64,000 nucleotides of DNA. It comes from Mercenaria mercenaria (Eukaryota). How positions within the stretch are numbered: position 1 is the first letter of the stretch; each line of letters opens with the position of its first letter. Under the pieces are notes generated by a model, which did not search any database, was not told where the DNA came from, and saw only the letters and a list, made by a program, of their open reading frames with translations. The stretch spans positions 63,039,754 through 63,103,753 of the forward strand of contig NC_069372.1 of NCBI RefSeq assembly GCF_021730395.1, in the 5' to 3' direction. Positions 1 through 64,000 of the stretch are shown in pieces. The position numbers were made by a program, and so were the translations under genes.

Positions 1-270
1 GGAGGCAACTCTATCAAGCATTTTGACTGAAGTATGGCCCCTTTTCGACTTAGAATAAATGTTAAAGTTTGCGTACCACCCCAAATATTTTCAAGTCCAT
101 TGAGATATTGCTTTGATATTTTGCATACTTGTTTACCATCATGTCCCCAGTCTGTAAAAAGGAGGAGGCAACTCTATCAAGCATTTTGACTGAAATATGG
201 CCCCTTTTCGACTTAGAATAAATGTATAAGTTTGCGTACCACCCCAAATATTTTCAAAGTCCATTGAGGG
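1..270 (-). repeat. Partial satellite-like array at the window edge (A-iv-type ~165-bp monomers, ~1.6 copies)
   Basis: 1-110 repeats at 163-270 (ggaggcaactctatcaagcattttgactgaa.tatggccccttttcgacttagaataaatg...). The reverse complement matches the gggccataattcagccaaaat monomers of the 34060-35428 and 53468-54912 elements. Confidence 0.7.
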
Positions 271-884
271 CTAAATTTTTTGTTAAGACCGCTAGAATAC
301 AACACCTCTTCGGGCGGAAAATGGCACGAACCTTGCCAAATTGATTACATGTATGTCTGCTAGTAGATAAAAAAAGTTTTAAAAATTCTTAATTCTTTCT
401 ATAATTGAATACTAAATAATCTGAAAGGTGATATTGTCTTATCAGTACTAAGTCAATTGTCTTACATTATATGAACAACACTGTCTTTGTACTAAAATGC
501 GATGTGAAAACACAACCACAAAAACGGCAAGATACCTGTCAGGCATGATGCTTGTCAATATAACTTAAACCAGTATCAACATTTAATTACTGATAAAAAC
601 TTATAAAAAATGTTATTTCCTTCAAGATTCCTCATATTTAAGATTGTCTGTCACATGTTTCAACAAATGCTGACTTAACTTCAATTTCCAATAGATAGTG
701 CCGGCTGCGCAGAAGGATGCGCATAAAAAACTATAGGAATTCCCTTTAAAGGTCCAGAGTTTGCTATTTTGGCTTTTGCCATATAGAGACTTCATTTATG
801 ATTTGATTTGATACAAACTTGCAAAATAACTTCAACAACAATAAATCTTGGATTCCATGATGAATCTGTCAGATCCAATCATAG

Positions 885-1010
885 GTTCCTGAGTTATTTT
901 ATATCTAATTACCTCCCCTGAGGATTTATATCAGTAAGTACTTATAGGACTCATTTGAAATTTCATTATTTTCATTAGTTGGACTGAGACAGTCAGGGAA
1001 GATAACTACC
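885..1010 (+). repeat. Isolated partial copy of the 470-bp repeat unit (3' part)
   Basis: attacctcccctgagg...actcatttgaaatttcatt...cagtcagggaagataact aligns to 2282-2400 of the array. Confidence 0.45.
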
Positions 1011-1933
1011 GTATTTTGGTGTGTATTGGTCGCGGTAATGTATAGTCCGCATCTAATTTTTGCTCTGGAAATGGTCGGAAAATTTAACTTCTAGCGTATT
1101 AGTCGCAGTTAAATTTCGGATTTTTTCCCCAGCAATATTAATATTTACCGGCAAAAAAGTTATGGCGGCGGCCATATTGATGCCGCGGACTGAATTATTA
1201 CCAGAACCTGATTGGTGGAAATCGGACAGTGTTGTTTTCGTTCCCAACCGTTTCGTACCAACAGTAGTATCGGTAACAGATTATATCAAGAAAAGCGGCT
1301 TTTGACACTAATTGGCAGCAGACGGTTTGCGTTTACATTCTGTTATCATGCAAGTTTAAGGTGTGAATTGTTTGCACAGCAATTATAACACCTTTCCGTG
1401 TCATGTAATTAACCGCGTTCTTTTGATTCTGAGTAAAAGATTAACAAAATATCTCTTTTTGGATTTTTTTCTTTTATTTAAAAATCAAAAGTAAAAAAAT
1501 TATCTTTCAAGTTTTTTAATACGCTCAGAATTAGTATAAACAATGTTTGGATGGAGGACGGATCTGTCCAGATTTTATCCAACCCAGAGTACTGTCAATG
1601 GCGTCCAGTAAAACGAAAGTAGAAACAACGTAATTCAGTCTGCAAAAACATCTTTGAATTAAAGTCATTCGTAATTTTAATAGTCTGTATAGGTTATTTA
1701 CGATATATTTTATTGAAAGAAACCCGCTATTGGTTGAAAAGCCGCCGATATTGATATTTTTTATCCATTTTGTTCGTTCGTAACAGATGCACGTAATTTT
1801 GCGAGAGCTACGGTCAGAAAATTTGCCCGAAAAAAAAAAACTGCTGGCAATGTTCTGTCGTATAGGTCGCAGGAACTTTTTCAGGCAGCAGAATGGGTAG
1901 AAAAAGTGCGACATATACACACTGAAATACGGT

Positions 1934-3135
1934 ATGGACTGATTTTATGTCAAATTACCTCCCTTTATTTCAAATTATAATGGGTATATCTCCGTAACTA
2001 ATGAAGATACTGATCTGAAATTTCATTTATGTCAACAGATAGACTTTGACAATCAGTGAAGATACGTATTCACTGAATTTATGACAAATTACCTTCCTTT
2101 ATTTTTTATCTAAATGAATACACCTTAGCAGCTTCCAATAAGATTGGTTTTAAACGTTATTTATGTCTTCCATGGTAAGAAATAGTCATGTTAGATAACA
2201 CTTGATTGAACATTTATCTATATGAATACTTTTCTCATATATTGTTGTATAGGCTTGTACTCTGTATCTTCCACATGCGTGTACCAATGCATGATTACCT
2301 CCCCTGATTTTAATAAAAATGGATTTATCTCGGTAAATATTTATAGAACTCATTTGAAATTTCATTGTCTTTAGTTTGACAGAGGCAATCAGGGTAGATA
2401 GCTATGGACTGATTTTTATATCAAATAACCTCCCTTTATTTCAAATTAAAATGGGTATATCTCCGTAACTAATGAAGATTCTGATCTGAAATTTCATTTA
2501 TGTCAACAGATAGACTTGGATAATCAGTGAAGATACGTATTGACTGAATTTATGACAAATTACCTTCCTTTATTTTTTATCTAAATGAATACACTTTAGC
2601 AGCTTCTAATGAGATTGGTTTTAAACGTTATTTATGTCTTCCATGGTAAGAAATAGTCATGTTAGATAACACTTGATTGAACATTTATCTATATGAATAC
2701 TTTTCTCATATATTGTTGTATAGGCTTGTACTCTGTATCTTCCACATGCGTATACCAATGCATGATTACCTCCCCTGATTTTAATAAAAATGGATTTATC
2801 TCGGTAAATATTTATAGAACTCATTTGAAATTTCATTGTCTTTAGTTTGACAGAGGCAGTCAGGGTAGATAGCTATGGACTGATTTTATGTCAAATTAAC
2901 TCCCTTTCTTTCAAATTAAAATGGGTATATCTCAGTAACCAATGAAGATACTGATTTGAAATGTCTTTTATGCCATCAGATGGACTCAGTCAATCAGGGT
3001 AGATAACTTTTGACTGAATTTTTGACAGTTACCTCCCTTTATTTTATGTAAATGAATATATCTCAGCAGCATCTAATGAGATTGGTTTTAAATGTTATTT
3101 AAGTCTTCCAGGGTAAGGAATAGCCATGTTAGTAC
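1934..3135 (+). repeat. Tandem repeat, ~470-bp unit x ~2.5, with internal ~120-160-bp sub-repeats carrying an attacctcccc motif
   Basis: atggactgatttt recurs at 1934, 2404 and 2875. Copies 1 and 2 are near-identical; copy 3 is diverged. Confidence 0.85.
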
Positions 3136-3845
3136 AAAAATGCAGCATTTGAGACGAGGACCCTCAAACTTGGTATGGAAATTGGCCGTGACTAGGTCAA
3201 AAGGGAGTGTTACAAGATAATATTTATCCTGATGATATTTAATGTGTATGTCTCTGACTTATGCTCTATGTCAAAACTTGATCATATCATTTTGAGCAAT
3301 GGTACTCAGTTGAGCAATATAGGGCCATCATGGCCCTCTTGTTTGACTTTACAATATTATAAATATGTTTTTACATTGTAAGTTTTACTGTCATTCCAAG
3401 TGAAATTCTGACATATTTCTACTAATATACGTCGTCAACAATTGGGCATGCACAGTATCCAGTGTCATGTCTGATTACAGTTTCTAATTTGAGTATTTGA
3501 AGAATAGAGTATCCAAGAATAAAATCATTAAATAAGCTGTGTCAGGTATCCGGAGGGGTTGAAAGGCCATTAATTTAAAATGTAGGAGAAGAAATCAAAT
3601 AATATATAAAATATAAAGGAATAATCTTAACAAGAAAAACCAAGCAATAAAGTCAGTGGAAAAAGCATGCTGTGTCAGCTCCAGTGTGCCAATACAAGGG
3701 TGTGTATATATACATATATTTCCCCCCCAAAAAAATTAATGTCTTTGACAGTAAATCTGTCTGGGGTTTTAATGAAATAAAGTGATATTGTATGTGTAGG
3801 CAGTACTTGAAACAAACATTTTAATGTTCTTTTTTCTATTTTCAG

Positions 3846-4252
3846 GTGTGGAGGACTTGTTTCCTGCTGAGGTCTTCAGGGGTGAGCCACAGGCCCGTGG
3901 CGAGGAGGTCGTGATGGTTGTAGATGAGACTGAGTCACTGGACGAGGTCAGGTCTGTCAACCAGGTGCCAGAGGTGGACCCTGTGGTACCAGCCCGTAGG
4001 ACTGTTCTTGGGGAAAGGGAAGATCCTCAGTTTGCTGAGTTGGCTCAGCCTGAGGCAGGACCAGTGGAGGTTCCTGTACCAGAAGTGGCGCTGGTTCTTC
4101 CTGAAGTGGGACCTGTTTCTCCAGTTGTTGGTCTGGTTCTCCCGGATCTGCATCAGGGTCATGATGAAGAGGTTATCCCTACTGATGTTGTTTCGGCACC
4201 AGCTCCTCACCGGTTTTCCTGTAGGACACGCCGACCTCCTGAACGCCTTCAG
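3846..4252 (+). CDS. Candidate internal exon (407 nt, phase-1 start, ends on a codon boundary). Acidic, Pro/Val/Glu-rich low-complexity peptide, no recognisable domain.
   Basis: Polypyrimidine tract plus ttttcag at 3832-3845. Open frame to cttcag|gtaattt donor at 4252/4253. Local GC is about 55% against a ~33% background. A diverged paralogous copy with the same acceptor lies at ~55100-55440 on the minus strand. The first ~35 codons show mostly third-position differences between the two copies. Confidence 0.35.
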
Positions 4253-4499
4253 GTAATTTGGGGTACCAAGAGGTATTAGAATTTTCCTTCATTAAAACTT
4301 GAATCATTTAAAGGGGCTCTTGGTACATTTTTCTTTTATTAGTTTTTTTTTTTGCCCTTCCTTAAGGTCCTTAATTTTTTTCAAGTTTTTTAGAGGTCCA
4401 GGCCTCCAAGGTTTTAAAAATATTATCAGTTATAGTGTGGTTAAGTGTGAAATAAAGCAGGTGGACACCAATATGAAGATAAGTCAGTTCAGTTATGTG

Positions 4500-6140
4500 T
4501 GGTGGTAACCAGTAAAAGATATTTGATATTTGTATTTTAAAAATGTACGACAGTAACCAGAACAGTCATTTCAGTTATCTATGATGGTAACCATAACAGT
4601 CATTTCAATATTGTATGATGGTAACCAGAACATGTATGATGGTAACCAGAACAGTCATTTCCATTACGTATGACTGTAACCAAAACATGTATGACAGTAA
4701 CCAGACCAGTTATTTCAATTATGTATAATGGTAACCGGAACAGTCATTTCAATTATCCATGACAGTAACTAGAACAGTCATTTCAATTACGTATGACAGT
4801 AACCAGAACAGTCATTTCAACTATGTATAATGGTAACCAGAACAGACATTTCTATTATGTATAATGGTTACCAGAATAGTCAGTTCAATAATGTATGACA
4901 GTAACTAGAACAGTCATTTCAGTTACCTATGTTGGTAACCAGAACAGTCATTTCAACTATGTATAATGGTAACCAGAACTGTAGTTTCAGTTATATATAA
5001 TGGTTACCTGAACAGTCGTTTCAATTATGTATAATGGTTACCAAAACAGTAATTTCAACTATGTATGATGGTAACAAGAACAGTCATTTTCATTATGTAT
5101 GACAGTAACCAGAACAGTCATTTCAAATATGTATGACAGTAACCAGAACAGTCATTTCAATTATGTATGACTGTTACCAGAAGAGTCATTTTAGTTATGT
5201 ATAACAGTAACTAGAACAGTTATTTTGATTATGTATAATGGTTACCAGAACAGTCATTTCAGTTATGTATAATGGTTACCAGAACAGTCATTCTAATTAC
5301 GTATGACAGTAACCAGAACAGTCATTTCAATTATGTATGACAGTAGCCAGAACTGCCATTTCAATTACGTTGATGGAAACCAGAACAGTTGTTTCCATTA
5401 TGTATAATGGTTACCAGAACAGTTAGTTCAATTATGTATGACAGTAACCAGAACAGTCATGTCAGTTATGTATTAGTGGTTACCAGAACAGTCATTTCAA
5501 TTACATATGACAGTAAGCAGAACATGAATGATGGTAACCAGAACAGTCATTTCAATTATGTATGATGGTAACCAGAACATGTATGACAGTAACCAGAATA
5601 GTCATTTTAAATATGTATGACGGTAACCAGAACAGTCATTTCAATCATGTATGACAATAACCAGAATAGTCATTTCAATTATGTACTATGGTAACAACCA
5701 TACATAACTGAAATAACTCATCTTCTGATTGGTGTCCATAATAATCAGAACAGTCACGTATGACAGTTACCAAAACAGTTATTTCAGTTATATACGATGG
5801 TAACCAGAATATGTATGATGATAACCAGACCAGTTATTTCAGTTATGTATGACGGTAACCAGAACATGTATAAAGGAAACCAGAACATGTATGACAGTAA
5901 CCAGAACAGTTATTTCAGTTATATACGATGGTAACCAGAATATGTATGACGATAACCAGAACAGTTATTTCAGTTATGTATGACAGTAACCAGAACATGC
6001 ATAAAGGAAACCAGAACATGTATGACAGTAACCAGAACAGTTATTTCAGTTATGTACGACAGTAACCAGAACCTGTATGATGGTATCCAGAACAGTTATT
6101 TCAGTTACGTAACTATGGTGGTATTTAACCAGAACAAGAG
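4500..6140. repeat. Minisatellite, ~34-bp unit (gtaaccagaacagtcatttcaattatgtatgaca) with a 21-bp truncated variant, ~45 copies
   Basis: Direct visual periodicity. An interruption with an inverted fragment lies at ~5690-5760. A variant unit with agttatttcagtt follows after 5760. Confidence 0.9.
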
Positions 6141-6979
6141 ATTGGTAATATTTCACTGTATACTAATTTTGTTAACAAATACAAATTTGAAACTGGATTT
6201 TAAAATATGAATTCTTTGCTGAAAAGTCATTTCCTTGTGTGAAGTTGGGGGACTTCACATGAAGAAAAATTCTTTTTAGTACTTTGGCTCAAGAGGTGTT
6301 ATGCAATACATTGCTGTACACTTCTAAAATTGTTCAGGTTCATTTTTGCATTTGATAACAGTCTGCATTGCATTAACGAGCAGGCATGATGGTCACAGAG
6401 GTCATCAAATTTTATTGTCTGGAAGTTGCATGTAGTGCAGAAAATCCATTTGTAAATGTGACTGTAATTGTTGTTATATAACTTGTTGTAACATAACAAT
6501 AAAATACTAGTAATGTACCATAATTGTGCAATTTGTATTAATTCTTTTAACTTTTTTATGTATTTCAGTATGTTGCTTTTAATAGATCGCTATATTGTCC
6601 GATTCCGCTCGTGTCGTCTTCCTGCCCTCGTTTTCGTGTAATTTACCGGATGTTACCAACGGGTTTGCGTGTTTTTTTTGTGTGTGTTTTAAGAAAGCTG
6701 TGATATCAGCAACAGCAAATAAGCTGTTACAACTAATAAGCTGCGAAATCAGCAACAGCAAATATGCTGTTACAACTAATAAGGTAAATAAGATAGAATA
6801 TATTTACTGTTATGTATTATTTGTTGCCCGAGTTGAAATTTGTGATATTTTACCAAATTGTCAGGTATATTATATTGCTCCCCTACTGTAGATACATACA
6901 TTATATGTTTTTATAGACTTGTTTCATTTTTTTTTTGTAAATATTTTTATTGTTACAGTTATAATTAAAAGTAAAGAGT

Positions 6980-7128
6980 TCAGTTGTCAGCTGTGGAACT
7001 ACTAAAATTGACTTCAAAGAATGTGAGATTCAGGAAGAATGTGTTACATCACTTGGCAGCAGTGGCGGACAGAGCAAAGAGGGCAATAGCTACAAATACT
7101 GAAGTTTAGGTATGCATATAAGTCTTCT
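6980..7128 (+). repeat. Low-copy duplicated segment. The paralogue 8830-8950 lacks the insertion that starts at 7129 (filled versus empty site).
   Basis: ...ttcaggaagaa.tgttacatcact...ctgaagtttaggtatgcatataagtct occurs in both. At 7129 it is followed by ttagctcgactattc (the element terminus). At 8950 it continues as tttctttcccaaaattttc. Confidence 0.6.
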
Positions 7129-8308
7129 TTTTAGCTCGACTATTCATAGAATAGTAAAGCTATTGGACTTGCCCATGCGTTGGCGTCCGCATCGGCGTCC
7201 TGATTTGGTTAAATTTTTGTATGTAAGCTGGTATCTCAGTAACCGCTAGTGGGAATTGATTGAAACTTCACACTCTTTTTCACTGTGATAAAATGACTTA
7301 CATTGCACAGGTTCCATAACTCTATTTTGCTTTTTTTCCAAAATTAAGCCCCATTTTCAACTTAGAAATTTTTGGTTAAAGTTTTGTATGTAAGCTGGTA
7401 TCTCAATATCCACTAATGGGAATGGATTGAAACTTCATACACTTGTTCACTGACATAATCTGACATGTACTGTGCAGGTCCCATAACTCTGCTTTGTATT
7501 TTACAAAATTATGCCCCTTTTTCGACTTAGCTGTTTTTGGTTAAGTTTTTATATGTAAGCTGGTATCTCGGTATCCACAAATGAGAATGGATTGAAACTT
7601 CACACACTTGTTCACTGTCATGATATGACATGCAGAGCAAAGGTTCAATAACTCTACTTGGCATTATGATGCCCCTTTTTAGCTCACATGTCACAAAGTG
7701 GCACGGTGAGCTTTTGTGATCGCGCAGTGTCCATCAGCCATCCGTGTGTCCGTAAACTTTTGTTTGTGACCACTCTAGGGGTCACATTTTTCATGGGATC
7801 TTATGAAAGTTGGTCAGAATGTTTATCTTGATGATATCTAGGTCAAGTTCGAAACTGGGTCACGTGCAGTCCAAAACTAGGTCAGTAGGTTTAAAAATAG
7901 AAAAACCTTGTGACCTCTCTAGAGGCCATACTTTTCAATGGATCTTCATGAAAGTTAGTCAGAATGTTTACCTTGATGATATCTAGGTCAATTTTGAAAC
8001 TGGGTCACGTGCTTCAAAAACTAGGTCAGTAGGTCAAATAATAAAAAAATCTTGTGACCTCTCTAGAGGCCATACTTTTGAATTGATCTTCATGAAAATT
8101 GGTCAGACTGTTCACCTTGATGATATCTAGGTCAAGTTCGAAATTGGGTCACATGCTATCAATAACTAGGTCAATAGGTCAAATAATAAAAAAACCTTGT
8201 GACCTCTCTAGAGGCCATATTTTTCATGGGATCTGTATGAAAGTTGGTCTGAAAATTCATCTTGATGATATATAGGCAAGCGTTGCTGTCCTCCGACAGC
8301 TCTTGTTT
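7129..8308 (-). mobile_element. Composite satellite-carrying element. An A-i-type element (GC-rich tail, ~3 monomers of ~180 bp, terminal hairpin module at 8276-8308) is interrupted by a B-type element.
   Basis: It starts ttagctcgactattcatagaatag...gcgttggcgtccgcatcggcgtcc, the reverse complement of the GACGCC tail. Monomers read ggttaaagttttgtatgtaagctggtatctc...ttatgcccctttttcgacttag. It ends gcgttgctgtcctccgacagctcttgttt, the 5' hairpin module in reverse complement. Confidence 0.7.
7679..8275 (-). mobile_element. B-type element nested in the A-i element: 3' terminus (reverse complement) plus ~3.3 monomers of ~165 bp
   Basis: tttagctcacatgtcacaaagtggcacggtgagcttttgtgatcgcgc is the reverse complement of the B 3' end gatcacaaaagctcaccttgtcactttgtgacaggtgagctaaaa seen at 49150-49210. 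Its monomers are reverse complements of those at 27900-29000. It is inserted after a T-run (gccccttttt|agctcac). Confidence 0.65.
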
Positions 8309-9169
8309 AAAATGTAATACTGATTCCTACCTTGGTGATAATTCTGTTGTGTGTTTTGCCCTTGTTTTCGTATTTTTTTGTTAAGTGTATACATAGGCTG
8401 GTTCCTTTCAATTGGAGTTTGGTGTATATTGTTCATTTTGAAATTTGTGTGTCAGCTTTGTTGTTGTCATTAATTTTCTGGTGATGGTGGTTTTAAATAA
8501 CATACAAATATTTAAAGTTTGCTCACTGTCTGATATACTTTTAAATTGACTCTTGTCAAATGATTTACAACTTTAAATATACTTTAAAACAAGATGTTAA
8601 GACGTATTTAATTGATTAACATTTTCGTTAATTTCTTGCTGATATGTCTAAATACTTTTTTTGTTGCCTTTTTCTTCTATTTTTCTTCTCAGTTCTATGT
8701 ATTCTTTGTTTGCTTGCAGTATGATCCACTTGTTAAATACAGTTCTTGGAGATCATATTGTAATTAAGATTGTTGTTGTCTTAATATGTAATCTATTATT
8801 GTTATTATTATTAGACGTAAAGGAAGAACTGTTTTGGACCTGAAGCACATGAGGTTCAGGAAGAACATGTTACATCACTTATCAGCAATCATGGACAGAA
8901 TAAAGTTGACAGATTCCACAAGCACTGAAGTTTAGGTATGCATATAAGTCTTTCTTTCCCAAAATTTTCTTTCAAGATACCGATATTTCAGCAGACTGAA
9001 GATGTAGATGAAGAATTACTACGGGATTTTACTTACAAAGTTAATTTTGAAGTAATAAATATTACAGTATCCAGTTTAACATTGTTAATAACACCCATTT
9101 GTTATTATTTTTTATGAATGTGTACTCTGTAATATTTTCTAAATTCTAAATATTTCAGAGAAATGTTGA

Positions 9170-9419
9170 CCTGGCCCCGTGTTCACAAAGCATTTTTCGG
9201 TCTCAGCTGAGTTTGAGTTTGAAACTTTTAATATCTTTTTTACTAAAACTTCAAGCTTAAATTCCAAATGAGACTGACCATTAATACTGAATAGTCACAT
9301 TAAAATAGTTCTTAACATAAAATTTAGTCTTAAACATGCTATTTAGATATAAATGAGAAGTAAAATTTCATTATCAAACTCAGGTGAGTCTGAAAATGTT
9401 TTGTGAACACGGGGCCCGG
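9170..9419. mobile_element. MITE-like insertion (~250 bp) with ~39-bp imperfect TIRs, inside the first satellite monomer
   Basis: The left end is tggccccgtgttcacaaagcatttttcggtctcagctgag. The right end is ctcaggtgagtctgaaaatgttttgtgaacacggggccc (reverse complement, ~90% identical). An uninterrupted monomer at 10200-10260 reads gaaatgttgatgagcagggatgatgatttg. Confidence 0.6.
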
Positions 9420-11571
9420 AGGGATGATGATTCACATGATTTCTTTGACAAAACAGGAGAAAATAGACAAAAGATTATATGCTGTCATTTATGGTTTCAT
9501 TGGCCATGACAGTGACCCACTTTTGGCTTCATAATTATTTGGAGTTTTTGGCTTATACTCTAAGGAAATTGCGTAGAGATAAATTTTCTTTACCACTTTG
9601 CCTTCAAAATTATCTTTAACAATATGACTGGTGATATGCTGGGTGTCTATGCTCTACATAACTAAAGGCTATACTGTACCTGAAAGGGCGGATGGACCCT
9701 TCTTAAACTTAAATACTAGTATTTTCTAAATTCAAAATATTTCAGGGAAATGTGGATGAGAGGGATTAACAGTGCAGGAGAGAATGAAATGGACAAACAG
9801 ATGGCATGCTGGTCAGAATGAGGTTGACAGATAAAAAGCAAAGCAAGAACCATGAGATGGTAGGTGTTTATATACTGCAAGTTTATGGAGTACTATCAAA
9901 CTTCTTGATATTTCAGGGAAATGTATATACAGGAGAAGTATAGTATAGTACAAAGAGATAGTGAGTATATAAAGTTGTGAATTAAGGGAGTGTTTTCTAA
10001 CTTTTAAATGTTTCAGGGAAATGTGGACGAGGGTGATTAAAGAAGCAGGAGGGAATGGAATGGACTAACAGATTATATGCTGGTCAGAATGCGGTTGACA
10101 GATGAAAAGCGTAAACAAGAACCATGAGATGGAAGGTATATATAATTGCAAATTTAGGGAGTACTTTCTAACTTCTTAATATTTCAAGGATTCTAAATTC
10201 TTAATATTTCAGAGAAATGTTGATGAGCAGGGATGATGATTTGCATGATTCCTTTGACGATACAGGAGAGAATGGAATGGACAAACAGATTACATGGGGT
10301 TGACAGATGAAAAGCGTAAACAAGAAAAATGAGATGGCGGGTATGTAATATTGCTAATTAAGGAAGTATTTTCTAACATTTAGATATTTCAGGGAAATGT
10401 GGATGAGGGTGATTAAAGAAGCAGGAGAGAAAGGAATGGACAAACGGATGACATGGAGGTCAGAATGAGACTGACAGATGAAAAGCGTAAACAAGAAAAA
10501 TGAGATGGCAAGTATGTGATATTGCTAATTGAGGAAGTATTTTCTAACATTTAGATATTTCAGGGAAATGTGGATGAAGGTGATTAAAGAAGATGGAGAG
10601 AATGGAATGGACAAACAGATGACATGGAGGTCAGAATGAGACTGACAGATGAAAAACATGAACAAGAAAAATGAGATGGCGGGTATGTAATATTGCTAAT
10701 TGAGGAAGTATTTTCTAACATTTAGATATTTCAGGGAAATGTGGATGAGGGTGATTAAAGAAGCAGGAGAGAAAGGAATGGACAAACGGATGACATGGAG
10801 GTCAGAATGAGACTGACAGATGAAAAGCGTAAACAAGAAAAATGAGATGGCAGGTATGTGATATTGCTAATTGAGGAAGTATTTTCTAACATTTAGATAT
10901 TTCAGGGAAATGTGGATGAGGGTGATTAAAGAAGCAGGAGAGAAAGGAATGGACAAACAGATGACATGGAGGTCAGAATGAGGCTGACAGATGAAAAACA
11001 TGAACAAGAACAATGAGATGGTGGTATGTAATATTGCAATTAGGAGTATTTCTAACTTTATAGTTTAAACTGATTTTATATTTCCACAAAATTGTATATA
11101 AAACATGGACTATATTAATTAACAAGTTTGATAAAAAGACATACATCAAATCAAAATGTAAACAAACAAACAAACAGAATTTTCAAATCCAATGGTATGA
11201 AAACAAGCTACTTAAAACTTATATGAATTCCGCTCCATAAACTTTTAGATATTTCAGGGAAATGTGGATGAGGGTGATTAAAGAAGCAGGAGAGAATGGA
11301 ATGGAAAAACGGATGACATGGAGGCCAGAATGAGACTGACAGATGAAAAGCGTAAACAAGAACAAGAGATGGTTGGTATTAAAGTTGCAAATTAGGAATT
11401 ATTTTCTAAGATTAAATATTTCAGGGTTATGTGGACGAGAGTGATTGAACGATGAGGAGAGTGTATGGAATGGACAACAGATGACATGCTGGTCAGAATG
11501 AGTTAAAGATGAAAAACTCAAACAAGAAACATCAGATGGTAGGTATTAATAGTTGCAATTAAAAGATTGTT

Positions 11572-12508
11572 TTTAGTGATTTCATAGAATGTGAGCTAGC
11601 ACTGCCATGCGTCGGGTCCGCGTCGGCGTCGGCGTCGCGTCCGTCGCGTCCCGATTTGGTTAAGTTTGTATGTAAGCTGGATCAGTAACCACTTGTGAGA
11701 AATGGATTGAAACTTCACACAAATATCACTGTGACAAATGACTTACATTGCACAGGTTCCATAACCTAATTTGCTTTTTTACAAAATTAGCCCTTTTCGA
11801 CTTAGAAATTTTGGTTAGGTTTTGTATGTAAGCTGGTAACGCAGTAACCACTTGTGGGAATGGATTGAAACGTACACTTATTCACTGTGATGAACTGATC
11901 AACAATTGCACAGGTTCCATAACTCTATTTTGCTATTTACAAATTATGCCTTTTTCGACTTAGAAATTTTTGTTAAGGTTTTGTTGTAAGCTGGTATCCA
12001 CAGTATTACAATGGGAATGGATTTGAAACTTACATACTTGTTCACTATCATGATCTGACATGCACTAAGCAAGTCCCATAAATTTCATCTCATTTTTTTC
12101 AAAATTATGCCCTTTTTCGACTTTAGCAGTTTTTGGTTAAATTTTTGTATGTAATCTGATATCTCAAGATACACTAATTGGAATGGATTGAAACTTCACA
12201 CACTTGTTCACTGGTCATGATTAACATGCACTGATGAAGGTCCATAACCTACTTGGCATTTTTACAAAATTATGGCCCTTTGACTTAGCAGTTTTTTGTT
12301 AAGTTTTTGTATGTAAGTGTATCTCAGTATCCAAAATTGGAAAGGATTGAAACTTCACACACTTGTTCACTGTCATGATATGACATGCAGTACAGAGGTC
12401 ATACCTTACTTTGCATTTACAAAATTATGCCCCTTTTCAACTTTTGTATTCATTCAATTGACAAGGCTGTTGAATAGTCGAGCGTTGCTGTCCTCCGACA
12501 GCTCTTGT
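11572..12508 (-). mobile_element. A-i-type satellite-carrying element (GC-rich tail, ~5 monomers of ~175 bp, terminal hairpin) inserted into the 170-bp array
   Basis: It starts tttagtgatttcatagaatgtgagctagcactgccatgcgtcgggtccgcgtcggcgtcggcgtc. Monomers read ggttaggttttgtatgtaagctggta...cccttttcgacttagaaatttt. It ends ttgaatagtcgagcgttgctgtcctccgacagctcttgtttt. The satellite resumes immediately at 12509. Confidence 0.7.
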
Positions 12509-13484
12509 TTTCTAAATTCTGAATATTTCAGGGAAATGTGGACAAGGTAGAATTAACAATGCAGGACAGAATGGAATGGACACGCAGATGAGACATGCTG
12601 GTCAGAATAAGGCAAGATGAAAAGTGTAAACAAGAACCATGAGATGGTACGTATCAGTAGGTATATATAGTTGCAAATTTAAGAAGTATTTTCATAATTT
12701 TGATTATTTCAGGGAAATGTGGACAAGGTGGGATTAATGATGCAGGACAGAATGGAATGGACAAGCAGATGACATGCTGGTAAGAATGAGGTTGGCAAGA
12801 ACCATGTAAACAAGAACCATGAGATGGTACTGGTAGGTATATATAATTGCAGTTTTCTAAATCTATATATTTCAGGAAAATGTGGACGAGGATGGATGAT
12901 GATTTCCATACCTTTGACTACTCTGGAGAGAATGGAATGGACAAATAGATGCTGGTCAGAATGAAGCTTACAGATGAAAACAATCAACAAGAACCGTGAG
13001 ATGGTGGGTATTTGAAGTTGCAAATTCAGGAAATATCTATAGTTAGGATTTAGCTTAAATTTTTGAATACTTGGGTATGTTGCAGCCTGACAAAATAGTG
13101 TTTTTTTATGTATTTAAAAATTTATGTTTGACATGCAGCATTGAATATAACGGAAAATGTTTAAATGTTCTGGGCTTTTTTGAGAACAGTCTCTTTATAA
13201 TTCTTATGTAAACATAAGACTAACTGTTTCTGTTATTACCTGTACTATACAGTGCACTTAATACATGTATAGCTAAGCACAGTATATTTGTACTACCACT
13301 GAAAAATGTTTTTATCCGAGTTTTATTCAAAATTCTACAATTTTTGTAGATAAAAATTGGAACATGTATAACTTATGCAGTATACTAAGTATCATTTGTA
13401 CCAAAAATTTATATCTTTATAGTATCGTTGTGCTACAGACTTACCACGATATTTGGTTGTTTGTAGGTACTGTTCCCATCAAGT

Positions 13485-13630
13485 TTGACTTAAACCCAGC
13501 AAAATAGTGCTGAACTATTGATTGGTCAGTAGGTCAAACTATGGACTAGTCAATAAGTTAAACTATGGACTGGTCAGTAAGTCAAACTATGTACTGGACA
13601 ATAGGTCATTCAAACTATGGAATGGTACTG
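13485..13630. repeat. Short tandem repeat, ~24-bp unit x ~5 (gactggtcagtaggtcaaactatg)
   Basis: Direct periodicity. Confidence 0.7.
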
Positions 13631-13709
13631 TATATAAGAATTCATGTGATAAAGAGTCTTGTAAATGGCAGATATTGTTTATGTTATGAGATGCTTTATT
13701 TCTTTCAGG

Positions 13710-13790
13710 TGTGTTGAGGTGAAACCTGATGATTCCATGGAAGACTGTCTTCGGCTGATGTACAAAAAGCCTGGCAATAGCTTCTGAAAG
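13710..13790 (+). CDS. Weak candidate terminal coding exon (...CVEVKPDDSMEDCLRLMYKKPGNSF*)
   Basis: Acceptor ttatttctttcag at 13697-13709. Open frame (frame +2) to TGA at ~13788. Slightly GC-richer than the flanks. There is no canonical donor and it is not phase-compatible with the 4252 donor. Confidence 0.12.
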
Positions 13791-14696
13791 CGGGGACACA
13801 TATATCAGTAAGTTAACATTTTTCATTTTATAGTTATTGTCCATGTGCAGTCACATGGAGGAAAGATTCACAAGGGCAAAAATTAATCTCGAACAAAAAA
13901 TCGCATTTAATTTGGAAGTCAAGTGAGTGAATTATCTCATCAGTTCTTCACAATAAATAAAATAATGTAAAATATTGAATAAAATAATAAAAAAAACTAA
14001 CAGAATAAATAAAAATAATTTTTGGGGGAAAAAGTGACTCTTTTCTAATGCTACCTGATTTTAAGTTTGTCTAAAATTGCTTGATTGAGACTGTTTATAT
14101 TTGGCTGTTAATGAGAAGTTGATAGAAATAGAAAAAAATCTCGATATAAAAATGTTAATTAGAGCAATGACAAACTTAAAATCTGGAGGTCCCAAGTCCT
14201 CAGAAAAGCAGAGGGAAAAGGAGCTGCTGCCTTGGTTGTCTTAAAACTTAAAACAGAAATAACTTGGTTGTTTTAAACTCAAAATTTGAAATTATCAAAA
14301 AAATGCAGTTTTTATTGTTATCGTTTCATATGTGGCTGTGTCTCAGAAGTTCGGGCATTGCTCAGAAGTAATCAGAAGTAAAGTATTATGCAGAAATCAT
14401 CTCTTCAAGTTATAAAATGGTTTTCAGGAGAAAACATACAAGGAGCTGTAAATATATTTTTGTAAATCAGCTGCAGCAAATTTCCATTTCAGCTTCTTAA
14501 AGGATCAAGGCTCCAGGTTTGGAAATCACTCACAACTAGGGCTGGGACAATTTCAGAATTTTGAAACCGGTTAAACTGTTGAAGAATTATTGATATATTG
14601 TAAACATAAGACCATTATCCAGGTTGACAGATTGTAGATTATTTACTTGTCATTGAGTCTGCAAAATTACCTAAATGTGAATTATCAATTTTGTTA

Positions 14697-15100
14697 ATGT
14701 AGTTCTGCACGTTTGGATCGAAATTTTTTCTACAATGTAGAATTTGATTAAACTCTGATTTTTCAAAACTTCAGAATATACCTAGAAAATTCAGCAAATA
14801 AAAAAGATAGGGTCATGTGCCTGATTTTTTGCTAGACTGATTTAAAAAATTTGGACCTCACGCAATATTTCATAATGGGAGTCTATGGGAAAATTATAAC
14901 TTTCATAACATTTTCGCAAATAGAAATTTTTCTACAATGTAGATTGTGATGACACTTCTCACAGTTGTAAATAAACATATGGCCTATAATTTGGTGAAAA
15001 AAAATGTATAGGTCCTTGTGCTTATTTTTGAGATTTTTGACCAAGATTAAAGTGAACCGGACATTTCACGCTAATTTTAAGACATTTTTTGAATTTTTTA
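14697..15100 (+). repeat. Dispersed repeat family (two direct sub-copies of ~130 bp) with an inverted partner at 22135-22330
   Basis: aatgtagttctgcacgtttggatcgaaattttttctacaatgtagaatttg matches the reverse complement of 22280-22326. 14801-14940 matches the reverse complement of 22140-22275 (cccatagagttccataatgaaaac...aatcagtctagcaaaaagtcc). Confidence 0.6.
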
Positions 15101-16398
15101 ACCTGTCATATATTTTAATATCATATTTTGACTTAGTAATATAGCAATAGTGCCATTGTAATAACTTGACACACAGGTTTCGATTAAATCATAAAATTAT
15201 TTTCATTTCTGTACGCCAAATCCAGGCTTTATTCTACGTTTTCAGGATAAATAACGTTACGCTGTCACTTCCGATTTATCAAACATGCAGAACTACCTTA
15301 AATAGCAAGTAAAGACAAAGTCCAGAATGATAGAAGTTGAGCAAATCCATCTGTGTTTGGATCATGCCCATATCCTGTCTAATTATCTTGCACTTTATAT
15401 TTCAATTATCACAAATTACACAGAACAACAGGAACTGCTGCCATATAACAACTGGATGTAGCTGAGAGTAACAGACTGATGAAGCCGTTGGAAAAGTTCC
15501 ACTAGATATAAATCAGAAAACTTCACAAACATAATGTTATTTTGGGAAAGTAACAAGATCATGATTAAGTTAGGACATTTTGTTGTGTGATCTGCCATTG
15601 AGTCAAGTTGATTAAGTAATTAATCAACATCTTCTCTAATGTATAGGATAAAACAAGTATTGAAAGTACAAATGCCTTCTTAAAGGAAGTGTAACAAACA
15701 GTTGTATTCCATTTGTGTTGGCAGAGTTGTCTCCCTTTGTAAAAGAATAATGAAATTAAGCAACTATATTTCTGGATGATAAATTACATATTTTATTTTA
15801 CATATTTTTCTTTAGCAATAGAGGGAAATGATCAACTACAGTTAATCTGTTTCAACATTTACCAAGTCCAGGAAATCCCTAATACTGAATACAGGAGATT
15901 CTGATTAAAGTCTGGTTAGGTGGTTCTGACGCCTTGTAAAGCAAAAGAAAAGCAGCGCATGGTCAGTCAGTATAATATCAATAATGTAAGTTGCTTTTTG
16001 TCAGTGCAGCTATACAAAGTACAGTATATAGAGAGCTATCCTAACCACCTTGGCATCCACCTCTGCCTCTTGGTTAACATTTTGATGTACTTTTACTTTA
16101 TCTCTATTACATGTATTTCATTATACATTTGCTCCAAGCTTAAAAATATAACCATTAAAGCTTAGTTTTTCCTCACCATCACCCTCATCACATGGCCATA
16201 ACTCTCAAGCCAATATTTCATTAGTTATGCCCCCTTTAAAGTTTATAATTAGAATTTCAGGTTAAAGTATTGATGCACTTTCACTCCATGTTAGTACTGA
16301 ATGGATTTGGTTCAAACTTTAAATATTTGTCTGATGTCACCTGCATCATATGACAAAGGTTAACACTAGCTCCAGTATAGTACGAGTTATTACATGCT

Positions 16399-17037
16399 TT
16401 TTAGCTCCACTTTTCAAAGAGAAAGTAGAGCTATTGCACTCGCCCCGGTGTCGGCGTTGGCGTTGTTTAAAGTTTTTGATAATGTCAAATATCTCTGTTA
16501 CTATCAAAGCTATTGACTTGAAACTTGAAATACTTATTTTCTATCAAAGTCTACACCAGGAGAAACATTCCCCATAACTCTGATTTGGATTTTGTCAGAA
16601 TTATGCCCCTTTTTAACATGGAATTTTTGGTTAAAGTTTTTGATAAAGTCAAATATCTCCATTACTATTAAAGCTTTTGACTTGAAACTTAAAAGAGTTA
16701 TTTACTATCAAAGTCTTCACCTGGAGAAACAATTTCCATTACTCTGATTTGAATTTTGACAGAATTATGCCCCTTTTTAACTTAGGATTTTTTGTTAAAT
16801 TTTTTGATAAAGTCTAATATCTCTGTTACTATTAAAGCTTTTGACTTGAAACTTAAAGTTGTTATTTACTATCAAATGCTACATCTGGAGAAACAATCCC
16901 CATTACTCTGATTTGAATTTTTGAGTTGTGTCCCTTTTTAACTAGGAATTTATTATTTTTTTTACTGGCAAAGCTCTTATTCAGAGTCAAGCACTGAGAA
17001 AAGTCGAGCATGCTGTCTGTAAGACAGCTTTTGTTTT
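16399..17037 (-). mobile_element. A-ii-type satellite-carrying element (GC-rich tail, 3.5 monomers of ~173 bp, terminal hairpin)
   Basis: It starts tttagctccacttttcaaagagaaagtagagctattgcactcgccccggtgtcggcgttggcg. Monomers read gttaaagtttttgataa(a/t)gtcaaatatctc...aattatgcccctttttaac. It ends gagaaaagtcgagcatgctgtctgtaagacagcttttgtttt. A same-family copy in + orientation lies at 58244-59185. Confidence 0.7.
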
Positions 17038-18270
17038 TATCCTCCATTAAGTTGAAGTGGAACTGATAATGTGAATTTTTTCTGTACTGACATCTGTATT
17101 TCATGTCTTGCACATGATTTCATTTTAATGTGTGTCTTTGCGATAAACTATTTATTAACAACAGTATTGTCAATTTGTTTTCAAGGGTTGACGATCACAT
17201 CTGAGCAACGTTTTATTTTTTTCAGTCTTCATGTATTCTGTTAAAGATTTATTTTAAGAAACAAAAAGACCAACTACATATAGTTAGATTCTTATTCAAA
17301 ATGTGTATTTTTATTACTTTTCAGGCAATTTTGTAATTGCCTCCCTTTAATGTAAAAGTATTTATATAAAGTATTGGCAAAGGGAGGTAATAATAACTAT
17401 ATAAACTTGCATTTCTAATGAATTTTGGCAAAATATATACTATTAAATGCAAATCTTAGACAAATTTGATACAGTAAAGATTATATTCATATTAGTTCTC
17501 AGGCAAAATATGTTTATTAAATAAAATAATGCCATCTTGGTAGGAAAATTAAATTTAAAAATAATTTTGGTGAAAATCTAACATGTATTAAGAACTCTAT
17601 GAACACAGATAAGTAAATGATTAGTTGTTAAGTTTGAACTAATTCATTCCTTGACCAGAGTTTTAGTTGACCAAAATCTGATTTACCATTGAACAACGTT
17701 TTAACATTTTTTAAATATCAGGTGCATACATTGTATTTCTAGATAAAAAGCTAAAAGCCAGTAATTATACCCTGTTATCATTAATTTTAATGCACTGTCA
17801 CTCTGTCTAAGTTATTACAGTGGAACCTGTCTAATCCAAACACGCTTGGACTAGAAAAAAAGTCTGAATTAATATAGATTAATCCTTCCAATTAATCTTG
17901 TTTATTCTGGCTAAATTCCAATTTAATTGTTTGTGCGTAAGTTTGCACCGGTTGCCATAACGCTAAGTCGTTGCTATGGTATGTATCGCGAGATTTCGTA
18001 GCAGACGATAATTTAAAAAGAAAAGTCACGTTTGCCGTGCTTCCGATTTGCCATTCAGCACGAGGCCGTTTTAAGAACAACCCACCCACCGCACCCCTTT
18101 TTTAGCATAATTTAAATACTATTTCGTTTGTTTTATGATACTATAGATTTTCAATCTATAATTATAATGGAAAAATATTAAAAGGTAGTTACATGTTATA
18201 TGCTATACTTGCCTTTTTTTTTTTGCAACATTCTTGTTACTTTTTTGCTGCCGAGTTGTTTCCCTTTTTC

Positions 18271-18506
18271 AGAATGCTTTACTTTTTATGGCATCAGATG
18301 TTAAGGCACATGAGTCAAGAAACATTATAACCAGACAGAAAAGGCACAAAATGCTATTTATGAAGTTCAACATAATAGTAACGTTCAGAAGCCGACGATT
18401 ATATCATTCAGTCTTATTCGGAAGGATCACAGGATACGATGGAAAGCCAATACCTATCTGTGACACTGTGCTGGATGTGTATTCTGTACTAGTTCAAAGA
18501 ATCTAA
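18271..18506 (+). CDS. Very weak candidate small ORF or terminal exon (MASDVKAHESRNIITRQKRHKMLFMKFNIIVTFRSRRLYHSVLFGRITGYDGKPIPICDTVLDVYSVLVQRI*)
   Basis: Preceded by tttccctttttcag (acceptor-like). Lies in a locally CpG-richer patch (17900-19620). No recognisable domain. Confidence 0.1.
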
Positions 18507-19104
18507 TTATATGGACCGTTAACATTCACAAGTGTTAACTTTTACTTATGTTTAAACGTGCTTATTTGAAAAACTTGACTCTTTAAGACATTTTGCCTAA
18601 ATTTATGATTATGATTACTTATACCATTTGTAAATCAGATATACATGGTGACATTTATAAATGATGTGAAGTGCCTGCGTTAAGGAGATACATATATTCC
18701 TGTTTGTCATTTTGAAAATGCTTAGCTTGTTATCTTAAGCCGGTGCCGTAACTTACAACTTTAAACTCTAAATATTTTCTTTTACTTTCTTCTCTTTTAT
18801 TGATCTTCTCTCTTCTAATCTTTCTTTTGTCATACCGGCGGAAGATTCTTACGTCTGGGTGCGACTTGGGCATGCCATACTGAGTTGTTAACTGTCAATT
18901 ACTAAATCTTTTTGCATACTCATGGGTCCCTGACCAGCCGCCGCCATTCAACGGGGTTGGTGACACTCGTGGGTTCAAAATTCATTTTTATGGTTCATTT
19001 TTTCGAGCATATAAGAATTAGCCAGAGAGCGAAAAGGGCTAGGCGTTCTTATAGTTGCTCAACCATTTACATAGGTTACATTTGTTGTTATTAGGTTTAT
19101 GTTG

Positions 19105-19435
19105 CGCCAATGGTACCTGGTCCGTATAGGGTACATGGAAGTACCTGGTTATTGTATGGTACCAAAGGGGTACCTGGTAAGTATATGGTACATGGAAGTA
19201 CCTGGTTACTGTATGGTACCAAAGGGGTACCTGGTTTGTATATGGTACCAAAGGGTGCCGGGTTCGTATATGGTACATGGAAGTACCATATGGTACATGG
19301 AAGTACCTGGTTCGTGTATGGTACCAAAGGGGTATCTGGTTTGTATATGGTACATGGAAGTACCTGGTTCTTATATGGTACCAAAGGCGGTGCCTGGTTC
19401 TACCTGGTTAACCGTACCGAAGGGTACGGGGGATG
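19105..19435. repeat. Minisatellite with 30/60-bp period (ggtacctggtt..tgtatggtaccaaagggg alternating with tacatggaagtacc), ~5.5 x 60 bp
   Basis: Direct periodicity. Flanked by a 10-bp inverted repeat gttgcgccaa (19089-19098) and ttggcgcaac (19464-19473). Confidence 0.8.
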
Positions 19436-19924
19436 GCATGGCATAGTGTTTGTACAATATTTTTGGCGCAACGAGGTTCGAATCATCTAAGGCATGCCCG
19501 GGTCGCGCCCTTTGTGAGGATCTTCAACTTCAATCGCCATTTAACGTTTGAAGTCTTAAGCCATCGTGACCGTCTTTCAATCCACACTTACCCTAAACGA
19601 AAAATAAACTTGTGTTTATAATCGGAAGTGTTTTTATTTTCTTTTAAACATGAAAGCTTGGGTTTTATGATGGTACGTCAACCCAGGAATTTGATCCTAG
19701 AATAAAGGGGTTTTCGGATTAGAAAGGTTTCTATTTTAGAACAAAAAATTATGTTGTTTGTTACACATGAAGTGTAAATTTATCTTTTTTTGTACAGACT
19801 AATAAAAATAATCAAATTATAAGCAGCATGTAGATTGCTTTAGTGTAATGTAAATTTCATGTTAATTCAACTTCTCACAAGGCAGTCTGAAAGACAGCTA
19901 AATCCCCCGCCACTGCTATGGATA

Positions 19925-21010
19925 GTGAAAGGGTAAACCTTTGATTTTAGCTGTGACCTTGACCTTGAACTGACATGGCTGACTCATGAATTCTGCACAA
20001 CGTCTTGATGAGGTGATCATTTGACCCAAGTTTCATGAAAATCCTTCAAGGGGTTTAGGAGATACAGAGCTGAAACCTTTGACCTTCAGTTGTGATCTTG
20101 ACCTTGAGTTGACATGGCTGACTCATGAGTTCTTGATGAGGTGATCATTTGACCCAAGTTTGGTGAAAATCCTTCAAGGGGTTTAGGAGATACAGAGTGG
20201 ACACAAATTGGAAGGCTCAAACCTTCGACCCTTAGTTGTGACCTTGACCTTGAGCTGGCATGGTTGACTCATAATTTCTGCACATCATTTTGATGAGGTA
20301 ATCATTTTACCCAAGTTTTATAAAATTCCTTCAAGGGGTTTAGGAGATATAGAGTGGACACGAAATGGAAGGCTCAAACCTTTGACCTTCAGTTGTGACC
20401 TTAACCTTGAGCCGACATGGCTGACTCATAAGTTCTGCACATCACCTTGATGAGGTGATCGTTTGACCCAAGTTTGATGAAAATCCTTCAAGGAGTTTAG
20501 GAGATATAGAGCGGACACAAAATGGAACGCTCAAACCTTTGACCTTAAGTTGTGACCTTGACCTTGAGCAGGCATGACTGACTCATGGGTTCTGCACATC
20601 GTCTTGATGAGGTGATCATTTGACCCAATTTGATAAAATTCCTTCAAGGGGTTTAGGAGATATAGAGCGGACACAAAATGGAAGGCTCAAACCTTTGACC
20701 TTGAGTTGTGACCTTGATCTTGAGCCGACAAGGCTGACCCATGGGTTCTGCACATTGTCTTGATGAGGTGATCATTTGACCCAAGTTTCATGAAAATCCT
20801 TCAAGGAGTTTAGAAGATATAGAGCAGACACAAAATGGAAGGTTCAAAACCTTTGACCCTAAGTTGTGACCTTGACCTTGAGCCAGCATGGCTGACTCAT
20901 GGGTTCTGCACATCATCTTGATGAGGTGATCAATTGACCCAAGTTTTATAAAATTCCTTCAAGGGGTTTATGAGATATAGAGCGGACACAAAATGGCAGG
21001 CTCAAACCTT
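19925..21010 (+). repeat. C-family satellite array, ~157-bp monomer x ~7, with no recognisable element termini (truncated)
   Basis: The monomer is tgacccaagttt.atgaaaatccttcaagg.gtttaggagata.agag.ggacacaaaatggaagg.tcaaacctttgacc.t.agttgtgaccttgaccttgag..g.catggctgactcatg.gttctgcaca.c.tcttgatgaggtgatcattt. It is related to the arrays at 42030-42560 and 50000-51100 (gtgaccttgacctt...gacctgg...atgaca..gatatggaccggacacgaaa). Confidence 0.85.
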
Positions 21011-21507
21011 TTATTAAATATCACTTGTAAACATTTTTTTCACCACTCCTACATTCCCAGGAAGTAGCTTAAAGAAGACTATTTTACTTGACCGGTTTTT
21101 GTAATAATCCGATTTAGTACCACTTTTTGAGGAAGGTACAGATTAATAAGGATCTATTACATTAGCAGTACTTATTGCACATAATGTCTATAATTCTTAC
21201 ATTATTTCTGTTCAAACAAAGTATTTGAACTTACTTCTTTCACACCTGTGCTTATTGCATGGATCTACAAAACAAAACTGACATGACTTTTGATTACCAG
21301 TGTTTGGACCTATTGTTGTTGACATCTTTATAAAGAGTAATAGCTAAAATTGTAAACAGACTGAAAAATGTCAAAATGTGAGCAAGATCCCTTCATTAAA
21401 TTGCACTGTGTAATGTAAATACAATCAAACCTGTGTTAAGACCACCCCAGAACAGAGACCATCTGGCTCTAAAAACCACAGGTTTTGTTTCCCATTATAA
21501 CATACAA

Positions 21508-21590
21508 CAAGGGCGGTTATATGTCGTCCGAAATAATTTCACTCGGGCTGCACCCTTGTGAAATTATTACGCCCGACGTATAACCACCCA
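21508..21590. other. Isolated ~83-bp imperfect hairpin (arms ~36 nt, loop ~7 nt)
   Basis: gggcggttatatgtcgtccgaaataatttcactcggg ctgcacc cttgtgaaattattacgcccgacgtataaccaccc. Confidence 0.55.
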
Positions 21591-22134
21591 TTGTGTATAA
21601 ATTGTGATAAAGCACTGTTTTGCTATAAATTATTTCTTAAATAATTTTATGAATTAAAGGAAACCTGTGAGGGAATTAATAGACTGGCTCCCGTCTCTAT
21701 GTTTATTCTTATTTACATATATCAGTTTTCTTCATTAAGAGGGAAGTAACTCCAGAAGGCTGTTTCTACATTGAGATTTTTTATTGCCCCTGGCTCCGAA
21801 CATATGTATGGTTCAGCCATCGGATAAAATTGTGCTATTTTAGAGGCGTAAAATTTTCTTACAAAATGTTTCCAGTATTTTTATAAAAATAACCATGCAG
21901 CCAGGCAGCCAGGCTAGGGAATTTACTACAATAGAAACATTACTATCTTAAGTAAAATATGATATTAAAATATGTGAAACATAAAAAATTCAAAATAATG
22001 GCTTAAAACCAGCTTGAAATGTGTGGACCACTTAAATCTTGGGCAAATATCTCATAAACAAGCACACAGACCTATACATTTCATTTCACCATATTATAGG
22101 TCATATGTATATTTACAACTTGAGAAGTTTCATT

Positions 22135-22330
22135 AAAATCTACATTATAGAAAAAACTCTATTGGCGAAAATGTTATGAAAATTGTGATTTTCCCATAGA
22201 GTTCCATAATGAAAACTTGTGTGAGGTTCTAATTTTTAAAATCAGTCTAGCAAAAAGTCCTGAAAAGTCAGGGTTTATTCAAATTCTACATGTAGAAAAA
22301 ATTGATGGGAACGTGCAGAACTACCTTAAG
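22135..22330 (-). repeat. Inverted copy of the 14697-15100 repeat family
   Basis: See 14697-15100. Confidence 0.6.
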
Positions 22331-22995
22331 AAAAATGTGGAAATTCATAAGAAGTATATACCTAAGATGACTTGTTAATAAAAAATATTGAAACTTTTTA
22401 ACCAAAAAGAACTCGGATAATATTTAGTTTAAAATTATTCTTTCTGGCTTTTTCAGATCCTATATCTCAAAGCATCAACACTACAACCAGAGCTTATGAA
22501 GAGAATCGCCTATACATGAAGAAGTTTTAAATAAACACATAAACTAAGACAGACACCACCTAGGATTTGTGATTTTTGTTTTAAATTAAGGGACTACTGC
22601 CAATAGTTCAAGATTTGTTAGAAAGTGTTTGTGGTGCTTACTTTAATTAATACATGTATCCTCATAATTATTGCTTTTTTTTGTAACGATACTTATATAT
22701 TCTGTATTCTATATATTTGCTTTGAGGAAATGAGTTCATTTAGAAGAATGGAATAAATTTCATATCTAGTTGCATTTGTCATGGCCACATCTTTTTACCC
22801 TGACTGGTCATCAATTAATTATGCCCTCCTTCAAAATTGATTGGACATATTGTTTTGCTCATTGTCTGTCTGTCTGGCTGTACGGTTGGTATACCGTTTG
22901 GGTTTCTGGTCAACAACTAGAGAGTGCTTGGTCTCACAATGATTTAACTTTACAGGATGATGGCCTCTAGACAGTATATGATTTTTTTTAACCTC

Positions 22996-23956
22996 AACTA
23001 TTCGAAGAATAGTCTAGCTATTCTACTCACCCTGGCGTCGACGTCGGCGTCACACCTTGGTTAAGTTTTTGCATGCAAGTACATACAGCCATCACTTAAA
23101 GGCATATAGCTTTGAAACTTAATTTCTCTTTTTCTAGGTCAATTACCAACCTCTCTGGGTCAAGTCCCATAACTCTGACATGTATTTTGAGAAAATTATG
23201 CCCCCTTTTGGACTTAAAGTTTTACATGCAAGTTACTATCTCCAAAACTAATGCAGATATTGATTTGAAACTTTACGTGTCTTCGGGGTTATAAAACTAG
23301 TTGATAGCAGCTAGTCCCATAACTCTGACCTTCATTTTGGCCGAATTATGCCCTCCTTTTGGACTTTAAGCAAATTCTGGTTAAAGTTTTGTGTGCAAGT
23401 ACATACAGCTATTACTAAAAGACATATAGATTTGAAACTTATTTTTTCTTTTTCTAGATCAATTACTAACCTCACTGGATCAAGTCCCATAACTCTTACT
23501 TGTATTTTGAGCAAATTATTCCCCTTTTTGGACTTAGAAAATCCTGGTTAAAGTTTTGCGTGCAAGTACATACAGCAATTACTAAAAGGCATATAGATTT
23601 GAAACTTATTTTTTCTTTTTCTAGATCAATTACCAACCTCACTGGGTCAAGTTCCATAACTCTGGCATGTATTTTGGGCAAATTATGCCCCCTTTTTGAC
23701 TTTGAAAATTCTGGTTAAAGTTTTACATGCGAGTTTCTATCTCCAAAACTAATGCAGATATTGAATTGAAACTTCACGTGCCTTCGGGGTTATAAAACTA
23801 GTTGATAGCAGCAAGTCCCATAACTGATATGCATTTTGGTCAAATTATGCCCCCTTTTGAACTTAAAACTCTTTTGATATTTAACCTTTTTGGGTAATAT
23901 TTTCCTGCTTCTGGGACAATATTTCGAATAGTTGAGCTTGGCTGTCTTATGGACAG
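22996..23956 (-). mobile_element. A-iii-type satellite-carrying element (GC-rich tail, ~5.5 monomers of ~152 bp, terminal hairpin)
   Basis: It starts aactattcgaagaatagtctagctattctactcaccctggcgtcgacgtcggcgtcacacc. Monomers read ggttaaagttttgcgtgcaagtacatacagc.attactaaaaggcatatagatttgaaac...aaattatgccccctttttgac. It ends tttcgaatagttgagcttggctgtcttatggacagctcttgtttt. A + orientation copy lies at 60634-62124. Confidence 0.75.
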
Positions 23957-23959
23957 CTC

Positions 23960-24012
23960 TTGTTTTATTTGAGTTTTACGTCGCACCAACACAGTATAGG
24001 TTATATGGCGCC
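23960..24012 (-). mobile_element. 5'-truncated SINE 3'-tail fragment
   Basis: gagttttacgtcgcaccaacacagtataggttatatggcgcc matches the tail motif tttaacgtcgcaccgacac.t.ataggt.atatggc at 30301-30340 and 63490-63530. Confidence 0.5.
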
Positions 24013-24518
24013 AAACAGGACTACAAATTTTGGTTTCACATCTCATTTACATCGAAATAAAAAAAGTATATGACTCGTATGGTTTTGGGGTTCAGTAGGT
24101 GAAAGTGATCTAGAGACAGTAAACAGTTTCTGCTCTATAATGAAAAAAATACTTTGGCTGTCAGTCTTTGTAGGAGATCATATTTTTGAGGTCATTTGGT
24201 TAAAGGTCAAGGTCATAGCTACGTACTCGACTCCCAACAGGCCACCATTGGGGATGCGGCATGTGTTTAAAAATGGCTCTTGTTTGACTTGGAGACTGTT
24301 GGAGCATACTATATATTATATTCCAGTGCTATTTAATGAAATATAAATACATTGTACACGTTTGATATATCATATATTTTGACCATTCCATTAGGAGTTA
24401 CGAATTTATCTTGTTTCCAACTTGAGTTTGTGTTTGTTTTTTTTTCCTATAGGGCCATGTTAAAGATGCTCACTGCAATTTCTTGTGTGAGAGATGGGGC
24501 AAATATTTCCCAATAGTT

Positions 24519-24718
24519 GTATATGAACATGTTAGAAACTAAAAAAAGCAAAAAAAAAATCAAGGGTCACCATGCTTGTTCAGAGTTATCTGCCCTTAAA
24601 ACTGGATTTTTCTTCAAATCTGCATATTCACAGGCAGATAATTACTGAACAAGCATGGTGACCTTCGATTTTTTTTCCATTATTCTGTTTCTAACATGAC
24701 ACTGTGTTCATATACAAA
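24519..24718. repeat. Long imperfect inverted repeat or foldback (arms ~75-85 bp, ~80% identical, ~50-bp spacer)
   Basis: The left arm is gtatatgaacatgttagaaac...atcaagggtcaccatgcttgttcagagttatctgcc. The right arm is ggcagataattactgaacaagcatggtgaccttcgatttttttt...gtttctaacatgacactgtgttcatatac. Confidence 0.7.
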
Positions 24719-25205
24719 GATTAAACAAATTCTATTATTGGAATTTTTTTTTCACAAAACTGCCGCAACCATTCTTAAGATGGCTGATATTATATAACGT
24801 TATAAATTTACATGAACTGTAACTTAAGTATGTGGAAGCGATTTACAAAAAGATAATGCTTACCAACATAAATCATGGTACTAACATTTTATCTAGAAAA
24901 TGAGAGATTATATATTCTGTCTACCTTTATCAGACTAGCTTGGAAGTGCTGTTTCAGGATTAGGAATTTTCTAAATAATTGTACAGAGAGTTGGCCATAT
25001 CCCCTGCCTGTGTGTTTCAAAACTGTAGAGGGGAGGTACCGGGGTACTAGTAAATTAGAAAAGGTTTTCCGCTCATTTCCATCTACCAGTACACCATTTG
25101 ATTCTGTTCAGTACTTGCAAAGTACAGGAATGGAGGTAAATAAAAAAAATCAGAGTTAACGTTCTTGTGCTGTTGTGAAAAAACAAAAATTGAAGACTTG
25201 GATAT

Positions 25206-25392
25206 TACTTTAACCTTTAGCCTGCTAAATTTCTAAAATGAACTGGTCCATCATTGAATTTGGGCAGTGCCATTTGTTATTCGAATGGGTGTTCACTGAA
25301 AACTTACTGAATAGCAAACAGTGCAGGCTGATCTTGGTCAGCACTGGTCACAAAGGCAGAATCACGTGCTGCTAGCAGACTAAAGGTTAAGC
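25206..25392. mobile_element. MITE candidate (~165 bp internal) with ~15-bp TIRs, flanked by TTAA on both sides
   Basis: TTAAcctttagcctgcta ... tagcagactaaaggTTAA. The TIR is CCTTTAG(C/T)CTGCTA with one mismatch. A partial duplication gcagactaaa follows. Confidence 0.45.
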
Positions 25393-26084
25393 AGACTAAA
25401 ATTTACATCTACAAAGTACTGAAACGTGTAAAAAGCTGCTTTTATTACTTCCCTGTGTTTTACTGGATAAAACTTACAGTTTGTCTATCATCTGTCAGTC
25501 CAGCAGAAAATCAGTCTGTCACACAAAGTGGGATCTTGTAGTAACTTAAAATTTACGAAATATTTTTTTTTTTCATTAAACTTTATAAAATGGAAAGATG
25601 CCAATATGCAGATTTTGCATGTCTTTTTTTATTTGTTTCTACAGCAAAAATGTGGTTGCTATGGCAACACTTAATCCAAAAATATGACAAATGAGCTGTC
25701 TCATAACAACACACTACACTATTGGAAGGCTTGTCAGTAAAATGGATTTTTTTATCTAAGAATCTTGTTCAATTGCAACCAACATCTGTGTAGATCTTCA
25801 CAGGACTTCATGCCTTAACCTTGTGTTAATACCTGAAAGATGAGTGTGAAGTTTTAACATAGTGTCACGGTACCATACTCTTTTAAAAACTTTCCCTTAA
25901 ATTTTTAAATTCAACTGGACAGCTTAACTCTGGAAATATTGCAGATAGTTACGCATATTGTCACATTAATGAACATTGTCACTATGAGCAAGTACAGCAA
26001 GTTCTAACTGCATACCTCGGTAATGAAGATATTGGACTTATAAAAAGTTTAAACAAAAGTTAAAAAGGGTAATGATTCTGGAAA

Positions 26085-26160
26085 ACTGCAGGTAGAGTTA
26101 CACAATGGACGGACGGTGAGTGATCACAATAGCTCTACCCAAGCACTTGTGCTCAGTTGA
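26085..26160 (+). mobile_element. Solo 3' terminus of a B-like element (5'-truncated copy)
   Basis: ggacggacggtgagtgatcacaatagctctacccaagcacttgtgctcagttgagctaaaaac shows (GGAC)n, then gatcacaatagctc, a hairpin, and gagctaaaaa. Confidence 0.55.
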
Positions 26161-27065
26161 GCTAAAAACATAGAATTTTTGAAAATTGTGCCTACAGCAG
26201 AATTTTGAGGATTTTTATCTCACAAGACCACAAGACTGTCTGTCCCAAACTGATGAACAATGTAACAAAAGATTTGACTTAAGACTGGTTAGAAAATAAT
26301 TTAAATATAAAGGATGGCTTTCTTCCGAGATGAACATTATAAAGGGTTTGTTTTCTGTTGCCACAACAACTAAAGTACCAGTACTGCATAAATCACTTTT
26401 GTTCGCTCTTAGGTGTATAACTACAAAAGGTAGATTCTATGAAGCTTAGTTTGACAAATGAATGTATTTCATACAGAAAATAAAAAGCATGATGATATTT
26501 CTATATAAATGCCTTTATTTAAACATACCGGTAATTCACAGAAAGTAACATAAGAAAAAACAACACATTTTACTTTAACCACTGAAAACAAAATTTAATG
26601 CATAATACATGTACGTAAATTTGCGTACCTGGCACAAATTGATGATGTTAGACAAATACACAGGCACAGGTATCATATATATGGTATGCAGTATATCATT
26701 TGAAAGGGGCTCATGTTTCTCTACGTTTATTTTCATTTTGGGTCGATTTCAGGTGAAAACACCCTGGTCATAATAGTTTCATCCCAGGTCTGATACCTGT
26801 GCCTGTTGCTAAATATAGAACATATGTGATGAACTATTACAATACATCTTGTGTTAAAAGAACTTTATTACAACGTGTTAAACATGAAATATTGTAAACT
26901 CCACTACACACGATTAACAATATTCCAGCGCAAAGGCTGAAAATGATGCCAAGTTTAAATACCTTTAAAGGGGCATTTCTGAATTCTTTGTAAAACTAGC
27001 TGCCCACGAGCAACATGTCGAGCCCACTAGCTGTCAAAAGGACTGGGAGTTGCACATGACACTAA

Positions 27066-27700
27066 GTCCACACAAAAATCCTAACCATTAGAGATAGGTC
27101 ATAATACACCTCAGAATTTTGTACTACAGAAAAGTGGTCTTAACTTTTCCCTAGAACGAGTAACAAAAAAAATTACAATATAAGCTATTTATAGGATCAA
27201 CAAAGGGAAGTAATTCTAGGTTCTTGCGCATGACACTCCATCTCATGATGGTGAACAACAGTGCCAGGTTACATCAAAATCCCTCTATGCATGAAAAAGA
27301 AATGCTCGAAACAGTCATTCTTGCATCTAACGTTTGACCTCTAAGTGTGACAATGACCTTAGACCTAGGGACCTGGTTCGTGCATATTTATGCCAAGTTA
27401 CATCAAATTCCCACCATGTGTTAAGAAGAAATGCTTTGGACAAACTCATTCTTCAAATTGAATTTTGACCTCCAACTGTGACCTTGACCTTTGAGATAGG
27501 AACATGGGATTTGCCCAAGACACTCCTTCTCATTTAGTTAAACATTCATGCCAAATATAAACAATATTGGTCCATACATGTCAAAGTTATGGTCCGGACA
27601 AAATCTAATGGATGCACACACACATAGTCGCATGCACATACACCAACCCACCAAAAGTGGCAACTAAGTCAAGCTCACTGCAAGCAGGCTTGGCAAAAAT
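27066..27700 (+). mobile_element. C-family element (~200-bp conserved leader, ~2.5 satellite monomers, hairpin plus A tail)
   Basis: The leader gtccacacaaaaatcctaacc...acagaaaagtggtcttaac.tttccctag...aaagggaagtaattctag matches 33099-33260 and 49549-49930. The monomers contain gtgaca.tgaccttagacctagggacctggttc. The tail is caagctcactgcaagcaggcttggcaaaaa. Confidence 0.6.
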
Positions 27701-27782
27701 TATGGAAGTACTTCAGTTAGCTACAGAAAACAGAGATTCTGTGAGCTCTAGGTACATTCCTGAAGGAACTAAAGTGTGTATT

Positions 27783-29091
27783 AACAAGACCATGATGGTC
27801 CTGAATCGCTCACCTGTCCCAACATGACCCAGTTTTGAACTGAGTATGACGTTCTCTTTTCTATTAATTGACAAAGTGACCTAGTTTTTGAGCTCATGTG
27901 ATCCAGTTTTGAACTTGACCTAGATATCAGCAAGATAAAACTTCTGACCAATTTTCATGAAGATACATTGAAAAATATGACCTCTGGAGTGGTCACAAGG
28001 TTTTTCTATTATTTGACCTAATGACCTAGTTTTTGAAGGCACGTGATCCAGTTACGAACTTGACCTAGATATCATCAAGGTGAACATTCTCACCAATTTT
28101 CATGAAGATCTCATGAAAGTACAGTCTCTAGAGAGGTCACAAGGTTTTTTTATTTTTAGACCTACTGACCTACTTTTTGACCGCACATATGACCCAGTTT
28201 CAAATCTAGATATTTTCAAGATGAACATTCAGATCAATTTTTATACTGATCCCATGAAAAATATGGCCTCTAGAGAGGTCAAAATGTTTCTCTATTTTTA
28301 CACCTACTGACCTAGCTTTTGACTGCACATAACCCGGTTTTGTACTTTACCTAGATATCATCAAGGTGAACATTCTCATCAATTTTCATGATGATCCATT
28401 GAAAAATATGGCCACAGGGAGGTCACAAGGATTTTCTATTTTTAGACCTACTGACCTAGTTTTGCACCGCATGCAACCCAGTTTCAAACTTGACCTAGAT
28501 ATCATCAAGGTGAACTTTCTGACCAATTTTCATGAAAATCCCATGAAAACTATGGCCTCTAGGAAGATCACAAAGTTTTTCTATTTTTAGACCTACTGAC
28601 CTAGTTTTCGATCGCACATGACCCAGTTTCAAACTTGACCTAGATATCATCAATGTAAACATTCTGATCTATTTTCATGAAGATCTCATGAAAATTATGG
28701 CCTGTAGAGAGGTCAAAGAGGTATTTTTAGACTTACTGACCTAGTTTTTTGACCGCACGTGACCAAGTTTCAAAGCTGACCTAGATATCATCAAGGTGAA
28801 CATTCTGACCAATTTTCATGAAGATCCATTGAAAAATATGCCCTCTAGGGAGGTTACAAGGTTTTTCTATTTTTAGACCTACTGATGTAGTTTGGAAGGC
28901 ACGGAACCCAGTTTCGAACTTGACCTAGATATCAACAAGATAAACCTTCTGACCAACTTTCATAAAGATCCCAAGAAAAATGTGACCTCTAGAGCGGTCA
29001 CAAGCAAAAGTTTACAGACGGACGGACACACGACAGACGCCGCGCGATCACAAAAGCTCACCTTGTCTCTTTGTAACTGGTGAGCTAAAAA
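27783..29091 (+). mobile_element. B-type satellite-carrying element (5' palindromic head, ~8 monomers of ~166 bp, (GACR)n, 3' hairpin, gagctaaaaa)
   Basis: The 5' end is aacaagaccatgatggtcctgaatcgctcacctgtccc. Monomers read gacctagatatcatcaaggtgaacattctgaccaattttcatgaagatc.catgaaaaatatggcctctagagaggtcacaaggtttttctatttttagacctactgacctagtttttgaccgcacatgacccagttt. The 3' end is gacggacggacacacgacagacgccgcgcgatcacaaaagctcaccttgtctctttgtaactggtgagctaaaaag. Confidence 0.75.
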
Positions 29092-29261
29092 GCTTCATAC
29101 TCATGATACTGTGTAAAATTGATGTCAAGTAGAATTCATGTATACATTGTATTATATCTTACTCATTAAATCAAGTTTTAACACTGAAGTATGTTTTTTA
29201 GATTTCTTATTGTTGCATCTTTAAAAAGACAGATATTGTGCACTGCTAATTAAATGAGCCT

Positions 29262-29480
29262 CACCATGAGAAAACCAACATAGTGGCTTTGCGACCAGCA
29301 TGGATCCAGACCAGCCTGCACATCTGTGCAGTCTTGTCAGGATCCATGCCGTTCGCTTTCAAAGCCTATTGTAATTAGAGAAACCGTTAATGAACACCAT
29401 GGATCCTGACCAGACTGCACTAATGCGCAGGCTGGTCTGGATCCATGCTGGTCGCAAAGCCACTATGTTGGTTTTCTCAT
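29262..29480. repeat. ~215-bp near-perfect palindrome (arms ~84 bp with ~5 mismatches, ~48-bp centre)
   Basis: catgagaaaaccaacatagtggctttgcgaccagcatggatccagaccagcctgc.ca...gtcaggatccatg faces its reverse complement at 29395-29480. Symmetric ORFs on both strands (29359-29580 - and 29390-29587 +) reflect the palindrome. Confidence 0.8.
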
Positions 29481-29829
29481 GGCATGGCTCAAATATACCT
29501 AAACTACTGATCACATTGACCAAAAGTAGTAAAAACTGCTTAAGTATATTTAATTTCTTTATCACATATTTAATAAACAATATATAGAAAAATCGTGTTT
29601 TAATATCTTAACACATCAATTAGGTTATACAAATGCAGTATATCACAAGGGCTAAACCTGAGTGATTTATTCCACATGGCGTACAACCAATATGGAGGAT
29701 TAAGTTTTTTAAATTATGGTTCTACTATTCATTTTTATTTTATTCTGAAATATCTTTTACGTAAAATATTGGATTAAATCTGCAAGAACTATTTGTTGGC
29801 ACATGTATGGCTCAAAATGGAAGGTTAAC

Positions 29830-30073
29830 ACGCTGTAAATGTAGAAGAAGATTTTTAAAGTTTTTCCTTTCGGTTGCCATGGCAACCAGAGTTCTGCTTG
29901 GAATAAAATTCTTTTAACAATTTTTGTAGAGCTTTACCCAAGGAACATTCCTGTGAAGTTTGGATGAAATTGGCCGAGCGGTTTATGAAGAGATGTCCTT
30001 TAAAGTAAAAGCTTATGGATGCCGGACAGTGAGTGATCAGAATAGCTCACCCTGAGCCTTTGGCTCTGGTGAG
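29830..30073 (+). mobile_element. 3' terminal fragment of a B-like element, containing a 16-bp perfect palindrome ggttgccatggcaacc
   Basis: It ends ggatgccggacagtgagtgatcagaatagctcaccctgagcctttggctctggtgagctaaaaag, the same terminus architecture as 26085-26160, 29040-29091 and 55985-56090. Confidence 0.5.
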
Positions 30074-30281
30074 CTAAAAAGAAAAGTATTTTCAGTTAAA
30101 AATTACTGAAACCAGGCATCTTCTGGTAAGTTAAAAAGCCAAAGATAAGAGCAGCATGATGATATACACAATATAAATGTATAAAGTCAACATAAAGCTA
30201 ACATGAACAAACAAGGAAATGCAAAATTGTGTGTGATCCCCTGGTGTATGACCAATGTTGTTTTATTATGGTTTCATTTAT

Positions 30282-30345
30282 TTTTTTTTTTTTGTTGGAT
30301 TTAACGTCGCACCGACACATGATAGGATATTGTGGTTTTAAGTTA
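30282..30345 (-). mobile_element. 5'-truncated SINE copy: ~45-bp 3' tail plus poly(A) (seen as T13 on the + strand)
   Basis: tttttttttttttgttggatttaacgtcgcaccgacacatgataggatattgtgg has the same tail motif as 63490-63530. Confidence 0.55.
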
Positions 30346-30804
30346 AAGTGAAGGTGATATGTGGGTCAAAGTCATTTATGTATAGGTCAGTTTGAAGGTC
30401 TTGCCACAAGGAATGTTGAATGTGAGAATGAACTAAATCGGCTCATTATGTCCACTGTTGGCAATCTGGTTTGTATGGGCAGACAGTTCAATCGCTATAT
30501 GCTCAAGTTCATAAAAGCTTTTACTTCCGTAGCAACACCAACTTCTTCTAAATATTGTTCTCCCCCACTAAATCTGGATGTCGTCAAAACAGCAACCCGT
30601 TATCACTAAGCAGCGTTGACGTAAACTTTTGCCCCTTTCCTTTTGTTGTTCATATGAAATGAATGTCAAATTTTTCAATGGAAAAGAATAGGGCAAATGT
30701 AAATATTAATTTTCAACATTTTTTTTCTCTAGAAATAGCAAAATACAATTATTTTTTCAGTTATGAGTCACATATGTAAATAACAGAATTTGAAAGAAAA
30801 TGAA

Positions 30805-30900
30805 GCTTTTTCCCCTCTGCTTTTCTGAGGACTTGGGACCTCCAAATTTCCAGTCTGTCACTGTTCAGATTCACATACATTCACTTCTCATTAATATGAA
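30805..30900 (-). repeat. Dispersed repeat. It matches 14100-14230 (+) in reverse complement over about 45-90 bp.
   Basis: aaatttggaggtcccaagtcctcagaaaagcagagggg (reverse complement of 30810-30855) matches atctggaggtcccaagtcctcagaaaagcagaggg at 14178-14215. Confidence 0.5.
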
Positions 30901-31129
30901 GTAAAGTGCTAGTGTGAATCAATCAAAGACAAACTTTAAATCAGGTAGCATTAGAAATCCTTCATTATTTATGGGCAAAAATCACCCTTTTAAATTTTTG
31001 AATTCCAAAACATCCACTGTAAACCTTAAAAACAGCATAACCTACAGGTGCCATTGCTCGTCTGCAAGTGCTGGATTTTCTAGTATGAAAAGGGCCATAA
31101 TTCTGACAAAATGAATGGGTCTTGGCATA

Positions 31130-31412
31130 CATTTGTTTGTTTTGGGTTTAACGCCGTTTTTCAACAGTATTTCAGTCATGTAACTGGGGGCAGTTAACCT
31201 AACCAGTGTTCCTGGATTCTGTACCAGTACAAACCTGTTCTCTGCAAGTAACTGCATACTTCCCCACATGAATCAGAGGTGGAGGACTAATGATTTCAGA
31301 CACAATGTCGTTTATCAAATAGTCACAGACAATGTACGCCCCACCCGAGGATCGAACTCGCGACCCCATGATCCGTAGACCGACGCTCTACCTACTGAGC
31401 TAACTTGGCTTA
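31130..31412 (-). mobile_element. tRNA-derived SINE (~285 bp): degenerate tRNA-Arg(ACG)-like head at 31337-31412, body, tail ...cggcgttaaacccaaaacaaacaaa
   Basis: The reverse complement of 31337-31412 is GCCAAGTTAGCTCAGTAGGTAGAGCGTCGGTCTACGGATCATGGGGTCGCGAGTTCGATCCTCGGGTGGGGCG. The D arm, anticodon loop CTACGGA and T loop GTTCGATCC are tRNA-like, but the acceptor and anticodon stems are broken. It is ~85% identical to the copy at 36326-36612. Confidence 0.65.
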
Positions 31413-33098
31413 CATGGTCCCCTAATATAGTCCCTTAATAATGATAAACAAGTGTGCAAAGTTTCAAAGCTGTAGCTCTTACAGTTTTTGAGAAAAGATG
31501 GACCTAAACAAAGAATTTAACCAAGAAACTGATTTTTTAAGTTATTTAACATTTTTCTCTTTCTACAGTATCACTTTGAATGAATGATTTCTCTCTGTGA
31601 ACGCACAGAGACATTACCTTAAGTTACCACAGATCCACATCCTTACTGTATGTCTTGGACAGTTTGCAGCTGGACTTTTCTTCAACTGAAAGTAAACAAA
31701 AGAACATACTGTATAAGTGGTTAAGTTAGCGAGGTGGAAATATTAGCGAATTGACAAAATTTGCTAATAATTTCTCCAGCGTAAATATCAGCCAACCAAT
31801 CACAAAAATGTCTCATAACACCCATAGTAAACAATATTTCGTCTTTGTATGTACTCTTTACAAGTTAAATCTACTTTTTGGGGCCTTAGATAGCCATAGA
31901 TGTTTGGATACACTTCAGAAAGGGAACAAGTATTTGATTATATTTCCACTTTTTAACAGGTACAAAACTAGCAAAGCTAATTACTGTAAACCACATTCTA
32001 GATAATGGCTCCAGACAAGTGGAAGGAAGACGCTAAAACTATCCAGCCTTTGGATGGGGATATTTCATCATTACCACTTGATGCTGTTTTTCTGCTGAAT
32101 CCAAATTACCATGCCCCCTTGCAGTCATATTTTTGACAGAGTAACCTGAACACTTTGTTGTAACTAACATGAAGATCATTAATTTTGTGTGTAATTATTT
32201 TAAAATCTGACCAACAATTTTTTACAAAAAGATTTTTATTAAATATTGCACTTATTACATGTAGAGAAAAGTGACCAATCCTCAAACAGCCTTCTCTTCA
32301 TTTATGAAACTAAATATTTTGAACACTCTTGGTAGAGTGGCACAAAAGTTACCATTGTGTAAAATCATTTAAAAATCTGGCAGGTGGTTTCTGATAAAAA
32401 ATATTTCAGTTTCCTCTACCTACCAATAGGGCAGTGTGACCATCCCCTCTGGTGACCATGGTTTTCTCTTTTATTCGATTGATGAATGATAGTTATCAAC
32501 TGGACAGAGTGTAAAATTAGTATGCACATTCTATGCCCCAATCTTTCTTAAAAGCTGCAGGAGACAAATCTCGGGCTTTCAACCTAGGGTGCATTTGACA
32601 CTGTTCTCACATTTTTAGCTTTATGTTGTAGACTGATAAATACATTCTCAAAATTGGAGACTACGCACCATCTCAAGTCATCTTCATTCTGACCAGTGTA
32701 CAATCTGCTTTTTCTCCATTCTCTATATAATGTCAACCACTATTTCGCTCTTGAACTATCGTCGTCCTTATCACCCTGAAACATTTAAAACAGATTGTAC
32801 ATTATATACAAACTAAAAATTTAGTACCTGTAACAGTAACAAGTGAATGAAGTATTGCCTTGCAATACAAAGTCACCTACTGGAAGGCACCTAATTTCCT
32901 CTACTGCAGTATAGCATAATGAACTGATATCTGTCAATGATGTATAACCAATATTGTACTATATATACAGTATGTTATAAACAAAAGACTTGGATTAAAA
33001 TTTGTATATATAAAACCCTATAGTTGTTTTCATACAGCATTTCTGGCTGATTATCAAAAAAGTAACGTTATTTATAGTAACAAAAAAAAATCCATATA

Positions 33099-34059
33099 AG
33101 TCCACACAAAACTCTTTACCAGGAAGAGATAGGTCAAAATACACCTAAACATTGGATGTAACATGCATGTTGTACCACAGAAAACTGGTCTCTATTTTTC
33201 CCTACGGCCTGCATAAGTAAGGCACAACAACAAAGGGAAATAATTCTAAAGAACAAGAGTGCCTCATGGTGGTGAACATTTGTGCAAAGTTATATCAAAA
33301 TCCCTCCATGCATAAAGAAGAAATACTCTGAACAACAGTCATTCTTGAATTTGGCATTTGACCTCTAAGCCTGACCTTGACCTTAGATCTAGGGACCTGG
33401 TTCTTGTGCATAACAATCTGTCTCATGAAAATGAACATTTATGCAAAGTTACATCAAAATCCCTCCATGCATGAAAAAGAAGTGTTCCAGACAAAGTCAT
33501 TCTTGTATCTGACCTTTGCATCTGTGTGTGACCTCGACCTTCAACCTAAGGACCAGGTTCTTGTGCATGACACTCCCTCTCATAGTGGAGATAAATTTGT
33601 GCCAAGTAATATTCAAATCCTGTTTTGCATGACAAAGTTAATACACCGGACATGAAAATGTCCCATTAACCTTTCATCTCCAAGTGTGTGACTTTGACCT
33701 TTAAGCTTGGGTTTTGGGTGTTGCACATGACACGTTGTTTCATCATGGGGAACATTTATGCCAAGTAATATTAAAATCCCTAGATGGATGTCAGAGTTCT
33801 GGACCGAACAGGAAAAAAAAACCACCACTGACCTTTGACCTTCAATTGTGGCCTTGATCTTTGAGCTAGGGGTCAGGATTTTGTGCATGACACTTCATCT
33901 CATCACGGGGAACATTTGTGCCGAGTAATACTGAAATCCCTTCATGGATGACAGAGTTATGGACCAGACACGAAATGGTGGAAGGACGGACGGACGTAGT
34001 GACGGATGGAAAAGCGCATTCCTATAGTCCCCAAAACTGGTTTTCAACCAGTAGGGGAC
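33099..34059 (+). mobile_element. C-family element (leader 33099-33260, ~4.5 monomers of ~150 bp, (GGAC)n, 35-bp terminal palindrome)
   Basis: The leader is gtccacacaaaactctttaccaggaagagataggtcaaaatacacc...acagaaaactggtctctatttttccctac. The monomers contain tgaccttgaccttagatctagggacctggttcttgtgcat. The tail is ggacggacggacgtagtgacggatggaaaagcgcattcctatagtccccaaaactggttttcaaccagtaggggactaa. Confidence 0.65.
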
Positions 34060-35428
34060 TAACAAGAGCTGTCTGATGACAGTGCGCTTGACTATTCAAA
34101 GAATTGATTGAAGAATGGGGTCAAAATATTTCCACAGATATTCAGACAAAAGAAATAAATAGATTAGACAAACAATGTTCCTCTATTTCTTTGATTTCGA
34201 TAAGTCTAAATGGCAATGTATGAACCAATTTCAAAGTCCAAAAAGGGCCATAATTCAGTCAAAATAGTTATGTACTCTTGCCTACAGATGGAAATCATAA
34301 TGATAACAGGTGTTCAAAGTTTAAAAGCCATATGTCAAATAGTTTTGACAAAACGTGGACTTGTATGAAAACAGAACCAATTTCGAAGTCCAGAAAGGGC
34401 CATAATTCAGCCAAAATAGATGACAGAGTTATGTACTCTTTCCTACAGACAGAGACTATTATACTAAACAAGTGATAAAAGTTTCAAAGCCATATGTCAA
34501 ACACTTTACAAAAAATATGAACTGGTACGGAAAACTTAACCAAGATTTCTAAGTCAAAAGGGGCCATAATTCAGCCAAAATCCTTGATGGAGTTATGTAC
34601 TCTTGCCTATAACTGGATATGGTGATATGGTGATGGTAAACAGGTGCTGAAAGTTTCAAAGCTTTATCTCAAAAGACTGTCAAAATATGAACTGGTACGA
34701 AATATTTACCCAGATATTCAAGTCAAAAAGGGCCATAATTCAGCCAAAATCCTTGATGGAGTTATGTACTCTTGCCTATAACTGGATATGGTGATGGTAA
34801 ACAGGTGTTGAAAGTTTCAAAGCTTTATCTCAAAAGACTTTGTCAAAATATGAACTGGTACGAAATATTAACCCAGATTTCTAAGTCAAAACGGGCCATA
34901 ATTCAGCCAAAATCCTTGATGGAGTTATGTGCTCTTGCCTATAACTGGACATGGTGATGGTAAACAAGTTTTGAAAGTTTCAAAGCTTTATCTCAAAAGA
35001 CTTTGTCAAAATATGAACTGGTACGAAAAAATGAACAAAGATTTCTAAGTCCAAAGGGGCCATAATTCAGCCAAAATCCTTGATGGAGTTATGTACTCTT
35101 GCCTGTAACTGGCCATGGTGATAGTAAACAAGTGTTGAAAGTTTCAAAGCTTTATCTTAAAAGACTTTGTCAAAATATGAACTGGTACGAAAAACTTAAC
35201 CATGATTTCTAAGTCAAAAGGGGCCATAATTCAGCCAAAATCCTTGTAGTTATGTACTCTTGCCTATAACTGGCCACAGTGATGGTAAATAAGTGTTGAA
35301 AGTTTCAAAGCTTTATCTCAAAACACTTTGTCAAAATGTGGACTGGTACGAAAAACTTAACCAAGGTGTGACGCCGACACCGTGGCGAGTAGGATAGCTC
35401 TACTTATTCTTCGAATAGTCGAGCTAAT
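34060..35428 (+). mobile_element. A-iv-type satellite-carrying element (5' hairpin module, ~120-bp leader, ~9 monomers of ~150 bp, GC-rich tail), abutting the preceding C element
   Basis: The 5' end is aacaagagctgtctgatgacagtgcgcttgactattcaaag. Monomers read gggccataattcagccaaaatccttgatggagttatgtactcttgcctataactgg...aaagtttcaaagctttatctcaaaagactttgtcaaaatatgaactggtacgaaa. The 3' end is ggtgtgacgccgacaccgtggcgagtaggatagctctacttattcttcgaatagtcgagctaataaa. A second copy lies at 53468-54912. Confidence 0.75.
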
Positions 35429-35879
35429 AAATGTATAAAATGTCTTTGAACAAAATCACTAGTATTGATCAATCATAGTAACTCGGAATTCAGCACACAG
35501 AAAACAAATCAAAGTGACATTAAATGAAACACGATAATGCTTAATATGTTAAAAAGTCCAGCTACAGAAAGTTCCATTATATATTTTTATTTTTTATTTT
35601 TTTGGACATGTTGAGACTGAAGGAACAGTATGAGAAATTTGAACTAGGTTTACCACAGTGACCAGAGGTCAAATCTGCTGAAACAGATTGTACACATACC
35701 TCAACTTCATCCTTCGCAACCTCTAGTAATTGCTCCTTCTGGGATTGGTGACAAGTGCCCCAGGTTCTTTTGAGCCAGAATAGTCCAATGTCATGTATGC
35801 TTGAACTTCACTTCTAATAATGACCATAAAATAAAACAAGCACCATCAGACTTTGTCTGTGAAATAAATATTATAGTCA

Positions 35880-37380
35880 ACAAATGTACATCAAAATGGT
35901 TAAATGCAATCTCTACGACATTAATAAGTACTCAAATACTAACCATCAGCTTGCCAATTTGAAGCTTTCTGTGTAAATTGGTAACATATACAAATCAAAA
36001 TATACACAAAATGGTTCAAAATATACACAAAATGGTATCTATACATTCTTTTCATACTTAAAAACGTATGTTAAAACATTAAAATGTACATATTCATATT
36101 TTAAAATGTGTGGTAAAACATTAAAATATACATAATACAAACTAGTACAAACCATCAACTTACCGTCGTTTATATGACTGAAATTGTTGAAAACACCCGA
36201 ACACACACATACATCAAGCTGAGGCTTTGTGTAAAAAGACAAAATAAAAAATTGCAACAGCATACATAAAACTAAAATAAAAAACAAAAATGGTATTCAT
36301 ACATTCAATTCATATTATAAAACACGTTTCGTTTTCGTTTTGGTTTTAACGCCGTTTTTCAACAGTATTTCAGTCATGTAATGGCAGGCAGTCAACCTAA
36401 CCAGTGTTCCTGGATTCTGTACCAGTACAAACCTGTTCTCCGCAAGTAAGTGCCAACTTCCCCACATGAATTATCAGAGGTGGAGGACTAATGATTTCAG
36501 ACACAATGTCGTTTACCAAATAGTCACGGAGAACATAAGCCCCGCCCGAGGATCGAACTCGCGACCCTGCGATATGTAGACCAACGCTCTTACCTACTGA
36601 GCTAAGCGGGCGGGCGTTAAAACAACAAAATATACATACCTGTAAAACAGTAGTACAAACCATCACCTTGCCTGTCTGAAGCCTATCTAAGCCATTTAGT
36701 TCGATACCTAGCTGAAAGAGAAAGGTATCTAAGAATTCTTCTGTCAGTGCAGAGTTCCCTATCCAAAAACAAAAACATACCCTTAAACCTGAATTATACA
36801 GACCTAAACCACAGCAAACCAAAAAAACGCACGTCCTGCCCTCGTTCACACAATAATTAAAATATATATATAGTATTTATACATCTATGTATATTTATAA
36901 AAAAAAAACACATCAAAATATACCTACTAGTAAGACAGCAAGTACACAAATACCGATCATCTGCATGCCCATTTCATGCTTTCTATGTAAAAAAAAAGAC
37001 AAAAAAATATATATATATATTATATGACAGCATACATAAAACAAAAATAAAAAACACCAAAAAAATGCTATCTTTACATTCTTTTCATATTATAAAACGC
37101 ATGTTAAAATACTACATTATACATATCTATAAAAAAAGAAGACACACACAAACCATCAGCTTGCTAATGTAAACATAATCTGGAAGGTAAATCCCTCAGA
37201 AGCACCAAGCTTTCTGTGTAAAAAGATAAAATTAAAGACTATTGCAGCATACATAAAACAAACATAAAAACACAAAAATGGAATACTGATGTATTCATAT
37301 TTTAAAACAGGTATTTAAACATTTAATACATAAAAGCGAAAACACACATACCAACCATCAGCTTTCCGAACTTAAAGCTT
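35880..37380. repeat. Degenerate AT-rich ~250-300-bp repeats related to part of the downstream higher-order repeat
   Basis: A recurring ...accatcagcttgcc.a.tt.aagctttctgtgtaaaaag...aaaatggtat...cattcttttcata.t.taaaac..atgttaaaacattaaaat.tacata motif (~5 times). The SINE at 36326-36612 is inserted within it. Confidence 0.55.
36326..36612 (-). mobile_element. Second copy of the tRNA-derived SINE (tRNA-like head 36541-36612, tail cggcgttaaaaccaaaacgaaaacgaaac)
   Basis: Aligns to 31130-31412 over its full length. The head, in reverse complement, reads GCCCGCTTAGCTCAGTAGGTAAGAGCGTTGGTCTACATATCGCAGGGTCGCGAGTTCGATCCTCGGGCGGGGC. Confidence 0.65.
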
Positions 37381-40300
37381 TCTGTGTAAAAAGTAAGTGT
37401 CTATTACCATTAGGGCAGTGTTAGCTGTGGCATCCAACACCTGTGTTATTAATCTGTTGCAGTTAACATGCAACCTAAAAAACAGTAACACAAAAACATG
37501 GTAAAATTTACAAAAATGTGTAATTATATCATAATTAAAACACAGACTAATCTGATTCACAGCTTCATTTGTCTGAAAATAAATCATCGGATGCCCCACC
37601 ACTGAACAAAAACAATCAGCTCTCCCAATTGCAGATCCCTATAAAAAGAGAAAATAAATAGCTACATGACTTCAAATGCCTTTCCACAGGAGAGGCATTA
37701 TCCGCCTGCATACTTACATAACCTTATACTTGAGAGATCTTCCTTATCTACATAATTTAGTTCCCTATCTAGCTGAAAGAGAAAATGGCACCTAAGAATG
37801 GCTCTGCAATTGCAGAGTTCCCTATCCAAAGGACCTCGGACGAAGGGTGATCACAAAAGCTCATCTTGTCAATATGTCGTCACCTCAACGCAACAAAGTT
37901 GTATCTTATTATAAATTTATAATAAGATAAGACCGTTGCGTTGAGGTGACGATGTGACAGGTGAGCTAATACTTATCCTAGGTTTCACATTTTGGGGGAA
38001 CAGCAAGAAAGAGGAATATTGAAATAACCAATAAAAAAACACCTACAACCGGAATTATAGAAATTAAGATGTACATAAATTACACTGTTAAAAGTTAAAA
38101 CTGCAATGTTTTATATATTATAATACCAGTTTTTATTAAATTGTCAGAGGATAAATGGTATATAAAAAATGTGTCTATTACCTTAATAAAATTGTCAGAG
38201 GATAAATGGTATATAAAAAATGTGTCTATTACCTTTAGAGCAGTGTCAGATGTGGCATCCAACACCTGTGTTATTAATCTGTTGCAGTTAACATGCAACC
38301 TAAAAAACAGTAACACAAAAACATGGTAAAATTTACAAAAATGTGTAATTATATCATAATTAAAACACAGACTAATCTGATTCACAGCTTCATTTGTCTG
38401 AAAATAAATCATCGGATGCCCCACCTCTGAACAAAAACAATCAGCTCTCCCAATTGCAAATCCCTCTAAAAAGAGAAAATAAAATGCTATATGACACAAA
38501 CATAAAAATATTGGCATAAAAACATTATCTCTGTAATTCCGGTTGCAACAGACATAACTCAATTTTCATTCATAAAAAGAATTAAACACCCAGTAGCTTA
38601 AGAGATTTAGCTTGAACAATTTTCACTGTCCGCCAAAATGTGAGCCTGTCCAAAGTAATGTCCTCATCCTCTTTCACAACTTGCAATTACTTACTGTTCT
38701 TGACACCGCCCATTTGATTCTAAAGACCAGTTATATTATTTTTTAGCAGGCTTCAAATGCCTTTCCACAGGAGAGGCATTATCCGCCTGCATACTTACAT
38801 AACCTTATACTTGAGAGATCTTCCCTATCTACATAATTTAGTTCCCTATCTAGCTGAAAGAGAAAAGGGCACCTAAGAATGGCTCTGCAATTGCAGAGTT
38901 CCCTATCCAAAGGACCTCGGACGAAGGGTGATCACAAAAGCTCATCTTGTCAATATGTCGTCACCTCAACGCAACAAAGTTGTATCTTATTATAAATTTA
39001 TAATAAGATAAGACCGTTGCGTTGAGGTGACGATGTGACAGGTGAGCTAATACTTATCCTAGGTTTCCCATTTTGGAGGAACACCAAGAAAGAGGAATAT
39101 TGAAATAACCAATAAAAAAACACCTTCTACAACCTGAATTATAGATATTAAGATGTACATAAATTATACTGTTAAAAGTTAAAACTGCAATGTTTTATAT
39201 ATTATAATACCAGTTTTTATTAAATTGTCAGAGGATAAATGGTATATAAAAAATGTGTCTGTTACCTTTAGAGCAGTGTCAGATGTGGTATCCAACACCT
39301 GTGTTAGTAGTCTGTTGCAGTTAACATGCAACCTAAAAAACAGTAACACAAAAACATGGTAAAATTTACAAAAATGTGTAATTATATCATAATTAAAACA
39401 CAGACTAATCTGATTCACAGCTTCATTTATCTGAAAATAAATCATATGCCCCACCTCTGAACAAAAACAACCAGCTAGCTCTCCCAATTGCAGATCCCTC
39501 TAAAAAGAGAAAATAAAAAGCTATATGACACAAACATAAAAATATTGGCATAAAAACATTATCTCTGTAATTCCGGTTGCAAATGACATAACTCAATTTT
39601 CATTCACAAAAAGAATTAAACACCCAGTAGCTCAAGAGATTTAGCTTAAACAATTTTCACTGTCCGCCAAAATGTGAGCCTGTCCAATGTAATATCCTAA
39701 TCCTTTTTCACAACTTGCAATTACTTACTGCTCTTGACACCACCCATTTGATTCTAAAGACCAGTTATATTATTTTTTAGCAGGCTTCAAATGCCTTTCC
39801 ACAGGAGAGGCATTATCCGCCTGCATACTTACATAACCTTAATACTTTGAGAGATCTTCCCTATCTACACAATTTAGTTCCCTATCTAGCTGAAAGAGAA
39901 ATGGGCACCTAAGAGTGGCTCTGCAATTGCAGAGTTCCCTATCCGAAGGACCTCGGACGAAGGGTGATCACAAAAGCTCATCTTGTCAATATGTCGTCAC
40001 CTCAACGCAACAAAGTTGTATCTTATTATAAATTTACAATAAGATATGACCGTTGCGTTGAGGTGACGATGTGACAGGTGAGCTAATACTTATCCTAAGT
40101 TTCACATTTTGGGGGAACACCAAGAAAGAGGAATATTGAAATAACCAATAAAAAACACCTACAACCGAAATTATAGATATTAAGATGTACATAAATTATA
40201 CTGTTAAAAGTTAAAACTGCAATGTTTTATATATTATAATACCAGTTTTTATTAAATTGTCAAAGGATAAATGGTATATAAAAATGTGTATATTACTTTT

Positions 40301-43300
40301 AGAGCAGTGTCAGCTGTGGCATCCAACACCTGTGTTAGTAGTCTGTTTGCAATCAACATGCAACCTTAAAAGCAGTAACACAAAAACATGGTAAAATTTA
40401 CAAACATGTCTAATTATATCATACTTAAAACACAAACTATATTTGTTTGCTGAATTCACAGCAGCTGATTCACAACTTCCTTTGTCTGAAAAGAAATCAT
40501 CTGAATGTCCCACCTCTGAGCAAAAGCAAACCATCTCTAAACAAATTACCTACAAAAATACCTTCCAAAAATCCACCATAGCAATGGAAAAAACCGCGCG
40601 TCCCGCCCTCGTTCCCACAATGCCACCTACGCACGCAATTAAATCATAACGTATATAAAAATGGTATTTATTCATTTTATTCATGTTTTAAAACATGTCA
40701 TAACATTAAAATATGTACAAAACTTAAAACAAACTATCAGCTCTCCCAACTGCAGATCACTCTGAAAATAGAAAAAAAATCTATACACAAACATAAAAAT
40801 ATTGCAATAAAAACATTATCTCTGTAATTCCGGTTGCAAAAGACAACTCAATTTTCATTCAGAAAAAGACTAACACTCAGTAGCTTAGGAGATTTAGCTG
40901 AAACAATTTTCACTGTCCCTCAAAATGTGAGCCTGGCCGATGTAATGTCCTGATCCTCTTTCACAAGTTGCAATTACTTACTGTTCTTGATACCACCCAT
41001 TTGATTCTAAAGACCAGTTATATTATTTTTTTAGCAGACTTCGAATGGTTTTCCATAGGAGAGGCATCATCCAGCTGCATACTTAAGACTTCAAAAATTC
41101 TTTCCATAGAGTTACAGGCTACCAATGCCTTTCCATAGGAGATGCATTATCCGGCTGCAGAGTTACAGGCTACCAATGCCTTTCCAAAGGAGACGCATTA
41201 TCCGCCTGCATACTTACATAACCTTATACTTGAGAGATCTTCCCTATCTACACAATTTAGTTCCCTATCTAGCTGAAAGAGAAAAGGGCACCTAAGAATG
41301 GCTCTGCAATTGCAGAGTTCCCTATCCAAAGGACCTCGGACGAAGGGTGATCACAAAAGCTCATCTTGTCAATATGTCGTCACCTCAACGCAACAAAGTT
41401 GTATCTTATTATAAATTTATAATAAGATATGACCGTTGCGTTGAGGTGACGATGTGACAGGTGAGCTAAAACTTATCCTAGGTTTCACATCTTGGGGGAA
41501 CAGCACGAAAGAGGAATATTGAAATAACCAATAAAAAAACACCTTCTACAACCGGAATTATAGGTATTAAGATGTACATAAATTATACTGTTAAAAGTTA
41601 AAACTGCCATGTTTTATATATTATAATACCAGTTTTTATTAAATTGTCAGAGGATAAATGGTATATAAAAAATGCGTCTATAACCTTTAGAGCAGTGTCA
41701 GCTGTGGCATCCAACACTGCGTTAGTAGTCTGTTGCAGTCAACATGCAACCTAAAAAGAAAGAAGCAAACCATCTCCAAACAAAAACCAACTGCCTCCAA
41801 ACAAAAAACCTACAAAAATAAACACCTTCCAAAATTCCACCACAGCAATGGAAACAAGAGCTGTCTCCGTAGGATGACACATGCCCCCGATGGCACTTTG
41901 AATGAATAGTTATGGCCAATGTTAGAGTTTAGGACCTTTGACCTACGGACCTGGGTCTCGCGCGCGACACGTCGTCTTACTGTGGTACACATCCATGCCC
42001 AATATTTTTAAAATCCAAGCATGAATGACAAAGATATGGACTGGACACGCCCATCAATGCACTATGTTGAAATATGACCTTTAACGTCTAAGTGTGACCT
42101 TGACCTTTGAGCTACGGACCTGGGTCTTGCGCACGACACGTCGTCTTACTGTGGTACACATTTATGCCAAGTTATTTGAAAATCCATCCATGGATGACAA
42201 AGATATGGACCGGACACGAATGCACTATCATGAAAAATGACCTTTAACGTCCAAGTGTGACCTTGACCTTTGAGCTACGGACCTGGGTCTTGCACGCGAC
42301 ACGTCGTCTTACTGTGGTACACATTCATGCCAAGTTATTTGAAAATCCATCCATGGATGACAAAGATATGGACCGGACACGCCCAACTATCATGAAAAAT
42401 GACCTTTAACGTCTAAGTGTGACCTTGACCTTTGAGCTACGGACCTGGGTCTTTCGCGCGACACGTCGTCTTACTGTGGTACACATTCATGCAAAGTTAT
42501 TTGAAAATCCATCCATCGATGACAAAGATATGGACCGGACACGAAAATTGCGGACAGACTGACAGACCGACAGACTGACAGACGGTTCAAAAACTATATG
42601 CCTCCCTTCGGGGGCATAAAAACCCGCGCGTCCTGCCCTCATTCCCACAATGCCACCTACGCACGCAATTAAATCATAACGTATATAAAAAATGGTATTT
42701 ATTCAGATTTTAAAACATGTCAACATTAAAATATGTACAAAACAGAAAACAAACTATCAGCTCTCCCAATTGCAGATCCCTCTGAAAATAGAAAAAAAAA
42801 TCTATACAACACAAACATAAAAATATTGAAATAAAAACATTATCTCTGTAATTCCGGTTGCAAGACAACTCGGTTTTCATTCAGAAAAAGAATTTAACAC
42901 TCAGTAGCTAAGAGATTTAGCTTAAACAATTTTAATGGTATGTAAAAAATGTGTCTATTACCTTTACAGCAGTGTCAGCTGTGGCATCCAACACCTGTGT
43001 TAGTAGTCTGTTGCAGTCAACATGCAACCTAAAAAGCAGTAACACAAAAACATAGTAAAATTTAGAAACATGTCTAATTATATCATACTTAAAACACAAA
43101 CTAATCTATTTGTTTGCTGAATTCACAGGTTTCTTTGTCTTAAAAGAAATCATCCAAATGTCCCACCTCTGAACAAAAGCAATTAAACCATCTCCAAACA
43201 AAAAACCAACTGCCTCCAAACAAAAAACCTATAAAAATAAACACCTTCCGAAAATCAAACACAGCAATAGAAAAAACGCGCGTCCCGCCCTCGTTCCCAC

Positions 43301-46300
43301 AATGCCGCCTACGCACGCAATTAAATCATAACGTATATAAAAAATGGTATTTATTCATTTTATTCAGATTTTAAAACATGTCATAACATTAAAATATGTA
43401 CAAAACTGAAAACAAACTATCAGCTCTCCCAACTGCAGATCACTCTGAAAATAGAAGAAAAAAATCTATACGACACAAACATAAAAATATTGCAATAAAA
43501 AAATAATCTCTGTAATTCCGGTTGCAAAAGACAACTCAGTTTTCATTCAGAAAAAGAATTTAACACCCAGTAGCATAAGAGATTTAGCTTAAACAATTTT
43601 CACTGTCCCTCAAAATGTGAGCCTGGCCAATGTAATGCCCTGATCCTCTTTCACAACTTGCAATTACTTACTGTTCTTGATTCCACCCATTTGATTCTAA
43701 AGACCAGTTATATTATTTTTTAGCAGACTTCAAATGCTTTCCATAGGAGTGGCATTATCCGGCTGTATACTTAAGGCTTCAAATGCCTTTCAATATGAGA
43801 GGCATTATCCGGCTACACAGTTACAGGCTTCAAAAGCCTTTCCATAGGAGATGCATTATCCGGCTGCATAGTTACAGGCTTGCTTCAAATGCCTTTCCAA
43901 AGGAGACGCATTATCCGGCTGCATACTTACATAACCTTATACTTGAGAGATCTTCCCTATCTACAAAATTTAGTTCCCTATCTAGCTGAAAGAGAAATGG
44001 GCACCTAAGAATGGCTCTGCAATTGCAGAGTTCCCTATCCAAAGGACCTCGGACAAAGGGTGATCACAAAAGCTCATCTTGTCAATATGTCGTCACCTCA
44101 ACGCAACAAAGTTGTATCTTATTATAAATTTATAGTAAGATATGACCGTTGCGTTGAGGCGACGATGTGACAGGTGAGCTAATAATTATCCTAGGTTTCA
44201 CATTTTGGGGGAACACCAAGAAAGAGGAATATAGAAATAACCAATAAAAAAACACCTTCTACAACCGGAATTATAGATATTAAGATGTACATAAATTATA
44301 CTGTCAAAAGTTAGAACTGCAATGTTTTATATATTATAATACCAGTTTTTATTAAATTGTCAGAGGATAAATGGTATATAAAAAATATGTCTATTACCTT
44401 TATAGCACTGTCAGCTGTGGCATCCAACACCTGTGTTAGTGGTCTGTTGCAGTCAACATGCAACCTAAAAAGAACAGAAGCAAACCATCTCCAAACAAAA
44501 ACCAACTGTCTCCGAAAAAATAATCTACAAAAATAAACACCTTCCAAAATTCCACCACAGCAATGGAAAAAAAAACGCGCGTCCCGCCCTCGTTTTCACA
44601 ATGCCGCCTTCGCACGCAATTAAATCATAACATATATAAAAAAAATGGTATTTATTCAGATTTTAAAACATGTCATAACATTAAAATATGAACAAAACAG
44701 AAAACAAACTATCAGCTCTCCTAATTGCACAACCCTCTGAAAATAGAAAAAAAATCTATACAACACAAACATAAAAATATTGCAATAAAAACATTATCTC
44801 TGTAATTCCGGTTGCAAAAGACAACTCGGTTTTCATTCAGAAAAAGAATTTAACACTCAGTAGCTAAGAGATTTAGCTTAAACAATTTTAATGGTATGTA
44901 AAAATGTGTCTATTACCTTTACAGCAGTGTCAGTATTTGTTTGCTGAATTCACAGCTTCCTTTGTCTTAAAAGAAATCATCCAAATGTCCCACCTCTGAA
45001 CAAAAGGTATTAAACCATCTCCAAACAAAAACCAACTGCCTCCAAACAAAAAACCTACAAAAATAAACACCTTCCGAAAATCAAACACAGCAGTAGAAAA
45101 AAAAACGCGCGTCCCGCCCTCGTTCCCACAATGCCGCCTTCGCACGCAATTAAATCATAAATATAAAAAAAAATGGTATTTATTCAGATTTTAAAACATG
45201 TCATAACATTAAAATATGACAACGAAAACAAACTATCAGCTCTCTAATTGCACAACCCTCTGAAATAGAAAAAAAATCTATACAACACAAACATAAAAAT
45301 TTGCAATAAAAACATTATCTCTGTAATTCCGGTTGCAAAGACAACTCGGTTTTCATTCAGAAAAAGAATTAACACTCAGTAGCTAAGAGATTTAGCTTAA
45401 ACAATTTTAATGTAGTAAAAATGTGTCTATTACCTTTACAGCAGGTCAGTATTTGTTTGCTGAATTCACAGCTTCCTTTGTCTTAAAAAAATCATCCAAA
45501 TGTCCCACCCTGAACAAAAGGTATTAAACCATCCCAAACAAAAACCAACTGCTCCAAACAAAAAACCTACAAAAATAAACCTCGAAAATCAAACACAGCA
45601 GTAGAAAAAAAAACGCGCGTCCCGCCCTCGTTCCCACAATGCCGCCTAGCACGCAATTAAATCATAACGTATATAAAAAATGGTATTTATTCATTTTATT
45701 CAGATTTTAAAACATGTCATAACATTAAAATATGTACAAAACTGAAAACAAACTATCAGGTCTCCCAACTGCAGATCACTCTGAAAACAGAAAAAAATAT
45801 CTATACGACACGAACATAAAAATATTGCAATAAAAACATTATCTCTGTAATTCCGGTTGCAAAAGACAACTCAATTTTCATTCAGAAAAAGAATTTAACA
45901 CTCAGTTGCTTAAGAGAATTAGCTTAAACAATTTTCACTGTCCCTCAAAATGTGAGCCTGGCCGATGTAATGTCCTGATCCTCTTTCACAACTTGCAATT
46001 ACTTACTGTTCTTGATACCACCCATTTGACTCTAAAGACCAGTTATATTATTTTTTAGCAGACTTCGAATGCTTTCCATAGGAGAGGCATTATCAGCTGC
46101 ATACTTACATACTTCAAATGCTTTCCATAGGAGTGGCATTATCCGGCTGTATACTTAAGGCTTCAAATGCCTTTCAATATGAGAGGCATTATCCGGCTGC
46201 ATAGTTACAGGCTTCAAATGCCTTTCCAAAGGAGACGCATTATCCGGCTGCATACTTACACAACCTTATACTTGAGAGATCTTCCCTATCTAGCTGAAAG

Positions 46301-47467
46301 AGAAATGGGCACCTAAGAATGGCTCTGCAATTGCAGAGTTCCCTATCCAGAGGACCTCGGACGAAGGGTGATCACAAAAGCTCATCTTGTCAATATGTCT
46401 TCACCTCAACGCAACAAAGTTGTATCTTATTATAAATTTATAGTAAGATATGACCGTTGCGTTGAGGTGACGATGTGACAGGTGAGCTAATACTTATCCT
46501 AGGTTTCACATTTTGGGGGAACACCAAGAAAGAGGAATATTGAAATAACCAATAAAAAAACACCTTCTACAACCGAAATTATAGATATTAAGATGTACAT
46601 AAATTATACTGTTAAAAGTTAAAATTGCAATGTTTTATTATTATAATACCAGTTTTTATTAAATTGTCAGAGGATAAATGGTATGTAAAAATGTGTCTAT
46701 TACCTTTAGAGCAGTGTCAGCTGTGGCATCCAACACCTCTGTTAGTGGTCTGTTGCAGTCAACATGCAACCTAAAAAGAACAGAAGCAAACCATCTCCAA
46801 ACAAAAACCAACTGCCTCCGAACAAATAACCTACAAAAATAAACACCTTCCAAAATTCCACCACAGCAATGGAAAAAACCCGCGCGTCCCGCCCTCCTTC
46901 CCACAATGCCACCTACGCACGCAATTAAATCGTAACATATATATTAAAAAAAAGGTATTTATTCAGATTTTAAAACATGTCATAACATTAAAATATGTAC
47001 AAAACATAAAACAATCTATCAGCTCTCCCAACTGCAGAACCCTCTGAAAATAGAAAAAAAAAATCTATACAACACAAACATAAAAATATTGCAATAAAAA
47101 CATTATCTCTGTAATTCCGGTTGCAAAAGACAACTCAGTTTTCATTCAGAAAAAGAATTTAACACTCAGTAGCTAAGAGATTTAGCTTAAACAATTTTAA
47201 TGGTATGTAAAAAATGTGTCTATTACCTTTAGAGCAGTTTCAGCTGTGGCATCCAACACCTGTGTTAGTAGTCTGTTGCAGTCAACATGCAACCTAAAAA
47301 GCAGTAACACAAAAACATGACGTCTAATTATATCATACCTAAAACACAAACTAATCTATCTGTTTGCTGAATTCACAGCAGCAAATTCCCAGCTCCTTTG
47401 TCTGGAAAGAAATCATCCAAATGTCCCACCTCTGAACAAAAACAAACCATCTCCAAACAAACCTATA
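37380..47467 (+). repeat. Higher-order repeat array (basic period ~1.03-1.08 kb, later units expanded by insertions and local duplications), ~8 units. Each unit contains a captured B-type 3' terminus with a 78-bp palindromic insertion.
   Basis: The landmark gggtgatcacaaaagctcatcttgtcaatatg[tcgtcacctcaacgcaac...gttgcgttgaggtgacga]tgtgacaggtgagctaatac recurs at 37850, 38925, 39955, 41340, 44050 and 46365. A second landmark ttaaaactgcaatgttttatatattataataccagtttttattaaattgtcagaggataaatggtat recurs at 38095, 39180, 40200, 41590, 44295 and 46620. Three alternative segments follow the second landmark in different units. There is a 4x ~48-bp sub-array at 43720-43940. Confidence 0.8.
41855..42622 (+). 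mobile_element. C-family element nested in the higher-order repeat (5' head caagagctgtctccgtagg, ~4 monomers of ~140 bp, (GACAGAC)n, hairpin, ataaaaa)
   Basis: Host sequence ccacagcaatggaaa|...|aaacccgcgcgtcc, whereas uninterrupted units read ccacagcaatggaaaaaaaaacgcgcgtcc (44545-44585). The tail is gacagactgacagaccgacagactgacagacggttcaaaaactatatgcctcccttcgggggcataaaaa. Confidence 0.8.
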
Positions 47468-49210
47468 ACAAGAGGACCATGATGGTCCTGAATCGCTCAC
47501 CTCTTCCCACATGACCCAGTTTCGAGTATGACGTCATTTTTTCTATTATTTGACACAGTGACCTAGTTTTTGAGCTCATGTGACCCAGTTTTGAACTTGA
47601 CCTAGATATTATCAAGATAAAAATTCTGACCAATTTTCATGAAGATCCATTGAAAAATATGGTCTCTAGAGAGGTCACAAGGTTTTTCTATTATTTGACC
47701 TAGTTTTCGAAGGTACGTGACCCTGTTTTGAATTTTATCCAGATCATCAAGGTGAACATTCTCACTAATTTTTATGAAGATCTCATGAAAAATATGGCCT
47801 CTAGAGAGGTCACAACGTTTTTCTATTTTTATACCTACTGACCTAGTTTTTGACCACACGTGACGTGACCCAGTTTCGAAACTGACCTAGATATCATCAA
47901 GGTGAACATTCAGATCAATTTTCATGAAGATCCATTGAAAAATAGGGCCTCTAGAGAGGTCAAAAGATTTTAATAATTTTTGACCTACTGACCTAGTTTT
48001 TGACCACAGTTGACCCAGTTTCAAATTTGACCTAGATATCATCAAGAACATTCAGACCAACTTCCATACAGATCCCATGAAAAGTATGGCCTCTAGAGAG
48101 GTCACAAGTTTTTTTTATTATTTGACCTACTGACCTAGTTTTTTAGGGCACGTGACCCAGTTTCAAACCTGACCTAGATATCATCAAGGTTAACATTCTG
48201 ACCAATTTTTATGGAGATCCATTCACAAGTATGGCTTCTAGAGAGGTCACAAGGTTTTTCTATTTTTAGACCTACTGACCTAGTTTTTGACCGCACATGA
48301 CCCTGTTTCGAACTTGACCTAGATATCATCAAGATGAACATTCAGACCAATTTTCATACAGATCCCATGAAAAATATGGCCTCTAGAGAGGTCACAAGGT
48401 TTTTATATTATTTGACCTACTGACCTAGTTTTTGAAGGCACGTGACCCACTTTCGAATTTGACCTAGATATCATCAAGGTAAACATTCAGACCAACTTTC
48501 ATGAAGATCTCATGAAATATATGGCCTCTAGAGAGGTCACAAGGTTTTTCTATTTTTAGACCTACTGATCTAGTTTTTGACCGCATGTGACCGAGTTTCG
48601 AACTTGACCTAGAAATCATCAAGATGAACATTCAGACCAACTTTCATACAGATCCCCTGAAAAATATGACCTTTAGAGAGGTCACAAGGTTTTTCTATTA
48701 TTTGACCTACTGACCTAGTTTTTGATGGCACGTGACCCAGTTTCGAACTTGACCTAGAAATCAACAAAGTGAAAGTTCTGACCAATTTTCATGAAGATCT
48801 TGTGCAATATATGGCCTCTAGAGAGGTCACAAGGTTTTTCTATTTTTAAACCTACTGACCTAGTTTTTGATGACACGTGACCCAGTTTCGAACTTGACCT
48901 AGATATCATCAAGGTGAACATTCTGACCAATTTTCATGAAGATCTTGTGAAATATATGGCCTCTAGAGAGGTCACAAGGTTTTTCTATTTTTAGACCTAC
49001 TGATCTAGTTTTTGACGGCACGTGACCCAGTTTCGAACTTGACCTAGATATCATCAAGATGAACATTCTGACCAACTTTCATAAAGATCCCATGAAAAAT
49101 GTGACCTCTAGAGTGGTCACAAGCAAAAGTTTACGGACGCACGCACGCACGACGGACACCGCGCGATCACAAAAGCTCACCTTGTCACTTTGTGACAGGT
49201 GAGCTAAAAA
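47468..49210 (+). mobile_element. B-type satellite-carrying element (~10 monomers of ~166 bp) inserted into the last higher-order repeat unit
   Basis: The 5' end is acaagaggaccatgatggtcctgaatcgctcacctcttccc, with a 17-bp perfect palindrome aggaccatgatggtcct. The 3' end is gacggacaccgcgcgatcacaaaagctcaccttgtcactttgtgacaggtgagctaaaaa. Host sequence resumes at 49211 ccaaccactcccaacaaaaaccaactgcctccgaacaaa. Confidence 0.8.
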
Positions 49211-49548
49211 CCAACCACTCCCAACAAAAACCAACTGCCTCCGAACAAATTAACTACAAAAAATTTGAAACTGAAGGTTTAAAATGGTGCAATCTGGTGT
49301 ATTTTGGGGTGTTTTTTCTTTACTTTGTCTACCTATATTTTTGTATACAATAAAGACATAAAAACATAATTCCTCTTAAAAATGCATTTGTGACATCACA
49401 TAACAAGAGTGTCAGAATGTCACAATATACGCCCGTCACAGCAAATTTCTTTACACTAGCACCTGTATTTGCAAATGGAATTTTAATTTTCTAGTTGTTT
49501 ACAATGTTGTTTTTTTTTTAAGAAATTATTGTAATTCTTTTATTTTTC

Positions 49549-50698
49549 CAAGTCCACAAAAAAAATCCTTACCAGGTAGAGATACCTTAAAATACACCCA
49601 AAATTTGAAAGTAACATCAATGTTCTACCACAGAAAAGTGGTCTTGGTTTTTCCCTATGGTCAATTATAAAAAAGTAACAATGTAAGTTATTTATAGTAA
49701 CTACTAAGGGAAGTTAATCTTTAGAGAAAAAAAAATTGTAAGTCCGCACAAAAATCTTTACCAGGTACAGATTGGTCAAAATACTCCTCAAAATTGGATG
49801 TAGCATGCATGTTGTACTACAGAAAAGTGGTCTCGATTTTTCCCTACGCCTAGTAATGAAGAAGTTACAATATAAGCTATTTATAGTAACAACAAAGGGA
49901 AGTAATTCTAAAGGAAATGTGCATGACATTTCCTCTCATGATGGTGTATAATTGTGCCAAGTTGCATCAAAATCCCTCCATGCATGAAGAAGAAATGCTT
50001 CGGACAAAGTCATTCTTGTATCTGACCTTTGGCGTCTAAATGTGACCTTGACCTTAGACCTGGGGACCTGGGAATTGCGCATGACACTCCGCCTCATGGT
50101 GGTGAACATTTGTGACAAGTTACATCAAAATCCCTCTATGCATGAAGAAAGAATGCTCCGGACAAAGTTTTCATTCTTGTATCCTTTGACCTCTAAGTGT
50201 GACCTTGACCTTAGACCTAGGGACCTGGTTCTTGTGCATGACACTCCGCCTCATGGTGGTGAACATTTCTGACAAGTTATATCAAAATCCCTCTATGCAT
50301 GAAGAAGAAATGCTCTGGACAAAGTTTTCATTCTTGTATCCTTTGACCTCTAAGTGTGACCTTGACCTTAGACCTAGGACCTGGTTCTTGCGCAAGACAC
50401 TCCGTCTCATGATGGTGAACAACTGTGCCAAGTTTCATCAAAATCCCTCCATGCATGTAGAAGATATGCTCCGGACAAAGTCATTCTTGAATTTGACCTT
50501 TAACCTCTAAGTGTGACCTTGACCTTATACTTAGAGACCTGGTTCTTGCGCACGACACTCCATCTCATGATGGTGAACAACTGTGCCAAGTTTCATCAAA
50601 ATCCCTCCATGCATGTAGAAGACAAAGTCTGTGGATGCCGCCCACCCGCCAGGGGCGTTCCCATAATACGTCCTGTTTTTCAAACGGGCGTATAAAAA
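49549..50698 (+). mobile_element. C-family element with a tandemly duplicated leader (49549-49720 and 49737-49930), ~4.5 monomers of ~157 bp, and a GC-rich tail with hairpin and ataaaaaggg
   Basis: The leaders read gtccacaaaaaaaatccttaccaggtagagatacc... and gtccgcacaaaaatctttaccaggtacagattggtc.... The monomers read tgacctctaagtgtgaccttgaccttagacctagggacctggttcttgtgcatgacactccgcctcatggtggtgaacatttctgacaagtt. The tail is ggatgccgcccacccgccaggggcgttcccataatacgtcctgtttttcaaacgggcgtataaaaaggg. Confidence 0.7.
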
Positions 50699-50699
50699 G

Positions 50700-51160
50700 G
50701 GAAGTAATACAAAAAAATTATTGTAAGAGAACAAAAAAGGGATCTGCAAAATAAAAACAGCACTGCAATGCAGAACAATATACACAAAGCAAAGTCATAT
50801 ATGACCCCTAAGTGTGACCCTGACCTTGAAGCGAGTCATCAAAAACATGCGTTCTGCATGTCGCCTCAGTGTGGTTAACATTTGTGCCAAGTTTCTTTGA
50901 AATCCTTCAAGCAGTTCAAGAGTTACTGAGCAGACACGAAACACTCATGACCTTTGACCCCTAAGTGTGACCTTGACGGTAGTTATCCGAAACAAGCACT
51001 CTGCACGTCATCTCAGTGTGGTGAACATTTGTGTCAAGTTTCTTTGAAATCCTTCAAGGGGTTCAAGAGTTACAGAGCAGACACGAAATTGCTAACGGAC
51101 AGACACCACCGACGTCATAACATAATACGTCCCTTCGGGTGTATAAAAAGTAATTTTGAT
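50700..51160 (+). mobile_element. Short C-family-like element (leader, ~2 monomers of ~150 bp, tail with hairpin)
   Basis: The monomers read gacccctaagtgtgacc.tgac.....ag..atc.aaaacaagc..tctgca.gtc.cctcagtgtggt.aacatttgtg.caagtttctttgaaatccttcaag..gttcaagagttac.gagcagacacgaaa. The tail is gctaacggacagacaccaccgacgtcataacataatacgtcccttcgggtgtataaaaag. Confidence 0.55.
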
Positions 51161-52419
51161 TGTTTCCCTGTAACAATTGAGCCATTAAAAAAGGCAATCA
51201 TGAACATTTTGAGGTGTAGATCTATTGCTTCTAGGTCCGTATTTTTTGTTTCAAAAATATTTCTTTATTAATGATTGACCGTCTTTTGGGCAAGTGAGTA
51301 AGCTTTCAGAAAAATCATACTTCAAAGCCCAGATGCAGACTGTATACTTAAAAGCCCTGATGTAAACTGTTTACGTACAGCAAGTGAGCAACGGGGTACA
51401 AAACATTTATCGCAGTGCATCGTGCCAGTTAAAATAACGCTTCAAGCGGTCAGAACAGGCTGAATGGAAACTAAGAAGACTTAAAAATTAATTGATCAAT
51501 TCTACATAGTTACTTACAGGTTTGCTATTTAATTTTGCTTTCAATACAAAGCAAAGATAGCGGAAATGTCCTGTATGGAAAAAGTATGCATTGGATGGGA
51601 TAAAGCAGGAAAACCCACCGGTGCCCGCTCATATTGGTCACAACCAGTTAAATAGTTTTCCCTATATATTCTATATAAAACTGACATTTTTTAAAGAGCT
51701 TCCAAACAGCTAGACCCATTTCAGAGAACAAATCCTTACCTCATTTTAAAGAGTTATGATAAAACTGATATAAAATGAAGAGAAAAGTAGGGGTCATGTA
51801 TCTTCTAAGAGAGATTTCTCTGGTCACATTTGCTTACTATAAACTGGCATCAAAATCACACTGCTGTGACCTGGAAGTACTACTCATACTACAACTGAGA
51901 ATCACTTCACCAAATACAACCTGCTCTCACATTTTTCCTACCAAAATGTCACAAATACATCCACAATGAAATTTAAACAGGAACTAGCTTTAATTTAGAC
52001 CTCTGTTGCCATGCCAAGTGAAAAATTAGTGTTCAAATACCTGGCAGCCATTACGTGACTAGACCAGACGGTTCCTTTAGTATAGTTAGGCCTATTGCTA
52101 AACTATTCGTCAGTGCTCATCACGTGGTGAGACTGATTAAAAATAGATGCGCTAAGATCCTGCACAATTCACTGACTTGGAAAACCAACAACCACATGAC
52201 GTCAGCATACAAAAATAATGTTGTTTAACTGTTGGAATACACATGTAATGGTAGCGGTCAGTTAATGTTTTCATTCAACAATTAATTTCGGGTTATTATT
52301 TAATATTTTAAAGTTAATTTTTTGTTCAGTTTGAGGAAAGTAGCCGGTGGTACATCCATCAGTAGTCAGCGAAATTGCCCGCCGCCAGGGCTTGTGGAGA
52401 GCTTTGTTAACTCAAAGTC

Positions 52420-53290
52420 AATTTACTTCCCTATCTAGCTGAAAAAGAAAGGGACATCTAAGAATGGCTCTGTCAATGGAGTTCCCTATCCAAAAAAAAC
52501 AAACAAAAAACATACTAACTTACTAGTCCTAGGTTTCACATTTTAGGGGACAGCAAGAAAGAGGAATATTTGAAATAACTTATAAAAACACCTTCTACAA
52601 CCGGAAGTATAGGTATTATGATATACAAAACATGCGCGGATCCAGCCAATTTTCTCAGAAGGGGTCCCCCCCTCTCCCACCAACCATCTGGAAAATTTTG
52701 AAATTTAGCGCCTCATTTTCTGCATTCTGGTGCATTCTAGAAGCTTTTTTAAGATAACCTTTTCACTGCAATTCTATATACAATATACCCCTTATTTTCA
52801 GTTTTATGGGCTTACCTGTTAAATTTTGGGAAAATGATAAAATAAAGTTTTCTTGAAGGTAACATTCTTAGTTTCTCTTAGATAATTAATAAAAATATGA
52901 ATTATGTCTGGGTCGTATGTAGCAGTAGCCGCATATACTTTAAATGCGGTCCTAATGTTGTCTTTTTTTTCATATTTTCTTTCCAACTTGTCTTCTTTCC
53001 TTTTTTAATGATTTTCCAGAGGGGGTGCCGTCCCCTGGTCCCCCCCCACCTCTGGATCCGCGCATGCATAAATTACATATTGTTATTTCATACTACCTTT
53101 ACAGAACTACAATGTTTTATTCATTACAATACAGCTTATTTCAAATCGTCAGAGGACATATATGTATTCAATACCACTTTTGTAGAACTGCAATGCATTA
53201 CAATACCACTTTTTATCAAATCGTCAGAGGTCATATGTATCAAACGCTCATCCAAATGATCCGCATATCTGTGCTCTCCATATTGAGCTA
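52420..53290 (+). repeat. Diverged fragment of a higher-order repeat unit (lacking the terminal hairpin), interrupted by a MITE
   Basis: tagctgaaaaagaaagggacatctaagaatggctctgtc...cctaggtttcacattttagggg...caaccggaagtataggtatta before the MITE. aactgcaatg...ataccactttttatcaaatcgtcagagg after it. Confidence 0.55.
52638..53066. mobile_element. MITE-like element (~430 bp) with ~15-bp perfect TIRs (CATGCGCGGATCCAG), extending imperfectly to ~40 bp
   Basis: The left end is catgcgcggatccagccaattttctcagaaggggtccccccctc. The right end is gagggggtgccgtcccctggtccccccccacctctggatccgcgcatg. No ORF inside. It is inserted into a diverged higher-order repeat unit. Confidence 0.55.
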
Positions 53291-53331
53291 GGCAGTTTCA
53301 AATGTTATTCTTTAATAATATTACCATATCA

Positions 53332-53338
<7 letters not shown>

Positions 53339-53380
<42 letters not shown>

Positions 53381-53382
53381 AA
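53339..53382. repeat. Compound microsatellite (AT)n(AC)n
   Basis: atatatatatatatatatatatatatatacacacacacacacaa. Confidence 0.95.
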
Positions 53383-53467
53383 TTATACATGAAAAGACCG
53401 AGACAATTACCAGCCATTCCTCAGAAGGGCTTACTATAGGAATAAAAGTACCAAGATCTTCTCCTAA

Positions 53468-54912
53468 CCTAACAAGAGCTGTCTGTTGACAGTGCGCTTG
53501 ACTATTCAAAGCATTGATAGAAGTACAGGGTCAAAATATTACCCGAGATTTTCAGACAAAAGAAAAGGAACAGATAAGACAAACAATGTACACGCATTTG
53601 CGGATTTGGATAAGTTTTGCACTATAATGCAATGTGTGACCATGTTCAGGGATATAAACTAGTTATTTTTATTTAGGGGCCCAGACTGTCAAAAATAAAT
53701 GTTTAACATTAGGTATATGGCATTTTCTCCAACACTTTAGGGGCCCAGTCCAAAATTTAGGGGCAATGGGCTACTGGGCCCCTGCTAATTTATATGCCTG
53801 ATGTTGGTACGCAAGTGTTCAAAGTGTCAAAGCCATATATCAAACAGTTGATAGACAAAATATCGAATGGTGTGCGAAACCTAACTAATTTTTATGTCCA
53901 GAAAAGGACCATAACTGAGCTCAAATCCTTGTTCTAGGTAAGCAGACTATGAAGGTAAACAAGTGGTCAAAGTTTCAAAGCCATATGACAAACAGGTTAT
54001 GCATAATATAGACTGGTACGAAAATTTTCACTGATTTCCAAGTCCAAAAAGGGCCACAATTTAGCGAAAATAGTTGACAGAGTTATGTACTCTTGCCTAC
54101 AGACGGAAATCATGATGATAAGTGTTCAAAGTTTCAAAGCCACATGTCAAATAGCTTTGACAAAACGTTGACTTGTACGAAAACTAAACCAATTTCCAAG
54201 TCCAAAAAGGATAATAATTCAGCCAAAACAGTTGACAGAGTTACATTGCCTTGCCTACATATGGAAATCATAATGATAAACAAGTGTTCAAAGTTTAAAA
54301 GCCACATGTCAAATAGTTTTGACAAAACATGGACTTGTACGAAAACTGAAACAATTTCCAAATCAAAAAGGGCCATAATTCAGTCAAAATAGTTGAGAGT
54401 TGTGTACTCTTGCCTACAGATATAAATCATGATGATGAACAATTGTGCAAACTTTCAAAGCCACATGTCAAATAGTCTTGACAAAACAAGGACTTGTACA
54501 CAAATTGTACAAATTTCCAAGTCCAAATAGGGCCATAATTCAGTCAAAATAGTTGCTAGTAATGTACTCTTGTCTACAGATACAGATAGAGACTGTTATA
54601 ATAAACAAGGGATAAAAGTTTCAAAGCCATATGTCAAACATTTTACACAAAATGTGAATTGGTACGAAAAACTTAACCAAGATTTCTAAGTTAAAAGGGG
54701 CCATAATTCATCCAAAATCCTTGATAGAGTTAGGTACTCTTGCCTACAACTGGACATGGTGATGGTAAACAAGTGTTGAAAATTTAAAAGCTTCATCTCA
54801 AAGACTTTGTCAAAAAGTGGACTAGTATGAAAAACTTAACCAAGGTATGACGCTGATGCCATAGTGAGTAGGACAGCTCTATTTATTCTTTCGAATAGTC
54901 GAGCTAAAGTGT
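53468..54912 (+). mobile_element. A-iv-type satellite-carrying element (5' hairpin module, leader, ~8 monomers of ~150 bp, GC-rich tail), with a small inverted-repeat insertion at ~53670-53790
   Basis: The 5' end is aacaagagctgtctgttgacagtgcgcttgactattcaaag. The 3' end is ggtatgacgctgatgccatagtgagtaggacagctctatttattctttcgaatagtcgagctaaag. The insertion carries ttaggggcccag (x2) facing ctgggcccctgctaa. Confidence 0.75.
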
Positions 54913-55010
54913 TTTAATGGGTCGAGTACTGCTTTTGAACAGCAGACAGTTCCGGTGTTCCTGGATCCTGAATCAAAGGTCTAGGACAAATGATTTTAGG
55001 CAATGCTTTC
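54913..55010 (-). mobile_element. Partial SINE body fragment related to 31190-31290
   Basis: cagttccggtgttcctggatcctgaatcaaaggtctaggacaaatgattttaggcaatgc, compared with ccagtgttcctggattctgtaccagtac...ggaggactaatgatttcagacacaatg. Confidence 0.4.
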
Positions 55011-55099
55011 AGAACTTTTTTTTAAAGAAATCTTACTACCTCTTGCTTTAAGTACACCAAATAACTAACAGTTAGAAGGTCAGCATTTTCTATGAGAGA

Positions 55100-55440
55100 T
55101 CTGGCTGAAACACTAACAGGAATACAACCTAGTCAAGAAGGTCTGGAAGAACAGGCTCAATCTGCGGAAAAGCAAGACCCACCTTGGAAAGAACTATATC
55201 TGGTAGCAGAACCTCCACTGGTCCAACTCTGGAAACTGAAGATCTTCCCATCCCCAAAGTATGTCCTATAGGCTGGCACCAAGAGAACCTCATTTGACAC
55301 CTGGTCAGCAGAAAAGGCCTCGTCTAGTGACTGGGTCTCATCCACAACCATGCGGACCTCCTTACCACATACAACTGGCAGTTCCCCAACGACCTAGACA
55401 ACTGACATGTCCTTCACACCTGAAAAGACAAAATTTTACA
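55100..55440 (-). pseudogene. Diverged paralogue of the 3846-4252 exon-like segment (conserved acceptor, ~70-75% identity, frame-disrupting 1-bp indel)
   Basis: The reverse complement reads aaattttgtcttttcag|gtgtgaaggacatg...ggaggtccgcatggttgtggatgagacccagtcactagacgaggcc...ggggatgggaagatcttcagtttcc. Against copy 1 it shows gggg aaa gggaag versus gggg at gggaag. The minus-strand ORF 55157-55351 shares MVVDET.SLDE with copy 1. Confidence 0.4.
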
Positions 55441-55984
55441 TTCATAAGTTCATTTCATTCTGTTTAAGTATGACATACCAATCAGTAAGAACTAAGTGCC
55501 CCTTCTTTTCTAATCAATAATTACAAGTTCTTATTATTATTATTCTTCAAGCGATATTATCCACACCCTGGTACATGCATGGCATGCTTGCGTACATGCC
55601 AAGTATTTTTATGGTTGATCTTCCTTTTGCCACTGATTAAGTATAACATTCTTTAGGGGTATGCATAGGGGCCCAAGAGTTGCCCTTGTCTGTCCATCCC
55701 AATTTGTACCATTTGTATCTCAAAAAGTATTTGACCCAGCGTCATCAAACCTTGCAGGATTGTTATTCAGCATGGGAAGCAGTGCACCAGGGGTTTTAAT
55801 TTGGATCTAAGGGTCAGACCACACCTATGGCCCTCGACTTAGTGGAAAATAGGCATAAAAAGGGCCTAATTTTGTGTTGCATTTGTCTGGATAAGTACCT
55901 GACTCTGAATTAAGAAACATTACAGGAATATTATTCAGCATGTGAAATTTTGTCTACAATACAATACAATATTATAAATTTTAT

Positions 55985-56090
55985 TTAAAGTTGGCAAGAT
56001 AGTGTCCACAAGCCAGTGAAAGACTGGTCACAATAGCTCACCTTGAGCACTTTCAAAGTTTGTGCTCGGGTAAGCTAAAAATGTGTGGAC
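55985..56090 (+). mobile_element. Solo 3' terminus of a B-like element (5'-truncated)
   Basis: gactggtcacaatagctcaccttgagcactttcaaagtttgtgctcgggtaagctaaaaatg. Confidence 0.5.
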
Positions 56091-56159
56091 ATTTTCAATA
56101 TCTTGTGGACAACAAATTTCGACCGTAGATCTAGTTCATTGTAATAAGATGTTACATTA

Positions 56160-56880
56160 CTACCGTATTTTCCCGAATTAAGCCCCCCCCCCCATTTTGG
56201 AGGGAAAAAAAGTCAACAAGACCAGGAAAAAAAAACACCTACCTCATTTTTATAAGTCCACATAATAAGTAATTTACAGTATCCAGTGTATTAAGAATTA
56301 AACACACTTTTAAACAGTCCATGTACTGTAAGTCCAAAGCATTTGTACTAAGTACGGTACGTATCCAATCATCGAACATAAAATTAAACGGTAAATACAT
56401 TTTTGATTTGTTTTTAAAACCACTCGCGCACACGCTTCCTGCCGACTTTAAACAAACTTGTGGCAAAGTGTTAACCCTTTTCTTTGGCAGTTTTAAGAAC
56501 TTTTAATTTAAAAGCAGGCATAGCAGCGTGTCAAACCATTGACATTGTGTATTGCGCTACTAGCTACCCGCATGTACTAAGGAAAATGTTATCGGAGTAC
56601 ACAGCTGTTTGGGTCATGACGTAATGTGTAATGTTGCGAGCGTGTCAAAAAAACAGACACGGAATACATGCGGTACCGTATTTAAATGCATAAAAGACAC
56701 ACTGCATTAAATTGGATGCCAAATAATTACGTTTTGGGGGGATTAAACAACACAAACACTTTACAGTTAGTTTGAACGATGTTTTTAATAAAGTTTTGTA
56801 AAAATTTTCATTTTTTATTTTTTTACCTCAAATGAAAATGTAATGCCCTCGGGGGCGTTTATCCGGAAAAATACGGTAAC
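56160..56880. mobile_element. Candidate non-autonomous TIR element (~720 bp) with ~30-bp imperfect TIRs, no ORF
   Basis: The left end is taccgtattttcccgaattaagccccccccccc. The right end is cctcgggggcgtttatccggaaaaatacggta (reverse complement ~taccgtatttttccggataaacgccccc). Confidence 0.4.
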
Positions 56881-57885
56881 ACTGAAGTCTATAATGTAGT
56901 CCAACTACCGATACCCTTTAAATACACTCTGAAATTTGAGATTACTACATTTTGGCTTCATCTGAATTTTCTGCACCCTTTGTAGTTTTGATTTTGTGAC
57001 AGTCATTTTCAGTTTGGGAGAGTGGTGAATTGGTGAACATATTTTAATCAATCAACAGAATACACTCTGAAATTTCACCTGCTGAGACAACGGACAAACT
57101 TTCAATTTCACCTGCTGAGACAGTGGGTAGAGAACGGTTAATAACACTCGATTTGTGTGGTCTATGGGGCTTTTTATGAAGCGACAATGTCACATGAAGT
57201 ATTAGGCCATTAATCATTAAACTGAATTTTTTCTTGTCTGCTGCTCTGCAGAAACAGGATCGAACAAAGCTTGCATTGTTCGTTGTTGATCAAAATGCCG
57301 TTTTTGCACAAAAACTCTTCTATGCGGATCATAGGTGCTAGACACATAATCAAATATTGTACTTGGAATATCTATGTATATATATGCGTATTGATTCATG
57401 CACGGAAAAGAATACATGATTCGTGCTCGGTTCCAGTAGTCCTATACAAACATTCATCTAAATTTTTTTTGTAACGCGACAACTGACGCTTCTCAACCAA
57501 TTTTAGAATGGCTTTAATTTTTATGAGAGATTCCCTCAATATTTCAGAGCCCTGCTTTAAGAGTTATAAAATATTAATTGTAATTAGCATGTGAAGTTGT
57601 CCACCTGTGTTCTGTTTGTGATTTCACTCAGCCAGATTTGAGTTACCGTATGTCCCTCGACAAATAGTGAAAAATACACATAAAATGCTTCTGTTACATA
57701 TATATATTAATTTTTTTTTTTTCCTAAAGTCATAAAACATTATAAAGGATTGTTTTATCGCCTTATAATGAAATTTTGCAACAGGTGTTCTCTTTCTGAT
57801 TTTACTCAGCTAGGCCAGAGTTGTGAAAACAAAGTGAAAATACACAAAAAGTTCTTGAAAGATGGTGTTGCAAACATCCTAATAA

Positions 57886-59540
57886 AACAAGAGCTGTTGG
57901 AGGATAGCAATGCTCGACTATTCAACAGCCTTGTCAATTGAATTAATACAAAGGTTGAAAAAAGGGGCATAATTTTGTAAAATGCAAAGTCGAGTTATTG
58001 AACCTCTGTACTGCATGTCATATCATGACAGTGAACAAGTGTGTGAAGTTTTAATCCTTTCCCATTAGTGGATACTGAGGTGCCAGCTTACATACAAAAA
58101 CTTAACCAAAAACTGCAGAATTTGTAAAAATGCAAAGTAGAGTTATGGGACCTTCACAGTGCATGTTAGACCATGACAGTGAACAAGTGTGTGAAGTTTC
58201 AATCCATTCCAATTAGTTAGTACTGAGATACCAGCTTACATAAACAAGAGCTGTCCGTAAGACAGCGCGCTCGATTTTTCTCAGTGCTTGACTCTGAATT
58301 AGAGCTTTGCCAGTAAAAAAAATTCCAAGTTAAAAAGGGACATACTTCTGTCAAAATTAAAATCAGAGTTACGGGAATTGTGTCTCCTGGTGTAGACTTT
58401 GATAGAAAATAACTGTTTTGAGTTTCAAGTCAAAAGCTTTAATAGTAACAGAGATATTTCACTTTATCAATTTTGTTTTTTTAAAATTCTAAGGAAAAAA
58501 GGGGCATAATTCTGTCAAAATTCAAATCAGAGTTATGGGAATTGTGTCTCCTGGTGCAGACTTTGATAGTAAAAAACCATTTTGAGTTTCAAGTCAAAAG
58601 CTTTAATGGTAACAGAGATATTTGACTTTATCAAAAATTTTAACAAAAAATTCTAAGTTAAAAAGGGGCATAATTCTGTCAAAATTCAAATCAGTGTTAT
58701 GGGGATTGTTTCTCCTGGTGTAGACTTTGATGGTAAATAAGTATTTTAAGTTTCAAGTCAAAAGCCTTGATAGTAACAGATATATTTGACTATCAAAAAA
58801 TTCTAAGTTAAAAAGGGGCATAATTCTGTCAAAATTCAAATCAGTGTTATGGGGATTGTTTTTTCTGGTGTAGACTTTGATGGTAAATAAGTATTTTAAG
58901 TTTCAAGTCAATAGCTTTGACAGTAACAGAGATTTTTGACTTTATCAAAAACTTTAACCAAAAATTCTAAGTTAAAAAGGGGCATAATTCTGCCAAAATT
59001 TGAAACCAGAGTTATGGGGATTGTTTCTCCTGGAGTAGACTTTGATAGTAAATACCTATTTTAAGTTTCAAGTCAATAGCTTTGATAGTAACAGAGATAT
59101 TTGACTTTACCAAAAACTTTAACCAACGCTGACGCCATGGCGAATGCAATAGCTCTACATTTTCTTCGAAAAGTCGAGCTAAAAACCTTAACCAAAAATT
59201 TCTAAGTTGAAAAGGGGGCATAATTTTGTAGACAAAGCAAAATAGAGTTACAGAACCTGTGCAATGTATGTCAGTTTATCACGTTTATCACAGTGAATAA
59301 GTGTGTGAAGGCACAAAAAGGGGGCATACTTTGCTCAAAATACATGTTAGAATTATGGAACTTGAACCAGTGAGGATGGTTATTGTCCTAGAAAAAGAAA
59401 AAAATAAGTTTCAAATCTATAATTATGCCTTTAAATGACAGCTGTATGTACTTGCATGCAAAACTTTAACCAAGGTAGGACGCCGACGCCAAGGTCAGCA
59501 GAATAGCTAGACTATTCTTCCAATACTAAGTCAAGCTAAA
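57886..59540 (+). mobile_element. Composite outer element: A-type 5' hairpin module, 2 A-i monomers, then A-iii-type monomers and a GC-rich tail, carrying a nested A-ii element
   Basis: The 5' end is aacaagagctgttggaggatagcaatgctcgactattcaacag. Monomers read ...gtgaacaagtgtgtgaagtt..aatcc.ttcc.attagt..atactgag.taccagcttacat. The 3' end is ggtaggacgccgacgccaaggtcagcagaatagctagactattcttccaatactaagtcaagctaaaaatc. Confidence 0.65.
58244..59185 (+). mobile_element. A-ii-type element nested in the outer element (5' hairpin module, ~5 monomers of ~173 bp, GC-rich tail)
   Basis: Host sequence cttacataaa|caagagctgtccgtaagacagcgcgctcgatttttc ... cgctgacgccatggcgaatgcaatagctctacattttcttcgaaaagtcgagctaaaaac|cttaaccaaaaa. 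An uninterrupted host monomer reads cttacatacaaaaacttaaccaaaaa (58090-58115). Confidence 0.8.
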
Positions 59541-60504
59541 AATCTATACCAGTGATTTTCATGTTATAAAGATTGGTGCTACTGACCACTCATTTTTTTA
59601 GCAGCGTAATATCGTTTCCTGTGTGTCATTCCTTGGTGACATGACAAATATTTACCGCATAGTTGAAGTAGTTCAAAGTGTAGACAAGAATCAGTACATT
59701 TATAAAATTTACATATTTATCCAATCAAAACTACATTTTTATTGAAAATTAGTGTTCACAGTTATTGCATATATCCATAATAAAGTGCATCTGCAATCTG
59801 TTTACTCTCATATCTTTCAATTCCTTTAAGTATTGAATTACTTTGATGTTGCATGTATGGAAAAAGGTAGCAATGAACCGGAACCATGTGTTCTTGGTCT
59901 TGGTCTCATGAAGAATATTTACATCGTAAAGCGTGCGCCTACTAGCACTGACTGCCATCCATTATTTAATAAGTACTCAAAGAATAGGACAGATATTTAA
60001 TTTTAAGCTCTATAGTCCTGAAGAGTATACAATGAAAGAACATCAGTTAAAATAATTATTTTATGCATTGCTATTTTTGAAATAATAAAAAAAGTCTATG
60101 ATTTTCTGGGACAACCCTCGTATTGTGCTGAAAATGAGATTATTTTGGACTAATTTTCAGAAAATATGTACTTATGAAAATTTGAATTTTGAAACAATTT
60201 TGTAGATTTCTAGAGTATCACAAACAAGCTGTCAAAATAAAGTGTCACTTTATTCTACAGATCAAGAGACAGTCTCTAAGTTTAACAACAAAATAAATAG
60301 ATGAATAGATAATTAAATACCAACAAAGATGTTTTTACTTTTTCATACACACATGAGCACTGTCGTATCGCATTGGTAAAAATGAAAGATCTTGTGTGCA
60401 CGAGTTGAAGTATTAGATTTTAATCTTACATGTGAAAGAAAATATTTTCTTTCTTTTCTTTTTAATGATTTAATCCACAATTCCTCCAGTTTTGTTCAGG
60501 CAGT

Positions 60505-60587
60505 GTTGTGCAGGCTAGTAACAATGCCCGATCAGGCTTTCGACATAAAACTAATATTTCTTGAAAAATAGTAAATATAATTTTTTC
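60505..60587 (-). repeat. Left arm of a ~2.2-kb-spaced inverted repeat (~85% identical to 62631-62714); a third partial direct copy lies at 62921-62972
   Basis: gttgtgcaggctagtaacaatgcccgatcaggctttcgacataaaactaatatttcttgaaaaatag, compared with the reverse complement of ...tttcaagaaacattagtttttatgtctaaagcccgatcgggcaatgttaccagcctgttgtgtgc. Confidence 0.65.
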
Positions 60588-60633
60588 AAACTTGCTCCAT
60601 TTATTAAGCATTTCACATGACACAAATTAAAAT

Positions 60634-62124
60634 AACAAGAGCTGTCCGTAAGACAGCCAAGCTCGACTATTCGAAATATTGTCACAGAAGCAGGGAATTA
60701 TTACCCAAAATGTGAAATATCAAAAGAGGTTTAAGTTAGAAAGGGGACATAATTTGACCAAAATACATATCAGAGTTATGGGACTTGATGTTATCAACTA
60801 GTTTTATAACCCCGAAGAAACATGTTAAGTTTCAATTCAATATCTGCATTAGTTTTGGGGATAGTAACTTGCATGTAAAACTTTAACCAGAATTTTTTAA
60901 GTCCAAAAGGGGGAATAATTTGCTCAAAATACATGTTAAGAGTTATGGAACTTGACCCAGTGAGGTTGGTAATTGACCTAGAAAAAGAAAAAATAAGTTT
61001 CAAATCTATATGCCTTTTAGTAATAGCTGTATGTACTTGCACGCAAAACTTTAACCAGGATTTTCTAAGTCCAAAAGGGGGCATAATTTGCCCAAAATAC
61101 ATGTCAGAGTTATGGGACTTGGTGCTATCAACTAGTTTTATAACCCCGAAGACACGTGTGAAGTTTCAATTTAATATCATGTAGTAGTTTTGGAGATAGT
61201 TACTTGCATGTAAAACTTTAACCAGGATTTTCTAAGTCCAAAAGGGGCATAATTTGCCCAAAATACATGTCAGAGTTATGGGACTTGACCCAGTGAGGTA
61301 GGTAATTGATCTAGAAAAAGAAAAATAAGTTTCAAATCTATATGCCTTTTAGTAATAGCTGTATGTACTTGCATGCAAAACTTTAACCAGAATTTTCTAA
61401 GTCCAAAAGGGACATAATTTGGCCAAAATACATGTCAGAGTTATGGGACTTGACCCAGTGAGGTAGGTAATTGATCTAGAAAAGAAAAAATAAGTTTCAA
61501 ATCTATATGCCTTTTAGTAATAGCTGTATGTACTTGCACGCAAAACTTTAACCAGAATTTTCTAAGTCCAAAAGGGGACATAATTTGGCCAAAATACATG
61601 TCAGAGTTATGGGACTTGACCCAGTGAGGTAGGTAATTGATCTAGAAAAAGAAAAAATAAGTTTCAAATCTATATGCCTTTTAGTAATAGCTGTATGTAC
61701 TTGCACGCAAAACTTTAACCAGAATTTTCTAAGTCCAAAAGGGGGCATAATTTGGCCAAAATGAAGGTCAGAGTTATGGGACTTGGTGCTATCAACTAGT
61801 TTTATAAACCCGAAGGCACATGTGAAGTTTCAATTCAATATCTACATTAGTTTTGGAGATAGTAACTTGCATGTAAAACTTTAACCAGAATTTTCTAAGT
61901 CCAAAAGGGGGCATAATTTGCTCAAAATACATGTAAGAGTTATGGAACTTGACCCAGTGAGGTTGGTAATTGACCGAGAAAAAGAATAAATAAGTTTCAA
62001 AGCTATATGCCTTTAAATGATAGCTGTATGTACTTGCATGCAAAAACTTAACCAAGGTGTGACGCCGACGCCGACGCCAGGGTGAGTAGAACAGCTAGAC
62101 TATTCTTCGAATAGACAAGCTAAA
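60634..62124 (+). mobile_element. A-iii-type satellite-carrying element (5' hairpin module, ~9 monomers of ~152 bp, GC-rich tail)
   Basis: The 5' end is aacaagagctgtccgtaagacagccaagctcgactattcgaaatattg. The 3' end is ggtgtgacgccgacgccgacgccagggtgagtagaacagctagactattcttcgaatagacaagctaaaaat. The monomers match the reverse complement of 23100-23900. Confidence 0.8.
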
Positions 62125-62566
62125 AATAACTTGGTTGCCTTCAGTTTTGGTAGAATTATTTCCCCTTTTCAGATTTTTATGACGCATAATTTTTGAAGTC
62201 CAAACAAAATATGTTCTAATGCTAAGTTTTAAACAAAAAAGGGTTCAATGGCTTTCTAATGCTCTAAATAATTGCGCAAGTACATGAATGTATACATTTT
62301 ACTGTGCTTTCACTAACAACATTATAGAAAAATGTTAGTTGTAAAAAAATTGTTCATACATCTGCACTAGAAACAAAGTATTAACCTTAAATACATAGAA
62401 TAAAGGTATTGGTGCACAAGTTTGAGCAATAGAAACACATTAAACCCTTTTCTGTTTTAAAAATTGCATTAAAACATAAATTTTTTGGACTCTAAAAATT
62501 ATGCATCATAAAAATCTGAAAAAGGGAAGTAATACTAACAAAACTGAAGGCAACAAAGTTATTTTT
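62119..62566. repeat. Foldback structure (arms ~80 bp, ~90% identical, ~280-bp spacer), directly abutting the A-iii 3' end
   Basis: aaaataacttggttgccttcagttttggtagaattatttccccttttcagatttttatgacgcataatttttgaagtccaa faces the reverse complement of ttggactctaaaaattatgcatcataaaaatctgaaaaagggaagtaatactaacaaaactgaaggcaacaaagttatttt. Confidence 0.7.
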
Positions 62567-62630
62567 ATTTTAATTAGTGTTTTATCTTAGTATGTGTCAT
62601 ATGTTATGCTTAATCACTGGACCAAGTTTG

Positions 62631-62714
62631 AAAGAAATATCTTCATTATTTTTCAAGAAACATTAGTTTTTATGTCTAAAGCCCGATCGGGCAATGTTAC
62701 CAGCCTGTTGTGTG
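62631..62714 (+). repeat. Right arm of the inverted repeat pair (see 60505-60587). It contains the 12-bp perfect palindrome gcccgatcgggc.
   Basis: See 60505-60587. Confidence 0.65.
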
Positions 62715-63484
62715 CGTTGTCACAACAAAGATGTGACAATGTTCACACAGTATGAAAATGTCAAATAATTCTATGAAATTTTTGTTTTGCATTTTGGTAT
62801 GATACGTACACATATGGTTGTGCGGTAATAATGTACGTCTGTCTTTACTGAAGTGTATTTTTTATAACAATACCCGATCATTTACAGTCCAATTTTTTTC
62901 CGCACTCAAATGCTTTAATTTTTTTTTTATTATGTCTAAAGCCCGATCAGGCAATGTTACCAGCCTGTTGTCTAGAGGTATGGATCAGTACCCCTAGACA
63001 CTTTGGCTTGGCCATGATAAAGTGAACATTTTGCTTTAAGAATGTTAAATGCCGAATTTTAGCTTACTCAGTGTTTGAACTTAATACAGTAGTGGTTTTT
63101 GAATAGTTCATAACCCAAGCTTTCTGGAAATGTATGGTTTTGTATATGAGACTTTATATCTAGAATGAAGAAAATAGCATAATATGACCTAAAATGGCCA
63201 TTTTTTAAAGAAATTGATGTTGCAAAATAAAAACTATTGTTTCTTGAAAGCTGTAAAACATCCACTGTGATTTGTTAATTGAAGTTAAGAATTATTTTCA
63301 GTTCAAGGCACTTTTTACAGAATCAAAATCGGACCAAAATAATAGTTATTTGTATAAAAGTGTACCTTTGTTACAAGTTCTGAGTTTTTCATCCATTTTT
63401 TACGGTAAAGACAAACAAATTAGAAGTAATAGATTTGTAAATAAATTACTGTTGCTGGGTGTATAAAGCATATAACTTCAACTT

Positions 63485-63725
63485 ATTTATTCATTTTGTT
63501 GGGTTTAACGTCGCACCGATACATTATAGGTCATATGGCAACTTTCCAGCTTTGACGGTGGAGGAAGACCACAGGTGCTCCTCTGTGCATTATTTCATCA
63601 CGAGCGGGCACCTGGGTAGAACCACCGACCTTCCGTAAGCCAGCTGGATGGCTTCCGCACATGAAGAATTCAACGCCCCAAGTGAGGCTCGAACCAACAT
63701 TGATGAGGGGAAAGTGATTATAACT
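63485..63725 (-). mobile_element. SINE copy sharing the tail module ...cgacgttaaacccaacaaaa with 30282-30345 and 23960-24012. It contains the B-box-like GGTTCGAGCC.
   Basis: gggtttaacgtcgcaccgatacattataggtcatatggcaactttccagc... (plus strand). The reverse complement begins ...atgttggttcgagcctcacttggggcg. A related tail cggcgttaaaccc occurs in the 31130 and 36326 SINEs. Confidence 0.55.
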
Positions 63726-64000
63726 TCAAATATCTAGTTAACAGTACTACATAAAATGCCTGAATATTTTCTACGAATATATTCAAAATTTTACATTTTT
63801 TGTATAGTCTGTAGGCCCATAATTACAAGGAAACACATACAGAGGCAAATTTTGGTAAATGATGAGATAAAGAATGGGAACAGAAAATTAGTGGCACAGT
63901 AGATGAATTTTCTACAAATTTCAGTAAACAAAATACTGATGCTTTATAACTCTCTGAAAAACTGACATATTAAGTCATTTGTACAGTAGTTATTCTGCTT

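Follow-up and report, generated by a model that had tools for sequence, protein, structure and literature searches.

Non-coding, satellite-carrying elements, probably of the Helentron type, make up about a third of a 64-kb stretch of the Mercenaria mercenaria genome

Satellite-carrying elements of the HINE, pearl and DTC84 kind are already well described in bivalves. Pearl (CvA, CvE and CvG; Crassostrea virginica and Anadara) and MgE (Mytilus galloprovincialis) combine inverted-repeat flanks and a microsatellite with up to six ~160-bp core repeats, which contain conserved boxes and show kinship with bivalve satellites. DTC84 of Donax trunculus (Satovic & Plohl, 2013; PMC3879986) consists of a left flank (L), core repeats, a tetranucleotide microsatellite and a right flank (R), with A on both flanks. 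Cg_HINE_1 to _11_12 of Crassostrea gigas (Vojvoda Zeljko et al., 2020; PMC7492417) have a left flank (LF) of 5' subterminal inverted repeat (subTIR), inverted repeat and (GTCY/GTCC/GTCK)n, then a variable leader, tandem repeats of 138-181 bp in fixed orientation, and a right flank (RF) of 3' subTIR and palindrome; they target T-rich TT sites without target-site duplication (TSD), related flanks occur with unrelated repeats across families, loci are nested and shuffled, and the authors could not link them to any autonomous Helentron. HINE/DINE-1 elements and autonomous Helentrons (Thomas, Vadnagara & Pritham, 2014; PMC4067079) have subTIRs of 12-15 bp, one near the 5' end and one tens of nucleotides from the 3' end, an inverted repeat by the 5' subTIR, a 3' palindrome of 5-10 bp, microsatellites and central repeats, and insert into TT with T-runs of variable length at the boundaries. 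The supplementary tables of that study list pearl, MgE and DTC84 as DINE-1-like, together with mollusc genomes that have Helentron proteins, and the field has re-assigned these three families to Helentrons.

The window analysed here, the whole stretch of 64,000 nucleotides, contains 13 complete and at least nine partial elements of one build, plus one fragment amplified sixfold in a macro-tandem array; these non-coding elements of the Helentron type (HINE/pearl/DTC84) occupy about a third of it, and in them short satellite arrays are enclosed by conserved hairpin ends. In canonical orientation, a T-run is followed by AGCTC and the 5' subTIR, which forms a hairpin with an inverted repeat close by. 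After this 5' module come a microsatellite, either (GGCGTC)n or (GTCN)n, a short leader, 2-11 monomers of 144-189 bp (arrays of 1.8-11 copies), a 3' subTIR that is the complement of its 5' counterpart, a short palindrome, CTCTTGT and a host T. Profile searches with both ends find 14 ends on the ACAAGAG side and 16 intact ends on the GAGCTAAAA side, plus six split copies. The features are as follows; the strand of the elements switches at ~25 kb of the window.

3302..3342, + strand: type-B-like 3' module (RF) with 3' subTIR CTCAGTTGAGC, palindrome GGGCCATCATGGCCC and end CTCTTGT; a 471-bp x2.6 repeat (1933-3132) lies upstream, and no 5' module was found for this end.
7129..8306, + strand: E1, chimeric, composed of a type-A 5' module (7129-7185), 165-bp monomers x2.7 (7204-7659), a type-B 5' module (7677-7735), 144-bp monomers x3.6 (7764-8280) and, joined to these at the microhomology ATAGGCAAG/ATAGTCGAG, a type-A 3' module (8267-8306).
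11566..12508, + strand: E3, type A, with degenerate 5' module, (GGCGTC)n, 158-bp monomers x4.5 and intact 3' module, inserted at a TTTT run in a 171-bp satellite-like array.
16399..17036, + strand: E4, type A', with subTIR GCTCCACTTTTC / GAAAAGTCGAGC, 164-bp monomers x3 and the variant 3' end CTTTTGT.
19880..21011, - strand: partial type-C-like element of 157-bp group III monomers x5.6 and a 3' module-like end, GCTGTCTTTCAGACTGCCTTGT when read in canonical orientation; a 5' module was not found.
22818..24283, + strand: type-C-like element with 5' module ATTATGCCCTCC..., then (GTCT)n near 22818-22880, and 3' module at 24243-24283 ending in CTCTTGT.
22987..23963, + strand: E5, type A, with a 17-nt subTIR match, (GGCGTC/GACGTC)n and 167-bp monomers, nested in the preceding element at a T8 run.
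26108..26167, - strand: solo 5' module TTTTAGCTCAACTGAGCAC..., then CCGTCCGTCC and a partial monomer toward lower coordinates (to ~25990); the subTIR of this module and the 3' subTIR at 3302-3342 are complementary.
27787..29090, - strand: E8, type B, with 144-bp monomers x7.8 and a small deletion at the 3' end (...GGACCATCATGGTCTTGT).
29830..30079, - strand: 3'-truncated copy (canonical orientation) with type-B-like 5' module AGCTCACCAGAGCC/GGCTCAGGGTGAGCT and ~190 bp of interior, homologous to positions 8575-8830 of metagenome contig L009.
33082..34061, - strand: type-C-like element carrying group III monomers, its 5' module TAGTCCCCTACTGGTTGAAAACCAGTTTTGGGGACTA followed by (CCGTCC)n; a clear 3' module was not found, and the 5' end adjoins the 3' end of E11.
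34062..35431, - strand: E11, type A (164-bp monomers x6.7); its insertion point coincides exactly with the 5' boundary of the preceding element (...CTCTTGT|TAGTCCCC).
37837..46492, - strand: six copies of one type-B 5' module in a macro-tandem array (~37342-47467), with split-module ends at 37971, 39052, 40088, 41471, 44184 and 46492.
41854..42617, - strand: E12, type C, with subTIR ATGCCCCCGA / TCGGGGGCAT, (GTCN)n and 163-bp monomers x3.7, inserted into a macro-tandem unit at an A/T run.
47468..49209, - strand: E13, complete type B, with 5' hairpin AGCTCACCTGTCAC/GTGACAAGGTGAGCT, (GTCC/GTGC)n, 145-bp monomers x11, 3' subTIR AGGTGAGC, palindrome GGACCATCATGGTCC and end CTCTTGT.
49403..50698, - strand: E14, DTC84-like, with 5' module TATACGCCCGTTTGAAAAACAGGACGTA, arrays of 189-bp x1.8 and 157-bp x4.5, 3' subTIR ACGGGCGTATA and end CTCTTGT.
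~50757..51148, - strand: diverged DTC84-like or type-C-like element, head-to-tail with E14, with 5' module TTTTTATACACCCGAAGGGACGTAT, microsatellite remnants, 147-bp monomers x1.8 and a degenerate 3' end.
53472..54908, - strand: E15, type A, with 159-bp monomers x5.4.
56012..56084, - strand: solo type-B-like 5' module, AGCTTACCCGAGCAC ... GTGCTCAAGGTGAGCT.
57887..59541, - strand: E17, chimeric type A, host of E18; its 5' module and first monomer, both of E19 type, meet E1-type monomers and 3' module at a shared ATGCCCCCTTTT box.
58244..59184, - strand: E18, type A' (E4 family), with 164-bp monomers x5, nested within an E17 monomer at an A/T run.
60635..62125, - strand: E19, complete type A, with (GGCGTC)3 and 166-bp monomers x7.

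An earlier note, made from the letters of this stretch, had recognised the shared architecture and the tandem interior, and both stand; but two of the elements are chimeric (E1 and E17), six of the ends are one amplified fragment, its three types miss the elements at 49403-50698, ~50757-51148, 33082-34061, 19880-21011 and 22818-24283, and one end, at 3302-3342, lies outside the range of 7129-62124 that it gave. The solo ends that it listed are real and lie at ~26108-26167, 29830-30079 and 56012-56084. Its 5' and 3' labels follow the pearl/DTC84 convention but are reversed relative to that of Helentrons, in which ACAAGAG with its hairpin is the 3' end. In all six split copies the hairpin loop is interrupted by a palindromic insert of ~76 nt, and each copy sits in a 1.0-2.7 kb unit of the macro-tandem array; they are one fragment amplified together with its flanks, not six insertions.

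The terminal motifs occur where the note had placed them and above chance: GAGCTAAAA is found 9 times against 0.63 expected, a number reached by 0/100 shuffles, and ACAAGAG 18 times against 8.9, with 13 of the 18 at element ends (the terminus at 17036 is the variant ACAAAAG). The hairpin CTGTC-n4-5-GACAG, attributed in the note to types A and C, has eight occurrences, each adjoining an ACAAGAG-type terminus, but the type C 3' palindrome is an imperfect hairpin (CTGTCTCCGTAGGATGACAC) that folds no better than shuffles; GGACCATGATGGTCC is present at 47474, with a truncated copy at ~27790. Both inverted-repeat pairs that had been named for types A and B, GCTCGACTATTCGAA / TTCGAATAGTCGAGC and GCTCACCT / AGGTGAGC, are present in the window. 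The subTIRs are 7-19 nt long and asymmetric, with starts 2-8 nt (5' subTIR) and 28-43 nt (3' subTIR) from their respective ends, and exceed shuffles in 8/12 elements (at most 6/300 shuffles as good); the true termini, (T)nAGCTC and CTCTTGT, are not mutual inverted repeats. The 5' hairpin, an inverted repeat adjoining the 5' subTIR, has z of -2.0 to -5.6; the 3' palindrome, which stops 5-6 nt short of the 3' end, has z of -2.3 to -3.3 in types A and B, the two types in which both structures outdo shuffled sequence. The stems vary between families yet remain complementary (TATTC/GAATA, TTTTC/GAAAA, TGTCAC/GTGACA, GAGCC/GGCTC, GAGCAC/GTGCTC; also GGACCAT/ATGGTCC versus GGGCCAT/ATGGCCC), and the outer 5' stem pairs at 84.6%, against 24-37% with the partner column slid.

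The base adjoining CTCTTGT is T at 13/13 window ends, in 10/11 metagenome contigs and in contig L013. Insertion is into T-runs, and at the paralogous empty sites in the window, which lack exactly the whole unit, no TSD is seen; the earlier note had named TSDs typical of cut-and-paste families as evidence against its reading. Only two of these sites are clean, those of E12 and E19, the hosts of E13 and E3 being low-complexity or diverged. E12 has six paralogous empty sites, ATGG(A)6-8CCCGCG, the filled site reading ATGGAA|ACAAGAG...GCAT|AAAAACCCGCG; that of E19, AATTAAAATAAAAATAACTT, lies at 62490-62665; both are A/T runs. The number of A/T bases is about equal in filled and empty sites, counted in diverged homopolymer runs, and a 1-2 bp T/A duplication within the homopolymer is compatible with it. 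Between independent copies the flanks are unrelated and the borders fall sharply at identical nucleotides, and the same ends enclose differing monomers.

No ORF contains a Pfam domain, and the elements are without coding capacity; tRNA and Rfam matches within them, and a pol III head, are likewise absent. An autonomous partner encoding Rep/helicase with the same termini, for which the note had proposed a search, was found neither in the window nor in 13 related contigs nor in viral and prokaryote collections, so the assignment to Helentrons rests on structure. Eleven marine metagenome contigs, and a further contig that had been mis-binned into a bacterial MAG, carry diverged monomers enclosed by the same termini. 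The metagenome search pattern did not include the 5' module; this module is conserved in six marine metagenome contigs, the monomers there being only 71-75% identical to those of the window, and a search with it gave a complete 557-bp element in L013. L011 holds a 100-bp LF+RF mini-element without monomers.

Set beside the described families, the window elements share the architecture of pearl and MgE, compared by architecture only, and the flank layout, repeats, target and locus structure of Cg_HINE (PMC7492417), whose termini were likewise compared by architecture only; the sequences are different, the CL1 monomers in that study's supplement are unrelated to those of the window, and the type A microsatellite is a GGCGTC hexamer, unlike in Cg_HINE. 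They also share the structure and T-run insertion given for Helentrons (PMC4067079), with the palindrome at or just under the published range of 8-35 nt from the 3' end, and the 3' subTIR starting 28-43 rather than 38-60 nt from it. The plan of DTC84 (PMC3879986) recurs as well: its L-flank primer starts with AACAAGAG, a terminus in the window, and its R-flank primer matches window 50667-50690, in E14, at 22/24 bases (0 expected by chance). By sequence, there is thus a direct link to a described bivalve family, and the earlier suggestion that the families may be undescribed is only partly right, at least one of them being DTC84-like. The L flank of DTC84 differs past the first 8 nt, its R flank is common to only one or two window elements (49403-50698, ~50757-51148), the subTIRs and monomers of types A and B are unlike its own, and the host species differs; a TCCGGACA motif in group III monomers resembles its core-repeat palindrome, at five matches versus 2.3 expected, not above chance.

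With a probability of roughly 0.87, the elements belong to the non-autonomous Helentrons (rolling-circle transposons of Helitron2 type), as HINEs of the pearl, DTC84 and Cg_HINE kind, which the earlier note had proposed; the tested hallmarks of HINE structure, as read from the letters, all support this assignment, type C having a weak 3' palindrome. The original descriptions of pearl and DTC84 treat them as cut-and-paste MITEs, and movement by a DDE transposase with an AA/TT dinucleotide TSD would accord with the inverted repeats, with the A (or T) on both sides of every copy, with the AA TSD proposed in the DTC84 paper (PMC3879986) and with the short duplication that the site counts can accommodate; but the inverted repeats are subterminal and asymmetric, the termini are not inverted repeats, filled and empty sites have about equal numbers of A/T bases, and pearl, MgE and DTC84 have been re-assigned, which leaves this very unlikely. 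More improbable again are non-autonomous elements of the canonical Helitrons (Helitron1), for which the 3' hairpin near the end, the missing TSD and coding capacity, and the filing of the C. gigas counterparts under 'Helitron-N' by Repbase would speak. Canonical Helitrons have 5'-TC and CTRR-3' termini, an A|T target and no subTIRs, whereas the window elements lack these termini, target T|T and carry subTIRs.

That the arrays are not mobile units at all, but satellites dispersed by segmental duplication or recombination with the conserved flanks as array borders, agrees with the six split 5' modules (37.8-46.5 kb) amplified along with their flanks and with chimeras formed at shared boxes; this is improbable to a still greater degree given the unrelated flanks and same-nucleotide boundaries of independent copies, the empty sites that lack exactly the whole unit, the occurrence of the same ends around different monomers, and in L011 around none, and their presence in other organisms. 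Retroposition of SINE-like, LINE-mobilised sequences, suggested by an A-run at one end and by solo copies that keep that end only ('5'-truncated' in the orientation of the earlier note), has a negligible chance of being right: variable-length TSDs are absent at both clean empty sites, a pol III head and tRNA or Rfam matches are lacking, and the opposite end is a conserved hairpin with defined sequence. The A-run is already in the E19 empty site and is therefore target, not tail.

As non-autonomous Helentrons, the window elements would have spread by transposition. By analogy with the family, the terminal modules would serve as recognition sites for a Rep/helicase, with or without AP endonuclease, of an autonomous Helentron at another genomic locus, and the enzyme would nick at the boundary of T-run and AGCTC; the strand would be peeled or replicated toward the 3' end, stop at the palindrome and CTCTTGT, and be joined as a single strand into a T-run, leaving no duplication. 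The 3'-truncated copies (solo 5' modules) would be a by-product of this mobility, as would the chimeras formed at boxes common to monomers, or to monomer and subTIR. T-runs supplied by the elements would also account for insertions that are nested or head-to-tail and share an orientation. The satellite-like arrays would then be cargo, which would explain the scattering of short satellite arrays across bivalve genomes.

The satellite-carrying elements of the window have the architecture of non-autonomous Helentrons (HINEs). The window is AT-rich (GC ~0.35), 56% of its length has a match elsewhere within it, and Tandem Repeats Finder reports more than 20 short arrays in it, with periods of 144–189 bp and 1.8–11 copies. 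Thirteen elements are complete (E1, E3, E4, E5, E8, E11, E12, E13, E14, E15, E17, E18 and E19 in our numbering) and at least nine are partial, including an end at 3302–3342 and several type-C-like ones (types A, A', B and C being classes by termini and subterminal inverted repeat, or subTIR); complete and partial elements together account for ~30% of the window. Profile HMMs of the two ends find 14 ACAAGAG-side ends, 16 intact GAGCTAAAA-side ends and six split copies. No open reading frame in the window exceeds ~160 aa, the ten longest frames of the window and of two outside contigs with related sequence (L002 and L009) contain no Pfam domain, and across the window ARAGORN calls no tRNA and no Rfam family reaches threshold.

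The terminal motifs listed in the earlier note occur where it placed them and beyond chance: GAGCTAAAA is observed 9 times against 0.63 expected and ACAAGAG 18 times against 8.9, with 13 of the 18 at element ends, while all 8 occurrences of CTGTC-n4-5-GACAG adjoin an ACAAGAG-type terminus (the variant ACAAAAG at 17036). Both of its inverted-repeat pairs are present in the window; the hairpin it gave for type C is imperfect and does no better than shuffles. Most ends lie within the range it assigned, that at 3302–3342 lies outside, and its classes captured a real architecture but left several type-C-like elements unseparated. Six ends at 37.8–46.5 kb stem from a single fragment that was amplified, flanks included, within a macro-tandem array.

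This array (37342–47467, continuing at 49213–49262) is built of 1.0–2.7 kb units with sub-repeats of ~520 bp and 51 bp. All units hold a type-B 5' module whose hairpin loop is split by a ~76-nt palindromic insert (GTCGTCACCTCAACGCAAC...GTTGCGTTGAGGTGACGA); E12 (41854–42617, minus strand, type C) and E13 were inserted into it later. The minus strand of the array seems to contain short, recurrent exon-like segments whose borders are splice-like. The other repeats and features of the window are:

1933–3342, plus strand: 471-bp repeat (2.6 copies), then a type-B-like 3' module with the palindrome GGGCCATCATGGCCC, its CTCTTGT ending at 3342
3800–4276, plus strand: 159-aa open frame, proline- and valine-rich, no Pfam domain
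4553–6111: 1.5-kb minisatellite with the 34-bp unit GTAACCAGAACAGTCATTTCAATAATCTATGATG and higher orders of 21, 55, 68 and 131 bp
9717–13036: 171-bp satellite-like array, host of E3, GC skew 0.36 (10–12 kb bin), unrelated to the HINE monomers
19112–19398: 57-bp (and 105-bp) tandem repeat, GGTACC/GGTAC-rich, with long spurious open frames on both strands
36330–36611, minus strand: tRNA-derived SINE-like sequence, its head (36538–36611) scoring 20.5 bits with the Rfam tRNA model (E 0.096), below the gathering threshold of 29

ARAGORN calls no tRNA at 36330–36611. The open frame at 3800–4276 shares 94% identity with Mercenaria mercenaria LOC123533427 ('uncharacterized protein') and 86% with LOC128547031, and is probably a dispersed repeat-derived frame; its identity makes this hard clam, or a close venerid, the most likely host. 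The 3' subTIR of the module at 3302–3342 is complementary to a solo 5' module at 26108–26167, 23 kb off and on the opposite strand.

We read all elements in the Helentron convention, from the 5' module (the AGCTC side) through the monomers to the 3' module ending in CTCTTGT. The papers on pearl and DTC84 draw the elements reversed, as L, core repeats, ACGG microsatellite and R, with an 'AA TSD' (PMC3879986). The 5' and 3' labels of the earlier note agree with that drawing and are reversed with respect to the Helentron convention; because it followed the pearl orientation, what it calls the 5' end corresponds to the 3' end of a Helentron. Read canonically, the 5' side is (T)4-5 AGCTC, then GACTATTCGAA or ACCTGTCAC..., a loop, the complement and GAGCT; a (GGCGTC)n or (GTCN)n stretch, a leader and the monomers follow, the microsatellites being (GGCGTC)n, (GTCC/GTCT/GTCG)n and (CCGTCC)n. 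The 3' side consists of TTCGAATAGTCGAGC or AGGTGAGC, then GCTGTC-n-GACAGC or GGACCATCATGGTCC, then TCTTGT, then a T. SubTIR matches span 7–19 nt, starting 2–8 nt from the 5' end and 28–43 nt from the 3' end; in 8/12 elements no more than 6 of 300 shuffles reach an equal match, the test failing in the chimeric E1 and E17 and the degenerate E3 and being weak in E8. Under the subTIR rule that Thomas et al. apply (PMC4067079), the elements form at least five families (GCTCGACTATTCGAA; GCTCGACTTTTC; AGCTCACCTGTCAC and variants; ATGCCCCCGA; TATACGCCCGT), and CTCTTGT is the terminal sequence of every one of them in the window.

In types A and B both ends fold better than their shuffles. The 5' hairpin, formed by an inverted repeat adjoining the 5' subTIR, folds as DNA at −5.5 to −13.8 kcal/mol (z −2.0 to −5.6), and the 3' palindrome of types A and B (GCTGTC-n-GACAGC, GGACCAT-C-ATGGTCC or GGGCCAT-C-ATGGCCC) has z-scores of −2.3 to −3.3; in type C (E12 and the copy at 24283) the z-scores are +0.2 and +0.8, and the feature is not found. 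Stems stay complementary even where families differ, as in TATTC/GAATA, TTTTC/GAAAA, TGTCAC/GTGACA, GAGCC/GGCTC, GAGCAC/GTGCTC, and GGACCAT/ATGGTCC versus GGGCCAT/ATGGCCC. Covariation was counted for the outer 5' stem, which is 84.6% paired as against 24–37% with the partner slid; the inner stems differ in length between types A and B and are out of register.

The clean empty sites are those of E12 and of E19 (60635–62125, minus strand, type A). The host repeat of E12 has six uninterrupted paralogues in the window, in which the empty site reads ...CAGCAATGG(A)6-8CCCGCG...; the filled site reads ...CAGCAATGGAA|ACAAGAG...GGGGGCAT|AAAAACCCGCG... For the flanks of E19 there is one inverted paralogue, at 62490–62665, with AATTAAAATAAAAATAACTT empty and AATTAAAATA|ACAAGAG...AGCT|AAAAATAACTT filled. 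Both insertions lie within an A-run (a T-run on the canonical strand), and the number of A/T bases is about equal in empty and filled sites, with no other duplication and 1–2 nt of T possible; the T-run next to AGCTC thus looks target-derived in these two. E18 is located in the A-run of an E17 monomer, E3 in TTTT of the 171-bp array, and E5 at a T8 run within a type C element, while the insertion point of E11 coincides with the 5' boundary of the neighboring element; the hosts of E13 and E3 are low-complexity or diverged. The base after CTCTTGT is T in 13/13 window ends, in 10/11 marine metagenome contigs and in the one further contig with a complete element (L013, 1/1). The insertion-site pattern speaks against two rivals, retroposition and ordinary cut-and-paste MITEs.

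Cut-and-paste MITEs have inverted repeats at their very termini and a fixed-length TSD; the two termini here do not form an inverted repeat with one another, and the clean empty sites show no TSD. A SINE or other retroposon would bring a pol III head or a LINE-derived tail, an A-tail and variable TSDs, and these are not features of the elements, as judged at the clean empty sites and with Rfam and ARAGORN on the window. Canonical Helitrons (Helitron1) insert between A and T and have 5'-TC and CTRR-3' termini and no inverted repeats; the present ends are (T)nAGCTC... and ...CTCTTGT, with T|T as target and subTIRs present. The elements do possess the hallmarks of HINEs: asymmetric subTIRs, a 5' hairpin, a 3' palindrome (types A and B), a T-rich target, a microsatellite after the 5' module, tandem repeats in fixed orientation and no coding capacity. 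Published HINEs have a left flank of 5' subTIR, nearby inverted repeat and (GTCY)n microsatellite, then central repeats, then a right flank of 3' subTIR and palindrome, and they insert at TT without a TSD (PMC7492417, PMC4067079). Their subTIRs measure about 11–15 bp, one placed a few nt from the 5' end and its partner tens of nt from the 3' end; the subTIR may itself be palindromic in place of a 5' hairpin, the 3' palindrome has a 5–10 bp stem, and central repeats are optional. Observed in the present elements are the architecture, hairpin variation that conserves structure, T-run insertion without duplication, the absence of coding capacity, ends conserved across organisms, and truncated, nested and chimeric derivatives.

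The monomers carried between the ends fall into three groups, and related monomers all have one orientation relative to the element ends. Group I comprises the monomers of all type A families and of the metagenome elements, with the boxes GGTTAAAGTTTT, TTGAAACTT, CCATAACTCT and AATTATGCCCCTTTT; its orientation is constant, and in every case the GGTTAA box forms the junction between array and microsatellite. Type B elements carry the 144-bp monomer (group II), and type C and DTC84-like elements the 157–163 bp monomers (group III). The chimeras E1 and E17 are joined at shared sequence: E17 switches from E19-type to E1-type monomers inside a ATGCCCCCTTTT box (59300–59330), and in E1 a 144-bp monomer is joined to a type A 3' subTIR at ATAGGCAAG/ATAGTCGAG (8255–8306). 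These junctions suggest that template switching or recombination reshuffles flanks and arrays; shuffled and nested HINE loci have already been described in C. gigas (PMC7492417).

A pattern made solely from the type A 3' module matches 11 marine metagenome contigs, and in 6 of the 11 the type A 5' module (TTAGCTCGACTATTCGAAGAATA..GAGCT), which was outside the query, lies 100–2130 bp upstream. Contigs with central repeats show a GCGTC-type microsatellite and 164–174 bp repeats after the 5' module. Two contigs are 92–94% identical to window elements; in the remaining ones monomer identity to the window is only 71–75%. One contig (L011, 387–487 in reverse-complement coordinates) contains a 100-bp mini-element that has the 5' and 3' modules of type A and lacks central repeats, showing that the two modules by themselves can define a unit. 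Searching prokaryote genomes with the 5' module returned a single contig, L013, deposited in a Sedimenticola MAG, with a complete 557-bp element at 3889–4445 (minus strand): (GGCGTC)5, a TTGGTTAAGGTTTTT junction box, two 161-bp monomers and the 3' end ...AATAGTCGAGC..CTGT-n-ACAGCTCTTGT|T. Pieces of a Harbinger-type DDE_Tnp_4 gene lie on either side of this HINE (2962–3699 and 6112–6996, minus strand). With such a gene and a GC of 0.445, the contig is evidently eukaryotic DNA in a bacterial bin, probably host (clam?) DNA mis-binned into the bacterial genome; the Harbinger-type gene is discounted as a partner, as the HINE ends enclose only 557 bp. The ends are thus far better conserved than the monomers they enclose, as would be predicted for transposition signals.

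Autonomous Helentrons encode a Rep-helicase, usually with an AP endonuclease. None with the same termini is found in the window, in the 13 outside contigs L001–L013, or in the viral or prokaryote collections; neither the 3' nor the 5' module of type A has a match among viral contigs, and one match to a looser 3' pattern (L012) is without a subTIR and probably due to chance. The authors of the C. gigas HINEs likewise linked no autonomous Helentron to them (PMC7492417). By analogy with the Helentron literature (PMC4067079, PMC7492417), a Rep/helicase(-endonuclease) supplied in trans would nick the 5' boundary, rolling-circle or peel-and-paste synthesis would run up to the 3' palindrome and CTCTTGT, and a T-run would then receive the strand. 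Solo 5' modules are compatible with synthesis that ended prematurely or with a later deletion, and same-orientation nesting fits as well, since the elements bear T-runs on their own canonical strand.

The elements are also partitioned by strand. Canonical plus-strand elements are those at 3342, 7129, 7677, 11566, 16399, 22818 and 22987, the only minus-strand one left of ~25 kb is at 19880–21011, and all elements from 26108 to 62125 are on the minus strand. For independent insertions this amounts to ~5:1 on the left versus 0:12 on the right (Fisher p ~7e-4, with no correction for where the breakpoint was set). In unique DNA the AT/GC skew switches only weakly near 25000, and the supply of T-runs does not account for the orientation, T5+ runs exceeding A5+ runs (plus strand, unique DNA) on either side of the switch. 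Two transcription units or strand-specific integration could underlie the partition; among bacterial HUH transposons, the IS200/IS605 family is known to integrate in a strand-specific way. The presumed cleavage-site heptamer CTCTTGT|T is common to at least five subTIR families, DTC84 of Donax and contigs from other marine organisms. We regard it as improbable, the two parts being taken jointly, that a single long-lived Helentron Rep lineage cross-mobilises many unrelated satellite carriers in heterodont bivalves and that integration of the elements is strand-specific with respect to replication or transcription; selection or chance are the alternatives for the orientation.

A sequence-level link to a described family comes from the flank primers in the paper on DTC84 of Donax trunculus (PMC3879986). 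The reverse complement of DTC84mobR (TACGTCCCGTTTTTCAAACGTGCG) matches 22/24 bases at 50667–50690, with 0 matches in 100 shuffles, so that E14 (49403–50698, minus strand), to which the R-flank match is limited, is DTC84-like at its 5' module. The L-flank primer DTC84mobF (AACAAGAGCACCGCTGGGCG) has its first 8 nt, AACAAGAG, in common with the window terminus; beyond these the L flank differs, and the 20-mer has no match in the window within 3 mismatches. The palindrome of the DTC84 core repeat, TTGTCCGGACAA, has a counterpart, TGCTCCGGACAA, twice in the 157-bp monomers, and at 5 hits versus 2.3 expected this is non-significant. The supplementary tables of Thomas et al. list pearl, MgE and DTC84 among DINE-1-like elements, beside mollusc genomes with Helentron proteins (PMC4067079). 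A literal search of the literature for the subTIRs and termini finds only unrelated primer matches and no printed description, and the array table in the C. gigas supplement contains CL1 monomers only, unrelated to those of the window (PMC7492417).

The kind of element is well known, from pearl (2003) and DTC84 (2013) to HINE/Helentron (2014) and Cg_HINE (2020), and tandem-repeat HINEs are the accepted vehicle for scattering short satellite arrays through bivalve genomes; published repeat figures for Mercenaria are bulk only (rolling-circle 4–5%, satellites 10% of the genome). From a venerid clam, the window adds a dense and well-resolved case that leaves knowledge of the class unchanged and supplies the exact termini of several families, internal empty sites and a sequence-level bridge to DTC84. 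In practice, it serves repeat libraries, so that such arrays are not scored as free satellites, and it provides AGCTC... and ...CTCTTGT with their subTIRs as search keys for the autonomous partner. Its nested, head-to-tail and chimeric copies illustrate the reshuffling of flanks and arrays.

Follow-up and report, generated by a model that had tools for sequence, protein, structure and literature searches.

About 10 kb of the clam genome is an irregular tandem duplication with units of 0.8–2.7 kb. The block is probably a local, heterogeneous duplication of non-coding, repeat-derived DNA that carries a relic Helentron-type end, already present before amplification. It lies in a window of 64 kb (the whole stretch of DNA that was analysed), of which ~26% consists of HINE-type short arrays; in the bivalve literature such short arrays are dispersed rather than heterochromatic.

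Extent and anatomy of the array

Dense self-similarity across 37387–47467 was reflected in 13,313 shared 12-mer pairs, compared with 11 in a shuffle. BLAST self-hits within the array had 86–98% identity and a dot plot returned the same blocks; together with tiling on a reference unit they revealed related units arranged head to tail (Table 1). The first-pass annotation had described ~10 kb of ~1.05-kb units. The array is real, but lengths close to 1 kb are confined to three of the six full units (827, 1033, and 1033 bp); the others measure 1386, 2713 (769-bp insert included; 1944 bp without the C element), and 2308 bp, and one partial unit follows. The commonest k-mer offsets were 1030, 2300, 5020, 2710, and 1080. 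The array looks like a heterogeneous tandem duplication of two unit types rather than a higher-order satellite with a regular 1.05-kb period. It is macrosatellite-like and is known from one locus with six to seven units.

Table 1. Coordinates of array units, element remnants, inserted elements, and array relatives in the window.
Feature	Coordinates	Strand	Basis
Array main body, U1–U7 and C insertion	37387..47467	.	self-BLAST, dot plot, reference-unit tiling, k-mer offsets vs shuffle
Array last 55 bp (Y block), split off by B element	49211..49265	.	alignment
U1, short, 827 bp: P then R directly, without Q	37387..38213	.
U2, short, 1033 bp: P 38214–38495, Q 38496–38750, R 38751–39246	38214..39246	.
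U3, short, 1033 bp: P, Q, R; 95.8% identity with U2	39247..40279	.
U4, long-type, 1386 bp: P', X, end of P and Q, 51-bp repeat x2.2, R	40280..41665	.
U5, long-type, 2713 bp: P(1–100), Y, (C), X/Q-half, P', X, Q, 51-bp repeat x4, R	41666..44378	.	self-BLAST, reference-unit tiling
U6, long-type, 2308 bp	44379..46686	.
U7, partial: P(1–100), Y, X, Q-half, P, Y	46687..47467	.	self-BLAST, tiling, alignment
51-bp minisatellite, hairpin-bearing, Q/R junction, x4	43724..43931	.
Left-flank remnant (truncated HINE), U1	37831..37969	-	motif matches, alignments, fold
Left-flank remnant, U2	38912..39050	-
Left-flank remnant, U3	39948..40086	-
Left-flank remnant, U4	41331..41469	-
Left-flank remnant, U5	44044..44182	-
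Left-flank remnant, U6	46352..46490	-
C element, complete HINE, in Y block at U4/U5 junction	41854..42622	-	empty paralogous sites
B element, complete HINE, in U7 Y block	47468..49210	-	repeats, motif, alignment
Degenerate ~200–290-bp repeats with motif M (ACAAACCATCAGCTTGCC..GAAGCTTTCTGTGTAAAAAG)	35925..37386	.
Degenerate R-block relative without hairpin	36681..36860	.	E = 2.4e-10
R-block relative without hairpin ("empty site")	52395..53240	.	E = 1e-11 to 1e-14

The R blocks of the different units were 95.4–98.2% identical, and the closest pairs were U1/U2 and U5/U6, as local duplication would predict. Between short and long units, identity was 95–97% in R and in the first ~100 bp of P, ~89% in Q, and ~86% in the rest of P. 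Such unevenness is not what duplication of whole units in a single round would produce; it calls for gene conversion or for the alignment of older sub-repeats that are paralogous. U6 contained an internal sub-repeat of ~530 bp (44482–45408 versus 45012–45935, 92%), and sub-repeat identity (92.2% at offset 530) was about the same as long-unit identity (93.1% at offset 2343). The 51-bp minisatellite was also found four times at 46059–46260, 2.2 times at 41108–41218, and once in U1–U3; U1 additionally carried a 51-bp duplication at the R-tail/P junction (38138–38250). U7 had neither R block nor hairpin and was broken by the B element. The sequence following B aligned with the Y blocks of the U4/U5, U5/U6, and U6/U7 junctions and then diverged. 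The longest open reading frame in the array had no homolog in a protein search, and Rfam returned nothing at gathering score anywhere in the window.

Degenerate relatives upstream of the array, which the first-pass annotation had also reported, were recovered: motif M, which is related to the P-block end, occurred six times between 35925 and 37400, and an R-like piece lay at 36681–36767. The motif-M region was broken by a 273-bp interspersed repeat (36333–36605) with a second copy at 31136–31403. The SINE reported for the same region was not confirmed; ARAGORN and Rfam detected no tRNA-like gene in it, and only a B-box-like GTTCGATCC was visible, on the minus strand.

The terminal hairpin within the units

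Each full unit contained one copy of GATCACAAAAGCTCAtCTTGTCA…TGACAGGTGAGCTAA. Outside the loop, this copy matched the terminal hairpin of the dispersed B element at 38 of 39 bases, and the two remained alignable on into the microsatellite. With zero mismatches GATCACAAAAGCTCA occurred at nine sites, namely six in the array (37849, 38930, 39966, 41349, 44062, and 46370) and three B-element ends (7721 on the reverse strand, 29046, and 49165), where chance would give ~0.24 sites even with two mismatches allowed; GTGACAGGTGAGCTAA had the same site pattern. The six array hairpins were all co-oriented, exactly one per full unit. The earlier claim that every unit embeds a B-type 3' terminus held for all six full units, though for six copies and not about ten, and the predicted relationship to B ends was borne out on alignment. 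The terminus is homologous to B ends but not identical to them, given an 82-nt palindrome in the array copies, and its polarity needed correction. In the rolling-circle orientation of pearl/DTC84/HINE elements, the hairpin is formed by the 5' subterminal inverted repeat and the complementary inverted repeat and constitutes the left flank, and the label "R" flank applies to it solely under the older names used for pearl (PMC3879986, PMC7492417, PMC4067079). In Helentron orientation the hairpin is the 5' end of B, not its 3' end.

The U1 remnant comprised a rest of ~18 nt of ACGG-type microsatellite, GATCACAAAA, the outer hairpin arms, the 82-nt nested palindrome, and the terminus GAGCTAA, and its DNA fold had an energy of -36.9 kcal/mol (z = -9.5). 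The nested palindrome stood in place of the 3–5-nt loop seen in eight of eight intact element ends examined, and among the sequences searched it was confined to the array copies. All six copies had the same truncation point and the same palindrome, which indicates that both predate amplification. The hairpin was somewhat less variable than the rest of R (5 of 121 versus 37 of 352 variable columns, Fisher p = 0.04), a possible sign of constraint.

Within the array (37387–47467), neither a CGCTCACCT/AGGTGAGCG partner nor an ACAAGAG/CTCTTGT end was found other than those that belong to the C and B insertions. Core repeats were likewise absent from the units, which had no similarity to any 145–170-bp array by self-BLAST; as previously noted, no 145–170-bp monomers precede the hairpin in the units. 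With neither a second terminus nor core repeats, the array unit departs from the HINE/pearl plan.

The microsatellite remnant adjoins the R-block core, which is also present without a hairpin at 36681 and 52395. The relative at 52395–53240 reads CCTATCCAAA, 26 nt of A-rich sequence, and TACTAGTCCTAGG, with both hairpin flanks contiguous, and is split by a terminal-inverted-repeat MITE at ~52626–53068. Compared with this relative, the array units have an extra 139 bp, the right edge of which falls exactly at the element terminus (GAGCTAA/TACT). An edge at the exact terminus suggests that a truncated element end was present in one unit before amplification; insertion is preferred to deletion here on the evidence of just two relatives, both diverged and both from this window. 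The hairpin-less relatives, the exact GAGCTAA edge, and the shared truncation and palindrome agree with the first-pass proposal that a transposon end was built into a unit and then amplified.

The B and C elements

Judged by their sequence features, B and C are pearl/DTC84/HINE-type non-autonomous Helentrons. On the plus strand, B consisted of ACAAGAG with a GGACCATGATGGTCC palindrome and CGCTCACCT subterminal repeat, 11 core repeats of 145 bp, an ACGG-type microsatellite, the hairpin, and GAGCTAAAAA. The minus-strand sequence TTTTT-AGCTCACCTGTCAC-AAAG-GTGACAAGGTGAGCT contains the 5' subterminal inverted repeat, a few nucleotides in from the terminus, and after it the complementary inverted repeat. 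At the 3' end, AGGTGAGCG (8/9 complementary) was followed by GGACCATCATGGTCC and then TCTTGT, within 35 nt of the end, and the microsatellite stretch ACGGACGCACGCACGCACGACGGAC lay by the hairpin flank. The plus strand of C consisted of ACAAGAG with a stem-loop and GGGGGCAT-type subterminal repeat, 3.7 core repeats of 163 bp, a GACAGACT microsatellite, a hairpin (ATGCCTCCC/GGGGGCAT), and TAAAAA. B had the complementary subterminal pair AGCTCACCT/AGGTGAGCG; in C the pair was ATGCCCCC/GGGGGCAT. Besides core repeats and an ACGG/GTCY-type microsatellite, each element had a complementary inverted repeat and a 3' stem-loop with CTCTTGT after it, and both were inserted at AA/TT sites without a long target duplication and with A/T runs at the boundaries.

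These features match published descriptions and point to a HINE/pearl architecture (PMC3879986, PMC7492417, PMC4067079). With the bivalve pearl, DTC84, and Cg_HINE elements described there, B and C share the full plan: a flank of subterminal repeat and stem-loop, core repeats of 145–165 bp, the ACGG/GTCY-type microsatellite, a terminal hairpin, ends that carry an A/T run, and AA/TT insertion. The array units, in contrast, hold one terminal box and ~18 nt of microsatellite, without core, second flank, or matching subterminal repeat, and the nested palindrome of their boxes occurred in none of the eight intact ends.

Both elements were later insertions into the array, as had been claimed. C was inserted between A and A (T and T), and the empty paralogous sites ggaa/aaaaacgcgcg were found at ~44565 and ~46875. 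B was flanked by two Y-block halves, with Y resuming after the element. Further B copies were found in the window at 27783–29091 and 7676–8310 (reverse strand) and in three metagenome loci (L001, L004, and L005); the element copies at both window positions and at L001–L005 had unrelated flanks. At these five unrelated metagenome loci the terminal box always had a 3–5-nt loop, and the sequence past GAGCTAA differed each time, which establishes where the terminus lies. None of the five contained array sequence. The elements at L002 and L003 had the same terminal hairpin with unrelated core repeats, so the array hairpin cannot be traced to the 145-bp B family in particular as its donor.

Origin of the array

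We infer the order insertion, truncation, palindrome, amplification. A pearl/DTC84/HINE-type element would have inserted into an A-rich stretch of the ancestral unit before amplification and been truncated within its microsatellite, which would have left the terminal hairpin and ~18 nt of microsatellite. The 82-nt palindrome would next have arisen within the hairpin loop. The relic-carrying unit may then have been multiplied by ordinary unequal exchange or by replication-based duplication between pre-existing short repeats, giving rise to a short-unit subfamily (U1–U3) and a long-unit subfamily with extra sub-repeats (U4–U6). The C-type and B-type HINE insertions came last. No unit carries the other element end, and neither edge of the array (P start at 37387; Y block at 49265) lies at the hairpin or at element termini; the transposon end was thus most likely a passive passenger of ordinary tandem duplication.

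It is unlikely that the end caused the amplification, through a Helentron Rep that nicked the orphan 5' hairpin and, with no 3' stop, generated head-to-tail concatemers by one-ended rolling-circle replication or end-bypass. In its favour, each unit has exactly one hairpin, in a single orientation, the missing 3' end is the condition for read-through, and the hairpin varies slightly less than the sequence around it; an element at metagenome locus L002 has a head-to-tail neighbour, and tandem Helitron arrays with 3'-truncated inner copies appear in literature as cited in PMC7492417. However, what abuts the 5' terminus (TACTTATCCTAGG...) is the flank of the original insertion site, which recurs beside the empty site at 52521, rather than a truncated 3' portion of the copy before it. 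The array starts in a P block and ends in a Y block, not at the hairpin, and unit length and content vary by gain and loss of sub-repeats, a pattern typical of unequal exchange. The intact ends, with 3–5-nt loops in all eight cases, also contrast with the 82-nt spacer palindrome.

A function of the units on the minus strand, as repeated exon/intron cassettes of a gene or as an hpRNA/miRNA-like cluster that could feed small-RNA silencing of HINEs, with stems that carry HINE terminal sequence, is quite unlikely. By eye, several conserved pieces on that strand have polypyrimidine-AG and GT-like boundaries, the P-block reading frames are open in the same frame in five units, and the minus strand is T/G-rich over 36–48 kb. 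Yet the 155-aa open reading frame had no homolog among 5.8 billion proteins, Mercenaria RefSeq proteins included; the candidate mini-exons of 25, 26, 29, and 60 nt are not frame-consistent; the exon-like pieces vary like their surroundings (10.5–11.5% of columns); and the relative at 36681 has lost one donor site. As for a hairpin RNA, the ~112-nt hairpin is near-perfect (fold z = -9.5) and has weak structure-only matches to miRNA precursor models, but none of the Rfam families concerned (MIR4371, mir-4524, MIR8675, and mir-1303) passes, at 25–39 bits versus gathering scores of 68–110, and substitutions in the stem break pairs uncompensated. There is a slim prospect that the orphan hairpins are not passive, serving as rolling-circle origins that seeded and multiplied the array or as a transcribed hairpin-RNA cluster with small RNAs against the HINE terminal box. 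Under the former reading a transposon end would have given rise to a tandem repeat in which its own core repeats have no part. Under the latter reading the array would present six co-oriented ~112-nt hairpins, and the nested palindrome would be a stem-lengthening adaptation. It is very unlikely that the ~600-bp R+ block, which runs from the 51-bp repeat past the hairpin to the tail at ...GTTGCAGTTAACATGCAACCTAAAAA, spread as a young module, mobile or converting, into an older, more diverged array, in place of joint amplification of whole units. Short and long units are 95–97% identical in R+ and 86–89% in the flanking P and Q, and R+ ends in a short palindrome and CTAAAAA, beyond which they diverge, like local HINE ends with a hairpin and an A-run. 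Identity nevertheless falls gradually into Q with no sharp break, neither a target-site signature nor a second terminus was found for R+, and the R-like relatives at 36681 and 52395 lack its boundaries. It is implausible that six insertions occurred independently at one relative position, and gene conversion within a tandem array accounts for the pattern without mobility.

Several known systems resemble the array in part. Oyster satellitomes include TE-derived and TE-containing satellites, long composite monomers, and units of up to 8.6 kb (PMC11136912, PMC8268682, PMC12628747). Like them, the array has units of ~1 kb to several kb that consist partly of transposon fragments, set in TE-rich and probably largely euchromatin-like bivalve DNA. 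The Helitron-related monomers of oysters, however, are central core repeats (PMC11136912), whereas the array captured the terminal box and comprises one locus of six to seven heterogeneous units. Whole-Helitron and Helentron tandem arrays, as cited in PMC7492417, are likewise head to tail, with co-oriented 5' ends and without a 3' end. Unlike in those, the box flanks of the clam array are pre-insertion host or older-repeat sequence (the empty site at 52395), and its boundaries are not at element ends. In DINE-TR1/pvB370-type satellites of the Drosophila virilis group, the arrays expand the internal core repeats of the element, whereas the clam array amplifies flanking DNA and a relic terminus. 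Those satellites, as cited in PMC3879986 and PMC4067079, likewise link Helentron-type non-autonomous elements to tandem arrays.

The array is a tidy example of a known route of repeat growth and not a new kind of element, and current understanding is unchanged unless the hairpins prove active. Bivalve genomes are rich in Helentron-borne short arrays, the relation of which to true satellites is an active question. The locus shows that a terminal box, and not just core repeats, can end up within a tandem unit. The case is useful for annotation, since units of this sort will be wrongly labelled as ends of Helitrons or HINEs. With its clean, datable series of insertion, truncation, palindrome growth, tandem amplification, and new insertions, the locus may also serve to time the B and C families relative to one another and to the array.

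Organization of the array and its surroundings

A dense, genuine repeat at 37387-47467 emerged from self-BLAST, from a k-mer dot plot and from tiling along a reference unit, with 13,313 shared 12-mer pairs in the array versus 11 after shuffling. The array reported by the first-pass annotation was thus recovered, and its three alternative segments reflect block junctions of the types P→R, P→Q→R and P(1-100)→Y→X…. The regular period of ~1.05 kb that it gave was not borne out: measured from the start of one P block to the start of the next, units ranged from 827 to 2713 bp. The seventh unit was broken by the B element, after which the Y block picked up again for 55 bp and homology stopped. At the junction of Q and R, units U1-U6 carried 1, 1, 1, 2.2, 4 and 4 copies, respectively, of a 51-bp minisatellite with a hairpin.

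Coordinates of array units, inserted elements and related repeats in the window
Feature	Position	Length	Description
U1	37387-38213	827 bp	P then R, without Q
U2	38214-39246	1033 bp	P, Q, R
U3	39247-40279	1033 bp	P, Q, R
U4	40280-41665	1386 bp	Long type
U5	41666-44378	2713 bp	Long type, including 769-bp C element
U6	44379-46686	2308 bp	Long type, ~530-bp internal sub-repeat
U7	46687-47467	partial	Without R block
Array resumption	49211-49265	55 bp	Y block
C element	41854-42622 (-)	769 bp	Complete HINE inserted in array
B element	47468-49210 (-)		Complete HINE inserted in array
82-nt palindrome	37872-37953, equivalent positions in U2-U6	82 nt	In loop of transposon-end hairpin
Third B-type copy	7676-8310 (-)		B hairpin, 144-bp repeats
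Upstream R-block relative	36681-36767		Outside array
Downstream R-block relative	52395-52638		Outside array, hairpin-less
Further piece of downstream relative	53183-53237
MITE	52626-53068	~440 bp	Inserted in downstream relative
273-bp repeat	36333-36605; 31136-31403	273 bp	Two interspersed copies
Motif M	35925-37400		Six copies

R blocks were 95.4-98.2% identical, the closest pairs being U1/U2 and U5/U6, and the long units were ~92-96% alike with indels set aside. Between short and long units, R and the first ~100 bp of P were 95-97% identical, versus 86-89% for Q and the remainder of P. Windowed identity changed as a gradient without a sharp edge, a pattern most simply explained by conversion inside the array. 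R+, a ~600-bp block from the 51-bp repeat through the hairpin and tail, was rejected as a discrete element because this gradient gave no boundary. From 36000 to 48000, in the array and in the degenerate relatives upstream of it, strand asymmetry was strong, with A and C enriched on the plus strand (GC skew -0.14 to -0.24; AT skew +0.09 to +0.21).

No evidence of a coding or known-RNA function of the array was found. No homolog was found for the longest ORF of the array, 155 aa at 38095-38562 on the minus strand. On the minus strand, inspection by eye and three-frame reading found acceptor- and donor-like motifs flanking conserved pieces, with implied mini-exons of 25, 26, 29 and 60 nt; the exon-like parts of R varied as much as the rest. 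A coding reading of the units was rejected on the ORF without homolog, the inconsistent lengths set by the splice-like motifs and the unreduced variability. Rfam gave nothing at the gathering score; sub-threshold, structure-driven miRNA-precursor matches to the long hairpins were rejected as generic.

Upstream, motif M (ACAAACCATCAGCTTGCC..GAAGCTTTCTGTGTAAAAAG) recurred at ~200-290 bp spacing, and its copies were homologous to the end of the array P block. Each copy looked, on the minus strand, like a polypyrimidine-AG, a short segment and a GT, with segments of 25-60 nt that were not frame-consistent. The SINE annotated upstream of the array stood in so far as a 273-bp interspersed repeat (copies 90% identical) carries the B-box-like GTTCGATCC on its minus strand and may be a tRNA-derived SINE; a tRNA in it was not called by ARAGORN or Rfam. 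A sub-threshold match to a type-P3 twister ribozyme at 30786-30849 (minus strand; 25.8 bits versus a gathering score of 39.9, E = 0.2) is probably due to chance. A 151-aa ORF at 3824-4279, 94% identical to the uncharacterized Mercenaria mercenaria LOC123533427, adjoined a 34/68/102-bp minisatellite at 4553-6111; it served only for taxonomic placement and points to Mercenaria or a near relative as the source.

Helentron-type elements and the terminal box

The window is eukaryotic, with a GC content of ~35%, and about one quarter of it consists of short arrays of 145-170-bp repeats. These arrays sit in elements of a fixed plus-strand layout: ACAAGAG, a short stem-loop and a ~9-nt motif, then core repeats, an ACGG/GACA-type microsatellite, a hairpin and TAA(A)n. 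This is the layout of pearl/DTC84 elements, namely L flank, core repeats, ACGG microsatellite and R flank (PMC3879986), which were later recognised as non-autonomous Helentrons, or HINE (PMC7492417, PMC4067079). Oriented as a Helentron, such an element has its 5' end on the hairpin side, where a 5' subterminal inverted repeat and its complementary inverted repeat are followed by the microsatellite (PMC7492417, PMC4067079); the embedded hairpin, first annotated as a 3' terminus, is accordingly reassigned. Reversed, the ACAAGAG side forms the 3' end, with the 3' subterminal repeat, a stem-loop and ...CTCTTGT|T. Subterminal repeats were AGCTCACCT and AGGTGAGCG in the B element and ATGCCCCC and GGGGGCAT in the C element. 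The flank sequences of the window elements were not found in the C. gigas HINE supplements, and a full-text literature search for the element motifs returned nothing relevant. The third B-type copy carried the B hairpin but a different opposite flank (AACAAGAGCTGTCGGAGGACAGC…), common to other element families in the window, which suggests flank swapping between families.

That a transposon end is embedded in the units was upheld. GATCACAAAAGCTCA occurred without mismatch at nine sites, one in each of U1-U6 and three in B ends, and GTGACAGGTGAGCTAA followed the same pattern. The array copies were aligned with the three B ends and five ends from metagenome contigs (L001-L005). Outside the loop, array copies and intact ends matched at 38 of 39 positions, and alignability extended ~18 nt into the microsatellite (GGACCTCGGACGAAGGGT versus GGACGACGGACACTGCGC). 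All eight intact ends had a 3-5-nt loop, and sequence past GAGCTAA(A)n differed among them, which fixes the element terminus at that point.

Outside the window the terminal box was found in the five metagenome contigs, all of them ordinary HINE ends, and in none of the viral contigs. In L002 and L003 this box was joined to core repeats of unrelated sequence, so it marks more than the 145-bp B family and is a "cassette" end that elements share. At ~2373-2420 of L002 (minus strand, contig WLWI01036513.1), GAGCTAA of the HINE hairpin directly abutted CAAGAGACG…, apparently the first part of a second element; the two would then be a head-to-tail pair in an environmental contig.

Proposed capture, nested palindrome and later insertions

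With whole units as nhmmer queries, two relatives of the R-block core were found outside the array, the downstream one continuing in a further piece. In the downstream copy 26 A-rich nt lie between CCTATCCAAA and TACTAGTCCTAGGTTTCAC…, and array units read CCTATCCAAA | GGACCTCGG…hairpin…GAGCTAA | TACTTATCCTAGGTTTCAC…; the flanks of the hairpin are thus contiguous elsewhere. The extra 139 bp of the array units has one edge exactly at the canonical terminus and the other inside the microsatellite. This comparison supports its being the leftover that would be expected of an element inserted at an A-rich site (T-rich on the other strand) and later truncated. A MITE bounded by terminal inverted repeats of 14 bp (ATGCGCGGATCCAG … CTGGATCCGCGCAT) was inserted in the hairpin-less relative, and array tail sequence picked up directly after it.

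In the array copies the hairpin loop was replaced by an 82-nt near-perfect palindrome (ATATGTCGTCACCTCAACGCAAC…GTTGCGTTGAGGTGACGAT), apparently placed between the Ts of the original TTT loop. The expanded hairpin of ~112 nt has a DNA folding energy of -36.9 kcal/mol (z = -9.5). Relatives of the palindrome were absent elsewhere in the window, in L001-L005 and in viral contigs; five bacterial-genome matches were disregarded, as ~4 are expected by chance for a 19-mer in 596 Gb. Fold-back repair and a foldback insertion are candidate sources. Variable columns numbered 5/121 in the hairpin versus 37/352 in the rest of R (p = 0.04), and the existing stem substitutions break pairs rather than compensate. 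Because the truncation point and palindrome were common to all six array copies, both arose before the duplications. Together with the hairpin-less relative, this supports the central idea of the first-pass annotation, that an end was captured and then amplified.

The later insertions of C and B into the array were likewise substantiated. The C element lies between ggaa and aaacccgcgcg, the matching U5/6 and U6/7 junctions being uninterrupted, and the B element splits a Y block; both elements are therefore younger than the duplications by which those junctions formed. The B family includes young members, as its copy in L005 and the 49-kb copy were 96.6% identical.

Mode of amplification

Passive co-amplification of a truncated Helentron-type end is the most likely mechanism, and we consider it probable. 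Were the end instead the driver, the units would be rolling-circle concatemers. The DNA next to the 5' terminus is, however, an old insertion-site flank and not a truncated preceding copy, and the array runs from the start of a P block into a Y block, with no edge at the hairpin. Units also differ through gain and loss of sub-repeats. Neither a matching 3' subterminal repeat nor an ACAAGAG/CTCTTGT end was found on searching inside the units, which were rejected as complete elements on this ground. Unit content, insertion-site flank and array edges are thus better accounted for by unequal exchange or by replication-based duplication in tandem than by rolling-circle concatemers.

Oysters offer well-documented cases of tandem units with transposon fragments, some of these units several kb long, and the Helitron-related satellites among them corresponded to core repeats of the elements (PMC11136912); truncated inner copies have also been described in tandem Helitrons (PMC7492417). 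The clam locus differs from these in having a relic terminal box and nested palindrome inside non-element DNA, which makes it a new example and not a new kind. Overall, the earlier observation was confirmed in part and its interpretation partly supported.
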